This document shows positions 1-64,000 of a DNA stretch of 64,000 nucleotides, one piece after another. The notes beneath the pieces were generated by a model, which saw only the letters and a list, made by a program, of their open reading frames with translations, was not told where the DNA came from and did no database searches. A program made the translations under genes and the position numbers. Each line of letters starts with the position of its first letter. The first letter of the stretch is position 1. Origin of the DNA: Ostrea edulis (taxonomy: Eukaryota); contig NC_079171.1 in assembly GCF_947568905.1 (NCBI RefSeq), forward strand, positions 8,866,001 to 8,930,000, read 5' to 3'.

Positions 1-330
1 TGTTGCCCTATTAATGCTCTAAACTATGGATGAAATGCTAGAAACATAGAATCGCCCATGCTTCGTGGTTTGATATGATTTATATTCAACGAGTTATGTG
101 TTTTCTATCCGTGAGCCACAAACCATGAGATAGTCTTTTTATCACATGTTAACCCCCTACGGCTATTCATTTACGTCATTGTATTGTTGGGAATTTTAAT
201 ATCCGACATCAAATGTACGTTTTTGTGACGTCACAAACGGCGCATGAAAACACTGTAATAATTAGAATTTATGCAATGGGTTGTATACACTGGATAAAGA
301 CATAGGCATGTGAAAAATGTAAGTATGTAA
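1..330 (+). repeat. Intergenic block X, diverged duplicate of 14922-15240
   Basis: Shared strings such as aaactatggat, atttatattcaacgagtt, ttatcacatgttaaccc and the palindrome TTTGTGACGTCACAAA occur in both places. Confidence 0.8.
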
Positions 331-369
331 TCGTGTGCAATAAGAAAAGTCAAACTTAATGAAATTCGC

Positions 370-545
370 CACCCCCAACATTCTTTCTTTAAAATGAAGG
401 ATTTAATGGTTTCTTTCTCGGGTTGGATGCTTAACTTGTCCGTGTATGTTCAGATCTGGTTGTTCTTAATCAGTGGGTCACAGTCAAATAATTTGATAAA
501 CTTAAAGCATTGGGGTACTGGGCCAGTAGGATTTATCTTCAGTTG
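370..545 (+). repeat. Intergenic block Y, diverged duplicate of about 36945-37150 (upstream of TRIM-d)
   Basis: Shared acattct..ctttaaaatgaagga and gggtcacagtca.ataattt.ataaacttaaagcatt. Confidence 0.7.
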
Positions 546-744
546 ACGGGCTCCTTCGTACGTTTATCTAAGATAACTGATTATAGTGGTGATTTGTACC
601 TGATCTCCTTGAGAATGTGCAGAAGTAACACCATCCAAAACCTATATTACCATGAAAGTGAAGAATATGCTGTAAACATATTCTGTAAACCCACGACTTA
701 CAATAAACGTGTTCATCTAAAATTGGCGTACCATAACTGAGTGT

Positions 745-1000
745 TCATTTAAAATCCGCATACCAAAACTGAGTCAGGTCACCGATCAGCTGATTTAGGA
801 CACAGTAAACCTTTATAGCTAGTGTTATATTGTTCTTGTAATTGCTAAATGGTAACACGTCAAACTATGTGTCGAGATGATATACATTTTTTTAAAGACA
901 ATCATGGATGGAATTCATATCGGTTGGTTCTTCCATTTTCTGAACCCGCTGTAAATAAATTAACAAGAGGTTGGTCGTGTTGAAAAAGTGTGTACCATGT
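745..1000 (+). repeat. Partial copy of the repeat found at 4436-5640 and 50144-51430
   Basis: aaactgagtcaggtcaccgatcagctgattt...agtaaacctttata is shared by all three. Confidence 0.75.
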
Positions 1001-1467
1001 TTCCAATTCTTTTAGAATTAAAGTATCATTGCAGATATCCCAGCGTTTATAATTCGATGTGGTATATGGCTATTAAACAAGTTGAATATTGTAATTTATA
1101 TTCAAGTAAAGTCTGAATTTTAAATCTTTATGGTTGTGTTCATTTCATGCATGGATCCATCAATTCATGAAAGGTTTTAACATTGAATAATAGTTTTTTA
1201 CAAAAATGATGAATGTTTAAGAGTCGGCGATGGGATAGTAGATAATGGTTATCAAAGTGAAGATAAATTAAAGTAGAGTTGATTGCTTTCAACTTGAAAG
1301 AACCTAGTTCTTATAATATATGGTCTTGAGTGAAGATCCTGGCGACGAAGAATCAATTAATACAGTGAATTTGACTGGAGTTCTTGATAAACATTGACAT
1401 GAAAATGGCGAATCTTAATCCCATACACCCTGTAAAGAATACTCAATTGAGAACAGGGTATAAATGG

Positions 1468-1545
1468 GTCCCTCAAAGCACCAGGCATGGGATCAGGTGC
1501 CCGGGAATAGGCATCGACTGTTGACCGGTCACACCCGCCGTGAAT
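1468..1545 (+). mobile_element. Fragment of interspersed repeat family A (probably retroelement-derived, abundant in oysters)
   Basis: gggatcaggtgcc...ctgttgaccggtcacacccgccgtga matches 21470-21521. Confidence 0.7.
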
Positions 1546-2227
1546 CATGCATCTTATTTTGCCATGTTCTTTCCTTTATGTCGTTGTTGATAATGAATGC
1601 ATGTACAAGTTATTTGGTGTGCATGCAGTGTGGTTTAGTGTGATTAGCATTGAGGGTTTTATGCATTATCCTGTACAAAAGTGTCATACTTTTAATATAT
1701 TTAATCGACTTTTGAAAAGTTATTTACAAGTTACCTGATCCAATGGAATGAATTGAACTCAATATGAAAAAATATTATAAAGGTATTAATGTAAACAGAT
1801 GTTCTATTGATGATTTCTTGTAAAATTTGCATTGTATATTCAACTAGCATTACAATGGAACCAACTTGACAGTTAATTTCACAGTTTTCTGCACAAAACA
1901 CTGTGTTGAATTATTCATGGGAATTAGTTAACCGCTGAAATAGGGCCGAAAATGGCGTTAAAACAATATTCAATCAAGAAAATAATCTCGTAAATCAAAT
2001 ATTCATTTTAAGAACGTCTTTAAATTGAATGTCATCACTGTATAACACTTTCGCTAGATAACTATGTGGGGAAGTTTGCAGAAGAAGACTTGAGAATTTG
2101 AGTGTGACTTTGTTTTACCAACATTATAGTTATACAGATTATATATGTTGTTTATTGTATGTTAAATTGGAATTAAAATTGTACATTAGCAATTCCTTTA
2201 GGGTTTACAGTGCTATGTTAAGAAATG

Positions 2228-2339
2228 AAACTTATAATTCTTTATTTGATACATGCATCAAACGCGAAGCGCATTGATGAAAAAGTGTTCCGTTCAATTT
2301 TTCGTTTGATACATGCATAAAATAAAGAATTATAAGTTT
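2228..2339. mobile_element. Small inverted-repeat (MITE-like) hairpin
   Basis: AAACTTATAATTCTTTATTT (2228-2247) is the exact reverse complement of 2320-2339. Confidence 0.65.
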
Positions 2340-2990
2340 TATTTCATATCATTTACTTATACTTTTAAGATAGAACAAAAAAAAATTTCTTATCGAAAAG
2401 CTTGAATTAACGTTTTTTAAATGCCGCGTAGAATGAAACAACAACAAAAAATGGCTGTGCGTTCGGGTGAGGTAGAGTTACTGTGCAGAATTAAATAAAT
2501 TATACGCAATATTAAAGGTGTAACGGCTAAAAGCTGCAATAGATAAAAAGGAGGAGAACAAGTGGTGACTGGATGCATGCTGTATTGCATTCGAGACGTT
2601 GAACACTGGTTATATCGTAGGAAAGGTGGAATGCGACTCGGCTCCATTTCAATATTAAGTAGAAAGCTCAACACCTCTACATATAAATTGCGCTCGTTGA
2701 CTGAGCCCCATACATATAACGCAGTTCAATTTCATTAATATTTACCAAATCAAAAATCGCTGCTTGCTCCGTCATGTTATCAAAAGCGTAAAGCAGTTGA
2801 TACAAACCGTAATCTGTCTGGGCTACTTCTACCAGTCAGTGTCCTACGTCATCAAGTTGATTATTCTACCACGTCATTACTAGGCCCATGTTTGTTGTTT
2901 CTTTAAACTAATTTGTATTTTATTCACATATTTGATTGTGTTTATTTTTAGTAGCATCAAACGAATACATTTCCTTAACAATGCATGTGT

Positions 2991-3000
2991 GGAAATTCCC
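2991..3000 (+). promoter_or_regulatory. Candidate Rel/NF-kB site
   Basis: GGAAATTCCC matches the kB consensus, about 870 bp upstream of TRIM-a; single motif match only. Confidence 0.3.
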
Positions 3001-3867
3001 ATTCTATAAATAGCGCTAAAATTAGAAAGGCCGTTAACAGGGAAGACGCATTCCAGAGAAAAATAGTCCAGCGTGCTCAGTGCAGATGAACTCCGGACGA
3101 TTTTTTTACTAAGAAATCAAATGAATTTTTCATGCAATGAGCATCGTTGTTAAGTCATCACTTTAGAAGTTATTAAATTATTATGAAATCAAAATCATAG
3201 GAAGATATTTACAAAATCGAAAGTTAATATCAATGTTGCACTCCACCATTCGCAATATCAATTTAGCAAATGCAATCTTCACACATACATATCTATATCT
3301 CAATAGAAGACATTACATCCTGCTTCAACATTATTTTTGAATTATCAAACTCAAAAGTTGGAGAGGAAGTAACATTTTCTATTATTCATATCGACTGTTC
3401 AGTGCAGCATGTCGTAATAAACGTTTTTAGTTCTTTCAGTACTTTGATTGACGTTGAAATATCAATAATTAACTGTCACAAGTATCACTACATTAGATTT
3501 GTTATCTGAATTCAAACTCTCAACCCACCAGCCCCATTGACGCATGTTTCACACAGGTTTCCATGTTCCTGAATAGTTTACTTCCTGTTACATATTAACA
3601 TCGTATTCCTATCCCATGACCCATGATTTTTAGTGCGATAGTATTGTCTTATCATATCATGTACTTCGATATTTTGGACATTTAGACTCTAGATCTACAA
3701 GAATGACAGTGAATATATGTTTATGTAATTGTTCGTCATTGTAACGTCAACAATCAACACATCATTTACAGACATCATGAAGTGTTACTTTTGTATCGTA
3801 ATATTTAGGACACCAAGGTTACAACGGGTACGCTGAATTTAAAATGAAAACGAATTGTAATATAAAG

Positions 3868-4437
3868 ATGACAACAGATCTTCGGTGGAGGAAGTTCAAT
3901 TCGTCGAGTACACATTCCTTCTGTCACGGGTGTTTATCTTCCTACATTGTTAATGTTTGTAAATCTACGAAGCCTCGTTTGGGAACTAATTGTCTTTTAT
4001 GCCGTGAGTATATTTCCAGTATTGGCTCGTTCGATAAGCCAGGCGACGGGACAGGGCTCTTTTCTTTGAATACTATTTTAGAGAAAATCGTTGAGAAACC
4101 TGATAAGAAACTGTGCGATCCTTGTTTACGAGGTAGCTAAAATGAAAATGCTACCGGAGTTTGTCATGTGCTAAATATGTATGCAAAATATGCACCAAAC
4201 ATCACAACGGGCAATTGCTCTCGAGCGAACATACCGTATGTCAACTAAACGAGATAAAATCCGGAATCAAATTTACTGCATCGGCAAATATCTGCAGCTG
4301 TCTAGAACATCAAAAGGAAACAATCAAATTATTCTGTAATGATCACCAGCAGTTCTGTTGTTCAGTGTGTATAGGAACAAAACACAGAAAATGTGAAACT
4401 GTTGATATGCCGAAGATGCGGTAAAGCACATGAAATA
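3868..4437 (+). pseudogene. TRIM-a: truncated, degenerate TRIM pseudogene (partial RING, B-box1, B-box2)
   Basis: THSFCHGCLSSYIVNVCKS, CDPCLR and FCNDHQQFCCSVCIGTKHRKCE match the other copies; first CxxC deleted, stop at 4138-4140, frameshifts, ends at the start of the coiled coil. Confidence 0.9.
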
Positions 4438-5640
4438 AAACGCCTTCTCCATCTTAAATTAAACTGTTATGAAAAATGCCGACTGCTGAGCGTTTGAATC
4501 GAAAACGGAAAAATAAAAAAGATATGCAGGTCAAATCTTACAAGATGATGGCATCATTTTTCAACAGGTTAGCAAAATTTAAACATGTTAATCTAAAATC
4601 GGCATAACGAAACTGTGTCAGGTCGCCGATCAGCTGATTGAGGACACAAATGCCAAATAGTAAACCTTTATACCTATTGTTATATCGTTCTTGTAGTTGT
4701 AATTGCTGTATACTAAGTAAAAAGTTAAAATATGTAAATTCGTAAAATGTGTGTAAATAATATATATTTTAAAAAAAAAACATGCATAGATGATATTCAG
4801 ATTGGCAAGTTCCACCATTTTCTCAACCCGCTGTAAAGGGATTAACAAGCGGCTGCTCGTGTTTACAAAGTACTCGTATGTATATAAACATGAGATGATA
4901 TTTATCTTTTCCCTCTTCTTTTAAAACTTCTTATGTAGCTCGGGTTTTGTAATCCTTGTTCAGTGGAGTAGGGTATCTGACGTGTTCCAGTTGTTGCACT
5001 TCCTCCCCTTTCTTTGGAACATTTCCATTCATGAGATTGATCACTGTTTGGTCTTCCTCTGTTTAAAAATTGATCATTAAAAAGATATATGAGATGATTC
5101 CTCTTCCTACGCACCTGATCTCACCTCTGGTGTGTCCAGGGGTCCGTGTTTGCCCAACTATCTATTTTGTATTGCTTAAAGGAGTTATGATATTGATCAC
5201 TGTTCGTTATCTTCGCCTTGCATGCAAACTATCTTCTGGTGTGCTCACTCCAATGGGAAACATCAACACCAAGTGATATTTATCATTTCTCTCTATAAAG
5301 GTTTTTAAGTATCTCGGATTTTTCAATATTCAAGAGTGCAGTGGGAGATCTGAGGTGTTTCAAGGATTACACCCCTCTCCTTTTCCTTGGAATATTGTAA
5401 TTCAAAATGGTTACATTGTCTTATGACAAGGATCGCGATTCTCTCTTTTGGGCTGAAAACTGGTTGAGGTGCAATGATTCCCATGAAAAAAGTAGATACT
5501 GGACACAGACGGATTATGATGTATCTAGAGATATCTAGATCAAGACTGACGTAGAATGTTTCTAAGGAGACTGTAAAATTAGATTAGGATATATCTAGAT
5601 CAAGACTGACGTAGACTATTTCTATCGAGGTTGTAAATTA
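4436..5640 (+). repeat. About 1.2-kb interspersed repeat, second copy at 50144-51430
   Basis: Colinear matches from aaaacgcc..c...catc through ttagattaggatatatctaga...atcgagg; the two copies carry different secondary insertions. Confidence 0.8.
5095..5222 (-). mobile_element. Repeat family A fragment (reverse), nested in the 4436-5640 repeat
   Basis: cacctgatctcacctctggtgtgtccaggggtccgtgtttgcccaac; absent from the 50-kb copy. Confidence 0.8.
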
Positions 5641-5859
5641 AACGTGAAAGTGTTATTTTTCTATATCTAACAGAATGGATGGAATTAACAACGGTTTGCA
5701 TTAAGATGGGTAGGGACAGGGAGACGCGTCTTTGACCTGAGCTTTCTTTTATGTTATAAAAGTATTAGGAAATATCTTGGTTCATGAGGTGTTTCATCCC
5801 TATGTTTCCATATAATAGCTCTAAAACTTAATTGTTATTTCGGATTTCAAACATTTCGG

Positions 5860-5912
5860 TTGAGCATCACTGAAGAGACGTGATTTGTCGAAATGCGAAT
5901 CTGGTGCATCCA
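5860..5912 (+). ncRNA. Type I minimal hammerhead ribozyme, catalytic core intact
   Basis: Stem I GCATCA/TGGTGC, CTGAAGA, stem II GACG/TGTC, GAAA, short stem III ATGCGAAT, AUC triplet; predicted cleavage after 5901. Confidence 0.75.
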
Positions 5913-6209
5913 AATTGGTACCGTAGAAGTTCTACATTATGACCCCTGGGTCGAGGCCTCTGCTGGTGAAATGTTAGTCCCCGAGGGTCTCTACAGCTCA
6001 GTAGCTAAGTACTTCGTTACTAGCTTGAAAATACGGATGTATATTTAATTGCTGTTTCAAAATGTAGAAATTCATTTCAAAATTAAGGATTATCTCCCTC
6101 ACGCAAAGCTCTGATCCTTAGACGAATTTGACTCCACTTTTTTGACACACTGTTTTTCCATATAATAGCTCTAAAACTTAATTGTTATTTCGGATTTCAA
6201 ACATTTCGG

Positions 6210-6262
6210 TTGAGCATCACTGAAGAGACATGATTTGTCGAAATGCGCAGCTGGTGAATCAA
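6210..6262 (+). ncRNA. Hammerhead motif, probably inactive (U16.1 replaced by G)
   Basis: CTGAAGA-GACA/TGTC-GAAA-TGCGCA-GC instead of -TC. Confidence 0.65.
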
Positions 6263-6559
6263 AATTGATACCGTATAAGTTTTACATTATGACCTCTGGG
6301 TCGAGGCCTCTGCTGGTGGACTGTTAGTCCCCGAGGGTCTCTACAGCCCAGTAGCTAAGTACTTCGTTACCAGCTTGAAAATACGGATGTATATTTAACT
6401 GCTGTTTCAAAATGTAGAAATTCATTTCAAAATTAAGGATTATCTCCCTCACGCATAGCTCTTATCTTTACACGAAGTTGACTCCACTTTTTTGGCACAC
6501 TGTTTTTCTCTATAATAGCACTAAAACTTCATTGTTATTTCGAATTTCAAACATTTCGG

Positions 6560-6611
6560 TTGAGCATCAATGAAGAGACAAGATTTGTCGAAATTCCATC
6601 TGGTGCATCAA
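6560..6611 (+). ncRNA. Hammerhead motif, probably inactive (C3 replaced by A, stem III altered)
   Basis: ATGAAGA-GACA/TGTC-GAAA-TTCCA-TC-TGGTGC. Confidence 0.6.
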
Positions 6612-7439
6612 AATTGGTACCGTATAAGTTTTACATTATGGCATTAAGTGCAGTTCAAAAGTGCAGTGATTTTTTTTCCTTCATTTTCAACTAATCTAAC
6701 TTAATATTTTTTTTTCTTTTTTATGTCAAAAATAACACTCTTCGTAACACTCCTTGTTCCATAAGACCCATGCCTCAACACAGTGAATGGTAAATATCTT
6801 AAATGGAACTTGGGTGAAAAACGTGAATATTTATACATGGAGATTTATCTCGCACAGACATTTAAACAAGAAAGAGTACTGTCTTATGCAATAAAATAGG
6901 TCAAATACAAACATACACTGAACATTTCATTTGTTTATCAATATTATTTCAAAAATTAGTTGGATTCGAAATTTAAACTTGAGCCTATTCTTACTGGACA
7001 TTTGCGCTAAGAGATGACTTTTACAATGAACGGTTATCTTGGAAACGAACTTGATAAATGGAAACCTTTTTGGTGATACTATCAAACGGGGTATATTCTA
7101 TTGGGTTTGAATTTACTATATTCGCGATTGTATTAAAGATCGCGAAAAAATGCCCATCACAAAGTGTTGTTCATAGGGGTATGAATCCATCTAAAGGTAA
7201 TGGTTCTAACTTAGTCTATGGACTGTACTTGATATTGAACATATAGAGCTATGAAGTTTATTATTTAAAAGACCGAGGTAAGGACAAAGTAATGTTTAGT
7301 ATGTGCATTCATTATATATTAAGTACATTTAGAAACAAGTTTGTTAACTTGTTTGTCAAACAAAAAACTGTATAAAACATGTACAAAGTAGCAATTAATA
7401 TTAGTACGGGTGGTTATACCCCTCAGCACACAGACAAAT

Positions 7440-7950
7440 TTAAATGCCAACACATACAAATGCACTTTTGATCAGATAATTTTGTTTTGATAGACACTCG
7501 ACAGCCTGCACAAACCACTTAGCATACAGGAGTTTAACCAAAGATAATTTCAAGTCAATTTCTAGAACTACAATATAGGACCCATCTTTAAGATTTCGTT
7601 CGACTTGACTTGCGTAATGGTTTTGAAATTCTGTTTTGAGCAAATAATTAAAATCACTATTAATTTGTATATCAAGAGATTGGAGGCGGTCAGTGCAGAT
7701 TTCGGTACAAAACAACTATAATGCCCTTTTCATCAAGAAGTTTAAAAAGTGTTTGAACGCCCTTTAAAAAGATAAAAATTGCAAAGTTCTTCTTTATTCA
7801 AGGAGAAGTCAGGCTCGGCAAAATATGTTTTCCACATAACGAATCAGTTTAGAACGTTCTCAAATTAATTTCATTCAGTCAGGAAATGATGACGAAGGTG
7901 GTATTTTTAGGAGTCCCTTGGTAAAAAAGAACTGATAGTGAAGTTGATAT
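7440..7950 (-). mobile_element. pogo/Tigger-type (DDE_1) transposase C-terminal fragment, degenerate
   Basis: Minus-strand translation LLDEKGIIVV..CTDRLQSLDIQINSDF..LLKTEFQNHYASQV...IDLKLSLVKLLYAKW...GI resembles the LQPLD region of DDE_1 transposases. Confidence 0.7.
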
Positions 7951-8135
7951 CTGGCTTTTGTCGTCATATCCTTTAATTGGGATTTGTTTTGAACCTGTAA
8001 AATGCTTTAATTTTTAATATATTTGTCATTTACTAATTTAAGACTTTAAGAAAAGTACAAAACTATTTCTCATTTAATATTTCGTAAATTATTTAATTAG
8101 TAGATGACATAATGATAAAATCATAAAAAAAGATA

Positions 8136-8370
8136 CCGCATAGCGGGGATTTTCCGCGAGGTGATAAATTTGGTTTATTTTAGCGGTTAAATAGCTTTCC
8201 ACCAAAATTTCACTCGCCAACCATGCACTCAATTGCGACTACAGTATTTGCAAGAGCGATATAACTTCCTTGTCCGCCAAAACTTATTACACAAAAAGTA
8301 TTAGTATTAGCATATCTTTGAACCAGTAATCGCTAAATTTCAAACCCGCGAAAAAAAAACCGCTAAACGG
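8136..8370. mobile_element. Tc1/mariner-type MITE
   Basis: TA flanks both ends; imperfect TIRs CCGCATAGCGG...CGCG and CGCG...CCGCTAAACGG. Confidence 0.6.
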
Positions 8371-11300
8371 TAACTGCGGAGTTATTGTTGAAACAAGATT
8401 TTACCTGCTCGCTCTATTGTCCATTACCCACATGGAATGATGCTGACACCAGTCCGCTTCCAATTAATTACAAGTGAGCCAGAAATGTTATGTTTTTGGC
8501 TTTAGAGTAAATTCGTTCAACGTCAGTTGGTAACGTATTCATGCCTTTGGTGGCCTTCCGCTCTCTAAAACTCATTCTGGAGAGTGATGATTTTATCCTA
8601 TCACTATTAATGGTGATTCAGACAAAATGTTCTTATATTTGATACATAAAACCCCCTGCATCTGTCATCAAAATTGTGTATTAACAACACTTTTAGACGC
8701 ACATGTCTGAAATCATCGTATTTCCCCAAATTCAAAGGACGTCGATGGGGAGAATACTCCTAACTGTAATTTTGTTTATATTTATTTGCAAAACCATATG
8801 TAGCTTTTGATGGTCCATTATCAATGTATATTTAGTTATTCTTAAACTTGTCTCAGGCGAATGTGTATCATATAATCCCTAGTTACGTTTTCTCGACAAA
8901 ATCCTGAGAACTTTTTCTCCAAAGAATCATTGTGCACGTCTGTGATTCCTTCATCTTCAGGGTCGTCTATCTTGCGAGGATCAGGGTAGAATTGACAATG
9001 GAGGAGCACTAACCCCTGGGGGTTGTTCTTCCTGAACAAATGTGGAAGCGACATCAATAAACAGATGTAAATGACCTCTTGAATTCGAAAATACTAGTGA
9101 ACAAAACTCAAAATTTCAAGTGACAATTTTTATCTTAATAGCTGAAGGGAAAACTCATATTATCAGCAATAGTGAAAACTTATCCGAAGGTAAAAACGTA
9201 TGCAGCATGTTTTATAGAAAACAGGGGAGGTAATCCTAGTAAACATTGATTAGGGAGTAAAGACGACCTATTCGAAGGTGTTAATCCGCGACATTCAAAC
9301 CATCGTGAAACATCGAAGGACAAAACTTGCAAAAATTAGTCCTGCAAAATTAAAGCCCCTTTAGCACATACTCAGATATAAAGTGTAGCTAGGTAACTGA
9401 TGCATCATGAACAAATGAAATATCAATTTTAAATGCTGGAGAATGTAGGAGTGTATCCATTCAATCTTTAACTACGCTGATTTCGTGCATCTAAACGTTG
9501 AATCTTGGGTTGTACCCATGTGATCGATGCATATACGTACACATTCATTTGTATTTACATATCCTACTGCTTTTTCTGTGATAGCCTTTGAATCTTCAGA
9601 CTAATTATCTTTCTGTGAACAACATTTTGTAAATCAGCGCGTTCCATAATCTCTTTTGAAATGTACACGGAATGTGATGGGTATTTCAAATGCACTAAAT
9701 GTGTGTAATGAGTGTCAAGTGTTATCTATATGTGGGGATTATTACACTAGGAAAGTCATTTTATGTATAACGACGGATATCTAAGTAGTAAATGATGGGT
9801 GGATTTCAGGATTTCAGGTCGGTCTCTGATATTGCTCGAGCTACGCTGTCTCTTAACCTCGAACTCTCAAGGCCTGAGAATGTTTTTCCCCTCAGCATTT
9901 TAGTGATATTCGTCTAGTCTCTGTAAGTTGTCTGGTTTACAGTTGATATTTGTTTACGAGTGTCTTTCTGGTGTTGTTCAATGTATAGAAAATAACTTTG
10001 ATATTGTAGTTTTTAGGAAAAGGGAAATTGAGTCATTTCATAAAACTTTATTTTTCCTTTTTCAAATTTAGGTTAACATTTTGAATTTTGTAAATGATTT
10101 TTCCAATTGGTAGACGGGTAGTTCTCAGTGTATGCACATGGATTCACTGTGTTACGCCTTTGACATGTTCAGTTTTGTTAAGTGTGGTAACACGAATATT
10201 ATAATTAATTTTTCTTCAGAATATATATGTGTAGCTTCTTATCTTTAGCTCTTCAACAAAACACGGAGGCGGACGAGAGCTACCTTTCAGAAAAACCGTT
10301 CCTGCACTTCACAGAAAATTACACTAACTGTTGAATCGGCAAAATCGCTATATCCTTGGATCGCCGTCTCAAAGAACTAATACAAAAACTTCTTATATGT
10401 TTCCTCGATAAATTTGTGTCCAAACTCACCTCCAAACATTCATTAAAGTCTCTTGTCAACCGAACACACGCCATACCTTCAAAGCATTTCGTTTGTAGAC
10501 GCTACCATGCTAGTCAGCAGTCAATTAGAACCCTGCTGATCTTTGTATCTATCCATTGTATCCAATATGTACGTATTCGGTGTTCATTTATAATAAACAC
10601 AAACACTGGACATAAAATACGCGAATGTTTGGACACAAGTGTAGTGGGGAAAATGTTGGAAATCTTTTTTTATATTATGATATGGCGATGACAAAATACA
10701 GAGATATAAGCCCTCAATCGCGCTGTGAATTGAAGGATTTTATAAAGAGTTATTTACCAGAGAGCTACATATCTGAAGCTAAATAGATATATATGTGTTT
10801 CCGAACTTCTTGTACGTTTAGAATGTTTTGTGTTGTATATGTGTGGATGACTGAATAAAGCTGTATGACAAATTTATACATTTTGTAATAAGCAAACCAC
10901 AAAGAATTTCTTCACACAACATTTATTCATATAATGACAGTCAGGGTTTATCATCATGCCTTTACAAACCCACCTAACTCGACAGTACGGGTATTTTATC
11001 TACCATTTACTCACACATCTACTCTAATGTGCATTCATTCAAAGATAAAAAAGAGGAAAAGGGATAGAAAAGAATGAAGTTTCTCTGGCTTATGTTATGT
11101 ACAGATTAATGTTAATCTGATAGGTTGTCAAGTGTACATGTATATCAAATGTACTGTTATCGCATTGATAATACCTTAAATACACTAATGCTAATGTATA
11201 CAAGTACATATATCTCCTACATCATATAAAACTATAAATCCATGTCACGCATTCCATTTCTTCTTAAAAACATCAACATAATCATTTTTAAATGCTAACT

Positions 11301-11429
11301 GCCTTTCTACGTTGTACACAGTTGTGCAAGTGTTAACAAAGTTTTTCAACAAATGCGGATTGAATCTACATTAAAATAGCTAAAATAGATCTAGCAATTT
11401 ATCGTTATTTCGGATTTCAAACATTTCGG

Positions 11430-11482
11430 TTAAGTATCACTAAAAAGACATTATTTGTCGAAATGCGTATCTGGTGCATTAA
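11430..11482 (+). ncRNA. Degenerate hammerhead motif (core CTAAAAA), dispersed copy of the 350-bp family
   Basis: Same flanks (gttatttcggatttcaaacatttcggtt) as the 5.8-kb array, but the core is mutated. Confidence 0.55.
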
Positions 11483-12405
11483 AATTGGTAACGAATACGT
11501 TTTACATTTGCAACAATATACAAAATACTTTGAATAATAAGTAATCAAACCAAAAAATGAAATGGTCAACATTTCATTTTTTGAGATAAACAACAACTGT
11601 TGTTTTTTTTTTTTTGTTTTTTTTTTTTTGATCAACAACATTTACTGTCAAAAAATCCCTAAACTATAAACTTATATTCGATTCATAATAATGCATTGAC
11701 GTTGGAAAACTAAAACATTAATCGTGATATATTTTCCATATATGTATGCATGCAAAAAAACAACAACAAACAGCTGAATTAATGGCCTTGTGGGTTTATT
11801 TTAACTCAGGCAAATCAAATAGTTTCAAATGGTTTAAAACGTAACGGGCCTACCACAATACTATACCAACCATTCGACATTGAATATGTTTAACGATTTC
11901 CTGCTTCAATACAATACGGAGATTTAAATGTCCAAGTCAGCCGTTGAATGTACGAGTCAGTCCTCCTCGCAAAACTTCAATAATTACTGTTGAGGCCTGG
12001 ATATTTAAATTATATCTACATTCGCCACCGTTTACTATTAAAAAGCGCCGATATTTCGAAACCTGCATGTAGATCAAACGTTAATATTTCTAATCTCAGA
12101 AGAAGAACACCTTAACTGTCACTCACGTATCGATAGATTGAAGCAGAGACTGTTTTTATTTCATTTACTCTTGCCTCACATAGGCTTCCATGTTCATGAC
12201 ACTATACTTTCTATTAAGGGTCTACACCACAGTCTTGTCCCGTGACCCGTGGTACAGTGTGAATGAAAGTTTTCTCCCATAATCTCTTTCCACAGGAAGG
12301 ACAGTGAAATTATTAGTTTGGTATGTGCTTGACAATAGTTCATTTATAGACATTACGGTGTGTTCCATTTGTTTTCGAAAATTTAGACGCCGATTCGCCG
12401 GATTT

Positions 12406-12422
12406 GAAATGAAAACGAAAGT
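12406..12422 (+). promoter_or_regulatory. IRF-binding element / ISRE upstream of TRIM-b
   Basis: GAAATGAAAACGAAAGT fits GAAANNGAAA; 19 nt upstream of ATG 12442; conserved in paralogues. Confidence 0.6.
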
Positions 12423-12441
12423 TGATTTGTCATTTATAAAG

Positions 12442-14316
12442 ATGGCAACATCCCTAGACAGTTCTTCGATGGAGGATGTTACATTGTGTTCTATATGTTT
12501 CGAAAAGTTCAAGTCGCCGAGGTTTTTACCGTGTACACATTCCTTCTGTCACGGTTGTTTATCTTCCTACATTGTTAATGTGTGTAAATCTACAGAGTTT
12601 CGTTTGGGATTTAATTGTCCATTATGCCGCGAGTACATACCCTGTCCTGGTGCATTCGATAAGCCAGATGCGTGGGCGGGGTTATTTCCGTTCAATGAAA
12701 TTTTAGAGACAATCGTTAAGAAACCTGATGGGAAATTATGTGATGCCTGTTTACGAGAAAACGAAAGTGAAAATGCTATCGGGTTTTGCTTGTCTTGTAC
12801 TGAATATTTATGCAAGATGTGTACCAAATATCACAAAAGGCAATTGCTCTCAAGAGATCATACCATATGTCAACTGAACGAGATGAAATCTAGCAACATA
12901 TTTCCCGAATCAGGGAATATCCATAGCTGCCCAAAACATAAAAGGGAAACTGTCAAATTCTTCTGTAATGATCACCAGCAGTCCTGTTGTTCAGTGTGTA
13001 TAGGAACAAGTCACAGAAAATGCGAAAGTATTGATACTGTTGAAGATGCAGCAAAAAATATAAAACAAAATCGCCAACTGGATGTTCTTTTAGGTGATAT
13101 GAAGAACATGGAAAAGAAACTGACAAAAGCAAAGAGCGAACAAGAGATAAATGTAGCAGAAATAGAGAACTCAGTGGACGAAATCATAGAGAAAACAGAA
13201 AGGGAATTCAAGGAACTTGTTGATCACCTAGACATACTGAAGAACAAACATTTAGATGAGGTAGCAGGTGCGCTGAAGAAAGGAAGGGGGAAGTTAAGTG
13301 AATGTACAAATGTACTTACTGATGGTATACAGTGTACAAATTACTGCTGCCGGAATATTAAAAGAGTTAAAGAGACTGAGAATGACGCTGAAATGGTGAT
13401 GACGTATTACAGAGTGAAAGAGAGGCTCTTACAGCTGAAACAGTTTAAATGCACGAAGAAACAGATAACGATATCTGAAGTGAAGTCACAAATTTTGAAA
13501 GAAGTGAGAAATATGGAATCTTTTGGAGATATTGAATATGCTGAGTCTGATTTTCGCATCACGTACGATGTAAATGACATTGCGTTATCTTTAGTTAATG
13601 AATTCAGCATTGATGGAGAAAATCCGATTGTGTGGACTGGGCATTTTCTGTCCAATGGTAACTTTGTATTTGCAGACTACATACCTGATGGCCGTTGTTT
13701 TATTTATAACAAAGACTGGAAATCCACGGAAGTCATTGATGGACTGAGTTACCCTTTTGAAGCAATACAAGCTGGAGAAGAACTACTGGTGACGTGTGAT
13801 GGAACGAAGTCTATAGAAGTTTTTTCTTTGTCTGATTTACATTAACTGCGAAGTATCAATATCAACGAAACAATGTATGGAATAACACAACACAATGGAA
13901 TTTGTTATGTAGCATGTGGAAATAAGATTATAAAATTGAATCTGTCTGGTAAAAAGCTTAGAGAATATAAAGTCGAAGACAATTACAATATTCACATAAG
14001 TACAACAAAAGATGGACATATTGTGTACAGTAACAGTTCCCTGAATACAGTGACCGCCATCACGGACCAGGGAGACACCGTGTGGCAGTATAAACATATC
14101 AAAATGAGAGTACCCCGTGGACTTGATGTAGACTCTGTCGGTAATATCTTTGTTGCCGCTAGAGGAAGTGACAATATCCACGTGTTGTCTGGCGCTGGCT
14201 GTCTCGTTAGGATTATCGAGGATATTCCACAGCCAATGTTTATTAAACTAATGGAAGAGAGGAGTATATGTTGTGTGTGTAGCAATCGTAGAATCATGAA
14301 AGTGTATAAATTGTAG
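12442..14316 (+). pseudogene. TRIM-b: intronless TRIM E3 ligase (RING, 2 B-boxes, coiled coil, NHL-like propeller) with one in-frame stop
   Basis: ORFs 12304-13845 and 13873-14316 are in the same frame; TAA at 13843-13845 is AAA (Lys) in TRIM-c; 624 aa if read through; C3HC4 RING CSIC..CTH..CHGC..CPLC. Confidence 0.92.
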
Positions 14317-14696
14317 AATTTGTTAATTTTGTCGTAATAAAATATTCAGAAAAAAATCAACATTAATGTTTATATGAAAATTGTCTTATCCATATACATT
14401 GCTAGTATTACCTTCATTCTAGTAAACTTTGTTGTCTCACAATAATACTAATGAGTATCAGCTGTAATTTTTTCTGCCTTAAATTACAGGCACATTACAC
14501 CGTTTTTCAGATAAAAGCAAAGGTTAGCCTAAAATTCTTGATGAGGAATGGAAAATTCCTTCTTAACTTTCAACATAATAAATACCGTGAATGGTACGGA
14601 GAAGTCAAGGTGGGATTTTAAGACTTAAAATTCATAAACTAAAAATTGTCTAAATAAATTTGCCTAAACTCCGATTTCTTAAAGGGGTGGAACTCA

Positions 14697-15240
14697 TCGG
14701 TTTAATTCATAACTTTTACACTTTTATTTTTCTCTTTCACTACTGCTATCCAAAATAATGGTAGAGACGACAGTAGGCACCCAATTATAATCCATCTTTA
14801 TTTTCATATGTAGGGGATCACAGATTTTGGATTTTTTTTTTAGCATAAACAATTTTTGGTCTGGTCTATCTAATTGTCCAATTAGTTCTGTTATTGAAGT
14901 TAATGTGAAGATTTGCTCCTGTGTCAATGCTTTAAACTATGGATACAATGCAAGATATATGGCATCTTACATGGTTCGTGATTTGATACGATTTATATTC
15001 AACGAGTTGTGTGTTTTCTATCCCTGAGACACAAATCATAAGATGTTTTTTTTATCACATGTTAACCCCTAAGGCTATTCATTTACATTACTGTAGCGTT
15101 GATAATTTTACTTCTTGACATGTAAAATTGACGTTTATTTGTGACGTCACAAACGGTGTAGGAAATAATAGTCTATGTAGTGGCATATCCATTAGATACA
15201 GGAGTAAACATCTGATAAATGTAAGTATTTAATCGTGGAC
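14697..15240 (+). repeat. Intergenic blocks W+X (match about 36401-36560 and 36830-36895, and 1-330)
   Basis: aattcataacttt...ttcactactgc, catctttattt..tatgtagggga and atttgctcctg are shared. Confidence 0.7.
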
Positions 15241-16759
15241 AACATACTGACCGGAATGGACTGATGTGTGATGATAATTTGAATATTTCTTCATGTGGGA
15301 CAGAACCTGTTGACATTTTCATTCTACATAATACTCTAAATCAATACAATTTGTCATTCTTTCTGTTTTAATGTCTTAGGAATAATTTAATGTTGCATGT
15401 ATTACGTTTTCACGGATAACTAGAATGGGATAAATGATAAAATCACAGAAACAAATTACATATTTATTTGGCATACAACTAAAATTTAAGTTTCTGATCC
15501 CGTTTTATGGCGTTGAGCATAAGCTTCCTCAAAGGCGTCTGGCTTAAACTCAGATCCACTATGCTTATGACTGCTGTCATACGTAGACACAACACGTATA
15601 TCGATGCTCCCCATTGTTTGGTTTTCATACTTTTGTACTTGGTACACGTGTACTTAGTACACACTACAAGGTAGCACCTACGACAATAAAGTCATATAAA
15701 CGTACACATACACACAAGTATTCAGGTTGAAACCTTACTTTACATTATCCATGGATAAATCCCAGCATATACCGTTATACATATTAGTTACTTCATATTA
15801 TTATGAAAAAGAAAACCGGTATCGAAACAACCACACAACACATAACTAAATAAAGATCGTTGGAAGCTTTAGGACCTTTTTAACAAAGGAAATACTATAT
15901 AAAGATCATTACATAAAAATCTCCTCCGAACAAGCTGAAAACGGGCAACATTTACAACAAAGTCAAAGTGTCTGCAATAGTTATTTTGTAATTGCTGTCA
16001 TAACATTCTGGTGAAAATGTGCTCAGATGAATGCATCAATCTTGCATGACAGTTCGATTCCTACTGAGAGCACGGACTGGTGGTTTTATGCTCCGGTAGA
16101 TTGGGGTTTAATAAAGGGGTATTTACAATTTAAAAGAGGCCCCAAGCAGGATAAAGCTACGTTTGGTTTGACAAAACAAAAGTGAACTAAAAATGAACAT
16201 ACGAATAAGATTTAACGTGACATACATCATGTCAATGTTTGTATGTATACTATTGACAGTTATATGTACAAAGTGAGAAAACTCAAGAGATAATGTCATT
16301 GTACTGCCTCGTACTCCCAGACAGGATAAAACATTAAATTCATACATAAACTGTTAGTCTGTATGTTCGGATTTTGCAATGGTAATAGTTTACTGTTTGA
16401 AACAAGGTTTATATCTCAATCACTGTCTGATATGAATGAAACGAAGAAGTCGTCAGTGCTATTTCACCCATATATTCTTTATTTGTATTGTGTATTGTTG
16501 ATGTAGTACTGTTTTTGTTGTGTGAAAGCTACGTAGGGATATTAACATGGAACGGAAGTGAATAGATACGAAAGGGCAAATATACCTATTGATTATAAAT
16601 GTAAAAATTACTGGTCGATTATTCGTTCATTTAAATAGGTTTATTTATCAATGATGAAGCATGTAAAACTCTAGTAAACTCGCTAGTTACATCCAGATTA
16701 GATTACGGAAATGCATTGAATTATGATGTTCATTCTCAACACACCAGCACATTTCAGAG

Positions 16760-17437
16760 GGCACAAAAACAGCTGTAATATTAATAACACGCTCAAAAAT
16801 AATTCGACCATATTACTCCTGTTCTAATAGATCTTTAGTGGTTCCCAGTTGAATACAGAATTGAATATAAGATACCTCTTCATACTTTCAAATTTCTCCA
16901 GTTTACATAAAGGATATCCTTGCAGTTTACAATCCCACAAAATCACTAAGATCCGAATCTCTGCATCTTTTCGAGGTACCTCGGACACGTACGAAAACAT
17001 TTGGGAATTGACGGTTAGACAAGGCTGCATCGAGTATCTGGAACTCGATGTCTTTTAAACTCAGACAATGTCCTTCGCTGTCTAGTTTTAAAGTGGACCT
17101 CAAAACGCATCCATTTTAGATTAGCTTTTAATTTGTGATTATTTTGATATACTTAGTGCCCTTACATACAAAAATCCTTTGTCGTTTTTTATTACACCTA
17201 TGTACTTTCTATGTATTTAATTATTACTATGGCTTGTTTTAAATTGTTTCATATGTTATTAGGGTAATCATATCATTACATTAGGCGCTATATATTGATA
17301 TAATAATTATGCATTTTAATTCTGACACTATGAATATTTTATTCACATGTATGTGCAAATTCTCTTTCACATTTGTAAAGAGAACTAATGTTGATAGGGC
17401 GCTATATAAATCGTTTCATTACAATTACAATTACAAT
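16760..17437 (+). mobile_element. 3' fragment of an L2/CR1-type LINE
   Basis: Translates as HITPVLIDL*WFPVEYRIEYKI and LRQCPSLSSFKVDLKTH, typical of L2 ORF2 C-termini; ends gcgctatataaat plus an (ATTACA)n tail. Confidence 0.75.
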
Positions 17438-17543
17438 TAACATGGAACGGAAGTGAATAGATGCGAAAAAGCGAATATACCAATTTATTATAAATGCAAA
17501 CATTACCGGTCGATTCTAAGTCTTAAAAAATAAATATATTGTC

Positions 17544-17731
17544 TTAATGGTTATTTTAGTGTATATATATCAACCCATGTGATGCTGGATCTTATTGGTT
17601 GTTTTAGTGTATCTATATTAACACATGTAATGCTGGTTCTTATTGGTTATTTTAGTGTATCTATATCAACACGTGTGATGCTGGATCTTATTGGTTATTC
17701 TAGTTTATCTATATCAACACCTGTGATGCTG
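17544..17731. repeat. 48-bp minisatellite, about 4 copies
   Basis: Unit ttattggttattttagtgtatctatatcaacacgtgtgatgctggatc at 17592, 17640 and 17688. Confidence 0.85.
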
Positions 17732-18671
17732 TTTTCATTTTTTATTTCATTTCTTATTTGGACTAGTTTGTGATCTGTTTATCGGTAATAGATTAGAAGA
17801 TTTATTTATCTAGACAAATTTGCCTGTACATATTAAGACATTCACATTTACGAAGGTTAATTTGTATGTTTGACAAGTGGTCAAAAGCCAAAAAAGGTTG
17901 CCACAAGGCTAAGGCAGGCCAGAAGGGGCACAAGTAAAGTTACACAGGTTGCCATGAGGCTAGGACTGATTAGCATCGGCGGAATTATTGACCCCCCCCT
18001 ACAATTTTCAAAGTATGTTACAAATCACTGCATACTATAAAAAGAAGTAAAATCAAATCATATCTATAATAATTGATTCTAAAAGGTGAACGTCAAAATA
18101 CACAAAGTCTATAACTCCGTATTTTACATAAGTAGAAGAAATGTACACACATAAATGAATAACTGTATAAAGATTCCGAGTTGATCATATAGATATTTTC
18201 AATAGAAATACTAATATGCGTTTCTTGAGAGTTGTTTATATATACCATGGTTTAATATTTTGCAGCCCCCCCCCCCTCCCCGAAATCATGCATTATTTTT
18301 TTATTGGCTATTATTAATTTTTTTCCAAATCTAGTTTTTATTTTAAAAACGAGAAACATATTTTGAGGCAAGAGACGTAACATGCTAGGAAAAGATGTAA
18401 GGGTGGATCCAGAAGATAGGGGTCCAGTCGATGGGTCCCCTCCCCCTTTGCGGAAAAAAAGTAAAGTTATTCAATTTTAAGGAGACTTCGCGTCAAAATG
18501 ATGTGAATGGTGGATATTTGCATGTAATAACATCATTCAAATTTATCAACACCAGCATATCATTTAATTCCCCGATGAATAAGACGAAATACTCCTATAT
18601 ATTTAGATTTATATTTCCCCCCTAAAATAACTCTAAAAGTTCATTTTTATTTCGGATTTCAAACATTTGGG

Positions 18672-18723
18672 TTGAGCATCACTGAAGAGACATTATTTGT
18701 CGAGTGCACATCTGTTGCATCAA
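18672..18723 (+). ncRNA. Degenerate hammerhead motif (GAAA reduced to GAG), dispersed copy
   Basis: TTGAGCATCA-CTGAAGA-GACATTATTTGTC-GAG-TGCACA-TC-TGTTGC. Confidence 0.55.
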
Positions 18724-18979
18724 AATTGGTAACGTATAAGTTTTACATTTATGATATTTTCGTTAGATTCAAGTACATCTATCCCATAAAATTCTTAAAC
18801 AGTATATGCAACATAAAAGTTTCCTTCAAGGAGGTATGCTTCACTATGGAAATTTGATATGGATAAAAGTGTTGGATATGTACAACAATATTTTGAAATT
18901 GAAAACTTTCAAATTTACTTTATTTAGTCAAAAAATACAACTTTAGTTGAAAGTACTCTGAGAAAAATTCAAAACCCTG

Positions 18980-19045
18980 TTGGACTCGAACACGCAATCT
19001 ACCATTCAACAGTCGATGTGCGAACCTACTGAGCTACTCAGTTAG
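18980..19045 (-). mobile_element. tRNA-derived head (Pol III A/B boxes) inside a repeat
   Basis: Reverse strand reads TAGCTCAGTAGG...GTTCGAGTCC; no complete cloverleaf. Confidence 0.5.
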
Positions 19046-20221
19046 GCAAGAATGTTTTAAATCAATAGACAAATATTGCTGATATTTATATTTTTATCCA
19101 TGTTTTAAAAGGACGTCAGCCATTGTGATGATGTAGAGAACCTCCTTAAGAAGCAGAAAATTGAAAAGTGAAAAAGAAGTCCAGGAAATCCTCAGAATGC
19201 AGGATTTTACACCATTTACAGCAGAGCCTATTGAGAGTAACCTTTGAATCGTTTTTTTTAAAGATTTTATATAAAATCTGAATATATGGATAAAAATGAC
19301 TAGAACGCGAGAAACAAATAGTAAAACGAAAGCAAATAAATGTATAAACTGTCCGAAGATCTCCCTAAAATGTTATGTACACAAGCAAAAAAGGTGTAAA
19401 TGAGTGGGGTTGGAGATTGTGAAAAATAACTAAAAGATCGATCAAGTGCTAGACCACCCACCACCTTCACAAATTCCTGGATCCGCCTATGAGGTGTGAG
19501 TAGGGGGGATTGAATTCCAAGAAATACAAACAGATGGACTAAAATCACAGCTCAATGTCGAGCAAATAAGTTTGATTAGACAAAAAAATCAACGGGTGAT
19601 AAATTTTGCCTCATTTGAGTAGTGATAAAGGTGTGTTTGTAAGAGGGGGTGTAACTTTACCTGTGAAGGCTAATTCCATGGTTCAATTTTACTCTTAAAA
19701 TTACTAACATTCAGGAGCTCCCGAGGGATTCGATTCCGGGGCCCCACCAGAGCTTTGCCTTGGACCAACTAGGGGCTTTAGGGCGGCCCTCGACCCCCTG
19801 TCTCTGGAAACAAATTCCACGCCCCCCAACCAGAATTCCAGGATCCACCCCTGATTAGGAGGGACATCGACAAGGTTACACATTTTCCAAACCACTGAAA
19901 AATCAAATGGATACAAAATCGATATAATGGACTTTGATTTGGTATGAAGTTGTGGCCAAGGTTAAGGTTTGTGTCAAGTTGCACCGTCAATTATTTATTT
20001 GAAATAGCCAAAATTTAAAAATAATCCGATTTTCAAATTTAAACCAATCCCCATAGGAATTATTTTAAAAGTTGTCATAAAGAATATGGTAATCAAAAAA
20101 CTACATGCCCTTGATATAAAAAGAAAATTGAAATGAATTTATCAAAATATCTTCATGAAAAGGGCATGACATTAACAACAATTTGATTTAGTATATTCTA
20201 TCAATTTTGATCGGAATTGGT

Positions 20222-21268
20222 ATTTTAACTCATCTGAGGCAAAGGGATATGTGAGCTTTTCTGATCAAAACTTTTCATTGTCTGCTGTTGTAAACTTTTC
20301 ACATTTTCATCTTTTTCCAAACCGCCAGGTCAATTTCAACTAAATTTCATACAAAACATCCTTGGGTGAAGGGGATTCCAGTTGGTTGAAATGAGGAAAA
20401 ATACTCTTTTCCAAGGAGATATGATAATGAAGATGCACTTTCAAATTTTAATGTTCTCCAGAACTAGTGAGCCAATTTCAATCAAACTTGGTACAAGGCA
20501 CCACTGTCCCTTTCAAAGGGGAGATAATCACAAAACATTGGATGTAGTAATTTAAAAGTTTTCTCACGAGCCATTGGTTCATGCAAGTTCAAATTTACAT
20601 AACGGATTCCTGACATAGTGCATATTTGAGTGTGTTAAAACCATAACGCCCGGACTTAGAGTAAGGCCCTAATAGGGGATCAATTTTTTACATCCTGATA
20701 TGTAGGTAAAATCTTTTATAAGTCTTCTCTAGAACCACTGGGCCAGAACATGGAAGCTCTCTCACATAGATCGCCGCGGTGGTCAAGAGGTTAGAGCGTT
20801 CGCCCCACAAGCGGTAGTCCGGGGTTCGAATCCCGGGCGCGACAGATCTAAGTCGTTAAAATAATTCCATCGCCAAACGCTCGGCATCAGGTGTGAATGT
20901 CACGGGTCCTCGGAGATGACCTTTAAAACGGATGTCCCGTTTCACAGTAGGTGTGGCACGCTAAAGAACCCTCACTGCTCAATGGCAATAATTTAAGCGC
21001 CGAGCATTGGTCTAAATTTGAAGTCCCTCACCGGTCTTGGTGACGTCTACATATGAGTGAAAAACTCTCCAGCTAGACGTTAAGCAAGATTCAATCAATC
21101 AATCTCCGACATAGTGTAGATTCAAGTTTGTTGCAATCATGGCACCGGAGGTTAAGTGGGATCACAATAGGTGATATGATTTAAGTTTTACATACAAATA
21201 TATAGGGGGATCTTTAAATATAGGCAATTTGTCTTGGGCGAAGGATGTGGCCCATAAGCCCTTTCTTT
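20222..21268 (+). mobile_element. Helitron/Helentron-associated non-autonomous element with Cg170-like satellite units
   Basis: Starts ttttaactcatctgag...gtgagcttttctgatc, contains ccttgggtgaaggggattc and ccaatttcaatcaaacttgg units, ends gatgtggcccataagccc; family assignment is from recall of oyster repeats. Confidence 0.6.
20769..21105 (+). mobile_element. tRNA-derived SINE nested in the Helitron-like element
   Basis: A box TGGTCAAGAGG, B box GGTTCGAATCC, central gtgtggcacgctaaagaaccctcactgctc domain shared with 36590-36830, (AATC)n tail. Confidence 0.85.
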
Positions 21269-21357
21269 TATCTAATTTGACTGAAATCTAAAAATCAAAA
21301 TAGCAATATTTCTTAAGTTTGATCATTTCATTTTAATTTCCTTTGATATGTATTTGT

Positions 21358-21537
21358 CTGATATGCAAGGTGAAGATAACGAACAGTGATCAATCTCATA
21401 ACTCCTACAAGCAATACAAAATAGATAGTTGGGCAAACACGGATCCCTGGACACACCAGAGGTGGGATCAGGTGCCTAGGAGGAGTAAGCATCCCCTGTT
21501 GACCGGTCACACCCGCCGTGAGCCCCATATCCTGATA
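21358..21537 (+). mobile_element. Repeat family A copy (further copies about 27368-27570 +, 34420-34530 -, 39560-39625 -, 45146-45212 +, 45870-46072 +, 56008-56140 +)
   Basis: ggtgaagataacgaacagtgatcaatctcataactcc...gggcaaacacgga.ccctggacacaccagaggtgggatcaggtgcctaggaggagtaagcat. Confidence 0.85.
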
Positions 21538-22064
21538 TATCTTTTTTTACAACTTGACAAATTAAAGGAGGGGGAATGTAGTAATTAGGACTATACGGAC
21601 CATGGATATCGGCCTATCAGGGGTCGAAATTAACATTTTTTACCACAGGCTAATTTTAGCCTGTGGATATAAAATCCACAGGCTAAAATGAAAACCTACA
21701 GGCAAAAATTTAAAAAAATCAAACAATGCTTTTTTGTGCTTTATTTCAATAAGTGATTTTCCCATGATTACCTAGTCTTGTGTTTAGACAAGTCAGTCAC
21801 TGATGTGAGCCATAGGGTGCAATGTTGGGTCTCTTGACCCTCATTCCACTAATCCACCACCTGTTGACAATAGGTCTGGGCTCGAAGTTTTCCAGTTTCT
21901 TACCACATATGTCTATGCGCATCAAAATGTTCATGGTTTCATGATTTAGACTAAAACGCCAATAAATTTTTATTCTCTTCATTGTAGAAAACCCCTTTTT
22001 CACATGAGGCATTGGAAAGAGGAAATAGTGATGCAAGATGAATAATTTTCATGATGTTCTTGTA

Positions 22065-23280
22065 GGTGCCATATATAGCCTATATAACTAAGTGGTTAGA
22101 GCACCTGACTAGTAATGCAGGGGCCCCGGGTTTGATTCCCGGTGTTGTAGCATAGAACCCCCCCCCCGCATAGAATTTCCTCCCAGGTAAACGGGCCCGG
22201 GATAGACATTCCCCCTGGAAAGATGGGCCTGGCATAGAATTTGCCCCTAGGAAGAATTAACCCCCCCCCCCTAGGAAAAACCGCCCCAGTATAGAATTTC
22301 CCTCTAAATGACAGTACAAGTTCTCCCCCTTCTTACATTTTAGCTATGTGTCAGTTTCCAGTTCTATTACTAGAATTCCCTTGCTTATATGGACACGGGA
22401 TTTTTTTTTTTATTTTGAGCAGGGTCTTGTGTATCACAATCATCATCTTATGTTTGGGTTTTTTTTTAAAGGAAATTATTCAAATCGTGTAATGGTATAT
22501 CAAAATGCATTTATACATTTCAAATCTTTGCTGTTATCTACCAGTATCTAACATCTGAAATAGTGAAGTTGGGAAGAAGTTAATGTCTTTTTAATTTAAA
22601 ATTTCGAATTTAAATAAACGGTTAGTTTTATTTATACAGTGCATTTAATTTAATTTTTTGATATTTTAATTGTACATGTATATCTTTTAGTCGACTTTTT
22701 ACGAAAAACCCTAATAATTTTGATCATTGTACAAGTCTTTTGGGAAGCATATTGTATTTACTATACGCAATTCAAAGTTTTCAGCGTGTAAACCCAACTT
22801 CAACAACTAAAAAAATGCCTTTATTTTATGAATATCGTAATATCAATCAGCGCATATTTATTTCATTAAACTATAACAATTGTAAAGCACATATTTGTTT
22901 CCATTTGTAACTTTTTTGATAACATGTACCTCTTTATAGCAATAATAATAAATTTCATTGAGTATTCTCTTCAGTGACATCGGTTTGCTTCATTTTATAT
23001 TGATTCAAAAACTTCTACATAAGAAGAAAAATATTCCGGTCGATGAAATCCGGAAACAGGAGGGGAAAAATTCTATACCAGGACGGTTTTTCCGCCCAGG
23101 GGGAAATTCTATACTAACTTTGTACATAGGGGGAATTATATGATGGTGCGCTTTTTCCCCCAATGGGGGAAGATCTATCCCGGGTCCGTTTTTCCGGGGG
23201 GGGGGGGGTCTATGCTACTATACCGGCCCAGCCACAAATGTTCTCTCCCCAATATATTACAGTTGGTGTCGTGACCAGCC
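22065..23280 (+). mobile_element. tRNA-containing short LTR-like element followed by a tRNA primer-binding site, split by an insertion
   Basis: tRNA-like agtggttagagc...ggtttgattcccgg (22091-22142) resumes as ccggcccagccac at 23223; ...ttacA-GT-TGGTGTCGTGACC (23264-23276) resembles a tRNA-His PBS. Confidence 0.5.
22143..23222. mobile_element. 1080-bp non-autonomous DNA transposon with CCGG target-site duplication
   Basis: CCGG at 22139-22142 and 23223-23226; TIRs TGTTGTAGCATAGAACCCCC and rc TATAGTAGCATAGACCCCC; subterminal gaattt(t)cc repeats. Confidence 0.75.
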
Positions 23281-23289
23281 CTACAAATC

Positions 23290-23408
23290 GGATTAGGTCT
23301 ATTTATGTCCCACATAGCTTTCCATACTTCTGAATACTCTGCCTACGTCACAGTTTTGTCCCGTTTCTGGAGACATTTTCAGTGTGACTATATTCTGCAC
23401 ATTGATGT
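23290..23408 (+). promoter_or_regulatory. Orphan copy of the TRIM upstream module (continues at 24380-24415 after an insertion)
   Basis: atttatgtcccacatagctttccat...ctgaata.tctgcctacgtcacagttttgtcccgtttctg is nearly identical to 37341-37445. Confidence 0.75.
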
Positions 23409-24379
23409 CAGTGGCGGATTTAAAGGGACTGATCCACGATTTTGTCCAAAATTTTATCTTTCACTTTTAATGATCAAAATCTCTTAATATGTTTAAAAGA
23501 TTTCACATAAAAATTAAAGTTATACATTATCACAGAAGCCCATTTTAGAGAGTTCATTATTTGTTTTGTAAACAAAGATTGCGGTATGTTTTGTTTACGA
23601 AATTTTCAAAAGAAATAGATATCGATCTAAGTTTATTATAATTTTCATATTTCAAGCATTCTTCGGATAAAATGTTTCATTTAAAAGTTAAAATGTGCAA
23701 CTATGCAATATTAAGATGCTTTATATTACAACATTGATATTTCACTTGGTTGTTTGTATACATAAAAAGACTCGAGTCTTTGTTTACATTTAACGCATAT
23801 TTAAGGCTAAAATATAGCTTTTATTCTTGCATTCAGAAGGTTAAGATTTTGGTTGTCAACATTAAATGAGTTATACTTTTAATATTAAACATAAACAAAA
23901 ATAAAAATAATTTGTTCAAAAACCGTGAACCAGTCCCTTTAAGGGCGGCGCACCTCCCCCCCCCCCCCCTTAAAATTTTCAAATTTGAGGTATATCGAAT
24001 TTAGAAAAATGTAAACGATAAGAGAACCAGTAATTTCTTCCACTCTCGGTGGAATAAATGACAAAATCTTTCGATTTACTGAATTACTTTTAATGGGAGC
24101 ACTTACATTATTATTTTTCCATAAACCCTTAAAATTAGCGCCATTTTATTAACTGTACCTTATTACTTGTAAAAATGACAGAAAATAGTAAAAATTACTA
24201 CATAGGAGACATATTTCAAACCTTATGAAATTTACAAAATCCAGCCGGGACCTCACGCGGGCTTCGCCCCCTGGACATCCATCAGGGATGTGTCCTTGAC
24301 CCACTGGTGGCCTCATGGCGGCTCCAAGCCTCATAAAAAAGCTGCGCCCTCATAACCGGAATTCCTGGATCCGTCCCTG
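23409..24379. mobile_element. Non-autonomous DNA transposon (CAGTGGCGGA-type TIRs) with apparent 5-bp TSD
   Basis: GATGT flanks both ends; left CAGTGGCGGATT, right end rc CAGGGACGGATCC. Confidence 0.65.
23424..23938. mobile_element. TTAA-flanked MITE (Kolobok/piggyBac-type) nested in the previous element
   Basis: TTAA at 23420-23423 and 23939-23942; TIRs AGGGACTGATCCACG and CGTGAACCAGTCCCT. Confidence 0.75.
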
Positions 24380-24864
24380 GATGTTGCAAAGATTCTACAA
24401 GGAGTACAGTATCACTATTTTTAAAATTGTTATTTCTAGTGTTTATATTTAACAGGATCCAAACCTTTAGATAGACTATACCCGACCTTAAATGCACTCA
24501 ATCTTGAAAAAAAATCTTAATAAGATAGAAATATTATATTCCAGTAATAGATAAACATTGAAAAATATATATGTTTACATGCTACATATTTGATATAATT
24601 CAAACCTTAACAAAATCAAATTACACTTATTTATGTCCCGCTGAGATTTCCATGTCCCTAGAAATTGTCCCGTTTCTACACGCCGAGGTTGGCTTCGGAT
24701 ATTTTACACTCTGGATCTACAAGGAGGACAGTGAAATGTATGCTTTATGTGCTTGTTGGCAATGACAACGTGGACAATCGACACTTCATCTACAAACACC
24801 ACAGTGTAATATTCCATGGTTTAAAAAAATAGAACGCCGAGCTTACAGCGGGTTCGCCGAATTT

Positions 24865-24881
24865 GAAATGAAACCGAAAGT
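24865..24881 (+). promoter_or_regulatory. IRF-binding element / ISRE upstream of TRIM-c
   Basis: GAAATGAAACCGAAAGT, 19 nt before ATG 24901. Confidence 0.65.
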
Positions 24882-24900
24882 TGATTTGTAATTTATAAAG

Positions 24901-26768
24901 ATGGCAACATCACTAGACAGTTCTTCGATGGAGGATGTTACATTGTGTTCTATATGTTTCGAAAAGTTCAAGTCGCCGAGGTTTTTACCGTGTACACATT
25001 CCTTCTGTCGCGGTTGTTTATCTTCCTACATTGTTAATGTGTGTTAATCTACGGAGCCTCGTTTGAGATTTAATTGTCCATTATGCCGCGAGTACATACC
25101 CTGTCCTGGAGCCTTCGATAAGTCAGACGAGTGGGCGGGGCTATTTCCGTTGAATGAAGTTTTAGAGGCAATCGTTCATAAGCCTGATGAGAAACTGTGT
25201 GATCCCTGTTTGCGAGATAACGAAAATGAAAATGCTACGGGGATATGTTTGTCATGTACTGAATATCTATGTAAAATATGCACGAAACATCACAAAAGAC
25301 AACTGCTCTTAAAAGACCATATCGTATGTCAATTGAACGAGATGAAATCCGGTAACGTAATTCCCTCATCAGGAAATACCCACGGTTGCCCTGAACTGAA
25401 GAAACAATCAAATTCTTCTGTAACGATCACCAGCAGTCCTGTTGTTCAGTGTGTATAGGAACAAGTCACAGAAAATGCGAAAGTGTTGATACTGTCGAAG
25501 ATGCGGCCAAAAATATAAAAGAAAATGGCCAACTGGATGTACTTTTTGGTGATGTGAAGAACCTGGAAAAGAAATTGACAAAAGCAAAGAGCGAGCAAGA
25601 GAAGAATGTAGCAGAAATAGAGAACTCAGTGGACGAAATCATAGAGGAAACAGAAAGGGAATTCAAAGAACTTGTTGATCACTTAGAAATGCTGAAGAAC
25701 AGACATTTAGATGAAGTAGCAGGTGCGCTGAAGAAAGGAAGGGGGGAGTTGGGTGATTGTACAAATGTACTTATTGATGGCATACAGTGTACAAATTACT
25801 GCTGCCGGAATATTGAAAGAGCTAAAGAGACAGAGAATGACGCTGAGATGGTAATGACGTATTACAGAGTGAAAGAGAGGCTCTTACAGCTTGAACAGTT
25901 TAAATTCACGAAGAAACAGATAACGATATCTGAAAGAAAGTCACAAGTTCTGAAAGAAGTGAGAAATATGGAATCTTTTGGAGATATTGAATATGCTGAG
26001 TCTGATTTTCGCATCACATACGATGTACATGACATTGCGTTATCTTTAGTTTCTGAATTCAGCATTGATGGAGGAAATCCGAATGTGTGGACTGGGAATT
26101 TTCTGTCGAATGGTAACTTTGTAGTTGCAAATTGCAAATCTAATGGCACTTGTTTTATTTATAACAAAGACTGGAAATCCACGGAAGTCATTGATGGACT
26201 GAGTACCCCTTTTAAAGCAATAAAAGCCGGAGAGGAACTACTGGTGACGTGTTATGGAACGAAATCTATTGAAGTTTATTCTGCGTCTGATTTACATAAA
26301 CTGCGAAGTATCAATATAAACGAATATGTGTATGGAATAACAAAACACAATGGAGCGTGTTATGTAGCATGTGGAAATAAAATCATAAAAATTGATATGT
26401 CCGGTAAAAAACTGAAAGAATATAAAGTTGAATGGGGTACTATTAACATAAGTACAACACAACATGGACACCTTGTGTACAGTAACCATCCCCGTAATAG
26501 AGTAACCGCAATCACTGATCAGGGAGACACCGTCTGGCAGTATACACATCTGAAAATGATAGAACCCCATGGACTTGATGTAGGCTATATCGGTAATATC
26601 TTTGTTGCCGCTAGAGGAAGTGACAATATCCACGTGTTGTCTGGCGCTGGCAGTCTCATTAGGATTATCGAGGATATTCCACAGCCAGTGTTTATTAAAC
26701 TAATGGAGGAGAGGAGTATGTGTTGTGTGTGCAGTGGTTGTAAAATCATGAAAGTGTATAAACTGTAG
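24901..26768 (+). pseudogene. TRIM-c: TRIM pseudogene, closest paralogue of TRIM-b
   Basis: ATG at 24901; TAA at 25045-25047 (AAA in TRIM-b) inside the RING; 4-nt deletion at about 25396-25400 shifts the frame into ORF 25449-26768. Confidence 0.92.
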
Positions 26769-27591
26769 ATTTTCGTAGATTTGTTTTAAAATATTCCATG
26801 AGATAAAATATACCGAAACACAAGCTGTTGGACGATTTGATAAATTCAATTCTAATTGAAAATCAAATATAAAATATGATTTCGTTCGATGACTCACCGT
26901 ATTTTAACTTAATAAAAGTCTTCAGTGTCAACCCACTGGTCTTGGAGCAGGTTGCTGTAGTTGAATGGTTTCACTCAAGGGAGGTCCTTGACTCTATTTT
27001 TTATTCCAGTACCTCGTCAAACCTAAGACTGAATACATCGATAGTGAATCAATATGTATAACCTAAAAGCTAAAATGAGGTTATAAATAATTTACAATGT
27101 TTTCGTCACATACAATATTTCATTTACATGTATTTGTATTTCTGTATATCATGTATGTAGGAAACTCTACTATTTTTGTTTTTTGTTTTTTGTTTTGGTT
27201 GATTCGGTGGTTTGTCAGAAGAAGCGAATAAATTGTCACTGTACATAATCTGCAGTTGTCTGTCTCAGTAAGTAAAAATGATATAAAATACGGATTATGT
27301 ATTTGTTATTCTAAAACAATCAACAATATGTAAAATATATACTAAGGGTAATAATTTCTATTTACTGTATGAAAGGTGAAGATGACAAACAGTGATCATT
27401 CTCATAACTCCCACAAGCAATACAAAAAAGATAGATTGGCAAGCATGGCCCCTGGACACACCAGAAGTGGGATCTGGTGCCTAGGAGGAGTAATCATCCC
27501 CTATCGACCGGTCACACCCGCCGGGAGCCCTATATCCTGATCAGGTAAACGGAGTTATCCGCAGTCAAAATCATTGTACAATTGTATTTGG

Positions 27592-28180
27592 CTATAATGA
27601 CCAAACAATTCTCAATCGACAAGCATTGACCGGTCTTAACCAGTATTGTACATTGTACATTTATTTCCATTGAAATAGGTGTAAGTTTATAACTTGCCTA
27701 CATTTCATATTCTTGTTTTACGTCCCGTATATTGTGACGTCATCAGTTGTAGGGGAAGTAACACACATCTCGATCAATGTTTATCGGTTACGACCGTAGC
27801 AGTGAGGGTTCTTTAACGCCGGGCAATGCCTATCGCGTCGTCTCCATATCCAAAAGATTCGGGACTCTCACTTGTAACCATGGAGCAATTTGCAAAAGAG
27901 CAATCCCTACATGTATTTGAGTGCTAGCCATGACACCAGAGGAGCTCTAACTAACGAATTCACGGTTGCTAACTCTACCTTCGATAAGATTTCTTATATC
28001 AAGTATGAATGCCTATTTATTACATGTACACATTATTTATATTGTAATACATACGGGCTGAATTTTATTATAATCAGTGTTGGCAGAAATGTGGTCAATA
28101 TGAGTATTGACCGCGCCGTTGGTTAATACTGGTTAAAACCGGGCAATGCTTGTCGATTGAAAATTGTTTGGTCATCATAG
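27592..28180. mobile_element. MITE with about 56-bp TIRs
   Basis: 27592-27647 (ctataatgaccaaacaattctcaatcgacaagcattg...aaccagtatt) is the near reverse complement of 28125-28180. Confidence 0.75.
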
Positions 28181-28424
28181 TCTCGTTGTTATTGGTTATT
28201 CTAATTGTTTATGTGGCCATAACGGTAGCTATTGTAATTCATCACATGTACTATGAGTTTATGATATACTTATAAGTCATAATATCAAAAAACATAATGC
28301 AAATGACTCGATTGAGTTGGGGAAGATGCAACGTTATCTGTTCAAATACCTTACCTTTAGCAAGATCTACCTATTGTTTTAAATATTCATTTAATAAATA
28401 AACATTTGAGTGGTGTGTTGGTGA

Positions 28425-28427
<3 letters not shown>

Positions 28428-28485
<58 letters not shown>
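28428..28485. repeat. (GA)29 microsatellite
   Basis: Direct reading. Confidence 0.98.
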
Positions 28486-28487
<2 letters not shown>

Positions 28488-29139
28488 CGATCATATTTAC
28501 ACAATGAATGCCGGTATCATTGGGGAACAGCAAGTATACAATACAGGTATTCTCGCAAAGCTGAACTAACAACTGCCCACATCAAGGAGTATTTGAAATT
28601 CGCTGTAAAATTAGCTAGACATGCAGGGCTGATTGCTTGTAAAGTTGTTAGCCCAGCCAAAGACCTACTAACCCTGAGAAAATAACTAGATATTTAAAAC
28701 TTACTTTTACATGTATTACTACAAGTAAATATCTTCTAATGAAGTACGACGGACCTAATTCGTTTCTAGTTCATTATTTTTATTGAAAATTGATATACAG
28801 TTGAATATGCAGTAAAATATACTAAATTGATGAGATCTGTCCATTTTGTTACAGGTACAATAATTTCATTTAGCGGAAATTTTATCACGTCCGATCGACT
28901 GTCTATACCAATAAATTTATTCGCCCATGGTAAAATCCATGCATCTCGGGCGGTCGTGTGTATGGTTATGTCGAACACTACAACGGGCTGAAAACTCTAA
29001 ATTCTATAAGAACAAGAGAGTGAAGTTGGTTCGAAAATTAGAAAAAGTAACAGACGTTTAAAGTGAATCTGTAATACAAGTTAAAAATAAGCATAGCTTT
29101 AAAATGCGGTAATGTTTTCGAGGAGTTTTTTGGTGGTTA

Positions 29140-29790
29140 CCTGTAAAGTGCGAAACGAAATCGAAACGAAACGAAACGAAATCTACCGAAACGAAACCCA
29201 CCGAAACGAAACGGAATAGATAGTATAACCGAACTCTTTTAATTATAATAATTAAAAATGGTATATTGGGCTCCTGTGAAAGTTGCCACGTATAAGTGAA
29301 ATTCGCCTCCACTTTGGTGTAGGCTTTCGGCTTGACTGATACAAAGTTTTAAAAGTTGGAAGGGGGGAGTAAATACCAAGTATTTGACTTTAGAGCAAAA
29401 AATACTGAAACATGTATTTATGCCCAAAGGCGGATCCAACGCCGCAGTAAGTGTGTTTCACCGGACCTCTGAGATGATAACCCTCCGTTCTGAAATTTAT
29501 GGATTTGAAACTAATTGCACAATGAATTTAATAAACTTCGGATATGTACTTTGTGCTCACTCACCCCCTTTCCAACTTTTCAAACTTTGTATCAGTCAAA
29601 CCGAAAGCCTACATCAAAGGGGATGCTAATTTTATTTATATGTGGTAACTTTCACAGGGGCTTAAGATACCATTTTTATTATTACAATTAAAAGAGCTCG
29701 GTTATGCAACCTGTTTTGTTTCGTTTCGGTGGATTTCGTTTAGTTTCGGTATATTTCCTTTCGTTTCGATTTCGTTTCGCACTTTACAGG
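29140..29790. mobile_element. Foldback MITE with about 250-bp inverted arms and TA flanks
   Basis: TA|CCTGTAAAGTGCGAAACGAAATCGAAACG...CGTTTCGATTTCGTTTCGCACTTTACAGG|TA; inner arms are also complementary. Confidence 0.85.
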
Positions 29791-31609
29791 TACCCGTTGT
29801 TTGGTTGGGAAAGTGAGCATTTCCATGTGTTTGTAAGGGGAGGGGGGGGGGCAAATAAACATAAATATAGTGTAAGATAGGTACAACTTTGGTTGCATTT
29901 CTGCTTAGAATATCAAAACCTGATTAAACTATATGAAACTAAACATTCAACCTTAATGGGATTCATAAATTAAATTATACTATAACATTGGTTAATTCAT
30001 TGCTACTACGATCATGCGATGGCAAAAGAAGAAAAGAATTTCAATCATTAGCCGTGCAAAACGAATAAGATGTATAGGTCAATAAATGTACACATTCATA
30101 TAAGTTAAGAATTTCCCCTTAAAAACCAGGAGTCAATAACGTTGTTTTGGGGTTCTTTTTTAAGTATGCATGAAAAGTAAATGAATGACATCGTTGAATG
30201 ACGTTGCGATTATTTAATTGTAACATTGTTTGTTAAAAACTGCTGTTTTGATGGATTTCTTCTCTTTTTAAAATCAAACTTTGGTATCTCTTTCTTTATA
30301 AAACGAACTCGACACCCCCCCCCCCCCAAGGTAAAAAAAAATTCGCTTTGATACTAATATTAACAAAATTAACAGCACCCACATTCTGTCTATTTTAAGT
30401 TGAATCATGCAATGAATAAAGTCAATCACTTATGTTCTATATAATTCAATGGAAAACAGTGTCACTGCCGTTAAAACAATGGTATGTTGAAACCGGAATT
30501 ACTAAAAAAAAAAAAAGCTGTGCTGTTGAATGAAAAACAATTTTCACAGAATTGCATATACATTGTCAAGATACATCGGTCAAATTTTCAGGTGGGGTTT
30601 TCGAGTGAGTAAAAAAGGTCTAAATCCGCGGCCTACGTTAAATCGCCGGGTTTTGATTGATACAAAAACAAGCAAGTAAATCAGCATTCAAGAAGAATGG
30701 AAATACAAAAACTGGTTATCATCTCACTGAATTGCGTTGCTTACACGTTGACGATGCGGTGTTAAAATACCATTTTTCTGTTCACAAACTTCTCAATATC
30801 ACAAAGCTGTAAAAAGGCGCCAGGAACATTTTTCTTGTCTCTAAATATTATGGGCAGCACTAAACGCCGCCATGGTGCCGTTTTGCAGTACTAAAATGTT
30901 AAAGAGTCCATATCTGCAGTGATATACAATATTCGTTTTCAAAATTTTAACATCTTTGAATCAAGAGCTATCAGAATATACGTAGGTGTACAAGTTGATA
31001 CGACGAAAACTATTTATAAAGCGTCCAGGAACGAGGAACGAGGCGGCGGATTGAACTAATAACATATAACTTTTAAAGGAGTCCTTGTATGTCTTTATTT
31101 GGTAATCAAATAATCCATTTTTGGACCACGGACTATCAGTTTGGGTGATGTAATGAAGAACAAATGAGGGGATGTTGTGCCGAAATACACTGCAGTCCTA
31201 TAATAATTCACATGCATGGTCTGAAATATTCATTCTTGTGTCCATGTTGATTGGCTCATCTTGTGGCTACACAGTATTTACGACATTGGTACATTTTACA
31301 TGCCTTGATGTATGAATTCATAGAAAACAATCTACGCGCTTTAAAGACCAGGGGCGCGTTTTACAAAAGAACTTACGACTTACGACAAAACTTTACATAC
31401 TGGAATTTTCAGGTTTATTGTCAGGTCATTCACTCCAACTGCAAAATATTTTTTCTAAATGTTGAAAATTAAGCCTCAGAAAAGTTTTACTTCATTCACT
31501 TAAAGTAATAAATGTGTAATACAATTTAAGACTTGCGACTTTGCCGTAAGTTGATTTGTAAAACGTAGCACAGAGTATTGAATCTATCGTACGGATATAT
31601 AAATTTATA

Positions 31610-31790
31610 TGTGTAACGTGCAACGCCTACCGTGATACGGACCTCCGTTTTAAGGTCATGTCGGAGAGATCCGTGGTCCTTCTTAATGCAGAACGTTTTG
31701 GGAAAGAGCAGGCATCATCTATGTTTACGTCTTGGGCTTGACTTCCCGGTTACGAAGTGAAAGCTCTACCACTGAGCTACTACGACCGGT
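31610..31790 (-). mobile_element. Degenerate tRNA-derived SINE (reverse)
   Basis: Reverse strand begins ccggtcgTAGTAGCTCAGTGGTAGAGC; body resembles the 20769 SINE. Confidence 0.55.
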
Positions 31791-32739
31791 ATCAAATCGA
31801 TTTTCTCATAAGATACACAATATTGCTTTAAAAACTATATTACATAGAATGTCTTAGATATATATTGATCAATCAAATTCGTCGGGAAATTCAGAAAACC
31901 CGTGCTTGCGTCTCATACTTCTTTCGCGTTTCACAAGTGGGTCTAGAGTGTTGAAATTGATAAAATTATGTACGAATTACATGTGAAAGGTGATATAAAG
32001 GACTAGGTGTATTTATCAAAAAGCATGCTTTCGGGAAATAGTTACTATCTACCAAACAAATGAAGTAGGCAAAGACATGAAATGACAGAGAAAGATGAGT
32101 TTGAATCAGTGACTTGAACACTGTAGACCCACCCATGACACGTGAAGTGCACAGGTACCGGTTTCTGAAATTCGGTGACAAATGTGATTGATCACGATGA
32201 ATGTACGATAACGTTTGCAATAGGATTTTTTCAGAATTATTGTATGTTTTATTGCCAATGTGTATTTAGAGGGTTCTACGAAATGAGAATTCAGAATCGG
32301 ATATGAAGCCATATGAAGTCTAGGTGTTGTACAAGTAATCGTATCTAATCCCAACAATGGGAACGTATTACAAATATAAGTATAATACACACACTTGAAC
32401 ACCAAATCAAGATGAGGGGATGGGGGCTAACAATAATAGGGGAGACAATGCCAAATGTGTGTCCGTTACAGGTGTCCGAATCGATTTTGAGAAGGGATTG
32501 AACTAATTTACTGCATCAACATCAATGTAAATATTGAAGTATATTACGGACCTTTCCACCTGTGTTTAAGAACGAATTCTACCACCACTTTTTGTTCATC
32601 CTAAAGTTATTGACAGTGTTTAAGAGATAATGACCTCCTCAAAGGTGTCACAGTAGACATTAGTAAGATGAAGGCGACTCGCCCCTACTGTCATGGATAC
32701 CTTGTATGGCATTGTAAACACGTCAAACTATATTACCGA

Positions 32740-33275
32740 AGTCATCTTCACAAGTCAACGGTTATCGATTCGTTACCTCGCACCACAGGGGCTTTGCGCG
32801 TTTTTTGGGCCCAAAAGAAGAGTTTGGGCCCAAATCGGGCTTAGCTTCTATGCTTCGCACTAACCCTTGACATCAGTCGCTATATAAAAGGTGGGCTCAT
32901 TTAGATCATTACACAACCCACTATAGAAAAACATCCCATGAAATCATTGCATCTTGTTATCGTGTACATGGATACAAATGACGCAATCTCATACTGCTGT
33001 ATTGATTGTAATATTTACACCACTAATTATGTTTATTGATTGTACATCAAGTTTTAAAATCTTTTCGCATAAGACAATATTGCTTAAAACGCACAATACA
33101 CAGGTTTTTATTTGAATCTCTCGCTTCGCGTTGCTATAAATAGAACCGCATTCTCATTGGTTCCCACTCTTGTGTGGAAACAATCAGAACAACCCCAACT
33201 TTTTGATAAGCACTGATGTTAAAGGGTTAGTGCGAGGTATTGAATCAATAACCCTTGACTTGTGAAGATGTACCG
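32740..33275. repeat. Inverted repeat pair (MITE-like); left arm interrupted by about 70 bp
   Basis: catcttcacaagtcaa.ggtta..gattc..tacctcgcac[..]taaccctt.acatcag is reverse complementary to about 33205-33275. Confidence 0.6.
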
Positions 33276-33440
33276 AAGTTAGCAGTGTCTTTATATGCGT
33301 GAAAGCCGGTGGGTGCCAGGGTATATAATTAATATGCATTGATCTTGCGGTCAATACTTAATTCATATAGCGACCGCTACTTAATCTACCAGACGAGTGT
33401 CGGTGATTAAATTAATATTCTTTAGTTATTATGATACTGA

Positions 33441-33603
33441 NNNNNNNNNNNNNNNNNNNNNNNNNNNNNNNNNNNNNNNNNNNNNNNNNNNNNNNNNNNN
33501 NNNNNNNNNNNNNNNNNNNNNNNNNNNNNNNNNNNNNNNNNNNNNNNNNNNNNNNNNNNNNNNNNNNNNNNNNNNNNNNNNNNNNNNNNNNNNNNNNNNN
33601 NNN
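33441..33603. other. Assembly gap (163 N)
   Basis: Run of n characters. Confidence 1.
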
Positions 33604-36589
33604 AATTACTGTAACCGAAACCGATTGTGTTGTTAGTTCACAACGTTATATGAATACCCATATCAAATGTCGACAAATATTTTCGCGCACGAAAAAATCT
33701 TACGGAGTACTTTATAGACTAACGTATTGTGTACATGGAACTAAATGGCTGTCCTCAACCTTTTGACAAGGTTTATTTTTCGTTATTTTACATGCAAATT
33801 GTGTTATTTTTACAGGCAAAATAAGATAAATGGTGGAGTTAGCCACCACTCCACTCATTTGATGGTACTAATGAAAATTAAATATTCAACCTTGACTGAA
33901 CTGATGAATTGAAAGACGAAGGGAGCTGACCTCCAATCAATTTAGGAGTATAAAGCTTGGACAAAAGAGAGATTTTGAGATTTTAGTTATGCTTTGTTAG
34001 CAATTCTAGAAGACAAATTCTCCTCCGGCTGTCCCAAAGCTTTAACAACTGATGCTACGAGTCTGTGGACTATTTTCAACTCTTACAAAACTAATAACTC
34101 AGTAGTACGAAGGTGTTTTTTTAATAGACAGCCGGCATGTATAAATTAAGGGACGGCTGCCATACAATTTAAGTGGTCACTGGTTAGATAAATGACGGTC
34201 GCAAATTAAACCATGTGCCAACCGCCAGATCAATTAAGTGGCAGTTACCAGTTACATTAAGTTGGCGAAAACTCATAATATTGGATGTATAGAAATATAG
34301 AAACATACATATGGTTTGTTGTTGTGATGAGATTATTTTATTTCATTGATTAATGAATTTAAAGAGTTGACTTTGTATTGATTGATTCAATAAACAAGCT
34401 GTTGTTGTGTTTGACCATACACCCGATCCTACCCTGGCGTGTCCAGGGGTCCGTGTTTGCCCAACTCTATATTTTATATTCCTTATAAGAGTGATGAGAT
34501 TGATCAATGTTCGTTATCTACACCTTTTCATTTAAAAACTTTAACAATAATAATTCCTTCTTAAATCGCATGGCATCAGCCATTTTCCGAGGTGCGTTAT
34601 TGTTAATCAGGTTTGCCATTAGATAACTGTTTCACTCCTGAGTTTATTGGATGTTTGTATTGTCATTCATGTATTGTGATAATCTTTTTTTTTTTACCTC
34701 TGATAACTGTGAATTAATAATGTAACAGAAATTAACTGCTTCACCTTCGGAAAATCCACAGCTCTATTTAATTTTCATTATTTAAATTCCGTGTCTCTAT
34801 CTAAACTCCACAGCTCTATTTAATTTTCTCTATTCAAATTCTGGATTTCTATTTGAATCCCACAGTTCTATTTAATTTTCACAATCTAAATCCCGCATCT
34901 CTATCTAAATGTCACTGTTATATTCAAATTCCACAGCTCCATTATTTAGAATGGCACGGCCCTATTTAATTTAATTGATTATGCTTTATGCTTATTATAC
35001 GTTAAATATTTTCAGCAGGACTTGACACAAACAATTAAATGAACGTGTGGATGTCTGATGATGCCTGGACAGGTAATAAAGCTATTAGTGGGTTGTATTT
35101 ATTTATTCATTTCTTTTTTGTAATATACACAAACAGTACATTTCATAAGAAATACTGTTTATAACATGGCTACAGTGTTCTCAGTTTTGCATTTTAACTC
35201 GGACCCTGGTCAACAGGACCGGTCACCAGGTAGAGTTACCGGTCCTGCACCAAAATTGTTCGTCCTACTCGCGACTCAAAATATGAAATATGTGCTGTAT
35301 AACTTGTCAATCTTTCGCATTATCATTTTTTCATATGGCTGAATCAAATAAAATTATCTCCATTTTCCAAAATTCTTCTTTCAAAAATGATAAGAGTGGT
35401 CAGCTCAAGGCCATTAATAATTACATCAATCTCTTTGAAAAACTCTGGAAGTTTACAACTACATGTAGAATATAATTATATTCATTATAAGAGTCATAAT
35501 ACCTTCTGTTTTAAACTGGAGACACATAAAATCGTGTTTCAAAGGAGAGTGGGGAATGGGGAAGTCGGAAACTTTGCCTGCTTAAAATTCCTTATAAACA
35601 ATTAAAAATGGCCGAGTTTCGAAATCTTAAATTGTGGGCGCATGGGATGGGGAAATAAAGGGGATTTGAAGACTTCATGAACTAAAACAGCTAAAATTTT
35701 ACCTGAATATCATACTATTTCAGTGTAAATGAAATTATACATTTTCTAAAAGAAAATGATATAGCTTAATTATCTTTGCATTTTGCTGATAAACAAAAAT
35801 AATGGAGCGATAAGCATTATTGAGTAAACACGACAAGTCGACAGTAATTACGGACACTTGCAGGTTGCTCGATAGATAATGCACAGATGTTAGAAATAAC
35901 TTGTGTACGTGGTCAGTGGGTAAGGATGCACTAACTGACCACCGGGGTCAGTTCAGAAATAAGTAGCTTCTCACATAGAGTCAGGGAGATGAGGATGCTG
36001 AATTCCCATATTAGGATAAGCGTTATTTAAGAATAATAATAGGTGGAATAAAAACGCGCGCAAGGCGAACAGTCGTCAGAATTCCTTGGCTAAATTCTGA
36101 CGAAGTCTTGCTGTTTTTAGGTGCTGAGGACGCTATACATCAAAGTTAACGGGTTAGACTTTTCGCATTCGAATTGAGATTGGTTCAGTGGTCATCGCTA
36201 AAGGAATTTATTTAGTTTATAATCCATAAAGGGAGACTGAACTTGTATTAATTCCATTGACCTAAGACCCTCTAATTATAAAGAATACCCAGAATACAGA
36301 AAATTCATAAATATCATAACAAGAGAATAAACGCTATTATATAAACTTCAAATCCTCAAATCAGTGGCGAAGGGGTTGGGGGTACTCAGACTTCGCTACA
36401 TGGGTTAAATTCATAACTTTCCAGCACATATTATCATTCACTACTGCCATCAAAATATGGAATTTGGAGACTAGAGGTAGCAGTCCCAATACATCTTTAT
36501 TTCCTATGTAGGGGAAAAAGATTTGAAATTTCAATTTATACTTTAAAAATAAACAATTTTGATTGTGCTCTTTCTAACTGTAGAATAGA

Positions 36590-36830
36590 TCCCCAGTATC
36601 CCTTGCTTGTCGTAAGAGGCGACTAAATGGGGCGGTCCTTCGGATGAGACCGCAAAAACCGAGGCGCCGTGTCACAGCAGGTATGGCACAATAAAGATCC
36701 CTCCCTGCGCAAAAACTGTAATCGCCGAGCATAAACCTAAATTTTGCAACACTTCACCGGCAGTGGTGACGTCTCCATATGAGTGAAATATTCTCGAGAG
36801 GACGTTAAACAATATTTAATCAATCAATCA
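36590..36830 (+). mobile_element. 5'-truncated SINE sharing its central domain and tail with the 20769 SINE
   Basis: cccttgcttgtcgtaagaggcgactaaa...gtgtcacagcaggtatggcac.ataaagatccctccctg...ggtgacgtctccatatgagtgaaa...(AATC)n; it splits block W from block X. Confidence 0.8.
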
Positions 36831-37617
36831 GTCTAACTGATCTTGCTATTTAAATCAATATGAATATTTGCTCCTGGGTTAATGTTAGAAGTGGAAGTAT
36901 TTGTTTTTGTGCAATAGGGAAGCTCCACCTCAATGCAATTTTGTACACCCACATTCTGTCTTTAAAATGAAGGAATTTGTCATTTCGTTCTCCGGTTCGA
37001 GATGAGTTCTTATTCAGCCGAACACTTATCTAATCTATGTGTGCCTGTTATGTACATGTATGTTTCTCCTTAACCACAGGGTCACAGTCAGATAATTTTA
37101 TAAACTTAAAGCATTTAGGCACGGATCTAGTAAAAATCAATTTCAGGAAGCGAACTCCTCCATCTAAAAAAAAAATCATAATTGAAATTGAATAGTTTGC
37201 GAATAAATCTAGTGTTTCTAATTTTGGAATATCAATACATTAATCAACTGTCACCCACGTATCACCGTGTTAAATCATTCTTTATATAAATAGAAACCAA
37301 ACCTTAACCAGCACCCCGCCCCAAAAAAGGATTAGGCATATTTATGTCCCACATAGCTTTCCATGTCTCTGAATATTCTGCCTACGTCACAGTTTTGTCC
37401 CGTTTCTGAAGACATTTTCAGTGTGTGTTTTCTGCACGTCGATGTTGCGGACATTGTATTCTCTATATCTACACGGACAGTGAAATTTATGATTTATGTG
37501 CTTTTTGGCATGACAACGTCGACCATCGACTCTTCATTTACAGATGTAAACATAATGTGTTCCATTTGTTTCGAAAAAGAAGTTGAACGCCGAGGTTACG
37601 ACAAATTCGTCGAATTT

Positions 37618-37634
37618 GAAATGAAACCGAAAGT
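37618..37634 (+). promoter_or_regulatory. IRF-binding element / ISRE upstream of TRIM-d
   Basis: GAAATGAAACCGAAAGT, 17 nt before ATG 37652. Confidence 0.65.
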
Positions 37635-37651
37635 TGATTTGTAATATAAAG

Positions 37652-39513
37652 ATGGCAACATCACTAGACAGCTCTTCGATGGAGGATGTTACATTGTGTT
37701 CTATATGTTTCGAAAAGTTCAAGTCGCCGAGGTTTTTACCGTGTACACATTCTTTCTGTCACGGGTGTTTATCGTCCTACATCGTGAGCTTGTGTAAATC
37801 TACGGAGACTCGTTTAGGATTTAATTGTCCATTATGCCGTGAGTATACGCCCAGTCCTGGCGCCTTCGATGAGCCAGACGAGTGGGCGGGGCTTTTTCCT
37901 GTGAATGCAATGTTGAGGAAAATTGTAGACAAATCAGACCAATTGCTTTGTGAGCCATGCTTGAGAGAAAAAGAAGAAGAGGAGGCCTCGGACTACTGCT
38001 TTTCATGTTTAGAACATTTATGCAAAATGTGTACGAAGTACCACAGGAAGAATTTGTCGTCACGAGACCACAAAGTATCTCCATTGAATGAACTGAAATC
38101 GGCGAACAGAAGATCCATTGTTGATATCTCAAACAGCTGTGCCACGCATAAGGATGAAAAGGTTAGGTTATATTGCTTTGATAACGAACAGCCCTGTTGC
38201 GCAATGTGTGGTGGCATGGAACATAGGAAATGTGAGCAGTTTGATACTATTGAAAATGTTGTACGTGTTTTTAAGGAAAGCGGCAAGGTTGACTCCATTA
38301 TGGATGATGTAAACAAGTGTAAAAGTAAATTAGAAAATGCCAAAAACGAAGAAGAGAAGAATATAACGAAAATTCGGTTGATGAAATGATAGCAAGATCG
38401 GAAGAGGATTTTAAAACTCTCCTTGACCACTTGCAGAAATTGCAACAGGAACATATAGAAGAAATATCCAGTTCTCTGAAGAAAAGCAAGGAAAAATTGT
38501 AAACATGCATAGGCACCTTAACGGACGGAATACAATGTGCAGAGTATTGCAGCAAAATGTTTGAGCAAGCCAGAATCAGTGAAAATGAAACGGACTTCAT
38601 GATGAAGTTTCATACGTCAAAAATAACGTACGAACATTTAAAACACGTGAATTTTTCACGAAAGCGCATCATGATTTCCGCAAAAAAAGATCCTATTTTG
38701 ACGGAAATCGTGGATATGACAGCTCTTTCTGACGTTCACCATACTGAATCCTCTCGTCAACTTTATTTTGATGTTCGAACTGTAGAAATGTCTTTGATAA
38801 AGGAATTTAGCATTGATGGGGATGTCGTGTGCGATGGTATATTTCTGTCTAATGGCACTTTTGTGATAGCGGATTACAGAGATGATGGGAAATGCATGTT
38901 TTTTGACAAACATTGGGTCCCCAGTATATTTGGTGAAAGTCTTAAGAAACCATTTGGTTTGATAGAAAACGATGAAGAAGTTCTTGTGACTTGCAGCGGC
39001 TCAAAAAGTATTGAAGTATTTTCTTCATCAGATTTACAGAAACTTCGAAGTATTCCCATGACTGAATCAGTTTTTGGAATAACAAACCGGAGGGGTGACA
39101 TATATGTTGCGTGTGGAAAGAAAATCATTAAAATCGATAGCGTGGGTAGGATATTGAAAATATACGATGTAGAAGGGGCAAATAATGTAAATATACTTGC
39201 AACAAACACTGGACTTATTGTGTACAGTGATTGGAAAATAGAAAAAGTGACAGCGATAACCGATCAGGGAGACATTGTCTGGAAGTATAAAAATCGTAAC
39301 CTGAAATGTCCATCTGGAATCGATCAAGACTCTGTCGGTAACATATACGTTACAGGAAGAGATAGCAACAACGTCCACGTGTTGTCTGGAACCGGGGAAC
39401 TTATTAGGGTGTTCGAAGACATCCCGAGCCCGACCTTCTTTAAATTAATTGAAGAGAGGGCCATTATATGTGCTTTTGATATATCAAAACGCATAAGAGT
39501 GTTTAAAGTTTAA
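37652..39513 (+). pseudogene. TRIM-d: TRIM pseudogene with a diverged B-box, coiled-coil and propeller region
   Basis: RING and B-boxes intact; about 7-nt deletion at about 38372 (coiled coil) causes a frameshift; in-frame TAA at 38500-38502 in the downstream frame; propeller ORF 38557-39513. Confidence 0.9.
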
Positions 39514-41006
39514 GTTTCCCAGGAACATGACATTACATTGATTCTGAACAACAACAGTCCTATTGTATATTGTATTCCTTATAGGAGTTACGAGATTGAT
39601 CGTGTTTGTTATCTTCACCTTTCCTATAAAATGTTAGCTGCGCTAATGCAGCCCTCTCCGATTCTTTCTTTCTTTCTTTTTGAGGGGGCTACAACTCCTT
39701 AGGATTTCCGTAATGGTGCAAATGCGAGAGTGATTCACTCCCGCAACATTTTTGATCATTTTAAACATTTGCTGACTTCCTTTACGTAATTGAAATTATA
39801 TTCTCTATTTCTTAGTCAATATATGAATTTACAACCTGCAACTTTTCGATGTATTCCAATTTATTGATTCATATTTGTGTGCCATCTTTGATGTACTGAA
39901 GTTTCAACTTCGAGTTGTCAAATTATTTGCATATGCCATATAAGGTAGTGTTTACATCAATGGACGAGCACGGAGGTGAAAGCGATTTCGTCGGTATTAA
40001 AATATCAAGTTAAAAATCAACAGCAGAGTGTACGTTTTTCGGCCACCACATGATTTGTTCTTTTTTGTCGGAATGACTCAAGTAACTACATTTTCGCGCT
40101 GATTGTCAATGTTGAGGTTTTTCAGTAGATTTACTGACGAGATCTCGCGATAATAAGAATGGCATAGCAAACCAAGAATCTTGAATGTTGTAAATATATT
40201 TCATTAAAAACACCTTTCTCAAACAATAATCAATCAATCATTCAAACATGCCCAAGCACAAAGTCGGTAGTATTTAGTGTGTAAACAACAGCATTGGATA
40301 CAAATACAAGGATTTTATTAAAGGTTATTCATTAAAAAAATATTGGCATCATTACGAAGATCTCGTGGACTTCTAGCCCTATCCTGAAAACGTCTGAATA
40401 AAAAAGGAGAGGATTAGATTATTGCAGCATATAAAATGTCAAACAATCTATTTAAAACATTCGTTGCTCATCAAAAACACTCAGGACATAGCGAATCAAA
40501 GTTGATATTGATAGAAATAAAAACATGTGAATTTGATATTAATCTTTTTTCCCGATTTAACCTTTTCAGAATGATTATCAGGCCCTTCCCTAACCTGTAA
40601 AATATGTAATTAAAGTGAATAAAGTATATCTTGACTGTATGTCATTTAACATTCAAAGGTAATTTTATGAAATTAGTCGTCACTATTTCTTGGTATCTAT
40701 TTTTCGCCGAAATATTAACAATTCGTAGTTAGCCATTTACGAAATTTGTCCCTGCATTATGTTTAAGCCCGGACTAAGAATGCAAGTTTTATCACTCGTG
40801 TATATACTTAGTTTTGCTCAGTCGGAAATATACGATAGAACAATCATATAGACGAAAAGTGATACTGCTTGCTGTGAAAAATACCATCAAGCCCATGACT
40901 CTTGTCCGTTCATACCGTGTTAGAGTTGAAATATCACATCAGAACAAAACGCACGCCATACAAGTGTAAATCAGATGTTCGTTATCTCCATTTGTTCATT
41001 CTTTTT

Positions 41007-41073
41007 AATTAACAACTGCAATTAATTAACAACTACAATTAATTAACAACTACAATTAATTAACAACTACAAT
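41007..41073. repeat. 17-bp tandem repeat, about 4 copies, just 3' of TRIM-e
   Basis: (aattaacaactacaatt)n. Confidence 0.8.
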
Positions 41074-41201
41074 ACTACAGAGAATCAAAGTTTCATATTT
41101 GTTCTTTATATCCAACATTTGAAGATATAGAAAAAAAATACTATTCTAATGTTCTGCATAAACTTCACTGTCATCACAACACTGAGAGAGGAGCGATGGG
41201 A

Positions 41202-43118
41202 TTATTTGAATTGGTACACTTTGATGTGTTTTCGATTGCTACACACGCAACATGTATTTCTCGCTTTGTTTATTTTCATAAAGTCTGGTCTCGGAATGTC
41301 CTCAAAAAGTCGAATTAATTTGCCTTCACCGGACAACACATGGACATTGTCACTGGATTTACCAGCGACATAGATATTACCATCAGAGTCCGTGTCAAGG
41401 CCACACGGAGATTTAAGATGTGGACTGTCGTATGTCCACGCGGTTTGACCTCCATCTGTAATCGCTGTTACGACGTGTTTTTTTCTGTTACTGTATATAA
41501 TGTGGTTTTTCGTGGCGACGATGTGCTTCACGCCAGTCTCTACACTGTACTCTTTCATTAATCTTTCATACTCGTTTATCTTCACGATTTTGTCATTGCA
41601 TGCACAGTATAAGTAAGCATCCTTCTTTGCTATTCCAAAGTTTTTGTGAAGACTGGTGAATTTCATATTTGATGATTTGGAATAAGAGTAAAGTGATACC
41701 CTTTCAATGGATCTTGAACCGTGGCATGCCACTAATAATTCTCGTGCCTTTTCACACAGACCGAAAGGTTCTGAAGACAAGTCAATGGATCTTGTGCACG
41801 CAAACACTTTGTTATAAAAGAAGCATTTACCATTGTTGCTCCTTTTACAACCCCGCCTTTTTGTCGACAGCCATGATAGAACGAACTCTCCATTTGATAA
41901 AAACGTACCATCACGTACGCAGCCTGCATCAATGCTAAAATCATTTAATAAAGATAACTCAACTCTTCTCAGATCAGACTTGACATCAAATAGGGACTCT
42001 GAAAATACTGCATCAGGAAAACTTTCAAGATCCATGATATCTTCCAAAATAGGATCCTTTCCTTCCTTAAGCCCTATGCGTATTTGTGTAAATTCGTAAT
42101 TTTTGAGTTGTTCAAATATTTTTCTGCTTTTATAGTACTTCACAACCATATCGATGTCATCCTGACTTTTTCTACAATCCTCAATATTTCTGTAACAGTA
42201 ATCTGTGCATTGAATTCCATCTGATAGCGTGTCTATGCATTTTTCGTATTTTTCTTTATTTCTCTTTACAGCGGTAGCCATTTTTGTTAGATACTCATTT
42301 TTCAGATGCTGCAAGTGATCGATAGCAACCCGAAATTCTCTCGTGGTATTCTCTGTAATCTGGTCTGCTTTATCATCCATTTCTGTAACGAACCTTTCTT
42401 GTTCCTTCTTTGCATCTACTAATTTGTTTTCAAGAATATGTATGTCTTCAGACAGGCTGTCGAAATTATGACTAAGAATCTCTCTGAGAGTCTCAGCAGT
42501 TTTCTTTATAGCATCAACACTTTCACATTTTCTGTGTTCCGTACTGACACACATTGCGCAGCATGGCTCTTCGTGATCGTTGCAAAATAGCTCTAGTTTT
42601 CTATCCTGATGTGTTGAACACATATTTTCTCTACCAATTCTCGGTGTAATATTCATTCCTTTCATTTTATTCACTGGTACTGTCTTATGGTCAAGTGTTG
42701 TTAGACTTCTTTTATGATATTTTGTACACAATTTGCACAAATATTCCATGCAAAAGAAACAAAAATCGGTTGCATACTCTACTTCGCTCTGTCGTAAGCA
42801 AGCCTCGCATTGTGTTTGTTCTGATTCCTGTAAAAGTTTTCCTAATACTTCGTTTTCAGGGAAAAGTTCTGCCCACTTCTCTGGCTCACCTAAGGCATTA
42901 TCAATGGGAATGTACTCACGGCATAATGGACAATTAAATCCCAAACGAGGCTCCGTAGATTTACACACATTATCAATGTAGGAAGATAAACACTTGTGAC
43001 AGAAGGAATGTGTACACGGTAAAAACCTCGGCGACTTGAACTTTTCGATACATATCGAACAAAATGTAACATCCTCCGTTGTAGAGCTGTCTAGTGAAAG
43101 TTGCCATTTTTCTATCAC
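41202..43118 (-). CDS. TRIM-e: TRIM E3 ligase with an uninterrupted reading frame but no in-frame AUG upstream of the RING
   Basis: 638-codon ORF with all domains. The ORF track starts at GTG; the ancestral ATG (43107) is out of frame because of an extra T (ATGGCAACTTTCA versus ATGGCAACATCA); first in-frame ATG is at 42749. Confidence 0.85.
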   Translation of the reverse strand: MIEKWQLSLDSSTTEDVTFCSICIEKFKSPRFLPCTHSFCHKCLSSYIDNVCKSTEPRLGFNCPLCREYIPIDNALGEPEKWAELFPENEVLGKLLQESEQTQCEACLRQSEVEYATDFCFFCMEYLCKLCTKYHKRSLTTLDHKTVPVNKMKGMNITPRIGRENMCSTHQDRKLELFCNDHEEPCCAMCVSTEHRKCESVDAIKKTAETLREILSHNFDSLSEDIHILENKLVDAKKEQERFVTEMDDKADQITENTTREFRVAIDHLQHLKNEYLTKMATAVKRNKEKYEKCIDTLSDGIQCTDYCYRNIEDCRKSQDDIDMVVKYYKSRKIFEQLKNYEFTQIRIGLKEGKDPILEDIMDLESFPDAVFSESLFDVKSDLRRVELSLLNDFSIDAGCVRDGTFLSNGEFVLSWLSTKRRGCKRSNNGKCFFYNKVFACTRSIDLSSEPFGLCEKARELLVACHGSRSIERVSLYSYSKSSNMKFTSLHKNFGIAKKDAYLYCACNDKIVKINEYERLMKEYSVETGVKHIVATKNHIIYSNRKKHVVTAITDGGQTAWTYDSPHLKSPCGLDTDSDGNIYVAGKSSDNVHVLSGEGKLIRLFEDIPRPDFMKINKARNTCCVCSNRKHIKVYQFK

Positions 43119-43124
43119 AATTCA

Positions 43125-43140
43125 ACTTTCGCTTTCAGTT
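43125..43140 (-). promoter_or_regulatory. IRF-binding element / ISRE upstream of TRIM-e
   Basis: Plus strand ACTTTCGCTTTCAGTT (minus AACTGAAAGCGAAAGT), 17 nt before ATG 43107. Confidence 0.65.
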
Positions 43141-45376
43141 CGAATTCAGCGTACCCGTTTTAGCCTCGGCGTTATAAATTTTCCGAAACAAATGGAACAC
43201 CCCGTGATGTCTGTAAATGAAGTATCGATTGTAGACGTTGTCATTGCTGACAAGAAAATAAACCATAAATTCACTGCCCTTGTATATTAAGAGTCTAATG
43301 CACCGTCCTTCCCATGAGAATCATTGGACAAAACGTGCATTCACACTGATAAAAGTGCAACGAGTTATAAAACAAGTCTGTTGCGTAGATCTCTGCCCGG
43401 AAGTATAGTATTCGGGAACATGGAAGCCTATGTCGGACATAAGTAATTTAGATAGGAGATTAAAGGTTTAAATTCAATGTGACAATTAATCTCTTGATAT
43501 TCCAGGATTTAAAAAAAGTCTAAATTTAGACGCACATGCAGTCTTAAAAATTCCGGAGCTATCTATTATCATATACTTTATATTCCACACAATATAATGA
43601 TACGCAAGACGCAATCTAATACACAATTACCGAGCTGCCCAAGAGTTATTTCCCTTTTTGACCTCTTACGGACGGTGAGGCGCAAAATGTTTTTGTACTC
43701 ACGCGGTGGGTACAAATGCTGATCGTTGTGTTCATATATTGTCTAAAGGGTGATTATCAGGCGTCATGCAGCAACCCGAACTGCTGGAACACACACATTT
43801 AGTAAGTTTATGAGTATTTGATAATAAAATAGCTCAAACAAAAATTGATAATCACCATCTTTCTTTTATAAAAGTATCACTTGCATAGCAGAGGAAATAA
43901 ACAATAAGTTCATATTTAATGCAATGGCGTAATTCAAACAAAATATTCTTGATATTGTCAGTATAATGTATACCAACGGTTGATAAAAAGAAAAGAAGTA
44001 GGTACAGTTTCTACTGTCATCTGGCCCAGGAAATAGATGAATTCAGCAGGAGTCCCAAAATCTGACATTCAAATAAGGAATATATAAGCAAATCAAAACT
44101 ACGTTTAATTTGATCCGAAATTACTTTCTGTTGTATGACAGGAGCGTGAAGTTGGCATAAAATTGCCAAAAATGCCAAAATGAATGAAAAATTTCATAAA
44201 TTCAGGGTGTTTTCCCTTCAGAAAACATACAGCCCATGTGTCGAGCAAATTCATATTCAAATACATTTTTCGCCTTCTCTTAATACACAATATATATTAA
44301 TTGCATTTTGCTCGACGGATGGGGACACCTTTTCCTAAGCAATAATCTGGATCAAATTTAACAGTTATCAAACTCTTTTTGAAAAATGGCGGGAAAAACT
44401 CTTATTCATGACGTAATAATGCTATAAAATTAGAAATAACTTCGATTTAAGTTGAGATTGTGTACTTGGCATGTATTTAACTTATTCAAAACACAGATCA
44501 AGCTTGATTCAAGACACATTTAAATCAAGAGAAATTTTTTGGGCCTTTTTATGTACACAATTGTACCTTGTTCTTTACGCTTTCAGAACTTTCATCCTTA
44601 TTTAGATAGCCAGTCTATACTGTATTTATACATCTTGTACCCACCAAAGCGTTCAACAGAATACAGAACGTACCTCCATCACAAAAGAGCTGATATCTCG
44701 GAAGTTGCGTATCAAGATCAGGTCTTCTCTAACCGTTACACTGGAGACAGATCTGACAGCATTGCATTTGAGGTCGTGTTATTGACCACCGTCTCATGAA
44801 TAATTCAATAAAGATTCGACCAATAACAATAACTTGACAAATAATGAAGGACTAATCAGGAATCGTTTTACTGAAGTGTACACAAAAATTGGCATCGATC
44901 CATGAAGTGTTCAAACGAACTCCAAATATCAGCGTTAAAGGAAGAACAAATGACGATCGTATATATTATACATCCATTATCGTTAAATATATTTTCTGTG
45001 GTATTCTAACATCGATCATGGCCGCCACCACCTTCTTCGATTATTATCCCGTGTTTCTCGGTAATTATCGACATGCGCATGATAAATACCAAGTATGTTC
45101 CGATATAACAGGAAACTTTCACGTTGACGAGAGCCTTCATTTGATAGAAAGGTGAATATAACGAACAGTGATCAATCTCATAACTCCTATAAGCAATACA
45201 ATGTAGATAGTTGGCATGAGCTCACACTTAGTGTTGTTAGATCCCTCTCCAGTGTATCGGTGAGAGAGGATCTGATTTCAATCAGATTGTATCGTCACAA
45301 CACTATAATAATCATCCTAGGGCACCGAGGTTAGATGAGAACAAAACGCTGGACAAATATTGGGCCAATGTTTTTT

Positions 45377-45826
45377 GAGAATGTCGAGATTATATGTCCG
45401 AGTTAGTTGGGTTAGTATGTAACTTGACTCAACATTTAGTCGATATTGTGAGAATGTCGAGATTATATGTCCGAGTTAGTGGGATAAGTGTGCAACTTGA
45501 CTCGACATTTAGCCGATATTGTGAGAATGTCGAGATAATATGTCCGAGTTAGTCGGGTAAGTGTGCACCTTGGTTCAACATTTGGCCGATATTGTGAGAA
45601 TGTCGAGATTATATGTCCGAGTTAGTGGGGTAAGTGTGTAACTTGGTTCAACATTTGGCCGATATTGTGAGAATGTCGAGATAATATGTCCGAGTTAGTT
45701 GGGTAAGTGTGCACCTTGGTTCAACATTTGGCCGATATTGTGAGAATGTCGAGATTATATGTCCGAGTTAGTGGGGTAAGTGTGTAACTTGGTTCAACAT
45801 TTGGCCGATATTATGAGAGTGTCGCC
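45377..45826. repeat. 73-bp minisatellite, about 6 copies
   Basis: Units start at 45377, 45450, 45523, 45596, 45669, 45742 and 45815 (gagaatgtcgagat.atatgtccgagttag...). Confidence 0.9.
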
Positions 45827-46221
45827 ACAGCAATCCGGAGTTACTTGGGTACACAGCTTTGACCCATCCTAAAAATGTGAAGATAAGAAACAATGATCAA
45901 CCTAAGAATACGAAATTAAGTGCAGGGCAAACACAGGCCGTTAGACATGCCAGAGGTGGAATTAGGTGCCTATGAGGAGAGAGTATCCCCTGTCGACCGC
46001 TTACATCCACCTTAAGCCCTATATCTTGATCAGGTTAATGGATTTATCAGTAGTCAAAATCAGTGTGTCAAGAACTATATTTTTAATCACAAGTAATGAG
46101 CCAACACATTCATACATTATTTAGAATTACAATGAAACATAAAAAGGTTGGGGGGTTTTTTTTTGTTTTTTTTACATTAATCAATGCTTTTTTTTAAATA
46201 CGTTGCATTTACTAAAGAATT

Positions 46222-46470
46222 TGTTCCGTGGCAGAGTGGTTACAGTATTGCGCTCAAAATCACACGGCCTCTCACCTCTTTCGGCGCGGGTTCGAATCCC
46301 GCTCGTGCCGGTAAGCGAGAAAGTTTCCCATTTTACTTTCGAAAGGTCGGTGGTCTCTCCCCAGGTACATTGTATCTGGGTTCTCTCTTCCACCAATAAA
46401 AACTGGGCGCCACCATATAACTGAAAAATTGTTGAGTGTGGCGGAAAACATCAAAACAATCAATCAAAAC
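46222..46470 (+). mobile_element. tRNA-derived SINE with a V-domain-like centre
   Basis: A box TGGCAGAGTGG, B box GGTTCGAATCC, ggtcggtggtctctccccaggtac...ctgaaaaattgttgagtgtggcg, AATC tail. Confidence 0.7.
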
Positions 46471-47448
46471 AAAAAGAAGTTTATATTTTACATTAGAAAT
46501 AATAACATTATCTAAAATTCTAAAGAGTGTATAGAATTAATTTATCTATATTTAACATGTGTATTCTTTCAATTAACAAAACTGTTCAAAGGAAATCTTT
46601 GTAAGTTAATGCAAGCGAAAGTGTTGAAGATCTGCAGCGTCCAAAATAAAAAATGCAAATAAATACAAAAACGTTTTATTTCTTTTCATTTACAATAATG
46701 CGTACATGTGTAGACATGGAATTCTATACATCTTATAGACAAATAAAATACATAAAAAAGTATATACCTGTTATAGACAAACAAAAGACATAAAAAGTAT
46801 ATACCTGTTATAGACAAACGGTATATACTAAATACAGTTCATCGGAATAACAGCAATACTTCCTGTATTACATTTTGATTATACAAGTAAATATATAAAA
46901 AGCTGTCATTCATTTCTTTGCTCACACAATACTAACCCTACATACACGCTGGCGGTCTTCCGTGTGGTAGTTTTAATAGATGGATAACATTTTAACAAAC
47001 ATTGTTGATAGAATATGGATTGATACTGGGTTTGTTTTTTATCTCCTGATGAATGAGACAGATCTGTGATTGTGTAAAGAAAGACACACGTATTTTATTT
47101 TGAACAGAGATTCTATGGTACATTTGTTAACTACACATTAGTTTACTTTGAATTATTGATACTCTATGAAAGTTAAGCTATGGCTGAATTAACTCGATAC
47201 CATAATTTTTGGACACTTATTTGGAATGATTTAGCAGCAACATAGTAAAGCAATATTATTACGAATTCACGGTTATAACGAATTCGCAGTTATAACGAAT
47301 TCACTCTCATAGAGAACTCACGCTTCTTGCGAATTCACGTTTATAACAAATTCAAGCTTATCAAGCTTATTGCGAAGTCATATTTATTCTCCTTAACAAT
47401 ATTGGATATAACGAAGTTTGGTTAAAAGAAACTGTTTCTGATGGACCT

Positions 47449-47703
47449 GGAGGTTCGCTATAACTGTCTTCTACTGTAAAACTAGACTTTGTCTGTTGTG
47501 TTGTTTTAATGGCGCAGGAGCTTCGTTATAACTGTCTTCTATTGTATAACTAGACTTTGTCTGTAGTGCTGTTTTAATGGCGCAGGAGGTTCGCTATAAC
47601 TGTCTTTTACTGTATAACTAGACTTTGTCTGTAGTGCTGTTTTAATGGCGCTGGAGGTTCGCTATAACTGTCTTTTACTGTATAAAAAGAGATTGTCTGT
47701 ACT
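47449..47703. repeat. 68-bp tandem repeat (about 3.7 copies) made of a MITE terminus plus flank
   Basis: Units at 47449, 47517, 47585 and 47653; each contains ggttcgctataactgtct..tactgTA. Confidence 0.85.
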
Positions 47704-48845
47704 ACTTACAGTGATATAATGTCCAACGTTAAGATCTGAATTTAAAATCAGTAGGATGGACATCCGAAAAAATCCAACGTTTAACATGCTTTTATCTTCA
47801 ATATCGCTTGTACATGTTTAAGATAATCATATTATATAGCTGATATATATTCTATTCATAATGTAAGCCATGTATCCCGATATTCCTACAGCACTAGAAA
47901 TGCAGACTAGCTCCTATCTAAAGTACAGCAAGTTCCCGGAATGTATGTAAAGTTAATATGTACATTATAAGTTAAATTTGTCTATACCATAACTTAGCTC
48001 TACTTGCCGTGATCAAAAATGTGACCAACAATAAAAATTATTCGTAAAGATAAAAATATTATCCAACTCATTTGTTTTATTAAAAAAACAATCAGTTCTA
48101 CTTTTTAAAAATAAACCTTATCATTATCTGCTAAAAATAACCTTATCATTATCTGCTAAAAGAAAATCTGAATCACCTGCTTTGATAAAAAGAAACAGAG
48201 CTACAAGTTTAGATAAAAACACAGAATTACTTATTTTCATGAATAAAATCATAATGACTTATTTTCATAAAACATGCAGTCCTCTTCTGTATAAAAACAA
48301 CTTATACTTGTCAATGATAGCGTGATGTAGATGCAATGTGTTAAAATATGTGAATATCAGTGTTTTTAGTTTTGTATAGAACACGTACAGGAAGGGATTC
48401 TAGGAAGCTGGTGCTACAATTGTAAAAATTAAAGATGTCGACCATGGTCAAATATTTGATTTAATTTTCTTTTGACAAGAACATTTGGACATGTTGCATA
48501 TTTTTTGTGGTTGGGGTAATTCTGAAATCAGAATACACAAGTTGTTACATCATAAAACATAAAACTTAACTAAAATCAAATTACGACAAACTCAACATTG
48601 TCTACATTACCAAACACTTTAAGTGTATCTGTATTCCAGTTCTATTTGAGCAAAATGAGTTTAATGCCCAATATATAATCACCAATATGAACAATTATCA
48701 ATTTGTGTCTGGTAGTTTCTGTCTAATTAGAGGTATACTTTAATATTCTACAAGTAGGTAGCTTCCTTAAAAAATCAAACAAAATTTCCTTCAAGTTTAG
48801 AAAATGTAAATATACAATAAAACACTTTTATAATAATTTCAAACT

Positions 48846-49410
48846 TACAGTAAAGCACAATTACATCAAACACTCTTATAATGAATTCACGCTTACAGCA
48901 AAGTGACATATTTCCTGTAATTTTTAAATTGTGCTATAAATTTCTGAGGTATAACAAATCACATTTATAATGAATTGAAATTGTTCATCCCCACTAATTT
49001 ATCATAATTATGTTTTACTATAAAACTGTTCGCCCTAGAACTTCACTATAAGTATGTTTTACTATAATTGTTTGCCCTAGCACTTCACTATAAGTGTGTT
49101 TTAGTGTAATTGTTTGTCCCCAGCACTTCACTATAAGTGTGTTTTACTATAATTGTTTGCACTAGCACTTCACTATAAGTGTGTTTTACTGTAATTGTTC
49201 ATCACCAGCACTTCACTATAAGTGTGTTTTACTGTAGTTGTTTGTCACCAGCACTTCACTATAAGTGTGTTTTACTGTAATTGTTCATCACCAGCACTTC
49301 ACTATAAGTGTGTTTTACTGTAATTGTTCATCACCAGCACTTCACTATAAGTGTGTTTTACTATAATTGTTTGCACTAGAACTTCACTATAAGTGTGTTT
49401 AACTGTCCTA
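48846..49410. repeat. MITE (left end TACAGTAAAGCAC at 48846) whose right end is amplified as a 42-43-bp minisatellite (about 9 copies, 49012-49410)
   Basis: Unit gcacttcactataagtgtgttttactgtaattgtt...; gtgttttactgTA is the approximate reverse complement of the left terminus. Confidence 0.75.
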
Positions 49411-50709
49411 GAAATCATTTGTTTTATCTACTATCAATTTAATCCTGTCAAATTTGTATCACAAGTCATTTCTCTACAGTGTTTTCAATGTTACAAAAAT
49501 GAGAACATTGTGAAACTCCCACCAAAGCCCCAAAAATCTAAGGATGGGATTTTCCCAAAATTATTAAACTCTGTCCATGCATATATCAAACAAGAAATCC
49601 CTCCCTCTTAAATAACATTATGGATTTAACATTCAGAAGCATGTCTGTGAAAAAGTACTAATTATCTGTCACACACACATACAAAAATAAAAAGCGACTA
49701 ATGCCTGAGATAAAACACAAACACGAAACATATGTAGTCCAGAACAATCTAAATAATGAATCAGTGTTAATAATCATTATCAGTAAGCATAGGCGGATCT
49801 TTCAGGGAGTAAGTATACTACCGGAAGTCAGGCACCTGGGAACTATGTGTTCTATGATAAAATTGTAAAAGGAGATTAAAACTTCCATGTTAAAACCAAA
49901 TTTTATTTACATACCAGGCATGTTCACAAGCGTTGCAAGTTTGATGCTTAGCTCTTTAGCAATATACATTTATTCCCCACCAGTAGATTTCCCATTGTTT
50001 TCAAGCGTTGTGCCTTTTTTCTCTTGGAAAATATCGATTTTGTTATAAAAACGATATCACCGTGCCCTATTTTCAATTTGGAAAAAAGAATTATTAAAAA
50101 TACACATATTAAGGTATTGCAGACTAGTATTTTGAGATTCGCAAAAACGCCTCCTTCATCCTGAATCATAGTGTTATCAAAAATGCCTACTGATGAGCGT
50201 TTAAAATGCAAGGGCAAGGGATAAATGAAGATGGAAGCCGAATCTTGTCAGATGATGTCAGCATTTTTCAACAGGTTGGTAAAATTTAAACGTGTTAATC
50301 TAAAATCGGGGTAACGAAACTGAGTCAGGTCACCGTTCAGCTGATTTAAGACAAAGATGCCAAAGAGTAAACCTTTATACCTATTGCTATATCGATCTTG
50401 TCATTGCTGCATACTAAGTAACATGTGGAAATATGTAACTACATAATATATATATATATATAATACATGTATATATAAGTTCCCCAATTTCTTCGCCCCG
50501 CTCTAAATGGATTATTAAGTGGCTGGTCATGTTTTAAAAGTATGTCCATAAACACCAGATAATATTTATCTTTTCCCCTCTTCTCTGAAAGCTTCTTATG
50601 TATCTCGGGTTTGTAATTCTTGTACAGTGAAGAGGGGTATGTGACGTGTTTCAGTAATTGTACTCCCTCCCTTTCTTTGGAACATTTTGAATAAAAAATC
50701 ATCAGATTG

Positions 50710-51038
50710 GTGGACTGGTGGACTGTTAGTCACCGAGGGCCTCTACCGTCCTTTAGCTAAGTACTTCGTTACTAGCTTGAAAATACGGATGTATATTTTA
50801 TTGCTGTGGTATAATTTAGAAATTAATTTTAGAATTAAGGATTATATCCCCCATGCATAGCTCTTATCCTTAGACGAATTTGACTCCAATGTTTGACACT
50901 ATAGTTTTCCATAAAATAACTTTTACAAAGTATAATGTTATTTCGGATGTCACAAATTTCGGTTGAGAATCACTGAAGAGATATTATGTGTCGAAATGCG
51001 CATCTGGTGCATCAAAATTGGCACCGTGTAAATTTTGC
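50710..51038 (+). mobile_element. Single 329-bp monomer of the hammerhead repeat inserted into the older repeat
   Basis: Matches the 350-bp unit; ATTG at 50706-50709 and 51039-51042; the empty site catgagATTGatcactg is seen at about 5030. Confidence 0.7.
50963..51015 (+). ncRNA. Type I minimal hammerhead ribozyme with intact core and palindromic stem III
   Basis: GAATCA/TGGTGC stem I, CTGAAGA, GATA/TGTC stem II, GAAA, ATGCGCAT palindrome, AUC; predicted cleavage after 51004. Confidence 0.78.
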
Positions 51039-52317
51039 ATTGATCACTATTTGGTCTTCCTCTGTTTAAAAAATCGTCATATGCGTAATATAATCTGATG
51101 TGTTAACTCGGATGTGAAACATCAACACCAGGTGATATTTATCTTTCCTCTCTATCAAGCTTTTTAAGTATCTCGAATGTTGTCATTCTGCTATAGTGCA
51201 TTGGGAGATCTGGGGTATTTCAATGATTACAACCCGTTCCTTTTCGTTGGAATATTTTAATTCAAAAAGGTTACATTGTCTTCAAACGAAAATCGCGATT
51301 CTCTCTTTTGGGCTGGAAACTACCTAAAGTGCAACGAATCCCATAAAAAATATACTGAACACGGATAGATTAGGATATATCTAGACATATCTAGACCAAG
51401 ATTGACGTAGAATATTTCCATCGAGGTTTTTAAAGAGGTTCGCACCTGACATTTGAAGTAATGTCAATTTTTTTTGGAAAGTGTATTTTTCATTTATGTA
51501 TTGAAGGAAAATTAGGAAATTAAACAGAAAAACTGGGGTTGCAGCGCTTGTTACTGAGATATAGTGTTCTAAACATGACCTTTTTGCACTTAAAATTTAT
51601 TCAGTTAAACTTGATTTTTCTGTTAGTGTCCACAAAACCTAAGCAACACAAATCAATCAATACATAAAATAGATACATAATAATGTCCTCTAACACTACA
51701 GATGAAAAAAGAAATTAATATCAGTAAAAGAAATAAATAATGACCTTTTTGCACTTGATATACAAAAAACTTCATGATATCAAAATTGAGAGTTTAAAAG
51801 AACATATTAGGAATAATGTCAATTTCTAAACTTTCCATAATTTTCAAGGTCTTGTCTTCCAATTTAAAATGCAACTTTAAAAAGTGGGGGTTGAAGATCA
51901 AATGTTTTAATTATTGGCGAAAATACTGATTTTTTATACAAAATTTCGAGTAATTATTTTTCTCCAAGATCAATCCAGAGGCTGATTCAAACAAAATAAA
52001 TACTGATTTTAACTTCATGCTATGTCCAAAATCAGGATGCCCTCAAAATTAAAAAATTGCGACAGCATTTGCCCATTTTAGGGACAAAGTGTGTGCCCTT
52101 TTTCTGTCTAGGTAAAACACGAACTGTTCTATTCCAAGAAGTGAAAAAATTGTCACCATGAATATTAAGGATCTTTAGCTGCCTGTCTCATCAAATAGGA
52201 TTGATATGAAATAGAGAAGTTGTAGTCCTCGTTCTGAAATCATATCAATAGACGAAATATATAGCACAATATACCCTATTCAATTTGTAGACATTGTCCA
52301 TCTATTTTCATTGAACT

Positions 52318-55130
52318 AGGTGTAAAATAACTGGTTTAAATTCGATATCGTGTTTGCTCTGCAAACATTTAAAAACGTTTTATCCTGTGTCACCAATTTA
52401 AGTCCCAGGACTCAATGAACTGAGTCATGTATTGATCATGAAAATGTAGGAATGTTCAGAAATCTTTCATTACTTCAGATTTTCTAGATCCGCCACTTCG
52501 CATGGAGTTTTTAACTTATTCTAGCCGGCTCCACCAAGTTATATTGTACAGGACATAAAATAAGAATGTCGTAATCTCTCTTCTCACTCTACAACAGAAA
52601 AATAACAAGGTAAAACTGTCGCCATGTTGGATTTTGGCCATGGACCCCAATTAGTCATTAGCGGGAATTTCTGGAGACTACCTGAAATTTCGATGGTGTT
52701 AAACGCTCTGATTTATTGTACGAAATTAAAATCTTTTTCGATCTTGATTGCAAGCTGTTTTGTGTCAAAGGTAATTCAGTATGCATGATTTCGATGCATT
52801 TACTTGTTACTTATTCGAATAGGTATATACAATTGATATTTTATAAAATTTAGAGAATGACGTGATCAGTCAATACTCCTATCCTTTCCCCGGTTTGTTT
52901 ATTCAGCAATATTTCATAACATTGTATGTAGTCGGTTATCTCTATTTTCATTAGACGATGTGACGTAGTCAACCTCGTTTAGTAGGCGTCCAATTTAGTA
53001 CGACTGTTCTCTAATTTATTACGGTATAATATACTAAAATTTAATTCTACCTATTTTCTTGAATGTTACGAATCTTACAGCTCATCTTGATAGTAATTGT
53101 TTATTGAATTAGTCTTCTCCATATTTTTATTAGATATTTAAACAAGATGAATACTGGTTTTAAGTAGGCGTAAAATTGCTGGTTTACATTCGATATTGTA
53201 TTTGGTCTGCTACCATGTAAAACGTTTTATCCTAGGTCATCAATTCAAACCCTGAGATGGAATTAAATGAACCATGTACTCATAATCAAACTGTAGGAAT
53301 GCTAAGAAATATTTCTTTTCTTCAAATTTTTTGGATCCGTACCTCCATGGGGTTTTTCAATCATTTTTAGCCGGTAGCACGAAGTCATAATGTACACAGT
53401 ATTTTGTGGATTAAATCCTATTGTTGCTATTTGTTTTATTGCTAAACAATAAAAATGAATATTTCATGTTTAGATGAGTAGGTGTTTATCGTTACATGTT
53501 AGTTGCTTAGATTTGTAGGTTTACACTGTTATATATTTAACGTGTAGGTGTTTACCGTTACATATTTCCCGTTTAGATGTGTAGGTATACACCGTTACAT
53601 GTTTGTTGGTTAGATGTGTAGGTGTTTTCCGTTGCATGTTTCATGTTTAGATGTGTAAGTGTTTACAGTTACATATTTCATGTTTAGATGTGTAAGTGTT
53701 TACAGTTACATGTTTCATGTTTATATGTGTAAGTGTTTACAGTTACATGTTTCATGTTTAGATGTGTAGGTGTTTACCGTTACATGTGTCATGTTTATAT
53801 TTGTAGGTGTTTACAGTTACATATGTCATGTTTAGATGTGTAGGTGTTTACAGTTACATATGTCATGTTTAGATGTGTAGGTGTTTACAGTTACATATGT
53901 CATGTTTAGATGTGTAGGTGTTTACAGTTACATATGTCATGTTTATATTTGTAGGTGTTTACAGTTACATATGTCATGTTTATATTTGTAGGTGTTTACA
54001 GTTACATATGTCATGTTTATATTTGTAGGTGTTTACAGTTACATATGTCATGTTTATATTTGTAGGTGTTTACAGTTACAGATGTCATGTTTATATTTGT
54101 AGGTGTTTACAGTTACAGATGTCATGTTTATATTTGTAGGTGTTTACAGTTACATATGTCATGTTTATATTTGTAGGTGTTTACAGTTACATATGTCATG
54201 TTTATATTTGTAGGTGTTTACAGTTACATATGTCATGTTTATATTTGTAGGTGTTTACAGTTACATATGTCATGTTTATATTTGTAGGTGTTTACAGTTA
54301 CATATGTCATGTTTATATTTGTAGGTGTTTACAGTTACATATGTCATGTTTAGATGTGTAGGTGTTTACAGTTACATATGTCATGTTTAGATGTGTAGGT
54401 GTTTACAGTTACATATGTCATGTTTAGATGTGTAGGTGTTTACAGTTACATATGTCATGTTTAGATGTGTAGTGGTACACTGTTAGGTACACTGTTACAT
54501 CTACTAACAAGCGTACCTGTACACGAGTCAACAAATACACAGACAGGACATGATGGTTCATCAAATGATTTATATTGCTTATTTTATATACATGTATAGA
54601 AAATTAGAAAAATCGTCATTTTTCTTCTCTCTCTAAAACAGAAACATAACAAGGTAAAACAGTCGCCATCTTGGATTTTTGCCATCAACACCAATTACTC
54701 ATTAGCCAGAATATCTAAAGACTACGTGTAATTTTGATGACATCAAACGCTCTAATTTATTGTATGAAATTAAAATCTTTTTCTATTTTGATTGTAAACC
54801 ATTTTGTATCCACGCCATTTCAGTATGCATGATTTCGATGCATTGACTTGTAAATTGTCACTTACTCAAATAGGTGTACGCAATTGATATATCACAAAAT
54901 TTAGATAATAACCTGATCAGTCAACACTCTTATCCTTCCCCGGTTTGTTTATTCAGCAATATTTGATCAGATTGTATGTAGTCGGTTATCTTTATTTTCA
55001 CGAGACGATGTTACGTAGTCAACCTCGTTTAGTAGGCGTCCTATTTAGGACGCTGTTCTCAAATGTACTACAGAATAATTGACTACAATTTTCAGTTTAA
55101 CAATTTTCTTGATTTTAACGAATTTTACAA
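52318..55130 (+). repeat. Diverged tandem duplication of an about 800-bp unit (52318-53100, and 53165-55130 with a 1.2-kb insertion)
   Basis: Shared aaaacgttttatcct, ataacaaggtaaaac.gtcgccat.ttggattt and gtagtcaacctcgtttagtaggcgtcc. Confidence 0.75.
53478..54472. repeat. 37-bp minisatellite, about 27 copies
   Basis: Unit gtgtttacagttacatatgtcatgttta(g/t)at(g/t)tgtag. Confidence 0.95.
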
Positions 55131-56629
55131 CCTACCTACCACCAGATAATGACAGACAATTTTATTACAGTGAAATTGGATGTGAAAAATGTCTGTTTAG
55201 ATTTTGAAAATGGCTATAAAATCAATGATTTTTCATTTGTTTACTTGTATCCATCCACGCTCATTGGTGGTTGTGTGATGATGATTTCTTCCTACAATAT
55301 ATGTTCTCTAGATAAGAGAGAAGTAATTTCATTAGTATTGTTTTAAGAATTGTCCTATACAAGAACGAAAGTCGTTCACATCATGTACGCAATCTAGTAA
55401 CTACACGTGTATTGCTTGTTAATGATCTCTAGAAGGATTCCACGAAGAATCGCTATCCCAGCTCTTCCGTCAGGATAAATGCTAGTGTTTACAAACGTAT
55501 ACACGCCATAGATTGCTGATAGTGACAATTGTTTAAAAGTTATCGTCATTTTTTAAATATATCTAACTTTCATTTTGATCATTCCACTAGCAAATAAGGT
55601 AAACATAAATTTGACAGGATATCTATCGAGGTCGTTTGAATGATTTATAAATATTCCAACAAAAGCCACGTCTGTATAGTGCGCGTATCAGTTCATCTAG
55701 GTTATTTCAGTCTCGTGTAAATATTTGTTAATGGTTGCATTGTTTGCTCCAATCGACGTTATGTTGAGATTGTTTTCAGTTTGAAAGTTCAAGAACGTGG
55801 CTTTAAGGGAAAATGATAGCTTAAAATAATTTCTTATTAAATTTATATACTTATATATAAATGTTTTTATAATGTTTAAAAAACATATATATCATACAAT
55901 ATTCCCATGGAACTCCTTAATTTTTGCATTATTCACAACTCTGTATTTGAAAATTCAATGGAAAACTTTAACAAAAATGAAATCGTATCAAAGTACATCT
56001 TTTTATTCATGTATGAGATGTGAAGATAACGATCAATGATCATTCTCATTTTGTATAAGCAATGCACTATAGAGAGTTGGGCAAACACTTATTCCTGGAT
56101 ATACCAGATGTGCGATCAGGTGCCTAGGAGGAGTAAGCATATACGTTAATTGAGAGTCTTGCTTTTCCGATGGTGAAATCAGGCTTTACATGAAATGCCT
56201 ATTGGAGCCATTCTAAATATGAAATGTACGCATGTAAATTGTCCGCCGTTTATTATTGGGTAGCTGCAGGTCTGAAGCTCTCTCAAAATATTTAAACAGA
56301 TCAGACATGGTTACATCAACAAATGAAATCCTTTGAAGCTGTGAGTTTTCATGTTGCATGTGACTTTATTGAATATTTGAAGATATGTTTGGACTCAAGT
56401 ATAGCAGGATAAAATGTTTAGATTTTTATATTAAATTTATGAGACAACAGAGCAACAACAAAAAACCCAGCGATATAAAGCATCAACCATACGCATTTTT
56501 CGCGTGGTAATTCGAAGGGTTTAATCTGTAGCTCTCTGATATTTCCCAATATCTTTTTTCAGAGAGCTGTATAGCTCTGTAACAAATTATTAGGGAGCTC
56601 CTATATTTTGAAAATAGAGTGTACTTCAA

Positions 56630-56771
56630 GATTTAGTATTTCTAATATTTTAATATAGATACCTTTACTGTCAACCACGTGTCATTATTGTTATTCTAGT
56701 CTTTATATTTGATAGAATTTAAACCTTAACAAAATGAAATTAGGCTTATTTTTGTACGCATAGGTTTCCAT
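56630..56771 (+). promoter_or_regulatory. 5' half of a TRIM upstream module, cut by the 7-kb transposon
   Basis: ttgatagaatttaaaccttaacaaaatgaaatt...cataggTTTCCAT matches 24591-24655. Confidence 0.7.
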
Positions 56772-58170
56772 TAGCATTGTTGAAAGCATAATTTCTGTAA
56801 ACCCAACTGCTCAATTACGCATCTTGACACGTTCCCTACACTATCAGAGTATTTGATTGGTGGATATTCTTAACGTTATGACCTTGAACTCATTGTAAGT
56901 GAAAATTTTCCCGGGAAAAAGTCAAAAGACATGGTAAGTAAGGGCAATCGAATTTTTGTCAGATTTTCTTTTCGACTTCAATGATCGACTACACAAATAT
57001 GAAGGTGATATAGCATAAGTTTAATCTCCAAACTACAGATATAATGAAGATGAAGTATTTCGACATAAAATAATTTAAAACGTCCGTAACTCTCATGCAC
57101 CCCTACACCGGAGGTTTGGTCGGAGGAAATCCGTGGGCAAATCGTCGTGTACTTAACCATCCCAAAAAATGTCTTATAAAACCCTAGAACACATCTACAG
57201 TCGATTGCGATTTATATTCGCTTTATTATAAATTTTCATGACATCGAATATTCTGTTCCTATCATTATCATTATGACCTGAAACTACTATAAATATGTTT
57301 GTTTTTTTCCTGTTCTGTTCAAATAAGTTTATAATTTGATTATGATATACTCTCCATTAATTTGGAGGAAATAAAGAATATCTTATCTTATCTTATTGCT
57401 CAATTTTGCAGTAGAATAATAGAAAAATTTGACTATGTCACAATTGAATCCTAATAATTAATTATTAAAGGAAAAGGTGCTATAATTGTTTAATATTTTA
57501 GATTGTAGGAGAAGATTCTGACACGCAAGAGCCAAACAGAGTCAGTTGATGTGCAGTTCAAAGGTAGAAAGCATTTTTCTTTTGAACTAGATTCTGATTC
57601 AGGTTCACAGAGTATATTGCGTCCCCATAAAAGGAAAAAAGTGTTTGAAAGTTGACATCAGCACTCAGACCGTTGGGAATCCCATTCAGAGTGTATGTTC
57701 AGAAAATATATATACTGAACATGTATGTCCCAGCGAAAGAGATTCGAATTGCAAACAAATTCAAACTTTGATCACATACAATAACAAACAAGAACTTGTA
57801 TCACATGTGGACAAACAATCACAGACACTTGTAACAGGAACATTGGGGACAAATACAAGTGGACTGTTTATGGGTAGAGTTGTGGTTTCCCAATTTCCAA
57901 ATTAAAAAAAATACACGAAGTGTTGTTTCTGGAACTGTCCTATTAAGAAGTGATTGCTTGTATTTTGACAATTAGTTCTGTAGACATTATTGGCAGTGGC
58001 ATATCATTCAAACAATGGATTCATTGAAAAACATTGGTTTAAATAAAGATAACCTTGAAAATGAAAATGAAGAATTGCCTAGACTCAATCAGAGTTTGTT
58101 ACTCAATATACATATTATTGACTTGTTTAGATACATGTACACGAAAGAGAAGGAAAGAGAAATTTCATGA

Positions 58171-60851
58171 ATGATTAATGTTTTAGGCAGATTGACTGGA
58201 TTAGAAGTTAGTAAAGAGGCACTTACTACCAAAATGTATAGAGTAATAAAGAATGATAATAAGCATAGAGGGACTCAAAGGAATGATTTCAGGAATTTGC
58301 GTTTTTCGAATTCGACAGCTACGTCCGTTATGAAAGTACAGCTGGAACATCAATCATATCCAGAACAGATGACAAGTTATGTTAAAGAGGTTGAAAAAAA
58401 AAACAAGCTTTTGTGCGAAAAAAAAGGAAAAGAATAAGTTTTCTTTCTGAGGAAAATAAAAAGCTAAAGCGCAAGTTGGATAGAGGAATGGATAGTAAAG
58501 AAAAAAATGAAGAAATTGAAAGTTGATCTTAAAGAGTCGCAAAAACAAACCAAAAATATTAAAAAAAAAGTCCGCCAAACTTTTAAACAAAGGCTTCAAA
58601 AATTAAAGGTAACTAATCAATTGAACGTTTCATATAAGAAGTATAAGGAAAGTATGAAACATAGTAAAGTCATAGAGGAAAAATTGAAGGCCTTGGAATT
58701 GAACATAAATGTTTTAAAAGAAGACTTTGGTAAAGGAACCATCAAGGATCAATTAGATCATTTAGAGACAGAGAACAATAAATTGAAGGACAGTAATGCT
58801 GAAATGGAAAGTAGTGTGCAATACCTAGAAACTGTATTAGCTGATAGTGATAGTAGTGACAGGAATTTAGTCCTTTTTGATAAAATGAAAAGGGAATATA
58901 CAAATGATGCTGTGAAATGTATCATGAATTTGACTGACTTGAAGGTTGCAAGTAAAAAGGTTCTACCTGTAATCAATGAAGTTGCAACGATGTGTGGGAA
59001 AGTACCAAATAAGCTCCCATCTCGTCCTACAGTTGACTCGATAGTGGACAGGAAAGTATCAATTGCAAAAAAACAACTTGCGTGTGAAGTGAAAGACAAA
59101 CCTAATACTACGCTCTACACGGATGAAACGTGTAAATATGGGACGACAATGCAATCATACATCATTACAGATGAGAAGCAAAACTCATTGGTTATGGGTC
59201 TAAGAGAAATGTTTAATAAGAACGGTACATGTACATTGGATACATTTCGTGAAATTATTCATGATATCAACTCTATGTGACAAAAGCGATAATAGTAATG
59301 TTGGACTCCAAATCCTTAAAAACATTCAAAATATTATGTCGGATCGAGCCAGCACAGAAAAGAACTTTAATAAACTACTAGATGAATACCGTAGTGATAT
59401 TTTGTCACAAATCATTGAAAATTGGAATCAACTCAATGAATAACTTCTTTTGTGGACTCCATTTATTTGTTGGAATGGCTGATGTAGCCGAAGAGTCACT
59501 CAAGAAGTTTGAAAGGAATTTTTTAGATGGGAAAGCAATAGGATCTGGTGCATTGCCAGAACTTAAAATGTTTCATCGACAAGAAAGTGGAACATTAAGA
59601 CTATTGAGGACCTCATCTAAAGCGTTTACTGTTGGAGAGGACGAGGAAAATGGTGTAAGCTTGTTTTGGAAAACTCACCTTAGTGAGAAAAAAGAGAACA
59701 ACTTTATATTGCGCTTTAAGCATAACCGTTTTATCTTCATTTTTCTTCTCGGTCAAACAGTGTTTTATCACCGCAGTGACATCATCCATTTCCTGGACAA
59801 CATTGAAGGTACCCAAAACAATCTTATCAAAGCTGTAAATATTGATATCAAGGAAGATTTATATGCTGCAGGTGCCAGAACTCTGGGTTTGAAATCTAAG
59901 TTTGTCACCGCACCATTATGACGACTTCTGGAATCGTCAGGACATATCTTAGATATGAATCTTCATTTCCAAACTCTCATGCGATTTCTTAGATCTGCAA
60001 CGGAAGATGCTACTATCACAGTAGAGTTTATCCATGGGTAAATGATTCCATTTGATGTGTCAGACATAGAAGATTATGTGAAGAGGAGGCTTACTTCGGA
60101 TGATGATACAACAAGTGACCTTCTTATTCCAATTCTGCAATGCATCTTCAGAGGATTACACACTTGACTGTGTAGGCTCATACCTGAGCATTTGCCAGGT
60201 GGGATCTTCGACAAACCATTACATGAGCTTGTCCAAATGACAAAATCTGTGATGAAACACAATAAATTGCCAGAATATTTGTTTGGTCAGTTAGATCAAC
60301 TGATGCCATATAGACCAAATGCTACCATTTTAACCAATGAGTCATTTATAATGTACTCGCATAATACAACAAGATCATGGTTAGACAGTTTAAGTGCAGA
60401 GGAACAAAACAAACTGTTAACTGACTCAAAGAAGGAGGGTAGAGCCATTCGTCTTCCATTTCAACAACGCATTTTGGAAATCAAAATGAAACGTCAAGAG
60501 CAGTTGAAGAAACAAGAAGAATTAGAACGCTTGGAGCGAGTAAGGGTACAGAAAAATGAGTCTTTGACAAACTTAATTTGTTATTACGGACTTCGGCAAT
60601 CAATTGCTGAAATTGATGAGGGTTTAGACAGATTACCAAGTGATGTGGAAAGAAGGAAAGCACTAGCAACTCATTTGAAATTTAGGAAAAGTATTCTGAA
60701 GCAAAAACACCCTGAAAAGGAAATATATAATTTCTCAAGGAGGCTTCCAACCGGGATATACGAGAAACTCTCGACCAATGGTTTGAATTCAAACTTGTTG
60801 GAATTAGTGAGAAACACATTACGTTCACCTACGCATGATATTGCATATTAA
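58171..60851 (+). pseudogene. Fragmented DDE transposase (CxxH-containing, hAT/P/MULE/Kolobok group)
   Basis: ORFs 58171, 58507, 59249, 59382 and 60192 joined by stops and frameshifts; motifs TLYTDET, MSDRASTEK, FFCGLH and HNKLPE.LFGQLD. Confidence 0.75.
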
Positions 60852-60854
60852 GGG

Positions 60855-61049
60855 ATGCCATTATTAGTCAACAAACGCATCGAACATAAATTCACAGATG
60901 GCACATACAATGGAAAAGTAATATAAGATGTGCCAGAATTCCCTCATTGGTACAATGTGCAATACACAAATGATGAGGTCATCTATGCTTATTATCTTTT
61001 TGAAGACGTTAAGAAAGGTGACCTGAAAATTCTCATTGAAAAAGATTAG
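60855..61049 (+). pseudogene. Spin/Ssty (Spindlin Tudor-like) domain in frame at the transposase C-terminus
   Basis: Own translation: MPLLVNKRIEHKFTDGTYNGKVI*DVPEFPHWYNVQYTNDEVIYAYYLFEDVKKGDLKILIEKD*; resembles Spindlin repeats ([29 protein letters not shown]). Confidence 0.65.
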
Positions 61050-61805
61050 ACATAAGTTAGTTGGCAATATGTCCACAGTATGCATTGGTTTATATATAAG
61101 TATGTAAATATGTATATACATTTGCACTTGAATAATGCTGTACAAGATTTTTCAGACAATATTTCTTGAAATGTTTTAAAGATGGAGGTTACTGCTATTT
61201 CTTTGTAAGTTTTTATTCAAAATTCCTGTTCAGAGTTCAGGGTTCTTTAACAACCTAGTTCATATTTATTAGATCTCTTCATTTTTGTTCCTGCTGATTG
61301 AATGCATTTTGTTTCAATGCTCAGCATAGACCAAGGTTAAATTGGTTACCTGGATAGCAACACAAAGACTATTGGATTTGCTCATTTGTCTCAATTGCAT
61401 TTTATTTATCAAAAGTGGGGGGGTGCAAATATGCTGGACATTATCGTATTGCCTAGTTGGAGAAAGGAAACAATTTTGACTTATAATTTGGATTTTTGAT
61501 GTGTTGGTATCCCACTTAATTTTAGCCTAAAGAAAGTGAACATGCAAATGTGACAAAGGGTTTTTAATTTGTCATTTTGATGCATATAATGAATTCTGAA
61601 AATCACTAAGATGAAGCTTTCTTCAGTAGGGAGATATTTTATAAAGATTAACCAATCTTTTCAATGCTTGGGGGCTGCCATGTTGAACAAAATATTACAT
61701 CCCTGCTGGGTTATTTCTTATCATCCACTAGAGGGCAGCACTGAAGCTGACATTAGTAGGACACATTGTGTGTATTTTTGGCACATTGTAAGCATCAACG
61801 TTAAA

Positions 61806-62475
61806 ATGGCATCAGCAGAGAGTGAATTAGATATGGGATATCAGGTTGAACCTGATGTTACAGAGGAAGAAGTTGCTTCTCAGAATAATGGTTCTTCACC
61901 AGCAGTTGATTTTAATGAGAGGTTAATTTTCCTTGATTGATGTAATTGTGGAAATTGTACAATGTAACTATGTACATTCAAGGGGTGTCTTTATTGTCAT
62001 GAGTTTGAATATTATGTGTCAGCTAGATTGCATAAATATACACCTAATGTGCAGTTCTCTTCACCCATATCTTAAGACTGTGTGTCGAAGTCCTGTTATA
62101 ATTGATACAGCTTACATTTATCCTTGGATTTAATATGTATCCAGAGAGGGGTCTCAGAGGACCTGGTTAACAACTTATTAAACAAGTAAGAAAAACACGA
62201 AAATGAAAAATACCTTCTGTATCCACATGTATTAAAATCTTAACACAACATGGCATTTGTGTGTAAACATTTCCAACACATGTGATAGAATACAGTAACA
62301 ATTCTGTCGCAGACATGCTATCAAGGTTTATGGCCTACAGACAGCTTATCAACTAGGTCAAACGCGGTCAGCCTCTTGGGGAAAAAATCAGAGTAGTTTT
62401 ACCATCATTTAATTGTTATAACATAAATTAAGGGAGCATTTCCAAAAGAGCACCGCAATTATGTAGGATTTCTTT
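61806..62475 (+). pseudogene. Degenerate P2X7 C-terminal ballast-like / KolX-like gene
   Basis: D*CNCGNC, HPYLKTVC, RFMAYRQL, RVVLPS and EHFP...YVGF; probable intron about 62186-62310 (gtaag...gcag). Confidence 0.6.
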
Positions 62476-63815
62476 TTAAAAAACATCAGACTCTGATTCA
62501 GATTCTAAATATTAGCAAATAAGTATTTTTTTAATGTCAATAAAGAATATAATTGTAAATTGAATCTCCAAAATTTATCGGTGGTCCATGTACATAAATT
62601 GTTATAAAGTATATAAGTTACATGCCTACATTGCAATACTTTTATGATACAGTCACCTTAATATTTAAAATCTAATGAAATTAATTGATATGGAAACTTG
62701 AAACATACAGTGTACTGAGTAAGTTCAGAAGTTGGAGGAGCTGCAAATATTTTGTGGGAGTGTTTTCTTCTTTTTCTTAATGCATTGTAATTAGATTTGA
62801 TTTCAATTCTGTTTGCTCCAAAACTTTATCCATCAATTCTAATATGAATCCATAAACTTTTTCTGCTGTATAACAGTGCCCCAGTCAACAACAATGTGTC
62901 TCATTTACGTCAGAGCACAAGAACATACTGGGAAATAATGGATGACCTCCATAAACCTTTAACTTGGAGTGTTCAATTGATCAAATCTCGTAATAGAAAC
63001 AAGCAAATTAGATTTAGGCAACACTATTCAGTTTCAGGAGGTCTTTTAAGTTTATTATGCAACAAATATTTTTTTCATGTTCAATTCCTTTAAGTTGTTG
63101 AATAATTATGGACTAACATTTGCTTCTGTTTCATGTTATTCATATTTTGACTAACATTCAATATTTCAATAGTTTTTAAACATTACATCCATATGGAAAA
63201 AAATATAAATCAGCCTTATAAACATGATAAATTGATTATATCAAAGTTATAGATAATACAGTGTCTCTCTACTCATCAATATCATTTTCATGCCAAAAGT
63301 AGAATTTTAGTAAGAAACTTAAGTATTTCATGGGCATTATATACATTGAACATGTTGATATATTATACAAAACTTATTATTACTGTCAATTTTAGCTCAA
63401 AACAACATGAATTTATATGAAATTTGCATTACAGATTTTGAACATTAAATTCATCTCTATTTCTTTTAAAGCTGATTGAAAATGATGACTTTATCAAGTT
63501 TATAAGTGGTAGGTTTGTTTCATTTTTTGGTTAATGTACTAGTATAGATGCATATCCATCACCTTGATTGTCATGACATATAGAAATTTGACTTTTTGAT
63601 TAATAAATTTGTCTTGGGATGCTTTTAACTGCTTTTTGTGAATCAAAGTTTAATTTTTATATTCCACACGGGTGCTATTCTAAATCGTCTCTCATTTCAT
63701 TACATATGCATGTATCAAGTTAATTTTTCTGTTCTGATTTTCAAAAAGGCCATAGAAAATACCCACAACAAAATTTAAAAAAAAAATCATTTTGAAATTT
63801 CGTCTGGCATTGCTA

Positions 63816-64000
63816 TTTCCATGTCCCTAGAAACTACGTCACAATCTTGTCCTGTTTCTACACCTCGAGGTTGGCTGCGAATATTTGATATTTTAGACTA
63901 TAGATCTACAAGGAGAACAGAGAAATTTAAGCCTTGCGTGCTTGTTGGCAATCGACACTTCATCAACAGACATCACGGTGTATTCCGTTATTTTAGAAAA
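63816..64000 (+). promoter_or_regulatory. 3' half of a TRIM upstream module; implies a further TRIM copy just beyond the window
   Basis: tttccatgtccctagaa...gtttctacac..cgaggttggct.cg...gatctacaagga...gcttgttggcaat...cgacacttcatc matches 24649-24800. Confidence 0.8.

What the first reader, a model, noticed from the sequence alone, without database searches (positions are those of the whole stretch)
12406..43140. Conserved ISRE/IRF site 17-19 nt upstream of the ATG in four TRIM paralogues
Seen: GAAATGAAAACGAAAGT (12406), GAAATGAAACCGAAAGT (24865 and 37618) and AACTGAAAGCGAAAGT (minus strand, 43140-43125); TRIM-a has a decayed version (3841-3856). The GAAANNGAAA core survives while the NN spacer and flanks change (AC, CC, GC), as expected for a constrained IRF site. 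Established: bivalves have IRFs and a poly(I:C)-inducible antiviral response, and many vertebrate TRIMs are ISGs. Inference: this is an IRF-inducible, ISG-like antiviral TRIM cluster in an invertebrate.
Basis: partly seen in the sequence, partly recalled or inferred. Interest (0 to 1): 0.8.

Follow-up and report, generated by a model that had tools for sequence, protein, structure and literature searches.

The report
IRF-like motif before oyster TRIM genes
Every copy of a tandemly repeated TRIM ubiquitin-ligase gene in the flat oyster carries the same interferon-regulatory-factor-like DNA motif just before its start codon; the motif shows some sign of selective constraint, but virus inducibility remains untested.

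Summary
GAAANNGAAAGT lies 17-19 nt before the ATG of TRIM-b, c, d and e, with a decayed copy before fragment TRIM-a. The window is Ostrea edulis chromosome OX387711.1. Seven more paralogues fetched from the same cluster of at least 350 kb carry the motif. Neighbouring windows of this scan noted it too (s1-301806, s1-301965, s1-287779).

The four copies are not independent. They sit in a 5' module (-140 to +270) that evolves in concert across paralogues.

Three results still point to sequence-specific constraint:
- Across 11 copies, the 8 GAAA..GAAA core columns have 0 of the 25-27 leader substitutions (P about 0.01).
- All 4 changes inside the motif fall on one spacer base.
- The 10-mer ACCGAAAGTT recurs once per locus, less than 100 nt before the ATG and in antisense orientation, in a distant O. 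edulis paralogue and a Crassostrea gigas homologue.

Three points count against a simple ISRE-promoter reading:
- The TSS is unknown, and the motif probably lies in the transcribed leader.
- It contains an upstream ATG.
- The full bipartite site is absent from Saccostrea and Crassostrea relatives.

No expression or binding data could be obtained. My verdict is a plausible IRF-type cis-element (about 0.4). IRF inducibility is unproven.

The parts
12406..12422 (+). IRF-E/ISRE-like motif of TRIM-b (GAAATGAAAACGAAAGT), 19 nt before ATG 12442. Its internal ATG (12409) is in frame with the main ORF.
   Evidence: gene call P0020 starts at 12409
24865..24881 (+). Motif of TRIM-c (spacer C), 19 nt before ATG 24901. 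It forms a 7-codon uORF ending in TAA.
37618..37634 (+). Motif of TRIM-d (spacer C), 17 nt before ATG 37652. It forms a uORF ending in TAA.
43125..43140 (-). Motif of TRIM-e (AACTGAAAGCGAAAGT, spacer G), 17 nt before ATG 43107. The upstream ATG is replaced by CTG.
3841..3856 (+). Decayed motif of the gene fragment TRIM-a, with a 7-nt deletion that removes AGTTGAT.
12442..14316 (+). TRIM-b, an intronless RING/B-box/coiled-coil/NHL-like gene. It has a nonsense codon at 13843-13845. Its 98.1% identical paralogue L012 has AAA at that place.
24901..26768 (+). TRIM-c, with a frameshift (net 4-nt deletion) at about 25397-25401.
37652..39513 (+). TRIM-d, with a frameshift at about 38366. Contigs of two DNA runs carry 7 extra nt there, which keeps the frame.
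41202..43107 (-). TRIM-e. The ATG is out of frame because of one extra T at about 43097-43099. That T is absent from contigs of two DNA runs and from paralogue L6b.
3869..4415 (+). TRIM-a, a truncated and frameshifted gene fragment.
37543..37597 (+). 'Shadow RING' of TRIM-d: a degenerate copy of CDS +33..+83. It ends about 20 nt before the motif. All copies have the equivalent.
   Evidence: (score 46 against a shuffle maximum of 27)
12392..12441 (+). Conserved 50-nt leader of TRIM-b that holds the motif. High identity between close paralogues starts here, at about -48.
33441..33603 (.). Assembly gap, intergenic between TRIM-c and TRIM-d. It is not part of the element.

Best explanation
The string TGAAA-N-CGAAAGTTG is a DNA-level cis-regulatory element of the IRF-E/ISRE type. 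It lies in the proximal promoter or 5' leader of an intronless TRIM (RING/B-box/coiled-coil/NHL-like) gene family, which is tandemly amplified over at least 350 kb of O. edulis chromosome OX387711.1.

Shown:
- The motif is present in all 11 full-length copies examined.
- Its GAAA cores never change, while one spacer base changes repeatedly.
- A 10-nt part of it recurs near the start codon of distant family members, in either orientation.

Inferred:
- An oyster IRF binds it. Oyster IRFs activate vertebrate ISRE reporters.
- Binding raises transcription of the array after viral nucleic-acid sensing, as TRIM families do in C. gigas.

The copies were spread by tandem and segmental duplication. They are kept alike partly by concerted evolution of the 5' module.
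For: - The sequence matches GAAANNGAAA(G/C)(T/C) at all sites.
- In 11 copies, 25-27 parsimony changes fall in the leader -50..-1. None falls in the 8 core columns (P about 0.01 under uniform rates). The 4 changes inside the motif all hit the first spacer column, which is the most variable column of the leader.
- CGAAAGTTG is the longest invariant run in the 340 nt upstream.
- ACCGAAAGTT occurs exactly once in each of L013 (21.9 kb, expected 0.07) and L008 (5.9 kb, expected 0.01). Each time it is within 100 nt upstream of the TRIM ATG and antisense. That fits a DNA element better than an RNA element.
- An ISRE-like string inside the coding sequence (12757-12773) is not kept across paralogues, which serves as an internal control.
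- Literature: CgIRF2 and CgIRF8 are induced by poly(I:C) and activate human ISRE and IFN-beta reporters (PMC5557890). TRIM multigene families are among the genes induced by poly(I:C) or OsHV-1 in C. gigas (PMC7064767; PMC6971885).
Against: - There are no expression, TSS or binding data. The only candidate RNA runs are marked 'RNA?' as a guess. Their contigs run colinear through the motif to at least 189-225 nt upstream, which would place the motif well inside the 5' UTR.
- The start codon MAT... is conserved across genera, so the site is at most 36 nt from it. That is unusual for an ISRE.
- The whole module from -140 to +270 is homogenised, with third-codon-position identity of 0.83-0.94. Conservation therefore need not mean selection on the motif.
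- The full bipartite site is absent from S. cucullata, S. echinata and C. gigas relatives.
- The shared 10-mer was chosen after seeing the data.
- The left GAAA is altered in e, L6b and L5.
Confidence: 0.4

Rival explanations
1. Passive inheritance. The motif is simply part of a leader copied with every tandem or segmental duplication and kept uniform by gene conversion together with the adjacent RING-coding segment. Its likeness to an ISRE is a chance property of an A-rich leader, and it has no regulatory role.
For: - All copies are paralogous, and about 300 nt upstream is alignable.
- The 5' module is 4-5 times less diverged than the gene bodies, and synonymous sites at +1..+180 are 83-94% identical.
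- The flanks of the motif are almost as conserved as the motif.
- ISRE-like strings arise by chance in this DNA, for example in the TRIM-b coding sequence and in the ORF at 58507.
- Saccostrea relatives lack the motif.
Against: - Homogenisation predicts uniform low variation. It does not predict 0 changes in 8 core columns next to a column with 4 changes (P about 0.01).
- It does not explain the single ACCGAAAGTT close to the ATG in non-alignable upstream regions of L013 and the C. gigas gene.
Confidence: 0.3
2. A transcription-factor site, but not an IRF site. The constrained part, (A)CCGAAAGTT(G), is bound by another factor. One candidate is a PRDM1/Blimp-1-like zinc-finger repressor, whose consensus (A/C)AG(T/C)GAAAG(T/C)(G/T), cited from memory, fits AGCGAAAGTT of e, L6a and L6b. 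An unknown family-specific factor is also possible. The genes need not be virus-inducible.
For: - The part shared with distant homologues is the right half plus flanks (ACCGAAAGTT), not the bipartite GAAANNGAAA.
- The left GAAA varies: GAAC, GTAC and AAAA in e, L6b and L5.
- The second spacer base C and the 3' TTG are invariant, which IRF recognition does not require.
Against: - No test of any factor was possible.
- AANNGAAA, the minimal IRF recognition unit, is satisfied in the cluster and in C. gigas.
- The PRDM1 consensus fits only the G-spacer copies.
Confidence: 0.18
3. A translational control element. The ATG inside the motif opens a 7-codon upstream ORF (MK[T/P/A]KV[D/G]L) that ends 10-12 nt before the main ATG and damps translation of the TRIM mRNA. 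Alternatively, the leader acts as an RNA element.
For: - The motif contains an ATG in 9 of 11 copies. A TAA stop follows in frame in 7 of them.
- In b and L012 the uATG is in frame, and gene callers use it as the start.
- The possible RNA contigs include the motif.
Against: - The uATG is lost in e and L6b (CTG), and the stop is lost in b and L012.
- The variable base is a first codon position that changes the residue, while third positions are invariant. There is no coding-type constraint.
- No stable or shared RNA fold was found (z from -1.0 to +0.8).
- The related 10-mer is antisense in distant homologues, which an RNA-level element would not tolerate.
Confidence: 0.12

Closest known systems
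Vertebrate ISRE / IRF-E (PRDI-like) elements of interferon-stimulated TRIM genes, such as the mammalian TRIM5/22/21/25 group and fish finTRIM arrays
   Same: The tandem GAAA half-sites have a 2-nt spacer and a (G/C)(T/C) tail. They lie close to the start of RING/B-box/coiled-coil E3 ligase genes. Those genes form fast-evolving tandem arrays with divergent C-terminal domains.
   Different: - Here the site is 17-36 nt from the ATG and probably inside the leader, not 50-200 nt upstream of a mapped TSS.
- The C-terminal domain is NHL-like, not B30.2/SPRY.
- No interferon, ISGF3 or induction has been shown.
- The tail is GT, so it matches the IRF-E form and not the ISRE GAAACT form.
- Consensus forms are cited from memory.
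Invertebrate IRF target sites: the shrimp Vago promoter (PMC4602278) and C. gigas IRF2/IRF8 acting on ISRE reporters (PMC5557890)
   Same: Invertebrate IRFs recognise GAAA-repeat elements and are induced by virus or poly(I:C). That makes an IRF-type site in a bivalve gene mechanistically plausible.
   Different: The oyster assays used human ISRE and IFN-beta reporters in HEK293T cells. I found no native oyster TRIM promoter element described in the library searches.
PRDM1/Blimp-1 sites that overlap IRF sites
   Same: The core GAAAG(T/C)(G/T) preceded by AG(T/C) fits the G-spacer copies (AGCGAAAGTT).
   Different: It fits only 3 of 11 copies fully. The consensus is recalled from memory and was not tested.
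Short regulatory upstream ORFs in 5' leaders
   Same: There is an upstream ATG in good context (A at -3), a 7-codon ORF, and a stop 10-12 nt before the main ATG.
   Different: It is not kept in 4 of 11 copies, and there is no peptide or codon-type conservation.

Membership tests
ISRE / IRF-E (IRF-binding element) | Sequence GAAANNGAAA with a (G/C)(T/C) tail | tested here: met
   met in all 4 window sites and all 11 full-length cluster copies. The extra upstream GAAA has 1-nt spacing and varies.
ISRE / IRF-E (IRF-binding element) | Constraint on the core positions beyond neutral drift, with free spacer positions | tested here: inconclusive
   0 of 25-27 leader changes fall in the 8 core columns (P about 0.01), and 4 changes fall on one spacer column. 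However, the whole 5' module evolves in concert. Outside the cluster only a 10-mer part is shared, not the bipartite site.
ISRE / IRF-E (IRF-binding element) | Position in the promoter within about 200 bp of the transcription start | not testable with these tools
   No run on record as RNA holds the stretch. All laid runs are contigs, which cannot show transcript starts. The contigs of the 'RNA?' runs extend at least 189-225 nt upstream of the ATG through the motif.
ISRE / IRF-E (IRF-binding element) | Bound by an IRF or an ISGF3-like complex | not testable with these tools
   Needs EMSA, DAP-seq or ChIP. The literature shows only that C. gigas IRF2 and IRF8 activate human ISRE reporters (PMC5557890).
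Interferon-stimulated-gene-like (virus or dsRNA inducible) gene | Transcript level rises after viral infection or poly(I:C) | not testable with these tools
   No O. edulis RNA runs were served. There is only family-level evidence from C. gigas (PMC7064767, PMC6971885).
TRIM / RBCC E3 ligases | N-terminal RING finger | tested here: met
   zf-C3HC4 and zf-RING_UBOX score above their cut-offs in TRIM-e and TRIM-b. TRIM2, TRIM3, TRIM25 and TRIM56 RING structures match.
TRIM / RBCC E3 ligases | B-box zinc finger(s) followed by a coiled coil | tested here: met
   zf-B_box scores 32.1 and 30.6 bits against a cut-off of 24.1; residues 10-250 of the intact paralogue P0004 align with the solved RBCC of TRIM28 (E 5e-14) and with TRIM25 RING to coiled coil (E 2.5e-7).
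TRIM-NHL subclass | C-terminal six-bladed NHL beta-propeller | tested here: inconclusive
   Only weak hits were found. NHL repeat scores E 2.7e-4 as a whole-protein hit, with no single stretch passing; SBBP and Vgb_lyase score below their cut-offs. The TRIM2 NHL domain scores E 0.002. No structure was predicted.
Regulatory uORF | Upstream ATG and in-frame stop kept in all members | tested here: not met
   the uORF is intact in 7 of 11 copies. The ATG is CTG in e and L6b, and the stop is lost in b and L012.

The most novel reading that the evidence does not exclude
The element is a native molluscan IRF response element that has accompanied this TRIM family since before the Ostrea-Crassostrea split. 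The shared ACCGAAAGTT lies near the ATG in either orientation. On this reading an IRF-to-TRIM regulatory link, and an ISRE-like cis-code, predate vertebrate interferons and drive a whole amplified TRIM array at once.
Probability: 0.25. Interest if true: 0.6.

Novelty: new member of a known kind. Interest (0 to 1): 0.42.

Why it matters
Work on the oyster 'interferon-like' response has relied mostly on human ISRE reporters. The library searches made here found no native cis-element described for an oyster TRIM gene.

This motif is fixed and precisely placed in dozens of paralogous TRIM genes, and a 10-nt core is shared with Crassostrea. That gives a concrete probe and reporter target for asking whether bivalve IRFs drive an ISG-like programme through the same DNA code as vertebrates.

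If it is functional, one factor could switch on a whole fast-evolving TRIM array. That bears on resistance of farmed oysters to OsHV-1. If it is not functional, the case shows how concerted evolution of a 5' gene module can mimic a constrained binding site.

Tried and rejected
- **RNA evidence.** The look-up of sequencing runs gave no run on record as RNA. The two 'RNA?' runs are contigs 95-99% alike, from another organism label. They cover only parts of TRIM-d-like genes and a high-copy repeat, so they show neither TSS, strand nor induction.
- **RNA structure of the leader.** MFE z-scores run from -1.0 to +0.8 and the folds are inconsistent. Rejected.
- **TATA box.** TATAAAG at -9..-3 would put the TSS inside the coding sequence. 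The MAT... start is conserved in Saccostrea and Crassostrea, and the box is degenerate in e, L6b and L4. Rejected.
- **Splice acceptor.** TTCATTTACAG at about -115 looks like a 3' splice site. The C. gigas homologue appears to have a 5' UTR intron (L008, about 834-916), but I found no conserved donor in O. edulis. Left open.
- **Origin from the shadow RING duplication.** The shadow ends about 20 nt before the motif. By eye it also holds a shadow ATG and leader, where GTGAAAT is kept but the GAAANCGAAAGT part is not. This was not quantified.
- **C. gigas Logan contigs** (SRR606..., SRR322878) look like genomic DNA, so they give no 5' UTR evidence.
- **Literature.** Searches for locus names and for O. 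edulis TRIM45-like expression found nothing.
- **Not run.** I did not use the large protein-representative search or structure prediction, because the protein family was settled by Pfam, PDB and named homologues.


Full report
**1. What is there**

The pattern GAAANNGAAAGT occurs 7 times in the window against 0.43 expected. Four hits are the reported sites. Each lies 17-19 nt before the ATG of an intronless TRIM-like gene: b (ATG 12442), c (24901), d (37652) and e (43107, minus strand). A fifth copy, the gene fragment a, has a decayed version with a 7-nt deletion.

The proteins carry RING and B-box domains above the Pfam cut-offs and weak NHL/beta-propeller signals. The intact paralogue P0004 aligns over residues 10-250 with the solved RBCC of TRIM28 and with TRIM25.

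The best protein hits identify the window as Ostrea edulis chromosome OX387711.1. The relatives are named TRIM45-like or Midline-like in O. edulis, Saccostrea and Crassostrea gigas.

**2. The gap**

The N run at 33441-33603 lies in intergenic AT-rich DNA. It is 6.7 kb after TRIM-c and 4.0 kb before the TRIM-d motif. The only ORF across it is made of N. It affects no motif or gene. It leaves only the linkage of the a-b-c and d-e blocks dependent on scaffolding. I did not fill it.

**3. The copies are not independent**

The upstream 300 nt is alignable in all copies. I fetched seven more full 5' ends from the same chromosome, between 8.456 and 8.810 Mb: two in L001, one each in L004, L005 and L012, and two in L006. 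All carry the motif at the same place.

Earlier first-reader notes report the same motif in windows up to 377 kb away. So the scan has seen this before on neighbouring DNA of the same cluster.

Mean pairwise identity among seven lineages peaks at +21..+180 (0.93-0.99). It falls to about 0.70-0.75 in the gene body, is 0.79-0.89 over -60..+20, and is about 0.5 beyond -140. Third codon positions are 83-94% identical in the first 180 nt against 50-69% later.

For the deep pairs b-e, b-d and d-e, the gene body is 56-59% identical. Yet -140..-1 is 67-90% identical and +1..+270 is 83-87% identical. Branch lengths for the d and e clades are several-fold shorter in the 5' module tree than in the body tree.

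The 5' module therefore evolves in concert, by gene conversion or nucleotide-level constraint. The motif sits on the shoulder of that peak. Simple 'conservation in four paralogues' is not evidence of a constrained site.

**4. Evidence that there is site-specific constraint nevertheless**

- In the 50-nt leader, Fitch parsimony gives 25-27 changes on either tree. None falls in the eight GAAA..GAAA columns, where (42/50)^25 is about 0.013. Four fall on the first spacer base, which takes A, C and G and differs even between near-identical sister copies (b/L012 against L1b, and d against L6a). It is the most variable column of the leader.
- CGAAAGTTG is the longest invariant run upstream of the ATG.
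- An ISRE-like string inside the coding sequence of b, L012, L1b and L1a (12757-12773) is not kept in the other paralogues. Such strings do drift when they are only coding.
- Outside the cluster the full GAAANNGAAA is absent. I checked three S. cucullata genes on each of two contigs, one S. echinata gene and two C. gigas genes.
- The 10-mer ACCGAAAGTT, however, occurs exactly once in the 21.9-kb locus of a distant O. edulis paralogue on another chromosome (L013, expected 0.07). It also occurs once in the 5.9-kb C. gigas contig of LOC105346970 (L008, expected 0.01). It is conserved in that gene's alleles and in a related Crassostrea contig, L015. Each time it lies 36-96 nt before the ATG and in antisense orientation.
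- One S. cucullata gene has CGAAAGT at -37. With a background of about 0.008 per 100 nt, three proximal hits in eight genes is unlikely. The k-mer was chosen after seeing the data, though.
- Orientation independence argues for a DNA element over an RNA element.

**5. Where it lies relative to the transcript**

The start codon context ATGGC(A/G)AC (MAT...) is conserved in Saccostrea and Crassostrea homologues. Transcription must therefore start upstream of it. The TATAAAG at -9 cannot be the TATA box, and the motif is at most 36 nt from the ATG.

No run on record as RNA holds the stretch. Two runs guessed to be RNA give contigs 95-99% alike. These contigs cover only TRIM-d-like gene parts and a very high-copy repeat, not TRIM-e. 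They run colinear with the genome through the motif to at least 189-225 nt upstream of the ATG. If they are RNA, the motif is inside a long 5' UTR. They cannot show starts.

The motif holds an ATG. It opens a 7-codon uORF in 7 of 11 copies and is in frame with the main ORF in b and L012, where gene callers start. In e and L6b it is CTG. The variation pattern is not codon-like, and the leader has no significant fold.

Upstream of the motif lies a degenerate duplicate of CDS +33..+83, the 'shadow RING'. It ends about 20 nt before the motif.

**6. State of the genes**

In the assembly all five window copies are damaged:
- a is a fragment.
- b has a nonsense codon at 13843, where the 98.1% identical L012 has AAA.
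- c has a 4-nt deletion at about 25397-25401.
- d has a frameshift at about 38366.
- e has an extra T that puts its ATG out of frame.

Contigs of two DNA runs carry 7 extra nt after 38366 and lack the extra base at 43097. These contigs are nearer to d and e than to their paralogues L6a and L6b. The d and e lesions are therefore assembly errors or alleles of the reference animal. Intact 622-635-aa paralogues with the motif exist (P0004, P0005, P0006, P0039).

**7. Interpretation**

The best reading (0.4) is an IRF-E/ISRE-type cis-element in the proximal promoter or leader of each TRIM copy. It is inherited by duplication and kept by selection on top of concerted evolution.

Oyster IRF2 and IRF8 are induced by poly(I:C) and activate human ISRE reporters (PMC5557890). 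TRIM multigene families are among the genes induced by poly(I:C) or OsHV-1, or associated with resistance, in C. gigas (PMC7064767, PMC6971885). These are family-level facts from another genus, not tests of this locus.

The rivals are:
- passive inheritance with gene conversion (0.3);
- a site for another factor that recognises ACCGAAAGTT, such as a PRDM1-like protein (0.18);
- a uORF or other leader function (0.12).

The consensus sequences for IRF-E, ISRE and PRDM1 are cited from memory.

**8. Novelty and score**

An ISRE-like site before TRIM genes is a known kind of arrangement in vertebrates. Here it would be a new member in a bivalve. It is of interest because native IRF target elements in molluscs are scarcely described, and because the site is fixed across a whole amplified array.

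Without TSS, binding or induction data it remains a well-defined, testable hypothesis. Interest is 0.42.

Noticed in passing
window 12300-12710, 24760-25170, 37510-37920, 42840-43250 (about -140..+270 of each TRIM): The 5' module of the TRIM paralogues evolves in concert. Synonymous sites of the first 180 coding nt are 83-94% identical between copies whose gene bodies are only 56-59% identical. The sharp 5' edge lies at about -48 between close paralogues. The cause is gene conversion or an unknown nucleotide-level constraint on the RING exon.
   Followed up: partly
window 38366 and 43097-43099: The frameshifts of TRIM-d (7 nt missing) and TRIM-e (1 extra T) are absent from contigs of two other DNA runs. 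They are probably assembly errors or null alleles of the reference animal.
   Followed up: partly
window 39400-40200: A very high-copy repeat lies between TRIM-d and TRIM-e. Contig depth there is 300-1000 times the single-copy level in the DNA runs, with many internal joints. The element was not identified.
   Followed up: no
window 37470-37600 and the equivalent in all copies: By eye, the 'shadow RING' duplicate appears to extend 5' to a shadow start codon (ATGACAAC) and a shadow leader (GTGAAAT...). That suggests a tandem duplication of about 138 nt of leader plus first exon start. The shadow leader lacks the GAAANCGAAAGT part. Only the RING part was tested statistically.
   Followed up: partly
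window 58507-58530: The ORF 58507-59280 starts ATGAAGAAATTGAAAGTTGAT (MKKLKVD). This resembles the motif and uORF of the TRIM leaders (ATGAAACCGAAAGTTGAT, MKPKVD) and shares the 10-mer GAAAGTTGAT. It may be chance. The ORF lies in a region another note calls a transposase fusion.
   Followed up: no
window 12757-12773: A triple GAAA-NN repeat (GAAAACGAAAGTGAAAA) lies inside the B-box coding sequence of TRIM-b (residues ENESEN). It is shared only by the b, L012, L1b and L1a subgroup, so it is a coding-sequence look-alike of an ISRE.
   Followed up: yes
window 13873-14292 and 25449-26765: The NCBI protein model LOC130049596 (P0018, 569 aa) joins the tail ORF of TRIM-b to the post-frameshift ORF of TRIM-c. 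It is a chimeric model spanning two damaged paralogues.
   Followed up: partly
L006:10001-15431 against window 37652-43107: The tail-to-tail (convergent) pair TRIM-d/TRIM-e, with start codons 5455 nt apart, is duplicated as a block elsewhere in the cluster. L6a and L6b have starts 5430 nt apart, at 8.73 Mb. A b-like copy (L012) lies about 26 kb away, which indicates large segmental duplications.
   Followed up: partly
L008:831-916 (C. gigas LOC105346970 contig): There is an apparent short 5' UTR intron (CAG|GTAGGT ... TTTCATTGTAG|) about 90 nt before the ATG. Its acceptor resembles the conserved TTCATTTACAG at about -115 of the O. edulis copies.
   Followed up: no
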